Positions 1 to 64,000 of a stretch of 64,000 nucleotides of DNA are shown here, piece after piece. The notes under the pieces were generated by a model. It searched no databases and had not been told where the DNA came from. It saw nothing but the letters and a program-made list of their open reading frames with translations. Position 1 is the first letter of the stretch. Each line of letters opens with the position of its first letter. The position numbers and the translations under genes were made by a program. Origin of the DNA: Octopus sinensis (Eukaryota); assembly GCF_006345805.1 (NCBI RefSeq), contig NC_043012.1, positions 53,134,001-53,198,000 on the forward strand, read 5' to 3'.

Positions 1-80
1 TGAACAGCTTTAATTCTAGCTCTGTGCAACCAGGTTGATCTGGAGTTATACAATTACAAAAATAACAACAAAATACTTAC

Positions 81-147
81 ATTCTGGGAACTTTTCTTCA
101 TGTCTGTGATGGTATCAGCAGCTTCAATTAAATCTCTGTATCTTTCT
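81..147 (-). CDS. COG1: COG1 coding exon 4, (G)ERYRDLIEAADTITDMKKSSQN; gene continues beyond the window start
   Basis: CAG/GTAAG boundaries. Encodes the diagnostic GERYRDLIEAADTI motif of COG1. Confidence 0.95.
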
Positions 148-212
148 CTGCAAATAAAAGAGAAAATCATTTGCTGTTTAACAAAAGTTAGACACATGAA
201 GTCTTACTTTTT

Positions 213-730
213 CATCATCATCATCATCATCGTTTAACGTCCGCTTTCCATGCTAGCATGGTTTGAACAATTTGACTGAGGTCTGGCAAACCAGATGGCT
301 GCACCAGACTCCAACCCGATCCGGCAGAGTTTCTACAGCTTGATGCCCTTCCTAATGCCAACCACTCCGAGAGTGTTGTGGGTGCTTTTACATGCCCCCG
401 GCACGAGGGCCAGTCAGGCGGTACTGGCAACGGCCACACTCAAATGGTGCTTTTTATGTGCCACCTGCACAGGAGCCAATCCAGCAACACTGGCAACAAC
501 CTTGCTTGAATGTTTTTTTCACGTGCCACCAGCACAAGTGCCAGTAAGGCAATGCAAGTAACGATCACACTCGAATGGTGTTTTTTACGTGCCACAGACA
601 CAGAGGCCAGCTTGTTGCTCTGGCAACGATCACGCTCGTATGGTACTCTTAGCGCTCCACTAGCACGGATGCCAGTCATCGAATTTAATTTCAATTTCAC
701 TTGCCTCAACAGGTCTTCGCAAGGAGAATT
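213..730 (-). mobile_element. SINE-like retroposon with (GAT)n tail (family A)
   Basis: Shares 'gtttaacgtcc.ctttccatgctagcatgg' and 'ggcattaggaagggcatccagctgtagaaa' with copies at about 1530-1770, 2128-2575 and 4285-4563. Ends in (CAT)n on the + strand. Confidence 0.7.
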
Positions 731-1007
731 TAGGGTCCAATATTGTTTGTTAAATAGAATTATATTTAAATAACTAAAAAAAAAAATCACCAGCACTGTT
801 TATTCTGTTTTCTTGGTCTGGAGAAAGAGATACTATTGTCTGTGGTCTATACAAAGACTCCTAGACTTGTGAGATTGACACCATTAATATTCCTCTTGAA
901 CCTCTACAAGTCAACGCTTGCCAGAAAAGATATGAGCCAGCATTGAAAAGAAAGGATCAGAGAGAGATTTGTGCAGAGCCTGGTAGAATGAGACATGAGA
1001 AGTTTAA

Positions 1008-1229
1008 CCCTTTCGTTACTGTAATTATTTTGAGATGCTCTGTGTTTCTTTCAATTAATTTAAAATATAACATAGAATTTAGTAAAATCAATTAGTTATC
1101 ATTAAGCTAGTGTTAGGAACATAAATTGTGACCAAGGCTTGGTGGAAGATTTTAATTCAAAACTTATGAAAAGAAGACATTTATACTACTGAGCCAGAGC
1201 TGGTTTTGGCCGTGTTAGTAACAAAAGGG
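1008..1229. mobile_element. piggyBac-type MITE
   Basis: TTAA|CCCTTTCGTTACT ... AGTAACAAAAGGG|TTAA: short TIRs with CCC/GGG ends and a TTAA TSD. Confidence 0.75.
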
Positions 1230-1772
1230 TTAAGAAGATCAAGAATACCTGAGTAGGGGTGGCATGAGCCCAACCTGCCTCAAGGAGCAGAGGCCATTGT
1301 ACTAGTGGTTGGAAAACCAGAGAAAGGAGACAGCTGTTTCTTGCTTGATCCAACACTGAATTGCTCATGGGTATTTTCAGGGTGCAAGATTTTTCAGAGG
1401 ACCTTGCTAGCATGCAGTATGAAGGTAATCTTAGGACAGTTGTATGCTTTCTTTAATTAATCTCTTAATAATCTCTGCATACATTTATATATATATAATA
1501 TATATGAGCAATCCTAATCTTGTGGGCTCCTAAGTGCTGGTGCCATGTAACAAGCACCTGTACCAATGACACATAAACGCACCTCAGCTGGCGCTGCATA
1601 GAAGCACCCAATACACTTTGTAAAGTAGTTGGCATTAGGAAGGGCATCCAGCTGTAGAAACCATGCCAAGACAGCTATCAAGCCTGGGCAAGATCCTCAG
1701 CTGGCCAGTTCCTGTCAAACCATCCAACCCATGCCAGCAGGGAAAATGTACATTAAATGATGATGATGTTGA

Positions 1773-1812
<40 letters not shown>

Positions 1813-1813
<1 letters not shown>

Positions 1814-2095
1814 AAAATTATAAATTAGGGTATCTACGAGATACCACCATGCTGAAAATAGCAGCCATGATCTGACTTTAAAACCACCTAAATTGTCCAT
1901 ATATCAACACGTGTTGATATATGGATAATTTAGGTGGCTTTAAAGTCAGATCATGGCTGCTATTTTCAGCATGGTGGTATCTCATAGATACCCTAATTTA
2001 TAATTTTAAATATTATTACCTTTGAAGGTTATTTTTCCCATGCTGACCACTTGATAAAATCGTTATTTTATTTTTAAATTAACGATCTTATCCTT
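1813..2095. repeat. Zero-spacer palindrome (98 bp arms) plus unique tail; probable Penelope-like inverted insertion
   Basis: 1813-1910 is the reverse complement of 1911-2008 with 3 mismatches. Flanked by TA runs. The tail resembles the tail at about 25650-25700. Confidence 0.75.
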
Positions 2096-2127
2096 ATATA
2101 TATAGGCAGGATCAGAGCATCAGAAAA

Positions 2128-2575
2128 ATCGTTTAACGTCCACTTTCCATGCTAGCATGGGTTGGACAATTTGACTAAGGACTGGCAAACCAGATGGCTG
2201 CACCAGGCTCCAATCTGATCTGGCAGAGTTTCTACAGCTGGATGCCCTTCCTAACGCCAAACACTCTGAGAGTGTAGTGGGTGCTTTTACGTGCCACTAG
2301 CATGAGGGCCAATCAGGTGGTACTGGCAGTGGCCACGTACAAATGGTGTTTTTTACATGCCACCTGCACAGGAGCCAGTCCAGTGGCACTGGCAATGACC
2401 TTGCTTGAATGTCTTTTCACGTGCCAGTAAGGTGACGCTCGAATGGTGCTTTTTACATGCCACTGGCACAGAAGCCAGTTTCCTGCTCTGACAATGATCA
2501 CGCTCAGATGGGGCTCTTAGCACTCCACTAGTACGGATGCCCACAAGCACAAGTGCCAGTAAAGTGACTAGTGCC
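2128..2575 (-). mobile_element. SINE family A copy
   Basis: High similarity to 230-670. Confidence 0.7.
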
Positions 2576-2772
2576 AATTAAAATTCACAAGTTTTGTCCT
2601 ATTAAATGATGCTTACACATTGGATAATGTAATCCTGGATACACTATGCTTGCAAATAAAAAAAAATCACCGGATCGTCAAAGATAAAATATTTTGGACC
2701 ATAGATCTGCTCAGTCAGAGCTGACCCAGGACTATGGAACAGCATATATTGAAGAAATAAGGCAATGCTTAC

Positions 2773-2817
2773 CCAACCATTATGCGCAGTTCTTCCTTCT
2801 TACGTTCTATATCCAGT
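2773..2817 (-). CDS. COG1: COG1 coding exon 3, (R)LDIERKKEELRIMV(G)
   Basis: CAG/GTAAG boundaries, 45 nt, phases match both neighbours. Matches the COG1 motif IE.KKEELR.MVG. Confidence 0.93.
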
Positions 2818-3367
2818 CTGAAAGTCAAAGTAAAAAAGGACATTATATATTTGTAAGATCATAGCAGAGAACATTATACAATTAAAGGTATAAGACATCA
2901 ATGGTCATCAATGTATTTCATTATGTACATTTTGTACTTCTTAGTTTCGTCTGAGCCTCATTTAGCTACAAATACAAAGGTAAACATAAAAGAAAAATGT
3001 TTCACTCTCCAATACAAACATATTCCCAAAATTTTCTTAAATGGCCCATAAACACCTTCCACACTGCAGTTGCTTTTGTTCCAGCACACAATCAGGGATG
3101 TTTGGCCTCATGACTGGCACAAACTGATTAAATTTGGTGATCATTCCAGTACTGGACAAGGATTCTGGATTATTTGTTATATTTACTTTACTTTACATGA
3201 TTATGAACTTATGTTAACTTGCAAGTCTTTTACAATTATCTCCCATTAGGCTATAACTATTTTGAATGATGGTAGACGAGATGGGGAGGTTATAAGAAAT
3301 ATGAACTGGTAGGATCTTCTAAGAGAAACAATGACAGGATAAAGCACTCTCAGCTCTAGAAACTTAC

Positions 3368-3452
3368 CGATTCTTCTTCTCTATTTCACGTATTTCTTGA
3401 ATTGTGTATTTTTCAAACATCAAATTTGTATCCATTTCATGAAGAGGAAGAT
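3368..3452 (-). CDS. COG1: COG1 coding exon 2, (N)LPLHEMDTNLMFEKYTIQEIREIEKKN(R)
   Basis: CAG acceptor and GTAAG donor, 85 nt. Matches the COG1/Vps51-type N-terminal 'LFE.....EIR..E...R' segment. Confidence 0.9.
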
Positions 3453-4284
3453 CTGAATATACAATAAGATTAGGTATAATGATAATATGATGATACCATA
3501 AAAATAATATGAGGATATTATACCATCTTTACAACAGCACAATGTAATACGAAGATGAAATGAGCGTCATATGATGATGATGTGAAGATGAGATGATATG
3601 ACAATCACATGATCATTACATTATAATGAGATGATGGCGATGAGTGATGACATAAGGACAAATCAAAGACATACAGATGATATGATAAAGATGACAAGAT
3701 GATGAGAAAACAATCAAATAATGATGACATGAAGAGGAGATAAAATGAAGATGAGACAGTTGATACTGGCATTGCTGTACCAAATCATTCAGTCTCAAGT
3801 TCAGCACCTTGAGCAAGTGTCTTCTGTAGATCTGGGCTGACCAAAGCCTTGTGTGTGGATTTGGTAAAGAGAAACTGAAAGAAGCACATTTTGTGTGTAT
3901 GTGTCCTACCCTCTCCCTCCTCTCTATCTGTGAGGTAGTTGGCATTAGGAGGAGCATATATATATATATATAGAGACACACACACACATATACCACTGGT
4001 TAAGTTATTTTGTCTTACATCATTTCTGATGATACGTCAGTCACTCTAAAATATTAAATAAATATTAGATACAGTATTAATTTATGTCACCTGGCAAAAC
4101 AGTAACAATGTTCATAATATACTGTACTGTTAATTACAGGTTGTATCGATTGGTTACGTTCATATTCGTCTCCGAGAAACAAATAAAAAAGCAACAGAAA
4201 CATGTAATCTATATAGAATTTCAAAATTAATGTTAAAATACAGTATACATCATTGATCCCAAGCTTCGTCATTTTACATCGAAG

Positions 4285-4563
4285 ATGCCAGCACCGCCTG
4301 ACTGGCATCTGTGTCGGTGACACGTAAAAGCACCAACTGATCGTGGTTGTTTGCCAGTCACCTCTGGCCCCTGTGCCGGTGGCACATAAAAAGCATCCAC
4401 TACACTCACGGAGTGGTTGGCATTAGGAAGGGCATCCAGCTGTAGAAACACTGCCAGATCAGACTGGAGCCTGGTGCAGCCTCCTGGCTTCCCAGACCCC
4501 GGTCGAACCGTCCAACCCATGCTAGCATGGAAAATGGACGTTAAACGATGATGATGATGATGA
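4285..4563 (+). mobile_element. SINE family A copy
   Basis: Reverse-orientation match to 213-430, with a (GAT)n tail. Confidence 0.7.
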
Positions 4564-5010
4564 AAAGGCAAGAGGCTTTTTCTCATTTAGATAAATGTCT
4601 TGCTTTATTTGGGTATATGGGTCCCAATGCAGAATGTTTTGTAAACATTTTGGGGGATTATCAAGATACTATTGCAGCTTATTACCTAATCTTTAAAGAG
4701 AGAAAGAAAAAGACAATTCAAGGAACTTTAGACAAGTTTGCACAATGAGCTACACCATCACAACAGGAGTCAGCTGACAATCCCCAACCATTAACATCTC
4801 CTATGTAACCTCTTCCTCCTCCTCCTCCTCCTCCTACAATAGCCTCAATGAGTAACACCAATGTCAGCCATCAGGTGGCAATAGTACAGTATTTGAAATT
4901 ATTTGCTGCTAATATAAAAGGAGCCTAGGCTTGCCTAACGATTTACCACATTCTTAGGCTAACATAAAAACAACCTGGGCAGCCTAGGTTTTAATTATTA
5001 CACATATATA

Positions 5011-5499
5011 ATGGTTTGTCTGGAAAGTTCATGCCGATTTATAGTAGCTTACCTTTTGACTTATTTTAGAACATGGTTGAGTCCATAAAATAGGATTTGA
5101 CTACACCTCCATTTGGAGCACAGTTTAAGCTATCTTCTCGTGGAAGAAGGTTTTTGGGAACCAGACAAAAATTGCTGCAGCTTGGCTGGGATGTGATACC
5201 CCACCCTCCATATTCACCAAATATTGTTCCTTCAGATTTCCACTTAATCACGTCTCTGCAGAATAGTCTTAATGGTAAAAATTTCAATTCCTTGGATGAT
5301 GTAAAAAGATACCTAGATGAATTCTTTGCCATGAAACCACCTCAATTCTGGGAAGAGGGTATTTTCAAGTTAAAGGAAAGATGGAGAGGCATTGTACAAC
5401 AAAATGGTTCATATTTGGTTGATTAAAAATGTAATGGCAAGTATTTATTGACCTTTTTCTTTCCTTTAAAAATCGGCATGAACTTTCCGGACAACCCAA
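5011..5499 (+). mobile_element. Internally deleted mariner (DD34D type) keeping the transposase C-terminus
   Basis: ~30 bp TIRs (ttgggttgtccggaaagttc-type), TA flanks. ORF 5097-5426 contains PHPPYSPNIVPSDFHL, a YSPDLAPSD-like motif. Confidence 0.9.
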
Positions 5500-6086
5500 T
5501 ACATTTAAATAATGGATATTTCAACTTGAGTCATTTTTCAACTGATGTCATGTCTTCTGAAACCAATTAACAACATAGGATGAGGTACAAATGTGTGTGT
5601 GTATGTGTGTGTGAGTGTGTGTGTGTGTGTGTGTGTATGTATGTGTGCATGTGTGTGATTATGCATAACCTTATCTTGACATCAAGTGATGGTGGTAAAC
5701 ATGCATTGCCATTCATAGAAGTGGTGTCGTTCATATCTGGGGGAGGGGGGGTCTTCCTTGGGGGAAGCAAGCTTGGCCATGGGAAATATTGCTTGGAAAT
5801 AGGGGACAGTTCTCAACGAGAAAGACATCAGGCCATAGAAAATCTACCTGACCAAATTCTGTTTGACCCATGTAAGCATGGAAAAGTGAAGATGACATTG
5901 TCACATGTCAACAACATGAAGATGACAACATGAGGATGACATATGACAAGATAACAATGACATAATTAAGACATGATGAGAAGACCACACTAAGAAAACA
6001 GGGAGGTGACACAATGATAATGTGACAATGACACTATAATGTCATGGCAATAACAAAACACCATGAAAGTAATATGAAGCAATTAA

Positions 6087-6414
6087 CCCCTTACCCAACA
6101 ATTATTTTGAAAATAAATGTATTTTTTCAGACATATTTTTTAATTGTTTTATTTTACTATGTTTTGAATGGTGATTTCGAGGCATATTTCAAACCTTATT
6201 TATTATGAATTTTAATTCAATAATATTGATTTTAAATTACCGCTTTGGGCAGAAACGAGTTATACTCGTATATGTCAAAAAAGAGTTTATAATAGACGAA
6301 GGAACTCGTTTGCTGTCGATTTTGGCGAGTCATCTTTTGACAAGTTAACTCGCCAGAGATAAAAAAAAACGATTTCGGTCAAAACGCATATATTCGTTTC
6401 TGCCGGGTAAGGGG
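6087..6414. mobile_element. piggyBac-type MITE
   Basis: TTAA|CCCCTTACCC ... GGGTAAGGGG|TTAA. Confidence 0.75.
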
Positions 6415-6518
6415 TTAAAGTAAATAAGATGTTTCTGTTACTTTCAGATTTTCTTCTAGTCTTAATTTGATTTTCTCAAAGTTTTAAATTATACTTTTAC
6501 AGCTTTATATCTATCTTA

Positions 6519-7184
6519 GGATCGTTACCTTTTGACTGACAGATTTCAAAAATAATTTTTTGTAACTAAACACTTTCAAACTTCGGACACTAGTAGAATG
6601 TGTCATATAAAGCATCTTTTACTCTTAGCGTTTTTGAGAAAAACTTATATTTAGGAAATTATTTCACGTTAAAGTTGTCATATTTCGGCAATTTCAATCA
6701 ATCAATGACGTGTATTCAGCTGAATAAAATTCCTGACGTTGTTTGTCAACAACAACTATCAGCGGTGTATTTTTCATTTGTCACTGTTATTTATGACATT
6801 GTTCATGGTTTTAGTTTTAAGAATTTAGGGTTAGGGTTTTAAGGTTAGGGTTTTAGGGTTAGGGTGTTAGGGTTAGGGTTTTAGGGTTGAGGTTTTAGGG
6901 TTAGGGTTGTCATAAATAACAGTGACAAATGAAATATACACTCTTGGAAGTTCTTGTTGACAAACAATGGCTTTAATTTTATTCAGCTGAATACACGTCA
7001 TTGATTGGTTGAAATTACCGAAATACAACTTTAACATGAAATAACTTCCTAAATATAAGCTTTTCTCAAAAACGCTAAGAGTAAAAGATGTTTTATACGA
7101 TACATTCTACCAGTGTCCGAAGTTTGAAAGTGTTTAGTTACAAAAAATTATTTTTTAAATCTGTCGGTCAAAAGGTTAAGATTA
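6519..7184. mobile_element. GGATC-terminus foldback MITE, long form (~280 bp inverted arms around a TTAGGG-like core)
   Basis: About 6519-6800 is inverted relative to about 6908-7184. Central degenerate (TTAGGG)n at about 6826-6908. Confidence 0.8.
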
Positions 7185-7584
7185 CTATTTTATAATGACA
7201 AGTTATTCAAAAATTTGAATACTTGCTTAATGGCCAAGCAGATGTTCTGCTGTGGATGCTGAAGTATCAGAGGAAGTGGAATGGTCCTTTGTCAGCCAAG
7301 CTAACTGGAGTAAAGAGAGTTATGTGCCTTGGCCCAGGACAAATCCCTGTAGTCATATGGTTATGGTCAGTTGATGAGGCCTAAATACAGGTAGATAGAT
7401 AGGGTTATTTGTGGATCAAATGTCTTAATATAAATTCTGACCTAACTGCCAATATAGCACACAAATGACACAACCATCCACATACACAAAGACAACACAA
7501 CAACGGACACGACTGAGAAAACCATCAACAGACAGACGACACAACATCAACAAGAATATAGGCGAAATCACAATCGAAGCAGAC

Positions 7585-8190
7585 GACCACGAATACAAAC
7601 AACATAACAACCAACAGACAAGACCACGAATACAAACAGCCTAACAACCAACAGACAAGACCACGAATACAAACAGCCTAACAACCAACAGACAAGACCA
7701 CGAATACAAACAGCATAACAACCAACAGACAAGACTACGAATACAAACAGCCTAACAACCAACAGACAAGACCACGAATACAAACAGCATAACAACCAAC
7801 AGACAAGACCACGAATACAAACAGCCTAACAACCAACAGACAAGACCACGAATACAAACAGCCTAACAACCAACAGACAAGACCACGAATACGAACAGCA
7901 TAATACAAACAGCATAACAACCAACAGACAAGACCACGAATACAAACAGCCTAACAACCAACAGACAAGACCACGAATACAAACAGCATAACAACCAACA
8001 GACAAGACCACGAATACAAACAGCCTAACAACCAACAGACAAGACCACGAATACAAACAGCCTAACAACCAACAGACAAGACCACGACTACAAACAGCAT
8101 AACAACCAACAGACAAGACCACGAATACGAACAGCATAATACAAACAGCATAACAACCAACAGATAAGACCACGAATATAAACAGACAAC
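7585..8190. repeat. 37-bp minisatellite, about 16 units, in COG1 intron 1
   Basis: Unit acaaacagc(c/a)taacaaccaacagacaagaccacgaat repeated head-to-tail with no unique spacers. Confidence 0.95.
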
Positions 8191-9234
8191 ACAACTATCG
8201 ACATACAAACAACATAACTTCAAAACATCGACAACACAACCACCGACATACCGATGACACAGTTATTTAGACGACATACAGTGACTGTCAACGATATCGA
8301 CCTCACTCGTCGAGGATTGAAAACGTCCATGGAGGGCAACGCCTGTCCTCATGTGAATACTGACAAACGGCAAAGGTAAGCAAACGACGACAACAATTAA
8401 ACTCGATACGAGACAATATTTATTATTGTTATTATTACAAACAGCAGGTAAAAATCATAAATGCAGATTGGCCGTTTGAGTGGTATTTATAAGTGTGAAT
8501 TTTATGACAGTGCTTAACTTCATAAATCACTACTGTATAATAAAAGAAATAGTTGAGTAATACACAAGCAAAGAAGGAAAACAAAAGACTCTACTCCGTA
8601 ACTCCGGCTTCCAGAAATAGCAGCCAAAATCTCCTTCGAATCACACTCTATTGGCTTTAAAATTAGAACGGCACATTAGATAGTGCAACCCTTGATAGCT
8701 GTAAAATTTCCAAGAGGCTCACGGCAGCAACAGTTCTGGATATAGTTGGAACTCTCTACTCAGTCAGGGCTGACAGAGAGGAGGGAGATTTAAATAACAA
8801 TTGGAGAAATCCAGGAATATTGTTGGCTTTGGTTGTCGGCAAAAGACCGACAAAATGTGAAGGCATGATAAACGATAAACGAGACAGACACGGAAAAAAA
8901 AAAACAACACATAAACTGCCAAAAGATTAATAGTTAACGATAACTAGGAAAGTAGTAAATTTAAGCAACAATAAATAATATAATAAAGAGTTAATTTAAT
9001 GAATAAAATGTAATTTCCTTTAACTTCCTGAGGATTTTTTTTTTCTTAATGACGTGTTACACAAATCTTGTATTCGAATCATAACAACACAAATTGTCAG
9101 CTGATTTCAGAGATACACACAGATACACTAGGTATAAAAGCAGTAATAGCATCAAAAGAATCATACCAGGTTGTGTTAAAAATGAATGAGATGAAAATAA
9201 CAGAGAAAGGCGTCTAAATATGATGTTTACTTAC

Positions 9235-9259
9235 TCTGGACTGGCTTCTTCGACGCCAT
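9235..9259 (-). CDS. COG1: COG1 (conserved oligomeric Golgi complex subunit 1) coding exon 1, MASKKPVQ
   Basis: ATG at 9259, then a GTAAGT donor in phase 1 that joins in frame (A|AT = Asn) to the exon at 3452-3368. Assignment rests on splice and phase compatibility. Confidence 0.7.
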
Positions 9260-9708
9260 GCTTGGTACACAATTCCAAGGGAGGCAATAAAAAGAATTAA
9301 AGTAATTCTTATTTCCCTTTATTTCTCACAGTCTTGCGAAATTTAATGTTCTTTGACCAATTCTACTGAGGCAAGAGAGAGCGAAATTAAATTTAATTTC
9401 ATCTAGTTTCAGCTCACGAGCTGTGGCCATGCTAGGGCACCACCATTCAAAAAATATATATATAATGAGTAACGAATTTTAATTTATAAAAAATCAATTC
9501 TTTAATTTGAAGGTCCCATTCTACCCAAAGTTAAAATTTCACAAAACGTTGCAAAGTTCCAAAAATCCAGACAAAAACAAATCTTCATTACATTTTATTT
9601 TGTTCTTATAACCATTCTCCACTCAGCTCTAATAATCTAGAATCCAACCTTCTTCTTGAAAATCTCTAAATCTAGCCATACTTGTTTGCATGTAAAGGCC
9701 ACGAGGTA

Positions 9709-9975
9709 GAAGCATGGAACAAACTGCCGGCATCAGTTGTTAGTTGTCGGAGCACTGCATCCTTCAAAACTTCCATGCTTTCTGAGATTCGCCAACACTA
9801 CACCTGATTTTCTCCCCTCCATACACACACAGGCATGTATCTGACTCATACCTTGTTCGCTTTCCAGACATTTCTACATTACTGCATATGCTTTATATGC
9901 ACTTTTGACAAGTTGTGGTGCACCTGAGCACTGTATACAATAATTTCATTATTATATTATTATTATTATTATTAT
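9709..9975 (+). mobile_element. CR1-like LINE 3' end with (TAT)n tail
   Basis: Encodes EAWNKLPASVVSCRSTASFK, a CR1 ORF2 C-terminal WNxLP motif. An inverted copy lies at 10280-10570. Confidence 0.7.
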
Positions 9976-10279
9976 TAATTTATTTATATAATGTAACAGA
10001 GATTTAATTCCGTTTATTCGTCGAATACTTTTAGTAAGCTCCGCTTCACTTAGACCAGGAGGAAAGTATTCTGTTGCTACATTTGATCTATAACATAACC
10101 CGATTTTTCTTGTTGCCAAACTTTAGAAACTCGATAGATACAAGCCGCAGGAGGATACAATATTCATGTCAAAACAATAGAAATTCAATGACTGAATTAG
10201 TATAACTGTAAATGTATTTTACTGGTACTCTGTCGGTTGGAAAAGAGTGATATGATTAAGTCTTCTTTACATGCGTATT

Positions 10280-10570
10280 ATAATAATAATAATGAAATTA
10301 TTGTATACAGTGCTCAGGTGCACCACAACTTGTCAGAAAGTGCATATAAAGTACATGCAGTAATGTGGAAATGTCTGGAAAGCGAACAATGTATGAGTCA
10401 GATACATGCCTGTGTGTATGGAGGGGAGAAAATCAAGTGTAGTGTTGGCGAATCTCAGGAAGCATGGAAGTTTTGAAGGATGCAGTGCTCCGACAATTAA
10501 CAACTGATGCCGGCAGTTTGTTCCATGCTTCAGCAACTCTCAGCGTGAAAAAATGTTTCCTGAAGTCATG
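10280..10570 (-). mobile_element. CR1-like LINE 3' end, inverted relative to 9709-9975
   Basis: Minus strand reads KHFFTLRVAEAWNKLPASVVNCRSTASFK, with a (TAT)n tail. Confidence 0.7.
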
Positions 10571-10753
10571 GGAGATAATTATTGTTCATTATTCTGTCGA
10601 AGGATATTGCCCTCAGCTAGTGGTAGTTCCCTTCCATTGGCCATCTTCTTTGTTAACGAGGTGTGGATTAAATAGGTTTTTTTTACCGAATTCCTAAACA
10701 AGAGACAACACATTGTTTGCTTCTCCATTGAAAGACAATCAACAACATTCTTT

Positions 10754-11075
10754 GGATCTTTTCGCTTTGACCGGCAGATTTTTATTTTTAAAATAATTTC
10801 TTTGTAACTAAACACTTTTAAACTTCGTATACTGGTAGAATGTGTTTATAAAACATCTTTTTCTCTTGGCTTTCTTGAGAAAATTCTATAGTTTGTAAGA
10901 TATTTGTTGTTTAATTTCTTGCATTTCGGCAATTTCAACCAATCAATGACGTCTATTGGGTTGATCACAATTTCTCCGGTTCTTTGTCATTAACATTTTC
11001 TGGCGGTGTAGTATATAAAGTGTTTAGTTACAAAGAAATTATTTTAAAAATCTGCCGGCCAAAGCGAAAAGATCC
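10754..11075. mobile_element. GGATC MITE copy without the telomeric core; 8-bp TSD CATTCTTT
   Basis: TIRs ggatcttttcgctttgaccggcaga / tctgccggccaaagcgaaaagatcc. The empty site of the host repeat is visible at about 19318-19345. Confidence 0.9.
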
Positions 11076-11538
11076 CATTCTTTACACTCATCTGAGATAT
11101 TTCAGTGTGAAATGTAAATGTATTGTTATCATTAAAACAAGGTGCAGTTGGTGCCAAACTTGCATTCATAGTAAAAGCAATTCTCCTTGGACATTAATGC
11201 TTCGAGTCCTAGGGACGGTTCCTTGGTTTCCATGGCGTTTAAGTGACCGAAAATCACAAAATTTCGCCAGTCCATCGTAGGGTTGCTCATTTGAAGGTGA
11301 GTGAGCAGGAGCAATGCGAAATGAAGCGTTTTATTCAAGAATGCAAAGAATGCCAAGCACCACCCAGTTCGGGAATTGAAATCGCGATCTTGTGTTCGTA
11401 AGAACAACAACCTAACCACTACGCCACGCGCTTTCCACAAACATGTGTTTATACGCAGAGAAAAATATATCTCCTCATTGCGTTGTAATTCTATCAATAA
11501 TGTTCTAGTCATATTATTATATACAAAGAAATAACGTA

Positions 11539-12022
11539 GGATCTTTTCGGTTTGAGCGGCAGTTTTTTCTTGCGGTGTCATATGAAATTGTCACCCATAA
11601 TTATGACCCTAGTATCGATCTATTGCATTTCAATCTGAATTAGGGTTAGGGGTGGGGGGAAGGGTATCTTTTTTTTTTCACAAATGAAAATAAACCCAAT
11701 CTGTTTCTTAAACAAGGAACATATTCATACGGCACAGAATGTTTTTTTACCTCAATAGACGTTATTGATTATTTGAAATTGCAGAAATTGAAGAAAAAAA
11801 ACAACAAACATCTTACAAATGGCGGTGCCCCAGCATGGCCACAGCTCATAAGCTGAAACTGGAAAAATAAAAAAAAATAAAAATAAAAAACTATAGAATT
11901 TTCTCAATAAAGCCAAGAGAAAAAGATGTTTTATAAACACATTCTACTAGTATACGAAATTTAAAAGTGTTTAGTTACGTGGAAATTATTTTAAAAAACT
12001 GCCGTTCAAACCGAAAAGATCC
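11539..12022. mobile_element. GGATC MITE, short form, with a nested SINE 3' fragment (about 11820-11890)
   Basis: TIRs ggatcttttcggtttga / tcaaaccgaaaagatcc, short TTAGGG core. Confidence 0.85.
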
Positions 12023-12528
12023 TACAAATAAATAAAGTACTTAAACTAAAAGCTATTTTACACCATTTGCACTCAAAGAGCTCTTTGGAAACGCATGAAC
12101 TTCACAGCATAAATATTCCTTGTCTTTCTGAAAACGAAAATTTCAATCAATTCTTTTTTTTTATATATGCTGATAAGAAGAGTGAATAGTCAGAAGTAGC
12201 CTCCCTTTAACTGGTTTGCACGCTATTCTCTGTTAACAATTTGCCGTATTAAATTTTACTTCCCAACGCTCACAAATCATTAATAAACTTCTATTTATTT
12301 TATTTATTATTGGTTATGATTTTTTATAGACAAATTTTGTGAATTGGGAGAAAACTACATTTTAAGAGTTCTCACATTATCAATATTTATCATCTTATAT
12401 CACTGTCATTATGTCCTGAGTTCAAATTCCGCCGAGGTCGACTTTGCCGTTCATCCTTTCGTACTGGGGGTCAATCTTATCGACTGGCCCTCTCCCCAAA
12501 ATTTCGGGCCTTGTGCCTAAAGTAGAAA

Positions 12529-12561
<33 letters not shown>

Positions 12562-14019
12562 ATTTTCTTTTCGTATATCGGAATAGCATATCTACGTTAT
12601 CCATTGTATCTTTCATCAGGAGAGCAGCGTGGTATATAAAAGTGATTTCGCTTCTAAATTCTACCCGATTAAATTGTTAAGCAGATGTTTGTTCGTAAGG
12701 CTTGAAATCACAAATATGTCGAATAGAATTTATTCCATTCTACTTACATAAGCTCTTTTCTTCATCTGAAGCATAGATTTTTCTCCAGTATTCTTCTTTT
12801 TTTTTTTTTCTCTCCTTCTCCTTAGCTGGATCCCTGTTTTTTCCTTTCGGATTTTTCTGCCCCGTGGCGTAAGTTACACCAAGATAGAGCTGGATTAACT
12901 ATGAAGCAAATTAAGCACGTGCTTAGCTCATCAAGGAAAATTAGGTAGGACAACACAGAGATGGTAAATGGTGTACGGCACAAAAGAAATCACTTTAAAT
13001 CACTTTAAAATTGCTAAAATAATATTCAAAGTCATTTATATAATCGGAAGTATTATTTCGAAGTGTTCATGGTGTCACAGTTTGGATATGATCAAATACT
13101 TGGCTATTAAAAAAGAAGTAGAAGGAAATTTTTTCAAATATAAGGGCTGTGTGGTAAGTAGCTTGCTTACCAACCATATGGTTCCGGGTGCAGTCCCACT
13201 GCGTGGCACCTTGGGCTAGTGTCTTAACTTCGGGTCGACCAAAGCCTCCGGTGGTGGAGGGGGTCACTGAAGTACACAACTCACCACCCCACAGCAAGAC
13301 TGAACCTTGTAGTGGATCCAAATTTACGACTGGTATTTATTTTATAGATCCCAAAGTAATAAAAAGAAGAAATCATCTTCGAAGTGGTTGGAAACTGGAC
13401 CGTAAAAGAACGAAATGAAGGACTGCAAAACATTTAAAACAGCACCTTACTATTTCTCTCCATGACTATTCCATGATCAAGGCTGTCGTAACAGCGTAAC
13501 AGGCAAATAGTTAAAGCAATCCAATAGGGCCCCTAAATACACAACCACAGCGTACATAGCTTAACATTGGGTCCCTAGATCGATGTGGGACCTTGGATAA
13601 CTGCCTTCAGACTACTGTTTATTTCTTATATTTCTTTGATTTTGATGCTCTGACGAAACTTACTTTTCGCGCACGTACGCCGAATTAATACGAGAATTAA
13701 ATTTAAGTTTTAGGACATATTACGATTATAATTGTCTACTCACACAGACACACACACACGCACTCAGATACATACATACATACATACATACATACATACA
13801 TACGTACGTACACACATGTGAGTGTGTGTGAGTGCGCGCGCGCGTGTGGTATTTAAGCATTTATTTCAAATTGAGTCAACACGAATTATTTCACTCTGGT
13901 ATTACGTACCTAATTCCGTTTTTTCCTTTTGTTTTTCTTTTGTTTTGATTAATTGCAGTTCAACGCGAGAGCCCAAAATCTATCTATAGACAGATAGATA
14001 GACAGATAGATAGATAGAT

Positions 14020-14325
14020 ATGTTTCTTTATTAGCCACACAGGGCTGCACACAGACAGAACAAATTACAAGGTAGAGCTTTTCTTTTGGGGATAAAAAAA
14101 GGGGGTTGGTTTTCGATCAAAAGGGATCGTAAAAGGAAAGAAAGAGGACAAAAAAAAGGGGAGGATTTTTTTTAAAAAAGAGGGGGAGAGGGGAAAAAAG
14201 AGGAGAGGAAAAAAGTTGATCAATAGGGATCGTAATCACAGAAATGTCAATATGAAGTGTAAAGGGGAGGACAGGTGAGGTTTACCCGTGGAAGAAAAAG
14301 CCTACGGAAAAGACTACGGTAAACT

Positions 14326-14389
<64 letters not shown>

Positions 14390-14566
14390 TATAGATAGAT
14401 AGATAAGTTTCTTTATTGGCCACACAAGGTTGCACACAGATGGGACAAATTACAAGGTAGGGCTTTTCTTTTGGGGGATGAAAAAAAAACAAACAAAAGA
14501 AACAAAAAAAAGTAGCGTAAGTTTTTCGATCAAAAGGGATCGTAAAAGGGAAAAAAGAAAAAAAAG

Positions 14567-14570
<4 letters not shown>
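14020..14570 (-). mobile_element. Two tandem retroposon 3' ends embedded in (AGAT)n
   Basis: 'gtttctttatt.gccacaca.gg.tgcacacaga...caaattacaaggtag.gcttttcttttgggg' occurs at about 14022 and 14407, each next to GATA repeats. Confidence 0.55.
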
Positions 14571-14612
<42 letters not shown>

Positions 14613-14641
14613 CAGATAGACAGATAGATAGACAGATAGAC

Positions 14642-14721
<80 letters not shown>
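14570..14721. repeat. (AGAT)n microsatellite
   Basis: Direct inspection. Similar tracts at about 14326-14405, 21488-21578 and 60075-60150. Confidence 0.95.
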
Positions 14722-16018
14722 GCACTGGTTGTGTTTGTATTTTGATGTATGTTGTTCGTTGGAAAATTGCCCATCCAAAATTGTGACAAAATTATATTAG
14801 TATTTTTACAAAGTCTCTCACATTAAAAAAAAAAATTATTTTAAACTGGTGACATTTTCATCTCTTGGCTAAATTCAGAGAGAGAGGGGGGGAGAGAAAG
14901 AAAGGCAGAGGAGAAAAATGGGTGAAGGGGAGGAAAGGGAAGAATGATTAAAGAGAATTTTGTTTTTTTTACCGGGAGATATTTTCTCCGTTGAAGAAAG
15001 TATAAATTTATTCTGACTGCTTTGTTTCGTTTCGATGAGTCTGAAGGAAGAGATAATTAATGCCCTTGACCTTGACCAAGTTTTCCGAGGCTGGTGAATT
15101 TGAGGCCCTTAATGTTCCGTTTTAGACTGACGCAGATTGACCCTTACAATAACGATATGAGCAGAGAGAATATTTCAAAGGACCGAAGTTCTGGGAGAGG
15201 ACTGAGAACTGTGGTTAGTGCGGGATCGTGTGATGGGTGAACACTACAAGAAGCGCAGGATTAACCTTTAAGGAAAATAAGTACGTGCTTAGAGCATCAA
15301 AGAAATCGTGGCACCCCGGAAATGGTAAATCATTTACGATACAAAAGCGATCACTTGAAACTTGCTAAAACAATGTTCGAAGTGGTTTATATGATCGGAA
15401 ATATAATTTGGAAGTGTTCAAGATGTCATTGTGAGGATCTGACTAAGGACTTTAATTTTTAAAAAGCTGGAGAAAACTTTTCAAAGATAAATAAAGAAAG
15501 TATATACAAAAATAAGTATTATTTTCCATCTTACTGTTAGTTTTGTTTCATTTTGATAAATAACATTTTATTTCATGGTTTATTGTTGTTTATATTTTGA
15601 ATTTCGTGTACATGATGACACCTAAATCTTGTAAGCGCTTAGGGCCTCTATGGGTCTAAATCCAGCACAGGCCACAATATTGACAAAAGATGAAGAGGCA
15701 AGTGGGTCAGGACTGTCTGCATGGTGCAAGTACGAGGTCAGCCAGTTCCGCAAAGGAAAGATCATTATAGTAGCAACAGAAGAGACTTGAGAAAGGGGAA
15801 AGTGTATCAGTGCACCAGAGCCTCGTTTTTATTCTCGGCATGAAGCCTAAATATAGAAGGGACACTACATGGACAGACAACAGCAAACGTGGGCTACATA
15901 TAACGATTAATGAATGATTTATGAGGTGTGAAAAAAATAAAGATAATGAAATGGCTTTCTACCCCGCAAAGTAGAAAGTTGCATTTTTACTGTTTTTACT
16001 GTTCAGTTTGTATATATA

Positions 16019-16500
16019 TCTCTTATTATAAAAGGCAGATTTTATCTGCCTCCCTTTGTATCTTATAGAAATCTACAATATAGGATTTCTTCAATTACAA
16101 TTTACCTAGCATTTTTAAGAGTAGAATGCATCGGGTCATGCCAGGTCCAGTTTTTAAAATTTAAACTCCAATTAAGCAAAATTTACAGAAAACTCACATT
16201 CTGGTGTGTATGTCAAATGCTTTTCTTAGTCTGGTTTACAGCACACGCAAACGCACACACACAGTGTGCTACGAATAAAGTGAAAGTAATTCAGTGTGTT
16301 GACAGGTAGACAATAGAATGCGGTGACGATGGCGATGTAATATTTGTTTCTGTCTATGACGCTGATAGATACATGAGTAAAATGTATGGGAAGCTAAGAC
16401 ATAAGAGTGAGTGAAAATGTTCTTGGAAGAGAGTAAATAGCGAGAGAGAGTGATTTGAGGAAGACTTTACATTAAATAACCGTAGTGGCTTGTGTTAGTA
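16019..16500 (+). mobile_element. Possible non-autonomous Helitron 5' portion
   Basis: Begins A|TC TCTTATTATAAAAGGCAG, like the Helitron at 17543. No clear 3' hairpin or CTAG end found. Confidence 0.35.
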
Positions 16501-16641
16501 ATAAAGTAAACATACACTCATACATACATACATACATACATACATACATACACACACACACATACACACACACATACATACATACACACACACATACATA
16601 CATACACACATACATACATACATATACATACATACATACAT

Positions 16642-16672
<31 letters not shown>

Positions 16673-17099
16673 TACACACACACACAGTATTGAAGCTTGA
16701 GAACAATCAGATACATTTGCAACACATCTGTTGAAAATATTATTGTTCACACACATACATATACATATATACATACATACAGACAGACAGATAGACACAC
16801 ACACACACACATGATCCAGCATGGCCACAACCTCAAGGCTGAAACATATAAAAGAATAACAGAATATAAATGTGTGCATGTGTGTGAGAGAGAGAGAGTG
16901 TGTGTATATGTATGTATGTATGTATATATATATAATAATGCGGTTTTTTCAACAGCTTGAACTAAATGTCAGAGGGGAATGGGATAAACTACTTATATTA
17001 ACTTGCTATAAAAGCAGGTAGTAATTTTATCTTGTCCTTATTCACAGTGCAAGTTTTGAAGAGTGCATTTCGATTTTAACAGCTATTTTTTTCAAAGCT

Positions 17100-17520
17100 A
17101 TGTTGGAAGTAACAAAGGAGCATATTTGGCATATTTTGCTTTATGAGTTCAATAAAGACAACAACGCAACGGAAAGTACAAGAAATATTAATGCAGTATA
17201 TGGGGATTGGACAATAAGCGTAAGGCAGTGTCAATGGTGGTTCCAGAAATTCTGAGCCATAAACTACAGCCTAGAAGACGAGCCTCATCCTGAAAGATCT
17301 GTAGAACTCGACAAGGACATCCTGAAAACCCTGGTGGAACAAAATCTCATCGTAACTGTTGAGGAATTAGCAGAGAAGCTTGGATTTGGTCATTCAACCA
17401 TTCATTGAGACCTGTGTGCTATCGGAAAAGTCAGCAAATTGGGTCAATGGGTTCCTCACGAACTTCCGAGTCTAATTGCATGCAGAGAGTGAATGTATGC
17501 TTTTCTTTGCTGTCACATCT
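17100..17520 (+). pseudogene. Mariner transposase N-terminal fragment (HTH through WVPHEL)
   Basis: MLEVTKEHIWHILLYEFNK...QCQWWFQKF*...SLEDEPHPERS...KLGQWVPHEL, with internal stops. Confidence 0.85.
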
Positions 17521-17542
17521 CACCACTACTGCGCTATGTATA

Positions 17543-18180
17543 TCTATATATATAAAACTGTAGTTGTGTGAGTGTCTGTCCCCTTCGATTTAGATTCCTA
17601 ACTACTCCCACATTTTGCGGTGCAGTTTAACCAAATTCGGGTAGCTTATAGTCGTGATTCATATCGAGCCCGTCTGAGTATTATAGCGCGCGTCTACGAT
17701 GAGTCTACGATTTTAAAAATAATTTAACATAATTTTTTATTCCATTTTTAATGCATAATTTTTCGTGTGTCGATGGCGGCGGAGTTGGCGTCCACGCTCA
17801 CACCTGCACCTGTGGGGAAGGGAGTGTAAGGAAATCAACGTCGTAATGCGTTGTCAAGGAGACCAGCGTTCTTTTAGAACAACGACTTCATGGCTTGAAG
17901 ACACCAAAACAGAAATGGCTAAGAAAGCGTCTACATGAGTCTACAATTTAAAAAAAATTTACCATCGTTTTTTTTCCATTTTAATGCATTTTTTCGCTAT
18001 TATATAAGGGAAGTAACTCTCTAAAAATGTCTACGATGAGTCAACGATTTTAAAAAAATTTACCATCATGTTTTTTCCATTTTTAATGCATTTTTTGCTA
18101 TTTTTCGGCTATAACTCTCTAAAAATGCTTATATAGTTATTTCCCTTACAAACCCGAGCAACGCCGGGCGATACTGCTAG
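17543..18180 (+). mobile_element. Complete non-autonomous Helitron (638 bp)
   Basis: 5' TC, 3' hairpin cccgagcaacgccggg followed by CTAG. Inserted between A and T with no TSD. Confidence 0.85.
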
Positions 18181-18728
18181 TATTTTAATAAATCAGAAAA
18201 TTCGACATATCTTCGTATCAGAGACTGGCGCATGTATTTTGATAACTGCATATCAGCCATTTGTGGCAGCAAGCTCCGTCCCAAATGTAGGAGCAGTATT
18301 CCATTGTGGAGCTCCCTTGAGACAAATATGTTAAAGTCAGTATGGGAACTGTCTGTCAATTTAATCAGTCATTGATATTGGTTTTTGTTTAGCAAGCTCA
18401 TGGAAAATGAACAGCAATTTCGATCCCCAAAACAATATTGTCCCCAGAGAACTGGATACTAATTTCCATTTTTCGTTGATTTTTTTTATCAGAATCGGTT
18501 TGTAACAATGCAATGATTTGGAACAGCGAATAATAATAATAATAAAAACAACAACCAAATCTCTCCTACGAGAACAACACCCGTTAATTTTCTGACATAA
18601 CGTTTCTAGGACTAAATTACCGAATGCGTTTGTTTTCGTTTTATACCACAGTAGGATAATTTTATAGAGATATTTCTAGCTTGTTGTGTGATATGTAAAA
18701 GCTTTTTATCGTCATTATCTTGGTGAAA

Positions 18729-19057
18729 TCTCTCTCTATATAAACGGCAAAATGTCTGTGTGTGTGTCCTTTATACAAATCCACAGTTTTTCAGTTAGAG
18801 GGCTTGCACTTTCTATGGTCATTCAAAACCGTCCAAGGGTGGTCGTACACATCTTTACATTTCCCCAGTCACCACGAAAAGCCATTGAAAAATCAATAGA
18901 AGTGACTTTTTTGTAAATTTTCTATCCAAAACCCAATCAAAATGCCCGAAACTTGATACGCCAATTGAATGCCAGCTAGCTGTATGTGATTGGTCGGAGA
19001 TTTGGACAGTACTCGCGAGTATGTGCGCACGCACGCAGCTGTATATGCATGCACTAG
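18729..19057 (+). mobile_element. Possible second non-autonomous Helitron
   Basis: A|TC start with 'tatataaacggcaaaatgtctgtgtg'. Candidate CTAG end at 19054-19057, but the hairpin is weak. Confidence 0.4.
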
Positions 19058-19177
19058 CTACTAAAGTTTATTTTAGCGTCGTATAAAGCCTAGCAGTTAT
19101 TCTATCGGTTTCTTTTGCCGAAACGCTAAACTACGGGGACGTAAACACAGACACAATGACACACGCACACACACACA

Positions 19178-19225
<48 letters not shown>

Positions 19226-20307
19226 CGGCCTTCTTTCAGTTTCAGTCTACCAAATCCACTCACAAGGCTTTGGACAGTCCAAAGCTATAATGGAAGACAT
19301 CACGATGCTAAGGTGTTTCAACAACATTCTTTACACACATCTAAGATATTTCAGTGTTAAATGTAAATGTAATGTCGTCGCTAAAACAATGTGCAGTTGG
19401 TGCCAAACTTGCATTCATAGTAAAAGCAATTCTCCTTGGACATTAATACTTCGAGTCCTGGTTTCCATGGCGTTTAAATGACCGAAATCACAAACTTTCG
19501 CCAGTCCATCGTAGGGTTTATCATTTGAAGCTGAGTGAGCTGACTGTCTGTGTGCGTGCGACCATATGTGTGCGACCGAGTAAGTGTGCACAAAACTCAT
19601 GCAAATTCATTGCCGACGTCTTCTATTTCTAGAGCAGGGTACTGGTGACAATATTCAATACACACAAGACATTTTCTCAGGAGCGCCTTCTGTACAAATG
19701 AGATATAATTAAGTGGATGTTAAGTCACTTAAACCAGTGAGGCCAAAAATTTAATCGATTCAAATCATATCTATAAGGAAAACATATTCATCAGCATTTA
19801 AGGGAATCATTGTTTAAAAAATGGCAAGTTTGACAATTCCGGAATCGGAATTGTGAATGGGCCTATGTAGTGAGCAAGTGAGTCTTACGGCAACAGATCT
19901 GGACAATTTTCAGCCGTATTAGACCTCCTCAAGGAAGTATAACCTAACACTTACTGACTAGACTTTACAATGGCTATGAGATTATATAACACTTTGGGTG
20001 AAAAATCCTTCAATAATTCGGTAATTTACAAGTAATAACCTACAACATTTTCCTAAGGGTGGTTTCTCGATGAAAAGTTGTTAAATACCTGTAACATGTC
20101 AAATATATTAAATTAAAAATGTTTAATGAACCCGTAAGATTTAACGCTTAAACTACTCGCTCAAAATCTATTACAGCACGTTCTCCCTAAAGTAAGAAAA
20201 GGCATCAAAATATCACATGGTTCACATTTCCCATAATGTTAATTCAAATCTCACAAAAAACCTTTCTTGACTTTACTCATGCACAGGAAAATATCATATA
20301 TTTTTCG

Positions 20308-20660
20308 GTGGGTGTGTGGTAAGAAGCTTGCTTTCCAACCATTTGGTCCCGGATTCAGTCCCATTCTGGGGCATCTAAGGCAAGTGTCTTCCATTATAGC
20401 TTTGGACTGTCCAAAGACTTGTGAGTGGATTTGGTTGACTGAAACTGAAAGAAGGCCGTCGTGTGTGTGTGTGTGTGTGTGTCATTGTGTCTGTGTTTAC
20501 GTCCCCGTAGCTTAGCGTGTCGACAAAAAAAAAACTGATAGAATAAGTACTAGGCTTAAAAAATAAGGCCTGGTGTCGATTTGTTTGATTGAAAACATTC
20601 AAGGCGGTGCTCCATGATGGCCGCAGTCAAACGACTGAAATAAGAAAAAGAATAAAAGAG
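20308..20660 (+). mobile_element. tRNA-headed SINE family B (CORE-like 'ggcaagt' segment, internal microsatellite)
   Basis: Same architecture as 32465-32912. Confidence 0.75.
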
Positions 20661-20699
20661 TATAGAATATATATGCGTGTGCGCATGTGTGTGTGTGTG

Positions 20700-21022
20700 T
20701 GTGGAAACCATGGGATTGCACCTAGAAAGTTACACGCCTCCCCCAAGGCACAAGTCCGGGCAATGTTTATGGAAGACCAGCAGTCGCCCATGCATACCAA
20801 CCTCCTGTCTCCACGCCACCGATGTTATCCAAGGGAAAGGCAAAGGGCCGATACAGCTTGGCATCAGTGATGTCGCAACTCATTTCTACAGCTGAGTGAA
20901 TTGGAGCAACATGAAATAAAGTGTCTTGCTCAAGAACACAACACGCAGCTCCGTCTGGGATTCGAACTAACAACCTCACGGTCGCAAGATCGACGCTCTA
21001 ACCTCTAAGCCATGCGCTTTCA
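20700..21022 (-). mobile_element. tRNA-derived SINE family D copy
   Basis: Minus strand starts with a tRNA-like A box and GTTCGAA B box. Similar to 63335-63682. Confidence 0.7.
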
Positions 21023-21044
21023 CATATATTTGTATGTATGTATG

Positions 21045-21076
<32 letters not shown>

Positions 21077-21086
21077 TGTATGTATG

Positions 21087-21415
21087 AAGGGCCGTGACTT
21101 AGTGATTAGGGTATTTGGTTCACAATCATAAGGTCATAGGTTCGATTCCCGGCGGCCTGTTGTGTCTTTGAGCAAGACACTTTATTTCACGTTGCTCCAG
21201 TTCATTCGGCTGGCAAAAACGAGTTGTACCCGTAATTCAAAGGATTGGCTGTGTCCCATTCTGTGTCACGCTAAATCTCTCTAAGAACTACGCGAAAGGA
21301 ACGCGTGTCCGTGAAGTGCTCGGCCACTTAATTTCACGTTCATTTCATGAGCAGGCTGTTGCGTTGATTGCCTCAACTCGAACACTAGTCGCCGCAACCA
21401 ACGGAGAGCCTCTGC
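21087..21415 (+). mobile_element. tRNA-derived SINE
   Basis: A box 'tgacttagtgattag', B box 'ggttcgattccc', then 'ttgagcaagacactttatttcac'. Same family as 58535-58857. Confidence 0.75.
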
Positions 21416-21485
21416 GTCTATCTATCTGTCTGTCTGTCTGTCTGTCTGTATGTATGTATGTATGTATGTATGTATGTATGTATGT

Positions 21486-21523
<38 letters not shown>

Positions 21524-21629
21524 TGATAGATAGATAGATAGATAGATAGATTGATAGATAGATAGATAGATAGATAGATTGGCAGCCAACACACACACTT
21601 TTTTTCCTTTCCTTGTTTTTTCTGTGTTC

Positions 21630-21665
21630 CTTTCTGTGGAAGAGCGTAGACTCGAAACGTTAAAG
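21630..21665 (+). ncRNA. Minimal hammerhead-ribozyme-like motif, core variant CUGUGGA
   Basis: cttt-CTGTGGA-a-gag..ctc-GAAA-cg-T-T-aaag: stem I, stem II and a palindromic stem III (AACGTT). Confidence 0.5.
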
Positions 21666-22318
21666 ACTTTTTCAATTCCCGAGCGTTATACTAATACATC
21701 AGTTTGTTTTCTACACCAACTGTCTTCGACTTTATCGTGAATTCTCCCTTTGTATGTATGTATGTATGTATGTATGTATGTATGTATGTGACTGTATCAA
21801 TGTGTATCATTGTGTTAATTTGAAAATAAAACGGTGCAAAGCAACTGCAGACAATCGAATGACTGACCGATAAATATTTTATGGTAAAAATATGCGAAGT
21901 GAGAGACAGTGTCTAGTAATTCTACATCATAAAACTATTACAAGTTTACCAATCACTTTACTCCATTTACTTACATTGAATATACCACGCCACTGAACGG
22001 GACCTACACATTGTATTTTTCGGTGCTAGATATAACGACCAAATTACACTCACGTTACACAATACCGGCTTTAAAAATGTGACACAGAATTTAGGATGCA
22101 GTCATGGTTGGATCGGTATTGTTGCAATGTCAGTTCAATCAGGTCAGACCCGCTCTCTCAGTCTCTCTTCTCACTCTCTCTCCACACACACACACACACA
22201 TATATATATATACACACATATATAAACATATACATATATATAAACATATACATATGCGAATATATATATATGTGCGTGTATGTGAGTGTAGTATATATAT
22301 ATATATATATAAATATAT

Positions 22319-22368
<50 letters not shown>

Positions 22369-22436
22369 ATATGTATATATATAGATATATAGATATAAAG
22401 ATATATATACATATGCATATACATATGCATATATAT

Positions 22437-22522
<86 letters not shown>

Positions 22523-23203
22523 TATATATTGTATTTCCTCAGATTAGTTTCATACGATTTTTAATAAAACGAATTCAGTAACACGTCTATAAACAGGAAA
22601 AGACAAGTTCAAATGACTGAAATAACAGGAAAATAGGCTCCTATTCAAAAGTATGTTTTCTCCTTCTTTCTTTCTATTTTTATCTATTTATTTTTTTATT
22701 TTATTAAATGATTGATACAAACCTCTAGCAAACGCATATTTCTAAATCCATTTATTATTTATTATTATTCCTTTGCATTGTCTCTTTTTTTGTATATGTG
22801 TGTATGTATGTATGTATGTATGTATGTATGTATGTATGTATGCATGTATAAATGCACACACACACACACACACACGTATGTACATCGATACACTAACATG
22901 TATATGGAAATGTTTCAAACATATACGTGTGTCCGTAAGCATATATGCGTATACATGTGTGCATGTGTATAAAACATATAATACAAAATATATTTGCTGT
23001 ACAATGCACATCTCCTCTCTCATATACACAAGTTATATTTCGTTCTGAATATGCTCAATGCGGACTGTAAAATTAATTAAATTAGACCTGTGGCCATGTT
23101 TATATCAAAGGAATTTTTACACTTTGTGGGAATATCAAATATATAATGCCATAATGCATATCAAATGTGTTGTATGTGTTTGTATGTATGTATATATATA
23201 TAT

Positions 23204-23235
<32 letters not shown>

Positions 23236-23509
23236 ATATTTATTTATTTATTATAAACTTAATATTATGTTTAATATTCAGTTTCGAAATGTTGTGGACA
23301 GAGATCGCACCAACTGGTGCATAAACAAACTGCATGCTGGGTGTGTCGGTCTATAATATATACGCTGTATTACTATATATACATGTACGCAAACAGACAG
23401 ACACACACACACACACACACACACACAAATAACACGCGCGCACACAAACACAGGTAAATCGAATATAAAAAACAACAAATGTCGAAAGGACATACACATT
23501 AAATGTATT

Positions 23510-23554
<45 letters not shown>

Positions 23555-23563
23555 TGTGTGTGC

Positions 23564-23620
<57 letters not shown>

Positions 23621-23627
23621 ATATATA

Positions 23628-25238
23628 CAGTTGCGGCCAAACTGTTCAGAACGGCATTGTTTTCGTCAGAAAAGTAGGTATATGTTTTTATCAAATTTGT
23701 TTTATATTCTATAATTTTCACAGACAATAAATACGATATTATTTGTTATTGTCTGAGATTCTGGTGTAATTTGAGAGGATAATAAAAAAGTTATGGATGA
23801 TTTTGTGATTTACTGCAAAACCCATGTCGGCCAAAAAGATCAGAACGGTTTTAGTATATTTAACCGTCGAACTCTAATGTTTTGAATTTGTTTACGTGAC
23901 AGTTCGTTTACTAAACATTAGTAAGAATATCTGCAGTGTACTTTGTTAATATAATGCCACTTACTCCGTTACCAATTTGTCAGCAGATTATTAAACTTCG
24001 AAAGAAGGATAATTTAAGTATTGGGTCTATTGCAAAGATTGTTAAGTCAAAAAGTGTTGTTCACCGTATTCTTAAGGTCTATGATGATTGTGGTTCGTGT
24101 GAAGCAAGAAAGTCTACAGGTAGGCCAAGAAAAACGACCAAGAGAGAAGATCGTGCTATGGTAAAGTTGGTTAAAAAGGACAGATTTAAAACTACTGCTG
24201 CTGTTTTTCGGGAAATGAGCATTGTACCGAAGAAAACTTTATCTCGAAAACCTGTGTCTCGTCCTTTAGTTGAACATGACCTACAAGCAAGAGCACCTGC
24301 AGTGAAGCCACTGATCAGCTCCAAGAATAAAAAGTGCCGTCTTACCTTTGCAACCGAACATGTGTTGTGGTCTCAAGAAAAATGGCAAACGGTGCATTTC
24401 AGTGATGAATCTAAGTCTACGTTATTTGGCTCAGATGGGAAAAGGTATGTTCATCGAAAAGCAGGTGAAAAATTGTCACCTAAATGCCTTAAGACTAGTG
24501 TTAAATTCGGTGGAGGAAGTGTCATGGTTTGGGGGATGATATCTGGAGATGTTGTGGGCCCTTTGCTGCGATTACATGGAAAGGTAAATGCAGGAGTTTA
24601 TAAACAACTTGTAAAAGATCATGTCTTGCCTGTGCTGAGAAATTCAACTAAGCGACCACCCATATTCATGCAGGACAATGCCCCATGTCACAAGGCTAAG
24701 GTGGTCATGAACTTCCTCAAGGCTTAAAAGGTTATTGTTATGGATTGGTCTGCTCAAAGCCCAGATCTCAATCCTATTGAAAATGTGTGGAATGTTCTAG
24801 GAGAACATTCGAAAGCCAGAAATCCTAAAACAACCGAGCAATTATGGAATGCCCTTCAGGAAGAATGGAATAAGACCACCCAGCTAGAAATTGAAAATTT
24901 AATTTCCCCATGCAGCCAAAAATGTCAAACTTTGATTGAAGCTAAAGGGCTTCACACTAAATATGAAATAATTCCAGCATTCTCTGTCACTTTTTGATTA
25001 TTTTGTTATTTTTTCAACCGTTCTGATCATTTTGGCCACCATGGGTTTTGCAGTAAATCACTAAATCATCCATAACTTTTGTATTATCCACTCAAATTAC
25101 ACCAAAATCTCATACAATACCAATTAATATTGTATTTATTGTCTGTGAAAATCATAGAATATTAAACAACTTTAATAAAAACTTATATCTACTTTTTTGA
25201 CGAAAACAATGCCGTTCTGAACATTTTGGCCGCAACTG
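23628..25238 (+). mobile_element. Full-length Tc1-family DNA transposon (1611 bp) with IR/DR-type ~220 bp TIRs
   Basis: TA|CAGTTGCGGCCAA ... TTGGCCGCAACTG|TA. Outer and inner direct repeats ggccaaa....tcagaacgg within each TIR. Confidence 0.95.
23954..24997 (+). pseudogene. Tc1 DD34E transposase with one internal stop (TAA at 24725-24727)
   Basis: GRPRKT, FSDESK, GGGSVMVWG, QDNAPCH and SPDLNPIENVW motifs. 34 residues lie between the second D and the E when read through the stop. Confidence 0.93.
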
Positions 25239-25350
25239 TATATATGCATATATATATAAATGCATATACATACATACACATATATATACATATATATATA
25301 ATATATATACATATACATATACATATACATATATATATATATATATATAT

Positions 25351-25728
25351 ATTTACAAGATAAGGGCAGAAGAAATATTCTAATGCCAAATATGCCGAAA
25401 CAAAAAATTGTCGATAACCATTATAATTTATGCGTCTCGAAACAAACCGATAGAAATCTCTAAAAAATTCGTTATTACCGTATTGGTCCAATTTCGGGGT
25501 TAATTCATAAGAGGAGAAAATTTTCTAGAGATTTCTATCGGTTTGTTTCGAGACGCATAAATTATAATGGTTATCGGCAATTTTTTGTTTCGGCATATTT
25601 GGCATTAGAATTTTTCTTCTGCCCTTATCTTGTAAATTATTAATAAATTTAACCTTTAAAGGTATTTTTTGATATGCTGGCCATTGATAAAATTTTTTTC
25701 CCGAAAAATTTTTTATCCTACATTAGTT
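25351..25728. repeat. Inverted repeat (~119 bp arms, ~50 bp spacer) plus tail; probable Penelope-like insertion
   Basis: 25351-25469 is inverted to 25519-25637. TA flanks. The tail resembles 2010-2060. Confidence 0.7.
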
Positions 25729-25849
25729 ATATATATATATATATATATAAAGTTAATCCAAACAAGAAAGCACAAAAAAACACAACAACGCGAGGACGTG
25801 GAACAAATACAGTATTATTGGACGCTCAGGAAAGAAGGAAAGAAGGAGG

Positions 25850-25884
25850 GTTTAACGTTTCGAGCGGAGCTCTTCGTCGGAAAC
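25850..25884 (-). ncRNA. Minimal hammerhead-like motif (core CCGACGA, U4C) in a short insert at about 25748-25955
   Basis: Minus strand: gttt-CCGACGA-a-gagc-tcc-gctc-GAAA-cg-T-T-aaac. Confidence 0.55.
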
Positions 25885-25978
25885 ATAGGAGAAGGAAAGA
25901 TCCAGAGAAAGGAAGACAGAGGAAAAAAATCGCCAACGGTACACACGAGGTCACATATATATATATATACATATATAT

Positions 25979-26028
<50 letters not shown>

Positions 26029-26060
26029 TTATATATATATATATATATATATATACTTAT

Positions 26061-26120
<60 letters not shown>

Positions 26121-26124
<4 letters not shown>

Positions 26125-26340
26125 GTTGTCCGGAAAGTTCGTGCCGATTTTATAGTAGCTTACCTTTCGACTCCCGGGAACCCCAATTTTGGGAAGAGGG
26201 TATTTTCAAGTTTAAGGAAAGTTGGAGACGCATTGTGCAACAAAATGGTTCATATTTGGTTGATTAAAATTGTAATGGCAAGTAGTTATTGACCTTTTTC
26301 TTTCCTTTAAAAATCGGCATGAACTTTCCGGACAGCCCAA
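26121..26340 (+). mobile_element. Mariner MITE, same family as 5011-5499 with a larger internal deletion
   Basis: TIRs ttgggttgtccggaaagttc / gaactttccggacagcccaa, inserted in (TA)n. Confidence 0.9.
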
Positions 26341-26906
26341 TATATATATATATATATATATATGAACATACAAACACTTACATAACTACATACATACATG
26401 CATACATATATGAATGCATTATGTATATACATACCCATTCACTATATATGTGTATTCATACGTATCTATCTATCTGTTATACACACTCCACACTCCCACA
26501 CACATATATGCATACATGTATGTGTGTGAAGTGAGTTGTTCTGTATGGAGACATGTATAAATGGTAATTTTGTATTTTACTATACCGAGTAATATTTCCT
26601 TTTCCGGTTGCCACTGATTCAATATAATAGTTCGCCCCCCCCACTCCGCTTTAAGCTCTTCTTTTGTTTATGTGGGGGAAGGAGTATGATAGAAGTAGTT
26701 TTGTTGTTTCATGTGATGCAGAGTATAAAAGTTCGAATTTAGCTAAAGTTTGATAATTTGTTTCGTTTTGGGTTTGCAAGATTCTTTATGTGAGTTCGTG
26801 TGTTGAAGCATATTCTGTTGTGTCTGGGAAAAGTCATTTTATTTTAGTGCCTTATAATTTGACGCACTCACCGGTAAAATTTCCACTTATACCTTATTTT
26901 TATTTT

Positions 26907-26946
26907 CCTAAAATTTTCGTTGAGTCATGCAATCTTTTCAATAGTC
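26907..26946 (-). ncRNA. Hammerhead-like motif with U3:A8 core (UUGAAAA) in an inverted repeat at 26813-27047
   Basis: Minus strand: cta-TTGAAAA-g-attgc.....tcaac-GAAA-at-T-T-tag. The plus-arm copy supplies gttgc-aagac-gcaa for stem II. Confidence 0.45.
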
Positions 26947-27420
26947 TCGAAAGTCAAGACTATTGAAAAGGTTGCAAGACGCAATTTTACCGGTGTGTTT
27001 AATTATAAGCCACAAGAAGAAAATGACTCTCCCCAGACACAACAGAACTGAATATTTTGTATTATACTTCTTGTTAAACGTCTGTATTTATCTTCGAAAT
27101 TAAACTGGGAATGGAAGTTTAAATTTAATTGAAGCTAACAACTCGTACATTGCATCTTTTTTTTTTTTGCCTCATCTGTAGCTTCACGTTTTAATATCCT
27201 CATATTCCGTCGGGACAGGCAGCTGAGAGGTAATATTATTTTGTTTTGTGCCAAAATTTGAAATCAATATTATTATTAGTTAGAGAATTTAAGGTGGTGA
27301 GCTGGCAGGATCTTATGCACGTCAGACAAAAGACTGCGGCATTTTGCCTGAGTTCAAATTTCGTTGAGGTCGACTTTGCTTTCTAGCCTTCCACAGTCGA
27401 TCAAATAAGCACTAGTTGAG

Positions 27421-27850
27421 GGATCTTTTCGGTTTGAACGGCAGTTTTTTCTAGCGGTGTCATATGAAATTGTCACCCATAATTATGACCCTAGTATCGA
27501 TCTATTGCATTTCAATCTGTTTTAGGTTTAGGGTTAGTTAGGGTTGGTTAGGGGTGGGGAGAAGGGTATCTTATTTTCTTCACAAATGTAAATAAACCCA
27601 ATCTGTTTCTTAAACGAGGGACATATTCATACGGCACAGAATGTTTTCAACTCAATAGACGTCATTGATTGGTTGAAATTGCAGAAATCGAAGGAAAAAA
27701 ACAACAAATATCTTACAAACTATAGAATTTTCTCAATAAAGCCAAGAGAAAAAGATGTTTTATAAACACATTCTACCAGTATACGAAGTTTAAAAGTGTT
27801 TAGTTACGTGGAAATTATTTTAAAAATTACCGTTCAAACCGAAAAGATCC
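27421..27850. mobile_element. GGATC MITE, short form, 9-bp TSD CTAGTTGAG, inserted in a SINE
   Basis: TSD on both sides. The empty-site sequence 'agcactagttgagcactggg' is seen at about 33212-33231. Confidence 0.9.
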
Positions 27851-27962
27851 CTAGTTGAGTACTGGGTTTAAAGTAATCTGGCTGCGCGTATCTGTGGATA
27901 GCTGAGCCACTTACATGCAAATTCAGTGAGCAGGTAAACAAGTTGATCGAAAAATTGAAAAA

Positions 27963-28106
27963 GTGAAGTTTGTGTATTAGCTCGAGTTGAGTTTGCTGTG
28001 AAGTCGGAAGGTGTCGGTTCGTTAGTTCGTTTGGAAGAGTGATTGTTGGTACGTGAAGAGATTATTGGATCGTTACGATGTTATTACTGTTGCATCGATA
28101 TCTTGG
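27963..28106 (+). repeat. Inverted partial copy of the adjacent Gypsy LTR
   Basis: Reverse complement of about 28479-28622. Confidence 0.85.
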
Positions 28107-28388
28107 GAGGAATGAATTGTGAGGTATGATGGCCAGAACAGAAACGGTTGGTGTGACATATTTTAGAAAGAAGGGTCGGGAGTGTAGTGTGAGATAACTA
28201 ATCGTTTTCGAGTTTGTAGCTATGGTTACACATATCCATCCATCCATCCATCCATCCATCCACACACACACAGTCTCACACATATCGTTTGGCTCTATTA
28301 TAATAAGGACGCTAATGTGAATATACCGCAGACAACAATACAATGTATAATAATATGAAACATCCGTATGAATTCATGCGCTACATGG

Positions 28389-30468
28389 TGTTGTATCCTC
28401 CGCCTCCAAATGTCGTGATACCGCTACGATATTATGAGGGATGGTTTAGATACACTGTACCAGTGTAGTAACAGTAAGCAAGATATCGATGCAACAGTAA
28501 TAACATCGTAGCGATCCAACAGCCTCTTCACGAACCAACAATCACTCTTCAAAACGAATTAACCAACCGACACCTTCCGACTTCACTGCAAACTCAACTC
28601 GAGCTAATACACAAACTTCACTCCGTCCGCTACTTTTTATAATCGTTTGGTCCAATCTGTTTCCCGCAAGGGGACATCGTGACTCTCATCATAACAACTC
28701 CCCTTTGAGATTTCGACTTCTTAAGAAGTGAAATTTATTTAATTTTTTTATTTTTACAGCACCTCTCCCTCTCTTTTTTTATTTTAAAAATTGGTATCCT
28801 TTTCGTTTTGGCATTATTTTTAAGTGTAAAGTCTGTTTCCTTCTACTTCTGACTCTACGAGGCACAATCTTTTCGGTGCTAGCACCTCAAATATGTCATA
28901 GCAGACTTCCATTGGTATCTCCTTTCGTTTTTCAGTATGTTTCGTCTTTAATTGGTTTAGATGTCTTTTATGTTTCCAACGTTATCCTTTAATTACATAC
29001 ATCATGTTTCCTAATCTTTTAGTTACAAAACCATCCTCCCAGCCTTCTTCACTATTTCTGTAAATTTTAAAATGAACTTTGTCTCCTACTTCGAAATATT
29101 TTGTTGCCTTTTCTGTATTTCCTTTAAATGTATTTCTTTCCTGGCAATAATTTATCGAAGATCGATTTTATTTTTCGCTCGAACATTAACTCTGCTTGAG
29201 ATTTTCCTGAACTGGTATTCGGATTGGACGTTACTCTATATACCCACAAGAATTTCGTCAGCGCTTCGTCATTACCTACGTCATTCCTTGTATTTTTTAA
29301 CGCTTGCTTGACAGTATCAACGAAGCTTTCTACCTGACCATTTGACCGTGGGTGGTAGTGTGGGGTAAAAAAAATATGCTTTATCGCATGTACTTTGCAG
29401 TAATTTTTGAATTCACGACCCGTAAATTGTGTTCCATTATCTGATACCAACGTGTCTGAAACACTGTATCGGGTAAATAATTCACACAGGAACTTTATTG
29501 TTGTCTTTGCGTTTGGTTTATTGCACCTGCATATATTTGACCACTCTGTACCGCTATCAACAACGACTAGTAAGTTCTTTAAGTTTAAAACTTTCACACA
29601 TTCGGTTGACTGTTTCTGCATTCGTAATAAAGTCATCATCCTCTTTAGTTGAATTCCAATACTTCATTCGAATGTTATATAAAGAAGTTTTATCACCGAA
29701 CATGTTAGATAGTAATTTGATTGTTTCCTGAAAACAAATTTCATTAGACTTTTTGGGCAATATGAAATTACAACATTGTTCATATTCAAACGGAACTAAT
29801 TTACGTAATAATAACCTTACTTTTTCTACGTCCGACCATGTTTTACAATCTTCTTTAAAAATCTCCTCGTACCTTCTGTAGTACGCTGCAAAGGTTATAC
29901 ACTCCTCTGGGTTATAACTGATTTCTGTAAAGGAGTTCTATATGCCGTCTGGCAAAATCGAATTTGCCGCATTTCGGACTTCTTTGCGTGTCGCTCCAAT
30001 AATTGTTGTCGTCGTAGTTGCTGCTGTACTAGTTGCTTCTGCAACTCTTGTTTTTGAAACTGTATTATAGAAGCTAATAAGTCATCCATCATTTAACAAG
30101 TTGTATCACGAACAAATTGTTAAATAACCTACATGAGATCGAAACCCTCGTCGCCAGATGTTGTATCCTCCGTTTCCAAACGTCGTGGTACCGCCACGAT
30201 GTTGCGACGGATGGTTTAGATTCACTGTACCTGTGTAGTAACAGTAAACAAGCTAACGATGCAGCTGTAATAACGTAACTATCGAACAATCTCTTCACAA
30301 ACCAACTGTCAATATTCCAAACGAACTAGCCAACCGACACTTTCCGACTTCACTGCGAACTCAACTCGAACCAACACACAAACTTCACTCCGACCGCTGT
30401 TATTTATAATCGCTCCGTCCAGTCTATTTCTCGCAAGGGAGCATCCTGACACTCAGCTCATCACAACA
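28389..30468 (-). mobile_element. Internally deleted Gypsy/Ty3 LTR retrotransposon (gag fused to integrase; PR, RT and RH lost)
   Basis: LTRs 30159-30468 and 28389-28696 (TG...CA), 5-bp TSD CATGG, PBS TGGCGACGAGG (tRNA-Ser type), PPT AAAGGGGAG. Integrase motifs VVVDS, SDNGTQF and YHPRSNGQVE. Gag remnant LLLRKL...ILPKK. Confidence 0.92.
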
Positions 30469-30929
30469 CATGGGAATTTCAAAGAATGTAGTCTCATGCT
30501 GTTATATATTATGTTTATGCATTATCTGTACAACTAGATTATGTCATTTCCAGTGTATTTAGATGTTTAACCATCTGTCTATTATACTTAGACCTAACTA
30601 ACGATATCGGGCATATCCGTGCCATTAATATTCATATATCAACATATTGTACAATGATCTATGTTAATAAAAACTGTAGTACCTCTAATTGTTCTGTCAT
30701 TTTGTGTATGTTAACAACACCGTTTGAGATTCATATGTATTTCTAGAACTGTTGCATTTTAATGAAATGTTTGTACCATCAGAGAAAACAAAACTGATAA
30801 AACTGAACAATGTTGCTAATTTAAGTATGTTAATAAGTTGGTTTTACATTCATACATCATGGTAATATTACATTATACATCTTGATAGCGAGCTGGTAGA
30901 ATCGTTAGTACCATTACCTCTCATAACCT

Positions 30930-30974
<45 letters not shown>

Positions 30975-31152
30975 GAAAAAAAAACACCTTTTATCAATTC
31001 AAAATGAATAATTAAATTACACCATCTAGAAAATTTATATAATATAAAAGTTAAAATTAAAATAACAATTAAAAAATAAAGATTAAGTAAATTACAAAAA
31101 TAATATACTGTATATAATAGGTAGAAAAACGACACGTGTTTCCCTCAAATAA

Positions 31153-31189
<37 letters not shown>

Positions 31190-31679
31190 ATGATGAACTA
31201 TTAACATTGTTATGTAGTAATAACATTATTATATATCTATGTGTTTTAACTCTTATACGTATGTGAATTTGTCATACTATGGCTTATTTAGCAGAAATAA
31301 AAATATAACCTTCATGGACAGCTCTACTGACCGCATCAGCTTCATAACACCACCATCCAACATCGCTCGTTTTATTAACACCCCAGCCAATATCACCATG
31401 CTTATCAGAAGGATGTCATCGTTATGAATACAATGATGTAAACCGGGCCACTAAAGGAAACTCTATTCATGGTCGCCCGATATGCAAGAAATAGTAGCCA
31501 AGTTTCCTGAAGCCATGTCCTATTGCTCTAAAAAGAAAAGATATAGCTTGACATTTTAAATCATAGAATTAGCTGAGTCTGCTTTCGCTTGCCTCTTATA
31601 TGTAGACCAAACCTGACTCAGATTGCTATGAATGTTATGATAAAGGCTGCAATAGCAATAAATACAAGGTGGTTTATAG

Positions 31680-32278
31680 GGCGGTGAGCCGGTTTAAACG
31701 TTAGCACGCCAGGCGTGATGCATAGCGGTATTTCGTCTGCCGTTACGTTCTGAGTTCAAATTCCGCCGAGGTCGACTTGGCCTCTCATCCTTTCGGGGTC
31801 GATTAAATAAGTACCAGTCACGTACTGGAGTCGATATAATCGACTTAATCCGTTTGTCTGTCCCTTTTTGTCCCTTCTGTGTTTAGCCCCTTGTGGGTAA
31901 TAATGAAATAGTTATTTCGTCTGCCGCTACGTTCTGAGTTCAAATTCCGCCGAGGTCGACTTTGCTTTTCATCCTTTCGGGGTCGATTAAATAAGTACCA
32001 GTCACGTACTGGGGTCGATATAATCGACTTAATCCGTTTGTCTGTCCCTTTTTGTCCCTTCTGTGTTTAGCCCCTTGTGGGTAGTAAAGAAATAGGTATT
32101 TCGTCTGCCGCTACGTTCTGAGTTCAAATTCCGTCGAGGTGGACTTTGCCTTTCATCCCTTCGGGGTCGATTAAATAAGTACCAGTTACGCCCTGGGGTC
32201 GATATAATCGACTTAATCCCTTTGTCTGTCCTTGTTTGTTCCCTCTATGTAGAGCCCTATGGGCGATAAAGAAATAAA
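31680..32278 (+). mobile_element. SINE family C, trimer of a 184-bp body unit
   Basis: One tRNA-like head, then three units starting 'tatttcgtctgccg' at 31729, 31913 and 32097. Confidence 0.85.
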
Positions 32279-32464
32279 TAGCAATATATACAACCATCAT
32301 CAAATATCAACCACATTATTAAAAATAATAGATAGATAAAGCGTGATTAATGATAATATCACCTCTAAGAATAATTACGATTGAGAAAACATTTTGAGAT
32401 GTCGCAGTTAAAACAGTTCTAGTCGGTGCCGTTAGATGACGAATTTGCACTTAAGTGTCTCTTA

Positions 32465-32629
32465 GGCGCAGGATTGGCTGTGGGGTAAGTAGCTTGCTTA
32501 CCAACCACATGGTTCCGGGTTCAGTTCCACTGCGTGGCACCTTGGGCAAGTGTTTTCTACTATAGCCTCGGGCCGACCAAAACCTTGTGACTGGATTTGG
32601 TAGACGGAAACTGAAAGAAGCTCGTCACG

Positions 32630-32673
<44 letters not shown>

Positions 32674-32912
32674 GTGTGTGTGTGTGTGTGTGTGTGTTTG
32701 TGTGTCTGTGTTTGTCCCCCCAACATCGCTTAACAACCGATGTTGGTGTGCTTACGTCCTCGTCACTTAGCGGTTCGGCAAAAAGAGTCCGATAGAATAA
32801 GTACTAGGCTTACAACGAATAAGTCCTGGGTTCGTTTTGCTCGACTAAAGGCGGTGCTGCAGCATGGCCGCAATGAAATGACTGAAAGAAGTAAAAGAGT
32901 AAAAGAGAGAGA
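32465..32912 (+). mobile_element. SINE family B, full length
   Basis: ggcgcagga head, 'ggttccgggttcag' B-box-like segment, CORE-like 'ccttgggcaagtg', internal (TA)(TG) tract and AAAGAGT tail. Confidence 0.85.
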
Positions 32913-33297
32913 GAGTAGTGACTGTCTAGCTAATATATAGATTGGATCAAATACATGAATAGCGAAAACCGACGTCGACCAGTTCTACATTTGCCGAATT
33001 TAAGTCCGAAATATTCCAAGTTTGCTAAACTTTCTGCAACTGAAATTTTACTTCCTTTTTAGCATTTTGCTAAATTTTAAGGCTGCAAACTGGCAGAAGC
33101 GTTAACGCGTCGAGCAAAAATATTTAGCGGCATTTCTTTCGGCTTTATGTTCTGAGTTCAAATTCCGCCGAGGTCGACTTTGCTTTCCGTTCTCTCGAAA
33201 TCGATAAAATAAGCACTAGTTGAGCACTGGGAACTATGTAATCGATTATCCAACCTCCTTGTGCCTATAATAGAAGGAATTATTTGTTAAGTTCGTC

Positions 33298-33751
33298 GGA
33301 TCTTTTCGGTTTGAACGGCAGTTTTTAAAAATAATTTCCACGTAACTAAACACTTTTAAACTTCGTATACTGGTAGAAAGTGTTTATAAAACACCTTTTT
33401 CTCTTGGCTTCATTGATAAAATTCTATAGTTTGTAAGATATTTGTTGTTTCTTTTCTTTAATTTCTGCAATTTCAACCAATCAATGACGTCTATTGAGGT
33501 GAAAACATTCTGTGCCGTATGAAAATGTTCCTCGTTTATGAAACAGATTGGGTTTATTTACATTTCTGAAGAAAAAAGATACCCTTCCCCCACCCCTAAC
33601 CCTAACCCTAACTAACCCTAACTATCCCTAACTCTAACCCTAACCCTAAAATAAATTGAAATGCAATAGATCGATACTAGGGTCATAATTATGGGTGACA
33701 ATTTTTATATGACACCGCTAGAAAAAACTGCTGTTCAAACCGAAAAGATCC
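33298..33751. mobile_element. GGATC MITE, short form, 8-bp TSD AGTTCGTC
   Basis: TIRs and TSD present. (CCCTAA)n core at about 33593-33648. Confidence 0.9.
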
Positions 33752-34706
33752 AGTTCGTCTTTCACAGACATAGAAACATACATATATTATTTGCTTAGAG
33801 AGTATCTTTAACTTAGGAAGGTAAAAATTTGGTTTCTGCTTTTGGGAAAATAATATATGTCCATCTTTTTTTTTTAAAAAAAAAAAGAAAAGGCAAAAAA
33901 AATATTTATAGCAAAAGTAGCTTTGTTTAGAAATAATTTTGTGTGAAAAAGTCACAGATAAAACACAAAATCTTTAGAAACATAGAATCGCAAATTCGTT
34001 CCCGTTCAGTTCTTTTCTTGTTCGATGTGGTTTGAATTTCGTAATAATTGTCAGTATTAAGCTACACATAAAAGTATCGTAAATTCGCTTCATAAAATAT
34101 CGCTCCTTTTGAAAATGCCTTCAAAATAGTAAGAACAAATTTATAAAAATATTTATTTATTCATATAATTATTTCTTTCTTTCTTCAAAGTTCGTTAAAT
34201 CTTAAAAATCTTTTATCAGTGCATTCCTTGCACAATGAATTCAAGAACTATTGAATGTATTTCTCTAAAAGCTTCGTTAAAATATTGATAAATGGTAATT
34301 TCTTCTGTAACTGTCTCTAAAAATTGATGTATGAATATTTTTACCTTTGTTCTCCAAAGAATATATGAACACATCAAATAACTCAAAATGCCGAACGCAT
34401 CTTGCATTATGCATAATCATAAACTAATACTAATAATATATTACAAAAACATTCAAATTAAAACTTTCCTCCCCCAACATATCTATGAATGCCATTACAA
34501 AATTCACCACGCTTATTAACCCAACACACATCAGTATCATTATCAACATTTGTCAAACCAGCTTCAAATTTCATCTTATTGCCTCGGAAACGAATGATGT
34601 AGTCCTAGATACATAATGCCTCAGAGAAAACCTAACGGTCATGGATGGAACGCCTTCGGTCAACGGACTTGTAAAGGAAACGGATGAGAAGGAGACAACA
34701 GAGTGG

Positions 34707-35908
34707 GGATCTTTACCCTTTGACGGACAGATTTTTTAAATAATTTCCACGTAACTAAACACTTTTAAACTTCGTATACTGGTAGAATGTGTTTATAAAA
34801 TATCTTTTTCTTTTGGCTTTCTTGAGAAAATTCTGTAGTTTGTAAGCTATTTGTTGTTTAATTTCTTGCATTTCGGCAATTTCAACCAATCAATGACGTC
34901 TATTGAGGTGAATACAATATCTCCGGATCTTTGTCAACAACAATTATTTGCGGTGTCATATGAATTTGTTACTATTATTTACGACATATTTCATTTTAGT
35001 TACGTTCGTATGAATAAAAGATTATCGTTATTAAACTTTTATCAATAAACACATATTCTAAGTTCACAATATATGCAGTTTTAATTTCTCTCTCTGTTGC
35101 ACAGATACACACATTACATATTATATATTCGTTTAAGAAACAGATTGGGTTTATTTACATTTCTGAAGAAAAAAGATACCCTTCCCCCCATCCCTAACCC
35201 TAACCTTAACCCTAACCCTAACCCTAACACTAAAAAAATCTGCCTGTCAAAGCAAAAAGTTCCAACACTTTCTAACTTCGGACACTGGTAAAATATATCA
35301 TATAAAACATCTTTTACTCTTAGCATTTTTGAGAAAAGCTTATATTTAGGAAGTTATTTCACGTTAAAGTTGTAGTATTTCGGTAATTTCAACCAATCAG
35401 TGATGTATATTCAGCTGAATAAAACTACTCCCGTTGTTTGTCAAGAAGAACTTCCGGCGGTGTATATTTCGTTTGTCACTGTTATTTATGACAAACCTAA
35501 CCCTAAAAGCCTAACCCTAACCCTAAAGCCCTAACCCTAACCCTAACCCAAACCCTAAAACCCTAATCCTAACCGTAAAACCTTAAAGCTAAAACCAGTA
35601 CAGACTCACGAACGATGTCATAAATAACAGTGACAAACAAAAAATACACCGCCGTTAGTTGTTGTTGATAAACAACAGCAGTAATTTTATTCAGCTGAAT
35701 ACATGTCATTGATTGGTTGAAATTACCGAAATACGATAGCTTTAACGTGAAAATACGATAGCTTTAACGTCCTAAATAATAAGCTTTTCTCGAAAATGCT
35801 AAGAGTAAAAGATGCTTTATATGACACATTCTACCAGTATACGAAGTTTGAAAGTGTTTAGTTGCAAAAAATTATTTTTTAAATCTGTCGGTCAAAGGGT
35901 AAAGATCC
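34707..35908. mobile_element. Composite GGATC MITE (short and long forms fused), 8-bp TSD CAGAGTGG
   Basis: Outer TIRs with a matching TSD. Two CCCTAA cores at about 35192-35250 and 35495-35590. Confidence 0.85.
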
Positions 35909-37046
35909 CAGAGTGGAGTTCATTAAAGGCACACACCGTGCTATGTGATAATGTTACACCGAGCGACGCATTAAGTCTATCTACGAAGTCAACCAAGGGG
36001 ATTGCACTTTAACTTCGAACGCAAAGATTCGGAACAAATAACGCAAGGAATCGAGTACAACGTCAACCACCATTATGGAGCAATATATTTTTATCGACCT
36101 CGGAAAGATAAAAAGTAATCGTGATCTCGGTGAGATATGAACTCAGAGTGCAAAGCTTTGTAACAAATAAGGCAGAGCGTCCTATCCAATGCTATTGCGG
36201 CTCTACCAACTCGTCGCCCGTAAGTGCGTTATGTAATATCATTATTGAGATAGACAAAGATAATTCTAAATTACAATAAAAAATGTCTTATTTTAAAACG
36301 TTTTTATATCTTTTGAAGCGAAGAATAATGATATCGATTTTGTTGAGTTCCTTTCGGTAATTATTATCATAGTTAAAATATACATTAAGTTATTGTAGTT
36401 TTATTCTAAGTTATTTTTCCTTTTAAAAAATAAACACCTTTAAAATTTTCTAAAAGCATTCTGTTTCTTTATCTTTCCCTTTCTCTCCCCCTCTCTCTCT
36501 CTCTCTCTCTTTCTCCCTCTCTTTCTCATGCCTGTTACATTTAATCTAACGTTATCGTAAAAATCTCTTTAGAGAGCATTCCTTACACAAATTTATTTAC
36601 TCATATATCGGTAAAGTTTAATTTCTTATGTAACTTATCTGCAATAAATCAATAATGTTGCTTTTTATCGAGGTGTACATACTTACACTTGCATCTGAAA
36701 TACTGAAGTTGAACGGTTTAACTAAATAAATCGAACGATTTTATTCTCAGCGCTTGTTTCTTATCACAACAATATACTTAACTTCAAACTTGAAAATACT
36801 TATTTTATACAAGTTCAGTAAAAATAAATAGAGAAATAAAGAAATAAAATTAAAAAAAACACCAGCCTACGCTTTTCGGTAGTGAAATATTGGTCGCTTC
36901 TTCAGAAACGCACCTCTCCAATTAAATCAAATGCAATGAAGAAAAAAGTTATGATAATGGAAAATATATACAAAATAAATAATGTATGCAAAAAATGAGA
37001 AAGATGCATTTAGTTTTAGATATTTTACACTAAGGAATAAACAGAA

Positions 37047-37331
37047 TCTCGTGGAATGTAAACAAACATGCCAGACGATACAAGGGGCAGTAATCTTCTT
37101 TTACCAATCAGGTATTATTAATGATACACTAACACTAACTAACACTAACACTAACCCCAACCCGAACACTAATCCTAACCCTAACACCAACCCTAACCCT
37201 AACTCTAACCTTAAACCTAACCCCAACCCTAAAACGAATCTTAACCCTAACACTAACGCCAACCCTAAGCTTAAAAAGTAAATTACTGCCCTTGTATTGT
37301 CCGACATGTTTGTTTATATTCCACGAGTGCC
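37047..37331. mobile_element. Second MITE family with a telomere-like core
   Basis: ~45 bp TIRs ctcgtggaatgtaaacaaacatg...gggcagtaat / attactgccc...catgtttgtttatattccacgag around degenerate (CCCTAA)n. Confidence 0.75.
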
Positions 37332-37412
37332 CGCTCCCGTTTCTCTCTTTACTTACTCTTTTACTTGTTTCAGTCATTTGAATGCGGCCATGCAGGAGCA
37401 CCGCCTTTAATC

Positions 37413-40075
37413 TGTAGTGATCCTATACAACGGCGCGCGCTCGCGCACCGTCCATTTGTTTTTCGCGCGTGCGAAGTTGGTGCTTTCACCACCGGAAGAA
37501 GAACCCTTTTGCCTACGTAGCAGTTAGCCGAGGCAAGGGGATCGTAAGACGTTGACCACCAGCGTCCAGCAAGCAGCGACTTGAGACAGCAGCGACCGAG
37601 GGAGCAGGACGTGAAATATTTTTCTCTCTGTCCGAACTTGATTCTAGCAGCAGCTTTACCAAAAGGCCTTTAACCAAATTGTTGCAGACCACATCTTCTC
37701 CCTGTTCCGGACGTCATCTTTGACCAGTGTCGTTTTGCATTTGAACACTTTCTTATTTTACAGCGATAAGGTTCAGCACTGACACATTTATACCAAAGGG
37801 ATACCAGATAACCACTTATTGTTACTGTTACCACATTAGAGAATAAAGTAGTATATATATCTTTTACGTCTGCGTCTTGTTGTTTCTGACTGGTAGAATT
37901 CTGGATTATTAAAGCAACGGCTAGTGATTGCCTCTTGCACCCCGAAAGTACAACAGAAGATATATTCACACAGAAGTTCGTTACACTGGTGACCCCGACG
38001 TGATTCTGGTCTAAAACCAGAGATCACTGAACAACAAAAAATCCAGTTTTTCTGCGAAGTCGGAACACGATTTAACTCTACGCAGTCATCATCTTTCGAC
38101 GATTTGTTTCCGGCCACCACAAACAGTTGTAGAAGGAGCCTCTTTCTTATTCTACAGCCATGATGACGAACACCATCATATCAACGATGCCTTTTCTCCA
38201 CCTTCGTCATCGCCATCGTCGTCTTTCTACTTCACGTCGTCGTTATCTTCGTCGCCATCATCACTAAGAACGATGTTGTCTCAAGTCCACTACAGTCGCC
38301 ACCACCACCGTCGCCTTTCAACACCGTCGACCTCCACAAGATGTACATATCAACTCGCGGAACTTTAGCGTGCACGCTGTATGTGCATATGCACACCAAG
38401 GATTAACAGCACCGTCTATCTGCGAGATTCTTCTGTAACGATTTAACATGTCACAGCATCGAAGCTACAACCGCTACACATTGTGTTCAATCGGCATCTG
38501 CATTTGTGATTTCAACATTCTGTTACAGAACGAACTGCTATTGTGCATCAGGCTATTACAGACTGGTAAACTAACTCCATTGTCTGGAATAGCCTTGAGA
38601 GACATTTTTTTTCTATGCGCTGTATTTTATCTTGCTGATTCACCTTGTATGTATTTCTGTCGCACACACGTACACACACATAAATGCTATCTCTCACATA
38701 CATACGTCACACATGCTTTTCTCGCTTGTTTTTTCCATGCTAAATTTGCCTTTTGTGGACACACCTCATTTCTGTAGACCCTAAGGGGTCACGTATACAT
38801 AGAGAGGGTTGTTTGTTCATTATAACGCGCCAGCATGTCATACTTTTGTTCCTGTACGAACGAGGCTATAATCGCTCAACCACTGGCATATTCATTGCTG
38901 TTTTTCGGTCTGGCAAGCACTATTGCATTTCATGCGCCTTTGCTTCGCACGTGTATTGCCTTGTTTTGCAACACGTTGCGTTAGCTTAATTCTTTTCCGA
39001 CTCATAGAATGTCGGATGTTCACATGCGCTGCGCCTATGTATGGGCGTGCGTATTATTTTTCCCTGTTAGATCCTGTTGGTCACGTAATTAACAGAGAAA
39101 ATTATCTGTGTCGCGCATCACACCAGCATGCTTCACTTTTGCTGTTGTGTACTAGCGATCTATCTGTCGATTCCATTTCCTCTCCTGCAGCAATTGATTT
39201 AACTGCTATTTCGCAGGATCAACTACCTTTAGAGAAGTTGGATTTAATTTCGCCTAGGTTCATTAACTGTGAGTTTGCTTTCCTCCCGCTCCCTACAGCG
39301 GAAGGCTCTATACTTTGTGACGTTCCACTTTCATGCATGCAATTTTGAATTTTGCTCATTTTGAGTATTTCTTCCTTTAGTAAATTTCTTGTGTATGATG
39401 TAATTTGCCATTTTATTATATTGTGTGCTATTTGGTTATCTGGTATCACCTTGAGTTTTATAGTCACTACAGGGAATTTTGTGTCGTGCTTACGCACTGG
39501 GGTGGAGCTCTGTAGTGATCCTATACAACGGCGCGCGCTCGCGCACCGTCCATTTGTATTTCGCGCGTGCGAAGTTGGTGCTTTCACCACCGGAAGAAGA
39601 ACCTTTTGCCTAGTAGCAGTTAGCCGAGGCAAGGGGATCGTAAGACGTTGACCACCAGCGTCCAGCAAGCAGCGACTTGAGACAGCAGCGACCGAGGGAG
39701 CAGGACGTGAAATATTTTTCTCTCTGTCCGAACTTGATTCTAGCAGCAGCTTTACCAAAAGGCCTTTAACCAAATTGTTGCAGACCCATCTTCTCCCTGT
39801 TCCGGACGCCATCTTTGACCAGTGTCGTTTTGCATTTGAACACTTTCTATTTTACAGCGATAAGGTTCAGCACTGACACATTATACCAAAGGGATAGAGA
39901 TAACCACTTATGTACTGTTAACACATTAGAGAATAAGTAGTATATATATCTTTTACGTCTGCGCCTTGTTGTTTCTGACTGGTAGAATTCTGGATTATTA
40001 AAGCAACGGCTAGTGATTGCCTCTTTGCACCCGGAAAGTACAACAGAAGATATATTCACACAGAAGTTCGTTACA
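37413..40075 (+). mobile_element. Non-autonomous LTR retroelement (2.66 kb)
   Basis: LTRs 37413-37985 and 39511-40075 (TGT...ACA), 4-bp TSD AATC, PBS TGGTGACCCCGACGTGAT (tRNA-Trp), purine-rich tract before the 3' LTR. No gag or pol ORF. Splits a SINE B copy (37342-37412 plus 40076-40425). Confidence 0.92.
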
Positions 40076-41465
40076 AATCGAGCAAATCGACCCCAGAACT
40101 TATTCTTTGTAAGCCTGGTACATATTCTGTCGGTCTCTTTTGCCGAACCGCTAAGTTACGGAGGGGTAAACACAACAGCATCAGTTGTCAAGCGATGTTG
40201 GGGGTACACAGACACACAAACACACACACACACACACGCACACACACACACATAGATAAATACGACGGGCTTCTTTTAGTTTCCGTGTACCAAATCCACT
40301 CATAAGGCTTTGGTCCGCCCGAGGCTATAGTAGAAGACACTTACCCAAGATACCACGCACTGGGACTGATCCCGGAACCATGTTGTTCGTAAGCAAGCTA
40401 CTTACCACTCAGCCACTCGTACGCCTTTCTGTTTTATTTTTTAGTATAAAATATTTGAAAATGGATGAATCTTTCTAACTTTTTGCATACATCATTTATT
40501 TTGTATATATTTTCCATTTTCATAACTTTATTCTTCATTGCATTAGATTTAATTGGAGAGGTGCGTTTCTGAAGAAGCTCAAAATATTGTTTCAATTTTC
40601 AATATAATCCCACAAATTTAGTGGGGGAGGGGTTAGTTGATTACATCGACCACAGTACTCGACAGGTATTTTATTTTACGACCGCGAAAGATGAAAGGCA
40701 ATTCTGCCAAGGTTTGTTAACCTCGGTGGAATTGGAACTCAAAACGTGAAGAGATAGAACAAAATGCCGCTAAGCGTTTTGTCCAAGGCGTTTACCTTCC
40801 TGCCAACTCGCTGCATTTTCCGTAGTGAAACATAACATTCAAAGCAACAATGGAGAATTTTCTTTGACCACATCTCTCTATGAACATCAAAGACTCACTC
40901 TGCTTATTAACGTCATCTCACATTCAATTTTCAGTCGTATTACGGATTGTATCGACTACATTACTCTCTTTCCGCATCTTCATTAAACGGTAGAATACAA
41001 TTTTCGCAGATTCAAATTGCAGTCACGAAACACAGTAAACAAGTGAAGACATTGAAATTTATATCACAGAATCTATGCAGCCTCGCCAAAAACTGTGAAT
41101 TTCGAGCTATAACCGCTGATGTATATCGAGAGGAGAGCATTAAAGATTCATTTCCTTCTGAAATTTCATCTGACCCTATTCAACATAATCATCACCCTTT
41201 ATCTTTTATCTGTTAACTGATTCAGTAATTGGACTGTGGCCGTACTGGATCACTACCTTAAAGGGGTTTAGTCGAATAAATGGGACCCAGTACTCATTTG
41301 TAAAAATAAATGGTACTTATTTCATCACTTTCTTTTGCCGAACCACTAGTTCACGGAGATGTAAATAAACCAACAACAGTTGTCACTCGGTTGGGGTAGA
41401 GACAAACGCAAAAACAAACTCACACACACACACACACATGCTCACACACACACACACAAACACAC

Positions 41466-41498
<33 letters not shown>

Positions 41499-42276
41499 CG
41501 ACGGGCTTCCATATAGCTTCCGTCAACCAATTTCATTCACAAGACATTGGTCGGGCCGGGGCTACAAAAGAAGACACCCAAAATTTTATGCTCTAGGACT
41601 GGAGCACAAACTACGTCGTTGTTGTAAATCGAACTTCTTTACACATCCATACCCGCGCCTATACATAGCCGTAATTGAAAATCGTTCATAGAATTTGGAA
41701 TATGTAATCACCCAAGTTCATTCTCTGGAAGCTGGTGAGAAAATACAGAGGCTTAGAAGTGATGAACAACAACAAAGGTAAAGACCCGCTCTCTTAGAAA
41801 TGTTGAGTTCATGAACAAACCAACCCATGTATGCAAATATATCATTTTTGAGCTGGTCTCACCCATGATCACTCTGTTTCTCCAGCAAAGGAACAAAACT
41901 TGCCCCAATCTGTAATCAAGCTGGATATTTTTCATGAGTATGTCGGTCAAGAAGAGCCACAACTTCAGCTCCTACAGTCTTCGATAAAACGAAAGTACAA
42001 CAAAGAAAGGGACCTGTAAATATTACTAACTAAAGACAGAAGAAATGTTAAGCATTTTGCTCGGCATTCGAACGATTCTGCCAGTTCACCGCCTTGTATT
42101 GATAAAAGAAGTGAACTAGAGCCAGTGCGTGTGTTTATTATTGACATAATGACCCTCCCTAGATTCAACAAGATCTGTTTCAGAACACGAGTTCAAATCA
42201 AGAACAGTCTTCGTATTTTCCAAACATTAAAATAATTTGAAATCAATCCGGCATAATTTTTTAACGTTTATTAACA

Positions 42277-42888
42277 GGTGCAGATATGGTTGTGAGGCTA
42301 GGAAGCCCGCTTTGCAACCATGTGGTTCAGTCTCACTATGCAGCACTTGAGCAAGTGTCTTCTGTTTCGGTCCTGACTAAATTTCGTAGACGGGAACTGT
42401 GTGGGAACATACAGGATATATGTGTGTGCGCGCGTGATCATGTGTGTGTGTGTGTGTGTGTGCGCGTGCGTGTATGTGCGTGTGTGTGTGTACGTGTATG
42501 TGCGTGTGTGTGTGTACGTGTATGTGCGCGCGTGTGTGTGTACGTGTATGTGCGTGTGTGTGTGTGTACACGTATGTGCGCGTGTGTGTGTGTACGTGTA
42601 TGTGCGTGTGTGTGTGTGTACGTGTATGTGCGTGCGTGCGTATGTGTGTGTGTGTGTGTATTTGAGTTTGCATTTGCGTTTCCCTCCCACCACTGCTTGA
42701 CAGGAAGCGTTGGCTTGTTTCTATCCCTATAACTTAGCGATCCGGCAAAAGATACCGATAGAATAAGTACCAGCCAGACTTTAAAAAATAAGTGCTAGGC
42801 TCGATTTGTTTGAATGAAACTTTTATAGTGATGCCCCAGCATGACCGCAGTCCAGTGACTGAAACGAGTAACAGATACAAGATAAAGA
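42277..42888 (+). mobile_element. SINE family B copy with an expanded compound (TG/TACG) tract
   Basis: Same head and tail as 32465-32912. Confidence 0.7.
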
Positions 42889-43870
42889 AACTTAATGACC
42901 CCTTGGTGATCGCATGATCGAGCCTTCAGTTTTTCTATACTGAACAGAAGTGATATTAGCAAAAACTCGTACCAAACAACGCCCTCTTATCGGTTCTTCA
43001 CAAATGATAAATTGCTACCGTTTTCTAGATTAACCATTTCCTAATACTGAAGATCTCAGGCGTTCTATTTTCTACATTAAATTTTACAGCAAACTGAATC
43101 TGAAAGCAGCATTCTATCAGATTCCATTCCACAATGATGATGCGAGTTACGCTACGTTTCTTGCCGATGTTGTGAGTGTTGTTCAATGTTTGATAAATAT
43201 TATAATTGTTGACAAAAGAATCAAAGGAGTTTCTACCTATCTCGATAATGTTATTTTCATTGACAAACCTATTAAGAAACACAATAGGAACTTGGCTTAA
43301 TTTATATCGATTATTAAAAGACTCAGCATTTCACCGAACAACAACATCAAATATCTTCTCTGCTAAACATCCATTTGTTACCTAGGCTACAAAAGAGAAA
43401 ATAATTCTCTACTACCTGATTCAAAAAGCTTAAAACTCCCTGTTTGATTACTTGACGCCTAGCAATGTTAAATAGTATCAACGACGACTGGTTTTATGTA
43501 GTTACTACTCTGTATAGGGGATTTCTCCTTCGGAACTAAACAACCCCCGTCGAAATTCTACATCACCATTGTAGAAAAAGACACTTTTTATTTGCTTCGA
43601 ACTTCAATAGTTAATACCTTTCTTTCTTACTTACCTTACATAAATTGTTACAATATGCTGAGATCAACGTTGCTGGAACTACAATTAAGGATGTCATTTC
43701 CTTTCTTTGAGTTACTTTTCGTCTTGAGCAAAATTTCTCGTAATCTGAGAAGGAAACTATTTCTATCATAGAAAGTATTGGGAGATAAACGTTTCTACTT
43801 AGAGACCGCTTTATATTACACTGATCAACAATTGGTCTTATTCTAGCCAGAAATGTGGAAGAAATATAAA

Positions 43871-44279
43871 GGCGGTGAGCTGGCAGAAACGTTAGCACGC
43901 CGGGCGAAATGCGTAGCCACATTTCGTCTGCCGTTATGTTCTGAGTTCAAATTCCGCCGAGGTCGACTTTGCCTTTCATCCTTTCGGGATCGATTAAATA
44001 AGTTACGTACTGGGGTGGATATAATCGACTTAATCCGTTTGTCTGTTTTTGTTTGTTCTCTCTGTGTTTAGCCCCTTGTGGGTAGTAAACAAATAGGTAT
44101 TTCGTCTGCCGCTACGTTCTGAGTTCAAATTCCGCCGAGGTCGACTTTGCCTTTCATCCTTTCGGGGTCGATTATATAAGTACCAGTTACGCACTGGGAT
44201 CGATATAATCGACTTAATCCGTTTGTCTGTCATTCTTTGTCCTCTCTGTGTTTAGCCCCTTGTGGGTAGTAAAGAAATA
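43871..44279 (+). mobile_element. SINE family C dimer, TSD about AAGAAATATAAA
   Basis: Head plus two body units. The duplicated flank overlaps the A-rich tail. Confidence 0.85.
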
Positions 44280-44909
44280 AGAAATATAAAGAGAGGCGAG
44301 ACTCCTCGTTGAGACATTGAGCTATCGCTCCACAACCGTGGCATGACTGATAAAAATAATAGAGCTGCTGATATTCCTACCAGGTGTTCCTGTATAGCAT
44401 CCTCTCTCTTACTTCTGCATAAGCCTTTGTGTTATCATTGAGAGACACGATTATGACGCTAAGAGAACTTGCTACTTTCTGTAGAAGTTGTTAGAAACAC
44501 TTGTGACGAATGCATCTTATGTTGTGAATTGAAAACAGGACTGGACAATCCACGTCATGTAAAGCCTACCAAGTTCATGTGCTAATGTAAGCCTCTAGGT
44601 ATCGTTTTTAAAGGTCCTCTACCGTCATATAACACTTACGGCTTTAATACCGCTAAACTCTGATTATTGATCTATACTTAAGTTTTCACATTACTGTTAC
44701 ATGAATACAACTACTGATACAGTATTACGATATCTTCAAAATTCTTCATGTCTGGTACTCAGGCCTTCAATCCATTCGGATTGATGATCCTAATTTATAT
44801 CTCAAAACGTTTGTTGATCTTTGAAAGAACAATAATAATATTCAAACTTGAGAAGTTCCATCCCCTAATCTGGGAATAGTTAGGTAGGACGTTTTAATGA
44901 ACAAATTTG

Positions 44910-45327
44910 GGATCTTTTCGGTTTGAACGGCAGTTTTTAAAATAATTTCCACGTAACTAAAAAATTTTAAACTTCGTATACTGGTAGACTGTGTTTATAA
45001 AACATCTTTTTCTCTTGGCTTTATTGAGAAAATTCTTTAATTTGTTAGATATTTGTTGTTTTTTTCTTCAATTTCTGCAATTACAACCAATCAGTAACGT
45101 CTATTGAGTTAAAAAGCATTCTGTGCCATATGAATATGTCCCTTGTTTAAGAAACAGATTGGGTTTATTTACATTTGTGAAAAAAAAAAGATACCCTTCC
45201 CCCCACCCCTAACCCTAACCCTAAAAACAGATTGAAATGCAATAGATCGATACTAGGGTCATAATTATGGGTGACAATTTCATATGACACCGCTAGAATA
45301 AAACTGCCGTTCAAACCGAAAAGATAC
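44910..45327. mobile_element. GGATC MITE, short form
   Basis: TIRs and CCCTAA core present. TSD not clean. Confidence 0.85.
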
Positions 45328-46340
45328 ATTTCTTGTTTTTGCTCTGAGGTAAATGTGGCATCTCATGAACTACCATTTTTTCAAAGTCATTCGTCAACGA
45401 AACAGTCTTTATATAAATGGTTGTCTGAACCGGAAGGAGTTCGGTTTAAACGATTTAAATCTAACAATGAATATGAACCGAAAATCGATCATGTTAAACT
45501 GACTGATGCTATTTGATGCTATTTATTGCTGCGCTCAGATCAAATACCCAGATGGTCGAATTGACACTGTATCAGCGAAACATGTTCTTCGAACACAGAA
45601 CTCGAAGTTTTGAGCTAAATAAAAAGATTTGGTAATTCTCTGAATTTGTTTCTCGCAGTAACTGCAGCCGTAGTCATTTATGCAGGAACATATTTACTTT
45701 TGGTCTACTTAAAATAGATTAGCAAATTATCAAATAACTCTAGAACACAGCTTGCGTTACATAATCATAATCTGGCAAGAATGAATTTCTTTTTTTACAG
45801 AAACACTAACGTTTCAAGCTTCCTAGCCACCAACAACAAAAAAAAAGAAAGATAAGTTAAAGAAAAAATAGTAAATCACTGAACAAACTTCACAAAGAAA
45901 TCAATAATTCTTTTAGAAATGAATATTATCTACAGATTTTTATGCAGTCAAGAATTATAAAACTTTAAGATTATTACAGCTATACAAACACGGCACTTGC
46001 ATGTCGGCTCGCAATACATTTACAAGAAGGAACCAGCAAAAGAGAACTCAGCGCTCTCATTCCAGATAACAGTCCAATGTTCCAAAGTCTTAAAATTGGG
46101 AAGGATACATTAAAGAATGTAGTCTTATATATTTAATATAAACAACACGGAAATATTTCAATATGCTACAGAGAACAAAAGATTGATGTCCCAACAAAAT
46201 TATCCGTGGTAATCGAGTTGCTGTTTGACGGTGAGCGGACGAAATGCTTAACGTTCTGAGTTCAAATTCCGCCGAGGTCGACTTTGCCTTTCATCCTTTC
46301 GGGGTCGATAAATTAAGTACCAGTTACGCACTGGGGTCTG

Positions 46341-46743
46341 GGATCTTTTCGGTTAGAACGGCAGTTTTTCTAGCGGTGTCATATGAAATTGTCCCCCATA
46401 ATTATGACCCTAGTATCGATCTATTGCATTTCAATCTGTTTTAGGTTTAGGGTTAGGGGTGGGGGGAAAGGTATCTTTTTTCTTCAGAAATGTAAATAAA
46501 CCCAATCTGTTTCATAAACGAGGGACATATTCATACGGCACAGAATGTTTTCACCTCAATAGACGTCATTGATTGCAGAAATTGAAGAAAAGTACAACAA
46601 ATATCTTACAAACTATAGAATTTTCTCAATAAAGCCAAGAGAAAAAGATGTTTTATAAACACATTCTACTAGTATATGAAGTTAAAAATTTTTTAGTAAC
46701 CTAGAAATTATGTTAAAAACTGCCGTTCAAACCGAAAAGATCC
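46341..46743. mobile_element. GGATC MITE, short form, 8-bp TSD GG(G/A)GTCTG, inside SINE C
   Basis: TIRs and a TSD with one mismatch. Confidence 0.88.
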
Positions 46744-46799
46744 GGAGTCTGTCCTTGTTTCTCCTCTCTGTGTTTAGCCCCTTGAGAAATAGGTAACTG

Positions 46800-47620
46800 G
46801 GTTGCTCTTGAGCAGCTTTTCAAATCTACTCAGCTATTCGATCTTGCGAGCTACTTGCCTTTATATTTTATGCTGGCTTAGATTTGCAACTAGATAAGTT
46901 GTTTATGACCTTCCATACTGTGGTGATATCTCTATTGTTATTTACTTCTTTCATACGTTTCTCTTCGGTTTTTGTTTTGCACTGTATTGCTGAGCTAAAT
47001 CTAAGGACGAGGCAGCTACAGCAGTAGTGTTGCAGCAATCTTGTTCCCTATATTTGTTCGTTTCACAGCTGCTAGAGTGTTTCAGTCTTCCGGAACTTTG
47101 GCATCCTCTTAGGACATTTTTCTCAATAGCTTATGCAACAGACTTCGAGAATGTTGTGTGGTGTATTCCTTCAAGTGGTCAGAAGGTTCTTCTTTCAGTT
47201 CGGCAAATCTATTCTTGCATGTTTCAATACAGGACGTCTAAGTGTCTGGGTCGGATATGGAGGACCAGGTATATTGAGGTAGGGTTTTGCTCTTCATTTG
47301 CATCGTGGCAATCAGGATCCGATGATCTGATTCGAATGAACGAAATGTGTAGGTATTGCAATATCGAATAAAATCACGATGCTTTCGATGAAAATGTGGC
47401 CAATTTGTGGTCGTGTTTTGCGTAGGGTTTGTGCATCAAAAGTTTGTCAAGGCAGTTGCGGAAAGCTGTGTTTGCAAAGAAGAGTGCAATTGCTGGCAAG
47501 AAATGTGAGAAGCTATTATTTAGGCTTGCCTGAAAATACCCATGGGTTTTGTTGTGAGGTCTGTAGACGTGCATTCCAGTCACCGAGGATGGCTTCATCG
47601 TGAGCTAACGGTCATTCACA
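46800..47620 (-). pseudogene. LINE (RTE-like) endonuclease/linker remnant
   Basis: LFFANTAFRN...H segment followed by an SD-containing segment, resembling the end of an RTE-type APE domain. Many stops. Confidence 0.45.
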
Positions 47621-48956
47621 CGAGTAATGTCTCGTAAAATGATCTTGCATGTGGACTGGAAAACCCTGCCGCTGGTCCAAGACCGCAGCCACGAAATCTC
47701 CAATGAAAGACATACTGACTACTTCAGAGTCAGAGCTGGGCAACTCTAACGGGCTTGGAACAATGACAACTCTTGAATTTACTCTAAACCGACTCGCCCT
47801 CTGATCAACCCTAGACTATTCACCCTTCTGGCCTCCTTCAATGCTCTTACGCTGAACTTACTCTGGAGACAAGGCGAACTAACCGCAAAAGCAGACAGAC
47901 TTGGCATCGCAGCCGCTGGCATTTAAGAACACAGAATTAGATGTGAAGAGAAAGATTGATTTCTGGATACAGACAAGGGCTGGAAGCTGATACACTCTGC
48001 GGAAGATGACACTGGTAACGTTGGCGTTGGTCATCCTTCATCCCCTTACCTAAGTGTCCCTAGGGTCCATCACATTAATATCTCAGCGGGTACTCATCTA
48101 CAGATTTCCCAGGAGTAAGAAATCTCACAAGTCGTGGCCTAAACCAACCAATACACTCACCAATTAGTATAACGAGAGAAGACATAAATATATTTTCTGA
48201 TAACATGCAGCGAATCTTCGATACCGTTGGACGAAATTACTTTCTACCAAACCTCGGTAATTGAAAAGCAACACACTACATCACATACCAGAACCAACAT
48301 GGGGAACGCGATTGTTAAACGGGGTAGAAATAGCTGCCAAATCTCTCTCAAATTACAACCTGTGTCTTACAGAAGGACACACTTGATAATATAGTTTTGG
48401 GATCCTTTCCTATTGGGGAAAAATACAGATGGTCGTGCCTGTAACGTCTTTGGTTATAATTTTGCTGAATTAGGGCGAACCTTGTGATAAATGACAACTA
48501 CCACGGTCATTTACATCACGTGATTTAAAACAAAAGTAAATAAGAAAATATTAGTGAACAACACGTGATATTAAATAGAATTCTCCCCAAATCTTGAAAA
48601 GCTTTAACATAATCGCCAGCACGATTATCATTATCAACAACACATTAAGCAGTTGTTTCAATGGCATTAGAAATATCCTCAAAATTCATGTTAATAACAC
48701 CATAAAATCGTTTTGAGATAATGTCAAAGAATATAAATTGTGAATTTCTGTCTCAGTGGACATAGTTATATTTTGGTGTTTCTTTCTGAAGGCTAAATGA
48801 GAATATATATAAATTTTCACATACATACGTAAGTACATAAGTACATACATACATACATGCGTATAGGCATGCACACATGCATGCGCACATACATGTACAC
48901 ACGTGCATTCATACGCACATACATGCATACATACATACGTACGTACATATATATCT

Positions 48957-49172
48957 ATTTCTTTATTACCCACAAGGGGACAAACAAGGACAGACAAACG
49001 GATTAAGTCGATTATATCGACCCCAGTGCATAACTGATACTTAATTTATCGACCCCGAAAGGATGAAAGGCAAATTCGACCTCGGCGGAATTTGAACTCA
49101 GAACGTAGCGGCAGACGAAATACCGCTAAATATTTCGCCCAGCGTGCTAACGATTCTGCCAGCTCACCACCT
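48957..49172 (-). mobile_element. SINE family C monomer
   Basis: Reverse complement of the head plus one unit of 43871-44090. Confidence 0.85.
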
Positions 49173-49228
49173 TATACGTACATATATATCATGAACTAAC
49201 TGTTACTTTCTCAGATGCAGCACGAAGT

Positions 49229-49279
49229 TTTGTCAGTGAACAGGTCACGGTCTCAAAGCGACGAAAATATTTTGACAAA
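49229..49279 (+). ncRNA. Minimal hammerhead-like motif with G3:C8 core (GUGAACA)
   Basis: tttgtca-GTGAACA-g-gtcac..gcgac-GAAA-atat-T-T-tgacaaa: 7-bp stem I, stem II at 4 of 5 pairs, palindromic stem III. Confidence 0.6.
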
Positions 49280-50212
49280 TTAAATTTAAATGTTGAAGTG
49301 AATCTAACGGTTTTTGTGTGTTTCTTAAATGGCTTATAAACTCCATCCACGCTGCAAGTGTTTTCGTTCCAGCACACGATCTCAGATCAAGTCACTCGCT
49401 ATGCAAGTACATCTCCGTAATATATAAATTTTGTTGACTGAGAAAGTGTTCAATTGAATTTATTAGAATTTATCAGAATTCTGTGTCAGTACGCTGCAGG
49501 ATAGAGAAAAATATAAACAAATTATAATTCACTCCGCATAAAAAAACAAAACAAGACATCACTTCAATAAATCACATCATCCTCCTCAGTCTATACATAT
49601 AAATATGGAACATTGAAAATAGATTTGATAAATAAACATTTTAAATGACTTTTAAGGAAAAGAAAGATCACACTTTGAAATTTTATTCGATTCTGAAATG
49701 TTCACAGCAATCAGAATTGAGAATAATAACAGAGAATTCTAAAATGATGGGACAATTGAAAATTGAGTCATAAAAATTAAACCCCGCAACAGGTGTAAAA
49801 TAATTAAAATATTCATTAATCAAAAATTTAGGAAGATTGTGAAAATTTTGTATACATGTGAGATAGATCAGCCGTAGGATGGTTTTACAGCTGTCTGCAT
49901 TTGATATTTTAAGTCTGCATTCAATTCAGAAATGTCACAAGTTATCTGAATTACAATTTGTGATAAGCCACAGATTTTGAAAACAGAAAAACGGGTCGTA
50001 AAAATTAAATCTTGTAACAGTTTAGTGCAGGTATGGTTGTGTGGTTAAGAAGCTGGTTTCGGGTTCATCTCCAGAACTGCATAGTACCTTGGGCGAGTGT
50101 CCTTTACTATAGTCCCGGGCTGACCAATGCCTTGTGAATGAATTTGGTAGACAGAAACTGTGTAGAAGCCTGTCATATATATTTGTATATATATATATAT
50201 ATATATTTAAAA

Positions 50213-50740
50213 AAAGGAGATGTCGAACACGAGTGGTGATATATAAAAAAGGAAATGAAGAAAATGCTGACAAATAATTGAAGTAATTTAAGTAATTTAA
50301 TTAGGTGAAAGTTCTTTTTACCGGTTGCGCATTTGTTATGCTTATCAAAATATAAAAGAGAGATTAGAGTCTGTCTCTTATATGTGAAAAAAAGAGGCTC
50401 CAGAGTTGTTTTGGATTTGCTTGGTTCGCGCCTAAAATTTTGATTGGTCATTATGAAGGGGTCACGTGAATGTTTGAATGGAAGTTGGTGTTGGGGTAAG
50501 AAAAAAGGCTCCAGAGAAGTTAAAATTTGGCTAGTGTCCCGCCTAAAATTTCTTATTGGTCATAATAAAGAGGTCACGTGAATGTTTAGAATTTTCGAAA
50601 ATAGTGTTGTTGAAAATTCTTATTGTTCAGGCTGGTCAGTAGACGTCATGTGGATTATTAAATAGCTTTTTAGCGCGTAGTTAGGGAGTGTATTTTCCGC
50701 TTGACTGGATAAGTAAGTTCGTTTAGAACAGGGAGAGCTG
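50213..50740 (-). mobile_element. Penelope-like element 3' fragment with a U3:A8 hammerhead-like motif (50313-50360)
   Basis: Minus strand ORF end ...LPVLNELTYPVKRKIHSLTTR*, then tt-TTGATAA-gcat-aacaa-atgc-GCAA-ccgg-T-A-aa. TA flanks. Confidence 0.5.
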
Positions 50741-50786
50741 TATATATATTATATATATATATATATATAATATATATATATATATA

Positions 50787-51289
50787 TTGGGTTGTTCGGA
50801 AAGTTCGTGCCGACTTATAGCAGCTTACCTTTCGATTTATTTTAGAACATGGTTGAGTCAATAAAATAGGATTTGACTACACCTCCATTTAGAGCACAGT
50901 TTCTTGGAAGAAGGTGTATGTTCCTATAACCTGTGTTAATTCTGTAACCCTTTAAAATGAAAGATAAGGAAGTTCATTTTCGACACTTGATGCTTTGGGA
51001 ACCAGACAAATATTGCTGCAGCTCGGCTGGGACGTGTTACCCCACCCTCCGTATTCACCAGATATTCCTCCTTCGGATTTCCACTTATTCAGGTATCTGC
51101 AGAATAGTCTTAATGGTAAAAATTTCAATTCCTTGGATGACGTAAAAAGATACCTTCAAGTTAAAGGAAAGATGGAGACGCACTGTGCAACAAAATGTTT
51201 CATATCTGGTTGATTATAAATGTAATGGCAAGTATTTATTGACCCTTTTCTTTCCTTTAAAATTCGGCGAGAACTTTCCGAACAACGCA

Positions 51290-51290
<1 letters not shown>
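50787..51290 (+). mobile_element. Mariner deletion derivative (family of 5011-5499)
   Basis: TIRs in (TA)n. Keeps the start MKDKEVHFRHLML and PHPPYSPDIPPSDFHLF. Confidence 0.9.
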
Positions 51291-51327
<37 letters not shown>

Positions 51328-51385
51328 TATATAGAAGGAGCTTCTACAGGACTAGTACTGTTTCATTCAAGAGAAATCTTCAGGA

Positions 51386-51436
51386 AGCTTCCTGAAGATT
51401 TCTCTTGAATGAAACAGTACTAGTCCTGTAGAAGCT
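51386..51436 (+). ncRNA. Type I hammerhead ribozyme motif inside a perfect 132-bp palindrome (51322-51453)
   Basis: agcttc-CTGAAGA-t-ttc-tctt-gaa-t-GAAA-cag-tactagtc-ctg-T-A-gaagct. 6-bp stem I, 4-bp stem III, predicted cleavage after 51430. Mirrored on the minus strand. Confidence 0.7.
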
Positions 51437-51542
51437 CCTTCTATATAATAAATTAATTTTACTCTGCTATGTATTGAGTACCTTACTTACTGTGGTTAAC
51501 CCCGGACCAACCCGGGACCTACATATATATATATATATATAT

Positions 51543-51592
<50 letters not shown>

Positions 51593-51597
51593 TATAT

Positions 51598-51860
51598 CAC
51601 CATGATCAACGTGACCGACCAGGCTATCAGATGTTGCTACACATCGCTGGTCACAATGCGGTTCACATTGTTTTAGCCTTCAAATGACGCCACCCGCTGG
51701 CTAAGCGAGCAGGCCAACAGAAGAAAAAGTGAGAGAAAGTTGCGGTGAAAGAGTACAGCAGAGATCGCCACCACCCCTTGCCGGAGCCCGATCTGGGAGT
51801 CGAAACCGCGATCCTACGACCGCCAGTCCGCTGCCCAAACTACTGGGCCATTGTGCCTCC
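51598..51860 (-). mobile_element. tRNA-derived SINE
   Basis: Minus strand ggaggcacaatggcccagtag...ggtttcgactccc, with A and B boxes. Confidence 0.65.
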
Positions 51861-51875
51861 ACACACACACACACA

Positions 51876-51985
<110 letters not shown>

Positions 51986-52566
51986 CGACAATGACAAAAA
52001 TAGTGGAGTGACAGAGATGACATAACCCCAGAAATGACAACACACACACACACATTGTTGCACATTGCGGCCTCCTGACACTGCCAACACGGACCCCAAC
52101 TGTAAAGTCAGTAACTCGGGAAAGCCACAAGCCAGCTCAGCGAACCAACTTGCTTAGAGAGGAAAGAGTAGAAGTTATGGAAGTCAGAAGAGTTGATGAC
52201 AACAAACAAAACTGTTGAGTGTAAACAAAAGAAAAGAACTTTAATTAAGAGGCGAATAAAAATTTATGGAATATATTTCAATGAGATCTTTCATTTATCT
52301 TTAAAATGCGTAGAATAAGCTTCTTTTGGTGAGCTCTTCTTTTATTCAGCAGTCAAATGTTTTGTTTTCTTTTATCGTCTGGACTCTGTTACTTCCGAGT
52401 CACGTTTGTCCGGGAGTCAACTTTACACTCCGCGTTCTTTACGTTGCCAAGTTCACACAGACTATTTTTGAGCCAGTTCAAAACCGCCCTCCTCACAGCA
52501 AAGATGCCACAGTTCACATTAACCGACCGACATCCACCACCGTATCGAACCGACTTATCAACTGAG

Positions 52567-52820
52567 TAGACACCGCAGGAAATTGTTGCTGACAAACAAC
52601 CGCAGAAATTGTATTCACCTCAATAGACGTCATTGATTGGTTGAAATTGCCGAAATGCAAGAAATTTAACAACAAATAGCTTACAAACTACAGAATTTTC
52701 TCAAGAAAGCCAAGAGAAAAAGATGTTTTATGGAACACATTCTACCAGTATACGAAGTTTAAAAGTGTTTAGTTACCTAGAAATTATTTTTAAAATCTGT
52801 CGGTCAAAGTGAAAAGATCC
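52567..52820. mobile_element. One-armed GGATC MITE remnant flanked by duplicated TATCAACTGA
   Basis: Right TIR ...aaaagatcc is intact, left arm missing. Confidence 0.7.
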
Positions 52821-53410
52821 TATCAACTGACTCCAAACTGTCCCTCGATACCAACTACTGCGTCAACTGTTGTACACGAACTGCCCGGCACCAACTCACA
52901 TATCGACTCCCGGCACGGACTGCTCACATCGACTATCACTTAAACCGTTCACATTGATTGCCGGCACGGACCGCCGTAACCAACTGTTCACATAAATCTC
53001 TTACGTCAACTGCCGGCACTCACTCCGAACCAACCGTTTGACGCCAACTGCACACGTAGTCTACCGTTCACATCAACCACTGATGCCAACTTCCTGGTAC
53101 TCACTTCGAACCAACTGTCCGACACCAACTCACGAACGTCAACTGTCGCACATCGGCTCCCTCAAATTGACTCCAGGCACGGAGTTTATCCTGCAACAAC
53201 TACAAGAGTTGGACAAAAAGGGACAAAACAAGACAGAACAAGGAGACACATAGGGGGTCTGAGACTTGAAACGAATGATTAGCAATATGATTGATGATGT
53301 CACATGGTTAAAAATTAATGATAGTACACCGAATGATTTAACAATATGGGCGTGAAATGGTTTACGACCCCACCAACCACATCTCTACGCAGAACCGTTT
53401 AATTAACCTT

Positions 53411-54330
53411 TTACATTTTCGCTGAACCAGGCCCATTCACTCCCAGCATTCGATTCCCTTTCTTCCATCTTTTAATATATTTACTAGATGGCAGACATCT
53501 CCTCTCCAGTCGTACTTTCCTTCTTAGGTGGAAAATAAAGAAGTTTCTCAAAGCATGACCGGAGATGAAGGTGTCTGTCATAATACCTTTCACACGCGCC
53601 TTCCATGACATCTCGGATCTTTTCGGTTTGACCGGCAGTTTTTTCTAGCGGTTTCATATGAAATTGTCACCCATAATTATGACCCTAGTATCGATCAATT
53701 GCATTTCAATCTATTTTAGATTTAGGGTGAGTTAGGGGTAGTTAGCGTTAGGGTTAGGGGTGGGGGAAAGGGTATCTTTTTTCTTCATAAATGTAAATAA
53801 ACCCAATCTGTTTCTTAAACGAAGGACATATTCATACGGCACAGAATGTTTTCACCTCAATAGACGTCATTGATTGGGTGAAATTGCAGAAATTGAAGAA
53901 AAACAAACAACAAATATCTTACAAACTATAGAATTTTCTCAATAAAGCCAAGAGAAAAAGATGTTTTATAAACACATTCTACCAGTATATGAAGTTTAAA
54001 AGTGTTTAGTTACGTGGAAATTATTTTAAAAACTGCCGTTCAAACCGTAAAGATCCGACATCTCCTTCGCTATAGCCATTACGGTTAGAAAACAATTCTT
54101 CTTTTCTCTATTCAGAGAAGGCGGCGGAATGATCTTGATGATCGACTCGCTTGAGAGTTGTATGCTTCCTAATTGTGAAAAGCAGTTACTCGACATAAAC
54201 CCACAGTTCCGAGAGACTCGGACAATGCACGATTGCTTGCAGAAAAGCTTCATTGCTCTGCTCGCATCGTAGGCAAAACCGGACGCCGTGCTACTCCAGG
54301 TACAAAGTGCTGCCACGTGTTTACCCATAG
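53411..54330 (-). pseudogene. L1/Tx1-like LINE ORF2 C-terminal remnant split by a MITE
   Basis: CLRCEQSNEAFLQAIVHCPSLSELW (degenerate C-terminal zinc knuckle). Removing the MITE and one TSD restores AIAKEMS|WKARVKG in frame. Confidence 0.6.
53615..54056. mobile_element. GGATC MITE, short form, 8-bp TSD GACATCTC
   Basis: TIRs, TSD and TTAGGG-like core. Confidence 0.9.
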
Positions 54331-54544
54331 TGTTTGTAGTACCACAGCAAAAGCGCGCCAAACTGTCCATCTCGCTTTAAATAGTCACGTGATCAAAATG
54401 AATTACTTATCGTTAAGATTAATTTTTGATTTATCAACGTTTTCTCTAGCAAAACTTGAGAGCGGTGTTCTAATTCGCGTAGTGCGATCCGAAATTATAT
54501 TCAGATAATTTCTCGTTCGTAACTATACACACACACACACACAC

Positions 54545-54613
<69 letters not shown>

Positions 54614-54637
54614 TTTATATATATATATATATATATA

Positions 54638-55040
54638 GGCGCAGGAGTGGCTGTGTGGTAAATACCTTGCCTACCAACCACATGGTTCCGAGTTCAGTCC
54701 CACTGCGTGGCACCTTGGGCAAGTGTCTTCTACTATAGCCTCGGGCCGACCAAAGCCTTGTGAGTGGATATGGTAGACGGAAACTGAAAGAAGCTCGTCG
54801 TATATATGTATATATATATGTGTGCGTGTATGTTTGTGTGTCTGTGTTTGTCCCCTAGCATTGCTTGACAACCAATGCTGGTGTGTTTATGTCCCGTCAC
54901 TTAGCGGTTCGGCAAAAGAGACCGATAGAATAAGTACTGGGCTTACAAAGAATAAGTCCCGGGGTCGAGTTGCTCGACTAAAGGCGGTGCTCCAGCATGG
55001 CCGCAGTCAAATGACTGAAACAAGTAAAAGAGTAAAAGAG
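54638..55040 (+). mobile_element. SINE family B, full length
   Basis: High similarity to 32465-32912. Confidence 0.85.
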
Positions 55041-56780
55041 AATAGTGCACAGATGAGATCAAAAGATTCTCCGTATAGAAGACACTTAATAGTGCCCAAA
55101 AGATTCAAACTTAGACTCCGATGTCTTTACAGGGGATAATTGCAGAAGGTAAAGAAAGACACACACATAGACACGCACACACACACACACACGCACACAC
55201 ACACAGATATATACATATATACATATATGCCCGCGCGTGTATGTGTGTGCATTAATGTATGTATATGTGCGTGTGTGCTGGTGGTGCGAGTGTCTTTAAA
55301 TTTGTATTTTGTCCTCTACTTCCACTTGACAAACGGAGTGAGTTTGTTTACGTCCTCTTTACGTACCGGTTCAGCAAAAGAGGCCAACAACCTAAGCACC
55401 AGACGTGCACAATAAGTATCGGGGTCAATTTGTTGGACTAAATCCTTCAAGGCGGTGACCTGTCAGGGTCTCAGTCCAATGACTGACTGAAACCAGCGGA
55501 AGATAAATGATAAAAGAATAATTAAAATTGTTATTAGTCTAAGTTGAAAAAGACTTTGAAATTAATTTGACAACCCTGCGTATATATCCAATAGGTCGGC
55601 GTGTCTATAGGTTCAAACGTATTTACGCTTCGTTCTTTCTGTTTACATTCAATTCTGAAATGTCCATTCGCAGATTTGATAAATGGAAATTGGATCATAA
55701 AAATTAAAATTTATTTCAGATCCAGAACAATAAATATTCTCATAATTCTACTATCAAGAAAATTATGTCGTCTGACAGAGTTAAAGGTCAGGAAGATTTT
55801 GAAGTTTGAAAGCCCTGTATATATAAAACGGAATAATTTCGACATATCTCATATCAAATTCGAAAATTCTGATAGTATATAATTCGTGTCAAATATCAAA
55901 CTAAAATTTCCAAGTGGTTCTTCTAAAAATACCAGAATTAAAATATGACAAAGTTCTTAATTTATTCAAACCATTTCCTTTTATATCTCCATTTACACTA
56001 CCTTCTGAGAACACTGCATTGAAACGCTGAAACATAGTTATTTATACATAGAGATTATATTTGCTCTGATGTATGTCATAAAATATTTGCATCTTTATAT
56101 GCATGGCCGCGGCCTTCGGGCTAAAACATTTTTGAGGATTTAAGGATATGTATACACACGCACGCACACACACACACACACATACACACACACACATACA
56201 CACAAACACACACATATGTATATACATATTTATACGTGTGTGCAGACATACATAAATCAATAACACATAGCTATATGCACGCACATGGCCTAGAGGTTAG
56301 AGCAGCGAACTCGCGGTCAAGAGATCGTGGGTTCGTATCTCAGCCCGGCCAGTGTGTGTGTTTATGAGCGAAACACCTACGTTCCACGCGGCTCCGGTAG
56401 AAGGTAATGACGAAATTCTGCTGACTCTTTTGCCACAACTTTCTCTTACTCTTTCCTCCTGCATCTTACAGCTCACCTGCGACGGACCGGCATCCCGTCT
56501 AAGTGGGGAACTTGTTATACGCCAGGGAAACCGGCCCTATGAGCCAGGCGTGGCTCGAGAAGGAACAAACAATATTTAGTATGGAGCATTTTGAGTGTTT
56601 GAGTTATTTGGTTTTGCGTGTGTTTAGGTATATTTCTGAATGAGTATTTATTAGGAAGGCAGGTGTGTGAGGGATTCGAAGTTAATTCTATAGATAAATG
56701 TATCTTAGAAGTGTGATCGGTGTGGCGTTGAAGCTATATCATGTGTTTGTGAGTATGTGTGTATGTGTTTCTATATATGT

Positions 56781-56923
56781 AGGAGAGGCTGTGTGGTAAG
56801 TAGCTTGCTTACAAACCAAATGGTTCCGGGGTCAATCCCACTGTGTGGCATCTTGGGTGAGTGTCTTCTACTATAGCCTAGTGAGTGGATTTGGTAGACG
56901 GAAACTGAAAGAAGCCCGTCGTA

Positions 56924-57008
<85 letters not shown>

Positions 57009-57220
57009 ATGTGTTTGTGTGTCTGTATTTGTCCCCCCAACATCGCTTGACAACCGATGCTGGTGTGTTTACCGGTTCGGCAAAAGCGACCGATAGAATA
57101 AGTACTAGGCTTACAAAGAATAAGTCTTGGGGGTCGATTTGCTCGACTAAAGGCGGTGCTCCAGCATGGCCACAGTCACATGATTGAAACAAATAAAAGA
57201 GTAAAGAGAGAGTAAAGAGT
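56781..57220 (+). mobile_element. SINE family B, full length
   Basis: High similarity to 32465-32912, with a long internal (TA)(TG) tract. Confidence 0.85.
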
Positions 57221-57630
57221 ATATATGTCTGTGTGTATGCGTGTATGTATTAGTGGATGTATTTCTGCATATTTCTATGTACGTAATGTATGTATGCATG
57301 TATGTACGTATGTATGTGTTTCTGTATCTATCTGTGTGTTTGTGTGTATGTATTAGTGAATATGTTTCTATATGTTTTTGTGTATGTGTATATATGTTTT
57401 ACTGTATATGTTTTTGTGTATGTATGTATGTATGTATGTATGTATGTATGTATGTGTGTGTGTATGTGTTTCTGTATCACTGTGTGCAAGTGTTTCTGTA
57501 GCTGTCTGAGCGTATATGTGTACGCATGTGCGTATGTGGTTCTGTGTGCGTCTGTGTGCATGTGTTTATGTATGTGTTTCTCTATATATCTCTGGATATG
57601 TATGTGTGTACGTGTTTCTGTGTATGCTTG

Positions 57631-57664
<34 letters not shown>

Positions 57665-57783
57665 TTTATGCATGCATGTGTGAGTAAACTACAAATATAC
57701 ACGCACATTTGCATCAAAATACATTCACACTCCAATGATCTTGGCGTTAAATTCCACAGTTAGCTGTCACCTTTTGACATCAC

Positions 57784-57834
<51 letters not shown>

Positions 57835-57854
57835 TATACATATATATATATATT

Positions 57855-57901
<47 letters not shown>

Positions 57902-57905
57902 ATAC

Positions 57906-57959
<54 letters not shown>

Positions 57960-58534
57960 TCCTGATTAATCTACACAATTTCCATCTCTTCTAATTTCCA
58001 ATTTCCGATTCCCTAAGTAGTCACGCACATACATACGCACTCAAACCCATTAGCACATGCACTCATATATATATATATAGACATGCAGGCACAAGCATAC
58101 ATACACACAAGTACACTGACAGTAATCTTAAAAGGATTATCTCAAATTTAACTTGTAAAATAATCATTTATACGATTTGTTTCCGATCCACCTCTCATCC
58201 ATGTTATCAATAAATACACTGACACCCACACATGTACACACTTTATTGCCAGCATATTCACATATACGCATGCACACACATTATACATACATGCATACAT
58301 ACATGCATACATACATACATGCATACATACATAAATACATATGCACATACATACATACATACATACATTCATTCATACACACATACATACATACATATAT
58401 ACATACATGCATACACACATACATACTTACATACATACATACACACAGAAAACTACACATGAACTTATACACATATGCATATTCACATACACGCATACAC
58501 ACACGTTATACATACATGCATACATATATTTTAA

Positions 58535-58857
58535 AGACTCCGCCGGTTACGACGACGAGGGTCCCAGCTGATACGATCAACGGAACAGCTTGCTCGTGAA
58601 ATTAACGTGCAAATGGCTGAGCATTCCACAGACACGTGTACCCTTAACGTAGTTCTCGGGGATAATCAGCGTGACACAGAGAGTGACAAGGCTGACCCTT
58701 TGAAATACAAGTACAACTCATTTTTGCCAGCTGAGTGGACTGGAGCAACGTGAAATAAAGTGTCTTGCTCAAGGACACAACGCGTCGCCGGGAATCGAAC
58801 TCACAACCTTACGATCATGAGCCGAATGCCCTAACCACTAAGCCACGCGCCCTCACC
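58535..58857 (-). mobile_element. tRNA-derived SINE
   Basis: Minus strand gcgcgtggcttagtggttagggcattcggctcatgatcgtaaggttgtgagttcgattccc head. Confidence 0.8.
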
Positions 58858-58920
58858 ATACATATATACATTCATACACACACATACATTCATACACGCA
58901 TACATACATTCATAAATACA

Positions 58921-58954
<34 letters not shown>

Positions 58955-59469
58955 CATTCATACATACATACATACATGCATGCATGCATGCATACATACA
59001 TATATACATACATACATACAAACAGAAAACTAAACATATGAACATATACTTTAAAAACCCCACAGCGTATTAACACAAACATTTATAATCGCCATACTTA
59101 ATTTAAAAACAAAAACAAAACACAAACCCATAGTAAGCTAAAAATAAACAAACCTATAGTTATACACTTGATAATAAATCTCCCCACAGTCGATGAAACA
59201 CACATAAATACACACACACCCACACACACACACACACACGTTGTTTGTTAAAAGCGAGGCCTAGAAAATGCACTTTGTTTAGTCAGTAGATGCTTCAGGA
59301 ATTGATTAGCAACGAGGAATATCTCTCATGAATACATAAACATTTACAATTCTGGAGAGGTCGACTTTGCCATTCATCATTTCGGGGTCTTTAAGATAAG
59401 GTGAACTGCGGGGTCGATTTTAATCGACTTAGCCCCTTCCCTATACCTGCTGGCCTTTGTGCAGAAACA

Positions 59470-60046
59470 CGAGGGGGTATCCAAAAGAAACCGGAGTTTT
59501 GCTATATTATTTTATTCGCTTAGTTTTACATGTTTACACTTTTATCGCCTTCAAAATAGTCTCCATTTGAAGCAATGCATCGGTCCAGATGCGTTTTCCA
59601 CTGTTCGAAACTGTCCTGGAACTCTTGAGAAGTGATACCTTTTAACGCCTCCTTCGTTTTTTTCGTCTCTTCTTCCACGTCTGCAAATCCGCAGCACTTG
59701 CTTTCGTCACCAGGGATGACCTTCGAAAAAAGCTCCGGATCAAATTCCAACTGTTCTTTCAGTTTACGACACACATTCAGTCGTGTCTGCTTTTGCTCTT
59801 CCGTGAGCAAGCGAGGCCCAAATTTTGCTGCAGCTCTTTTCATTCTCAGTTCCTTGTTCGAAACTCGTTGGCAGGAGCTCAAAGGTACACTAGTCTGCAA
59901 ACTCGTCAACTGTTCGGCGACGGTACTCCAAGATCAGTTCATGAATTTCCATGATGTTTTCACTTGTTCGGAAGGTCAGCGGATGTCCGGAACGAGGCTG
60001 ATCTTCAATCGAGGAGTGACCATTCCTGAAGGGTGAAAACCACTGA
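59470..60046 (-). mobile_element. Mariner remnant with CGAGGGG-type TIR and an internal deletion after the first catalytic Asp
   Basis: AAKFGPRLL...VIPGDESK fused to FADVEE...QWKTHLDRCIASNGDYFEG. One TIR visible at about 59470. Confidence 0.8.
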
Positions 60047-60084
60047 AAAAATACTTATTAACACCAGTTTTCTTCTATCTATCA

Positions 60085-60148
<64 letters not shown>

Positions 60149-60602
60149 CTCTGTCTGTCTATCTATCTGTCTATCTATCCATCCATGCATCCATCCCATC
60201 CGTCCGTCTGTCTTTCTGTCTGTCTATCTATATATCTATCTATCTGTGTATATATAGGTATATATATATATATGTATATATATATGCTATTTATATATAT
60301 TATATTCATATATATATATATATATATATTGTAATATATTAGTTGTAATCAAGTACAACACCATTCAGTAGCACACAAGTGATGTGCATTATGATGTTTC
60401 CCAAATTCATTATCAGAATATAGGTGTTCATTATCTATGTTAATGCGTCTCTGTAACATCATTTCTATGTTGCACACGATATGACTAATGAATTTTTATC
60501 AATACTTCATCATTAATACTAACCGCGTCTCATGGGGTAAGCCTCCATTTTCCTTAATCAGCAACGGCTGATTTTGTCTTAGCATGCGTTTTCGATTGAA
60601 TA

Positions 60603-61879
60603 TCAGGCTGTGTTAAAAGTAAGCAACGTTTTGAAGTATGAAATTCATCACAATATATTTCAACAATGCAGAAATTTTATTCATTGAAGTGCCATTACAG
60701 TCAATTCTTTTGCCAACGAGTTACAAGTTTGTTTATTCTGGTTACATGAAAATCTGGTGTTATGGACCTGATGATCTCTCTGAGCGCACTTTCAGCATCG
60801 GTTTGATTTTTGAAGTCCTTCTCTCGCAGGAAGCCATCAAGGTGCTTGAGAAAGTGGTATTCGGTAGGAGAAGGGTATGGGGAATAAGCTGGGTGGGGAA
60901 GAAATTCGTAGCCAAGTTCCCTAAACTTCTAGGGCGTTATTAGCGAAACGTTTGGTCGAACATTGTCATGAATAATGATTGGCCCTCTTCAGTTGACCAG
61001 TCTGGGACAGAGGAGTAGCAGTTTTTCGTTCATTTTGGCAATTTCATGGCAATATGTTTCTGCAGTAATGGTTTTTCCAGGTTGTAAGATGTTATAGTGA
61101 TTGAGTCCAACAGTGCACCAACAAACAGTCACCATAACCTTCTTTTTGAAACGTTCCGGTTTAGGGAAGGATTTCAGTGCTTCATTTTGGTCCAACCACT
61201 GCGAAGAACGTTTTTTATTATTGTACGTATCCACTTTTCATCGCAAGTTACAATATAGTCGAGAAATGGATCGGTCTGGTTACGGAGGAGCGACGAGCAA
61301 ATTTCATATCTACGCATTTTCTGATTTTCATTCAAATCGTGTGGTACCCATTTGTCGAATCTCTTTTGATTTTCCGATCGCATACATATGGTTACAGGCA
61401 ATATTCTGGCTAACATGAAGTTCTTTTGCCAATTCTCGAGTGGTTTTACGTAGATCTTTCTCAATGACGGTCTTTAATTCACCGTCATCGATGACAGATG
61501 GGCGTCCACTACGCTCACGATCTTCAAGGCTCAAGTCTCCACTGCGAAATCGTTAAAATCATTTTCGAGCTGACCACTCACTGGTCTTTTCCTCAGCAAA
61601 CGTTCCGTTGATATCGCGAGCAATATCTGCTGCTTTACGTCCTTTTTTTAAAGTTGTATAGCAAAATTGTTCGAATATCGTGCTTTGACAGTTCCATTTC
61701 AGATGATTGTGACAACGGTGAAAAAAATATCAATGATAATTTATTGATGCATTTGGGCAATTCTATGTCTGTAGTATCAGACAATTGCAAAAAATATTTT
61801 TAATGAAATTCAAAACTCTGCAAAAATTATGTACAAATTCTTCAAGGTTCAAAACGTTGCTTACTTTTTCTCAGCCTGA
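60603..61879 (-). mobile_element. Full-length decayed mariner (1277 bp); transposase pseudogene at about 61697-60677
   Basis: TA|TCAGGCTG...CAGCCTGA|TA, ~33 bp TIRs. Motifs SLEDRERSGRP, WVPHDL, TCDEKW, HDN and YSP..SPTEYH, with stops and frameshifts. Confidence 0.93.
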
Positions 61880-62424
61880 TACTTTGGTATTCATGAAACT
61901 CAATAAAGTTGAAATTCCTATTTAGGAATACTGTCACTGTTGCTAAACGATTTTCGTCTTCTACCAATATATGTCATTTCTTTTTATTTTAACACTATTC
62001 ATCTATAAAAGATGCTTCTTACACTGAAGCTAAACGGAGGAATCCTAGATCAACGGTCAGGAGCAACCAAACTCTACCAAGGGTAACTGCAACGCTTCCG
62101 TAGGGGTCGCGTCCATGGTTGTGTAATCAGCTAATGAAAGATTCATCATGACACAAGCTCCCAATTCAAATTCATAAAAATGGAATTAGATGGCAACAGA
62201 GAGTCGTAGAAGTCCGCGAAAAGAGCGAAAAAAAAATCTGCTTCACATATGATACACAGATTGCTATCAGCCACTATATTGATATACTACGTTAGCGACA
62301 GCAGATGAAAATTAGAAAAAAAAATGTGTTTACGACTAGTCAAGTGGGGCCGAATAGTCAAGTCGAGCCGACCAAAGCCTTGTGAGTGGATTCGGTAGAC
62401 GGAAACTGAAAGAAGCCCGTCGTA

Positions 62425-62505
<81 letters not shown>

Positions 62506-63334
62506 TCTTATACATACATATATATATTTCTGCATGTGTATGTATATACATATACATACAGACACATACACATAATGTTAAGGCACAAATTACACATTCT
62601 ACGCTTGTTATTCACGTGAGCGAGATATTGGTCAGAATGGACACATAGTATGAGCGATGCTAAAGGATTTTCTGAAAAATAACTCTTCAACTTCAACATC
62701 CAGAATAGGTTAATCAAAGTTCCTAACGACACAAGAACTTTGTTTTGAGATATAAATATGGAGACAAAAAAGAAAAAAACAACAACAAATATATTCGTTT
62801 ATATGAAAGATACTAACAAACTTCAATCAATAACCTGCATGGAGATTGTTAATCGTGATAGATGTGTAAAATGTCAGAACTAAAACCAACCAATCAGAAC
62901 AGTATTTAAATTTTCCTCTGCGAAAGCACAACAAAAATAAATTTATGTAACAAAACAGACACTGATCAATAGTAGATGTATAAACAAATTATTAGACCAG
63001 GCTAGAAAGTAATAATATAATAGAAATAAATTCAACGCAATCAATAATACAACAGACAGAATATCTTTTATAAACAAACACATCGCATATAGAATGTGTA
63101 ACATAAATAAAACGAACCATTGCAACAGAAGAAAGATAAATATGTTACGTAAAAACCTCATAAATCTGATTATGAAAATTTGAAGAGATAGCTTCTGTGT
63201 GGTCCTACGACAGCTAGAAATAGCAATAAAAATTCCCTTAAATCTGCAGTATTTAAGAAAAGGAAAGGTCTCAGTAGGTAATCTAGTCCACTGAAAAAAA
63301 TCAAGACGGTGATGTCAGAATGCTATTGATAATG

Positions 63335-63682
63335 AGACCCCCTTCGGTCACGACACTGACCATGGGATTGTACCTAGAAAGTTACCGTCCGAGGTACAAG
63401 TCCGGGCAAGGAGGTTTATGGAAGACCAGAAGTCGCTCATGCATACCGGCCTCCCCTCTCTCTCTCTCTACACCTCAAGTATTATCCAAGGGAAAGGCAA
63501 AGGGCCCGATACAGCTTGGCACCTGTGACGTCGCTACTCATTTCTACAGCTGAGTGAACTGGAGCAGCAAAGTGAAATAAAGTCTTGCTCAAAAACACAA
63601 CACCCAGCCCGGCCCGAGATTCGAGCTCAGAACCTCACGATCGTAAGCTCGACGCTCTAACCACTGAGCCATACGCCTTCAC
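63335..63682 (-). mobile_element. tRNA-derived SINE family D copy
   Basis: Similar to 20700-21022. Confidence 0.7.
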
Positions 63683-64000
63683 ATTGATAATAGGGAGAAA
63701 CAACACTAATAGCAACAACAAAAACAACAGTCCATCGTAAATTGGATTCGACGCGAGTGAACCTCAACGTGGCCTTTTGATTCGCCAGAGCTAGTATCCA
63801 AAATTCATCGGTTCAAAACAACTTAAATTAAAAAGGATACACTAGATAATGCAGTCTATGATGTACAAAAATGTGGTATGGCCATGATAGGAACATCTAT
63901 GGTCATAAATCTTTTGAATCAGAAGTGACTGAGATTTAAATAACAACAACAACAACAGCAACAACTAAATTCACTATCTTCAGTTATTGCGCTATTTCGT

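What the first reader, a model, noticed from the sequence alone, without database searches (positions are those of the whole stretch)
21630..51436. Several minimal hammerhead ribozyme folds whose 3:8 tertiary pair covaries (C-G, U-A, G-C) across unrelated short inserts
Seen: at least six short inserts with unrelated sequence share one fold of stem I, a 7-nt core, stem II, GAAA, a palindromic stem III, UH and stem I'. Cores are CUGUGGA (21634, +), CCGACGA (25880, -), UUGAAAA (about 26940, -), GUGAACA (49236, +), UUGAUAA (about 50348, -, with GCAA) and CUGAAGA (51392, +). A 3' half GAAAC-acgt-GTC is at 31131-31142 (-). Established: positions 3 and 8 form a tertiary Watson-Crick pair in the active hammerhead, and Penelope-like retroelements carry minimal hammerheads that cleave as dimers through palindromic stem III. 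Inference: every motif keeps 3:8 complementarity, which implies selection for catalysis in the source families and a diverse population of ribozyme-bearing retroposons. Standard CUGANGA searches would miss the variants.
Basis: partly seen in the sequence, partly recalled or inferred. Interest (0 to 1): 0.75.

Follow-up and report, generated by a model that had tools for sequence, protein, structure and literature searches.

The report
Swapped-core hammerheads in Penelope retrotransposons
The short inserts are end pieces of several families of Penelope-like jumping genes, each with a hammerhead-shaped RNA motif that likely cuts itself (cutting untested); one key base pair of the catalytic core stays complementary across families, and one abundant family has it flipped to G-C, a form I found in print only as a lab-made mutant.

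Summary
The motifs are real. All six sites and the 3' half belong to seven high-copy repeat families; four trace to Penelope-like element (PLE) ORF sequence. In a random 1.2 Mb of the genome, a descriptor with positions 3 and 8 free gave 43 hits against 3 in reversed DNA; 32 of 43 were Watson-Crick at 3:8. All 17 hammerhead-like families I assembled have a Watson-Crick consensus: 10 C-G, 6 U-A, 1 G-C. Minimal PLE hammerheads and U3-A8 are published (PMC4209133, PMC3088659). Natural G3-C8 (about 1,500 exact-pattern copies) and a family-wide U6/C6 core were not found in my searches; Lünse 2016 was unreadable. Caveats: 21634 and 25880 are related; the U-A families partly share one origin, so independent swaps may be only two or three; a G3·G8 subfamily also spread; two families carry likely damaging changes (A6U; A13C with a 2-bp stem I); 45 of 58 sampled copies span the uncut ribozyme. 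Cleavage is untested. This scan noted the same G3-C8 variant earlier, in this genome and elsewhere. Verdict: new variant of a known kind, moderate interest.

The parts
21630..21665 (+). Minimal type I hammerhead, C3-G8, U6 instead of A6, in a ~160-bp 5'-truncated PLE 3' end
   Evidence: 19 of 19 random copies C:G and 0 of 19 A6. RT/GIY-YIG remnants upstream on the same strand in L237, L194, L006.
25850..25884 (-). Minimal hammerhead, C3-G8, U4C subfamily; related to the 21634 family; insert about 25751-25953
   Evidence: Longer copies extend upstream into CA-rich DNA; no ORF reached.
26908..26944 (-). Minimal hammerhead, U3-A8; stem II decayed in this copy; in the long arm of a two-armed insertion (arms 26813-27047)
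   Evidence: Family fold; arms. No ORF link found.
31128..31142 (-). 3' half of a hammerhead; the copy is 5'-truncated at G12; the full family motif is canonical C3-G8 with a long stem II
   Evidence: 6 of 7 other fetched loci show the upstream core region; no ORF hit in the 8 loci.
49229..49279 (+). Minimal hammerhead with G3-C8, 7-bp stem I, 5-bp family stem II, palindromic stem III; terminal repeat of a PLE (insert about 49185-49421)
   Evidence: 1683 pattern copies; 92 of the first 100 listed are G3-C8; 1565 of 1683 have C8. Two copies flank a broken RT/GIY-YIG ORF in L159.
49329..49421 (+). First ~31 codons of the G3-C8 family's PLE ORF; the insert ends here
   Evidence: tblastn 87% identity to the L159 ORF start.
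50313..50359 (-). Atypical hammerhead-like motif: U3-A8, C13 instead of A13, only 2 bp of adjacent stem I; inside a ~530-bp solo terminal repeat (about 50210-50738) of a very young PLE
   Evidence: Identical in 22 of 25 closest copies. The repeat flanks RT + GIY-YIG elements in L156-L158.
51386..51436 (+). Type I hammerhead with canonical core, 6-bp stem I, U·U at 10.1-11.1, 4-bp stem III; mirror copy at 51339-51389 on the minus strand
   Evidence: Positions that vary between subfamilies are N7 and the loops.
51322..51521 (.). Two-armed (head-to-head) PLE-type insertion: perfect 66+66-nt palindrome plus a ~68-nt tail on one arm, in (TA)n
   Evidence: Longer copies reach a GIY-YIG remnant in L197, L333, L332.

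Best explanation
The inserts are terminal fragments of seven repeat families, four of which trace to Penelope-like retrotransposon ORFs and the rest likely Penelope-derived; each carries a hammerhead-shaped motif that would likely cut its own RNA weakly, and the family consensuses keep the 3:8 pair Watson-Crick as C-G, U-A or G-C. Shown: the folds, the family-level 3:8 states, the ORF links, the one-sided tails and the (TA)n targets. From the literature: 3:8 is a pair of the active core and the 2'-OH at position 8 is the proposed general acid, so a double swap can keep activity; C3G/G8C partly rescues a PLE hammerhead. Inferred: source lineages were selected to keep a cleavage-competent core, working slowly as dimers through the palindromic stem III or with help from the element's protein. 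Cleavage is not what defines the inserted copies: reverse transcription starts at two internal sites downstream and reads through the uncut ribozyme, sometimes giving head-to-head arms. Selection is loose, so U6/C6, C4, C13 and a G3·G8 subfamily could spread.
For: 43 hits in 1.2 Mb against 3 in reversed DNA; 32 of 43 Watson-Crick. Of the 11 others, 4 are mutated copies in Watson-Crick families, 5 are single-copy and 2 overlap a (GAT)n repeat tail. 17 of 17 family consensuses are Watson-Crick; permutation p = 7e-5 for a 10/4/1 split, 0.01-0.03 after hard collapsing of related families. Subfamily variation falls mainly at N7, H17 and loops. ORF links. No change at or above 5% is listed at core places 49236-49242 in runs labelled as four other organisms (5 rows not shown). 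Literature.
Against: No cleavage data. Independent swaps may number only two or three. 118 of 1683 copies of the G3 family lack C8; among the first 100 listed, G8 (58, of which 22 on one contig) outnumbers the transition T8 (29) and A8 (13), so a mismatched lineage multiplied. A6 is absent in 19 of 19 random copies of the most abundant family, and natural A6C is slow. The young 50348 family has C13 and a 2-bp stem I, and related subfamilies do not keep the displaced stem I. Only 1 of 58 copies starts at the cleavage site. Three of seven families have no ORF link. Folding gave all three predicted helices only for the 51392 copy; stems I and II formed in the 49236 family, and other copies gave partial or alternative folds.
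Confidence: 0.72

Rival explanations
1. The motifs are PLE hammerhead homologues kept mainly as a structure (a protein-binding or folding element near the start of the transcript or ORF), with cleavage dispensable or lost in several families; 3:8 complementarity is inherited from a few old swaps.
For: Insertions derive from uncut RNA. Hammerhead mutants do not affect PAc insertion in vitro, and no RNA-seq ends mark its cleavage site. Naiad PLEs thrive without canonical hammerheads. U6/C6, C13 and G3·G8 lineages spread.
Against: Every family-level change at 3 or 8 found here is a double, complementary change; no major family is fixed for a single mismatch. G5, A9, G12 and A14-A15 stay fixed across families with unrelated flanks, although the descriptor partly enforces this.
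Confidence: 0.22
2. The palindromic inserts at 26940 and 51392 are DNA-transposon MITEs and the hammerhead folds are chance matches in AT-rich repeats.
For: Both are near-perfect foldbacks in TA-rich sites. The window descriptor count alone is near chance. My first reading of 26940 was this one.
Against: The arms are unequal, with a tail on one; junctions vary; longer arms of the 51392 family reach a GIY-YIG remnant. Real DNA gives 43 hits against 3 in reversed DNA.
Confidence: 0.04

Closest known systems
Minimal hammerheads (min-HHR) of metazoan PLEs, Cervera and De la Peña 2014 (PMC4209133; main text parts 1-2 of 4 and supplement parts 1-2 of 3 read)
   Same: Type I topology, short stem I, extra base after A9, G10.1-C11.1, palindromic stem III, many families per genome, mostly solo truncated copies; U3-A8 in about 1,300 S. 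mansoni hits.
   Different: Their 56-motif alignment has C3-G8, U3-A8 and one U3·G8, but no G3-C8 and no U6, C4 or C13 core; no cephalopod is included.
PAc (Poseidon of Anolis) and its hammerhead, Frangieh et al. 2024 (PMC11167929; parts 1-2 of 4 read)
   Same: Ribozyme near the ORF start, one-sided tail from two reverse-transcription start sites, AT-rich targets, uncut RNA as template.
   Different: PAc is C3-G8 and G3-C8 there is an engineered partial rescue; here G3-C8 is the natural state of a family.
Natural hammerhead core variants, Perreault et al. 2011 (PMC3088659; passages and part 3 of 8 read)
   Same: Natural U3-A8, A6C, U10.1-U11.1; U4C known from a viroid.
   Different: Rare single examples, mostly microbial; no G3-C8, U6 or C13 in the passages I read.
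Small dimeric PLE hammerhead variants, Lünse, Weinberg and Breaker 2016 (PMC5785218; not held, seen only as a citation in PMC6765202)
   Same: By its title, numerous small PLE-associated variants that cleave as dimers.
   Different: Unknown. It may already list G3-C8 or U6 variants; this is the main gap in the novelty claim.
Animal non-LTR retrozymes (bioRxiv 10.64898/2026.07.22.740005; part 1 of 5 read)
   Same: Type I hammerheads in PLE-derived non-coding repeats.
   Different: Retrozymes are tandem arrays; the window inserts are solo or two-armed fragments.

Membership tests
PLE minimal hammerhead (min-HHR) | Type I fold: stem I next to the core, stem II, GAAA, UH | tested here: met
   Met at family level for 21634, 25880, 26940, 31131, 49236, 51392; 50348 is listed apart.
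PLE minimal hammerhead (min-HHR) | Stem I of 3 bp or more and intact GAAA, for the 50348 family | tested here: not met
   2 bp adjacent and C13. Not filed as a regular member; a related PLE has a regular U3-A8 motif at the like position.
PLE minimal hammerhead (min-HHR) | Core CUGANGA or the published U3-A8 variant | tested here: inconclusive
   Met for 51392, 31131, 26940 and the broad 25880 family; 49236 (G3-C8) and 21634 (U6/C6) deviate at family level, hence 'variant'.
PLE minimal hammerhead (min-HHR) | Palindromic stem III | tested here: met
   4-8-nt palindromes in six families; 51392 has a 4-bp stem with a partly palindromic loop.
PLE minimal hammerhead (min-HHR) | Self-cleavage after H17 as a dimer | not testable with these tools
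   Needs in vitro transcription and cleavage assays.
Penelope-like element | RT plus C-terminal GIY-YIG ORF on the ribozyme's strand | tested here: met
   50348: Pfam RVT_1 and GIY-YIG above cut-off. 49236: weak RVT_1 and GIY-YIG below cut-off. 21634: 31% to that RT. 51392: a GIY-YIG-type motif read by eye, with no Pfam hit.
Penelope-like element | ORF link for the 25880, 26940 and 31131 families | tested here: inconclusive
   No contiguous ORF in the loci fetched.
Penelope-like element | Terminal direct repeats, inverted 5'-truncated arm, one-sided tail, microsatellite targets | tested here: met
   Direct and inverted repeats in L156-L159; two-armed copies with a tail in (TA)n.
Non-LTR retrozyme | Tandem array of hammerhead-bearing units | tested here: not met
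   One copy of each family in the window; only occasional tandem pairs elsewhere.
MITE (foldback DNA transposon) | Equal terminal inverted repeats and a fixed internal structure | tested here: not met
   Unequal arms and variable junctions; long arms reach PLE coding sequence for 51392.

The most novel reading that the evidence does not exclude
This genome holds a natural mutational scan of the hammerhead core. A G3-C8 ribozyme, known in the papers I could search only as an engineered rescue, is the fixed and active core of a PLE family with thousands of copies. The most abundant family (about 40,000 copies by extrapolation from 19 per 1.2 Mb) cleaves with U6 or C6, and a currently mobile family with C13, because the element's own protein completes the active fold. 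CUGANGA-based surveys would then miss a large share of animal hammerheads.
Probability: 0.3. Interest if true: 0.62.

Novelty: new variant of a known kind. Interest (0 to 1): 0.4.

Why it matters
The role of hammerheads in PLEs is open: they are near-universal in canonical PLEs, weak in vitro, and dispensable for insertion in the one reconstituted system. Independent complementary swaps at a pair that matters in the active core are a comparative argument that the fold was selected for catalysis. Successful families with U6, C13 or G3·G8 give natural test cases for how much cleavage is needed. In practice, descriptors should free positions 3, 6 and 8: among the 43 strict hits only 4 had a fully canonical C3-G8 core. 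The general picture is already published, so the gain is incremental.

Tried and rejected
Rfam scan: no hammerhead among the 150 matches shown of 205. My first reading of 26940 as a MITE arm without a ribozyme was wrong and was dropped. The A3-U8 hit at 50582+ is antisense inside the 50348 repeat with U6 and a 3-bp stem II, so it was treated as chance; no convincing A3-U8 family was found. In the relaxed census, 11 of 25 multi-locus clusters were dropped: 9 had a 2-nt stem III and 2 were single places fetched in overlapping loci. Ten of the 11 were non-Watson-Crick, and reversed DNA gave 3 similar clusters; this filter was set after seeing the list. A link of the U3-A8 motif in L217 to the nearby endonuclease was rejected as a separate insertion. 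One pattern search had a letter too many and gave only 3 insertion variants. No family tree was built; relatedness rests on pairwise protein identity. Sequencing-run search: no RNA holder listed, contigs only, so nothing on expression or cleavage. Energy folding was not decisive. Searches for natural G3-C8 or cephalopod hammerheads gave only engineered G3-C8; Lünse 2016 and Przybilski 2007 were not held, and their text and supplements could overturn the novelty.
Full report
Setting. The window is G000:C16:53134001-53198000 of a 2.7-Gb animal genome. Earlier scan notes call it octopus; I did not verify the organism. It is AT-rich and full of microsatellites.

Observation. In the window alone a loose descriptor gave 4 hits against a mean of 2.1 in 30 shuffles, so the window is not decisive. 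Each site, however, belongs to a high-copy family: first-look candidates number 3332, 842, 1205, 3753, 555, 1006 and 1149. In each search 40 candidates were scored and 8-30 loci fetched.

Family states. 21634: C3-G8 in 19 of 19 copies from random DNA; position 6 is U (17) or C (2), never A, while N7 takes all four bases. 25880: C3-G8 in 8 of 9; U4C in 2 of 9 random copies but 24 of the 25 closest; it is related to 21634. 26940: U3-A8 in 4 of 5, with a 5-bp family stem II that has decayed in the window copy. 49236: G3-C8 in 7 of 8 random copies and 92 of the first 100 of 1683 pattern matches; the backwards pattern gave 0. 50348: U3-A8 with C13 and a 2-bp stem I, identical in 22 of 25 closest copies. 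51392 and 31131: canonical C3-G8.

Unbiased census. I fetched 120 evenly spaced 10-kb stretches. A descriptor with 3 and 8 free and one further core change allowed gave 43 hits against 3 in the same DNA reversed. At 3:8, 32 of 43 were Watson-Crick: C-G 19, U-A 7, G-C 5, A-U 1. Of the other 11, four are mutated copies inside Watson-Crick families, five are single-copy, and two overlap a (GAT)n repeat tail that has 5 copies. A relaxed run over all 2.0 Mb in hand gave 25 multi-locus clusters. The 14 with a stem III of 4 nt or more at two or more distinct places were all Watson-Crick; 11 were dropped, and none of the 3 control clusters passed. The filter was chosen after seeing the list. Adding 31131, 50348 and two small families, and removing the antisense A-U hit, gives 17 families: 10 C-G, 6 U-A, 1 G-C. 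Permuting position 8 gives p = 7e-5 for a 10/4/1 split, and only 0.01-0.03 when related families are collapsed hard. Families are not independent, so the latter figures are the fairer ones.

What the inserts are. The 50348 repeat flanks ~4.5-kb elements with RT and GIY-YIG domains, and inverted arms occur. Two copies of the 49236 repeat flank a broken RT/GIY-YIG ORF whose first 31 codons lie inside the repeat, including in the window. Long copies of the 21634 family follow an RT/GIY-YIG remnant on the same strand. Long arms of the 51392 family reach a GIY-YIG-type remnant, recognised by its motif without a Pfam hit. No ORF was reached for 25880, 26940 or 31131. The palindromes at 26940 and 51392 are head-to-head arms of unequal length in (TA)n. 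This matches the inverted 5'-truncated copy and tail described for PLEs (passages of PMC8557442). In the 51392 family a TATAAA lies about 30 nt upstream of the usual junction, so the junction may mark the transcript's start. That is inference, and an earlier scan note (e1-9529720) proposed the same.

How it likely works. Positions 3 and 8 pair in the active core, and the 2'-OH at 8 is the proposed general acid (passages of PMC6155905), so complementary swaps can preserve activity. In a PLE hammerhead, single C3G or G8C mutants are dead and the double mutant is partly rescued; cleavage there needs the protein and is not required for insertion. My data fit this: of 58 random copies from six families, 45 span the whole core and 1 starts at the cleavage site (after discarding TA-repeat hits). 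The most likely reading is a slow, dimer- or protein-assisted ribozyme under real but loose selection, copied from uncut RNA.

Against. Three U-A families share an ACCGGU stem III and proteins 51-72% identical to the 50348 element, so they probably stem from one swap. Of 1683 copies of the G3 family, 118 lack C8; in the first 100 listed G8 is 58, T8 29 and A8 13, and 22 of the G8 copies lie on one contig. Natural A6C is slow. That A13 changes are strongly harmful is recalled, not checked. Related subfamilies in three other runs keep the 50348 core block but not its displaced stem I.

Comparison and novelty. Minimal PLE hammerheads and U3-A8 are published. The 56-motif supplement alignment has no G3-C8 and no U6, C4 or C13 core. 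Seven paper searches found G3-C8 only as an engineered variant (PMC3884650 passages). The most relevant paper, Lünse 2016, could not be read. G3 and C8 show no listed change in runs labelled as four other organisms. This scan reported the same G3-C8 variant before; those notes are unchecked and are not independent support.

Verdict. Real; new variant of a known kind; interest 0.40.

Noticed in passing
G000:C20, about 2.0-7.0 Mb and 17.4-17.7 Mb; L085, L088, L098: A G3·G8 mismatched subfamily of the 49236 family: 22 of 58 listed copies on one contig, one with endonuclease sequence upstream. Local hopping of a likely ribozyme-dead element, or host duplication.
   Followed up: partly
L312-L318, about 30 nt upstream of the hammerhead of the 51392 family: A TATAAA motif is kept while its flanks diverge; the head-to-head junction usually falls at the 5' strand of stem I, suggesting the transcript starts at the ribozyme.
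   Followed up: partly
window 49194-49214 (+): A branch-point-like motif, pyrimidine tract and CAG lie just upstream of the G3-C8 hammerhead; possibly an intron 3' end, as described for D. virilis Penelope.
   Followed up: no
window 50387-50587: Two diverged ~112-bp internal direct repeats in the 50348 terminal repeat, each with CCAAT-like and CACGTG motifs; a candidate internal promoter upstream of the motif.
   Followed up: no
L212:6529-7504 (-) and L095: Tandem ~488-bp units, each with a C3-G8 hammerhead carrying C6; retrozyme-like.
   Followed up: no
L036, L096, L244, L300, L339-L345: Several families with canonical cores have very long stem II inserts (50-75 nt between A9 and G12), which short-stem descriptors would miss.
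   Followed up: no
L151:1200-1620: Two two-armed insertions of the 51392 family from different subfamilies sit tail-to-tail across a (TA)n tract.
   Followed up: no
window 23915-24727 (+): Tc1/mariner-type transposase remnant (Pfam HTH_Tnp_Tc3_2).
   Followed up: partly
window 29124-29937 (-): Gypsy-type retroelement remnant: integrase core and DUF7083.
   Followed up: partly
window 21088-21160 (+) and 58781-58850 (-): Weak tRNA-like Rfam matches (32 and 25 bits), probably SINE heads.
   Followed up: no
window 3034-3076 (+): A second short fragment of the 49236 family, downstream of the ribozyme.
   Followed up: no
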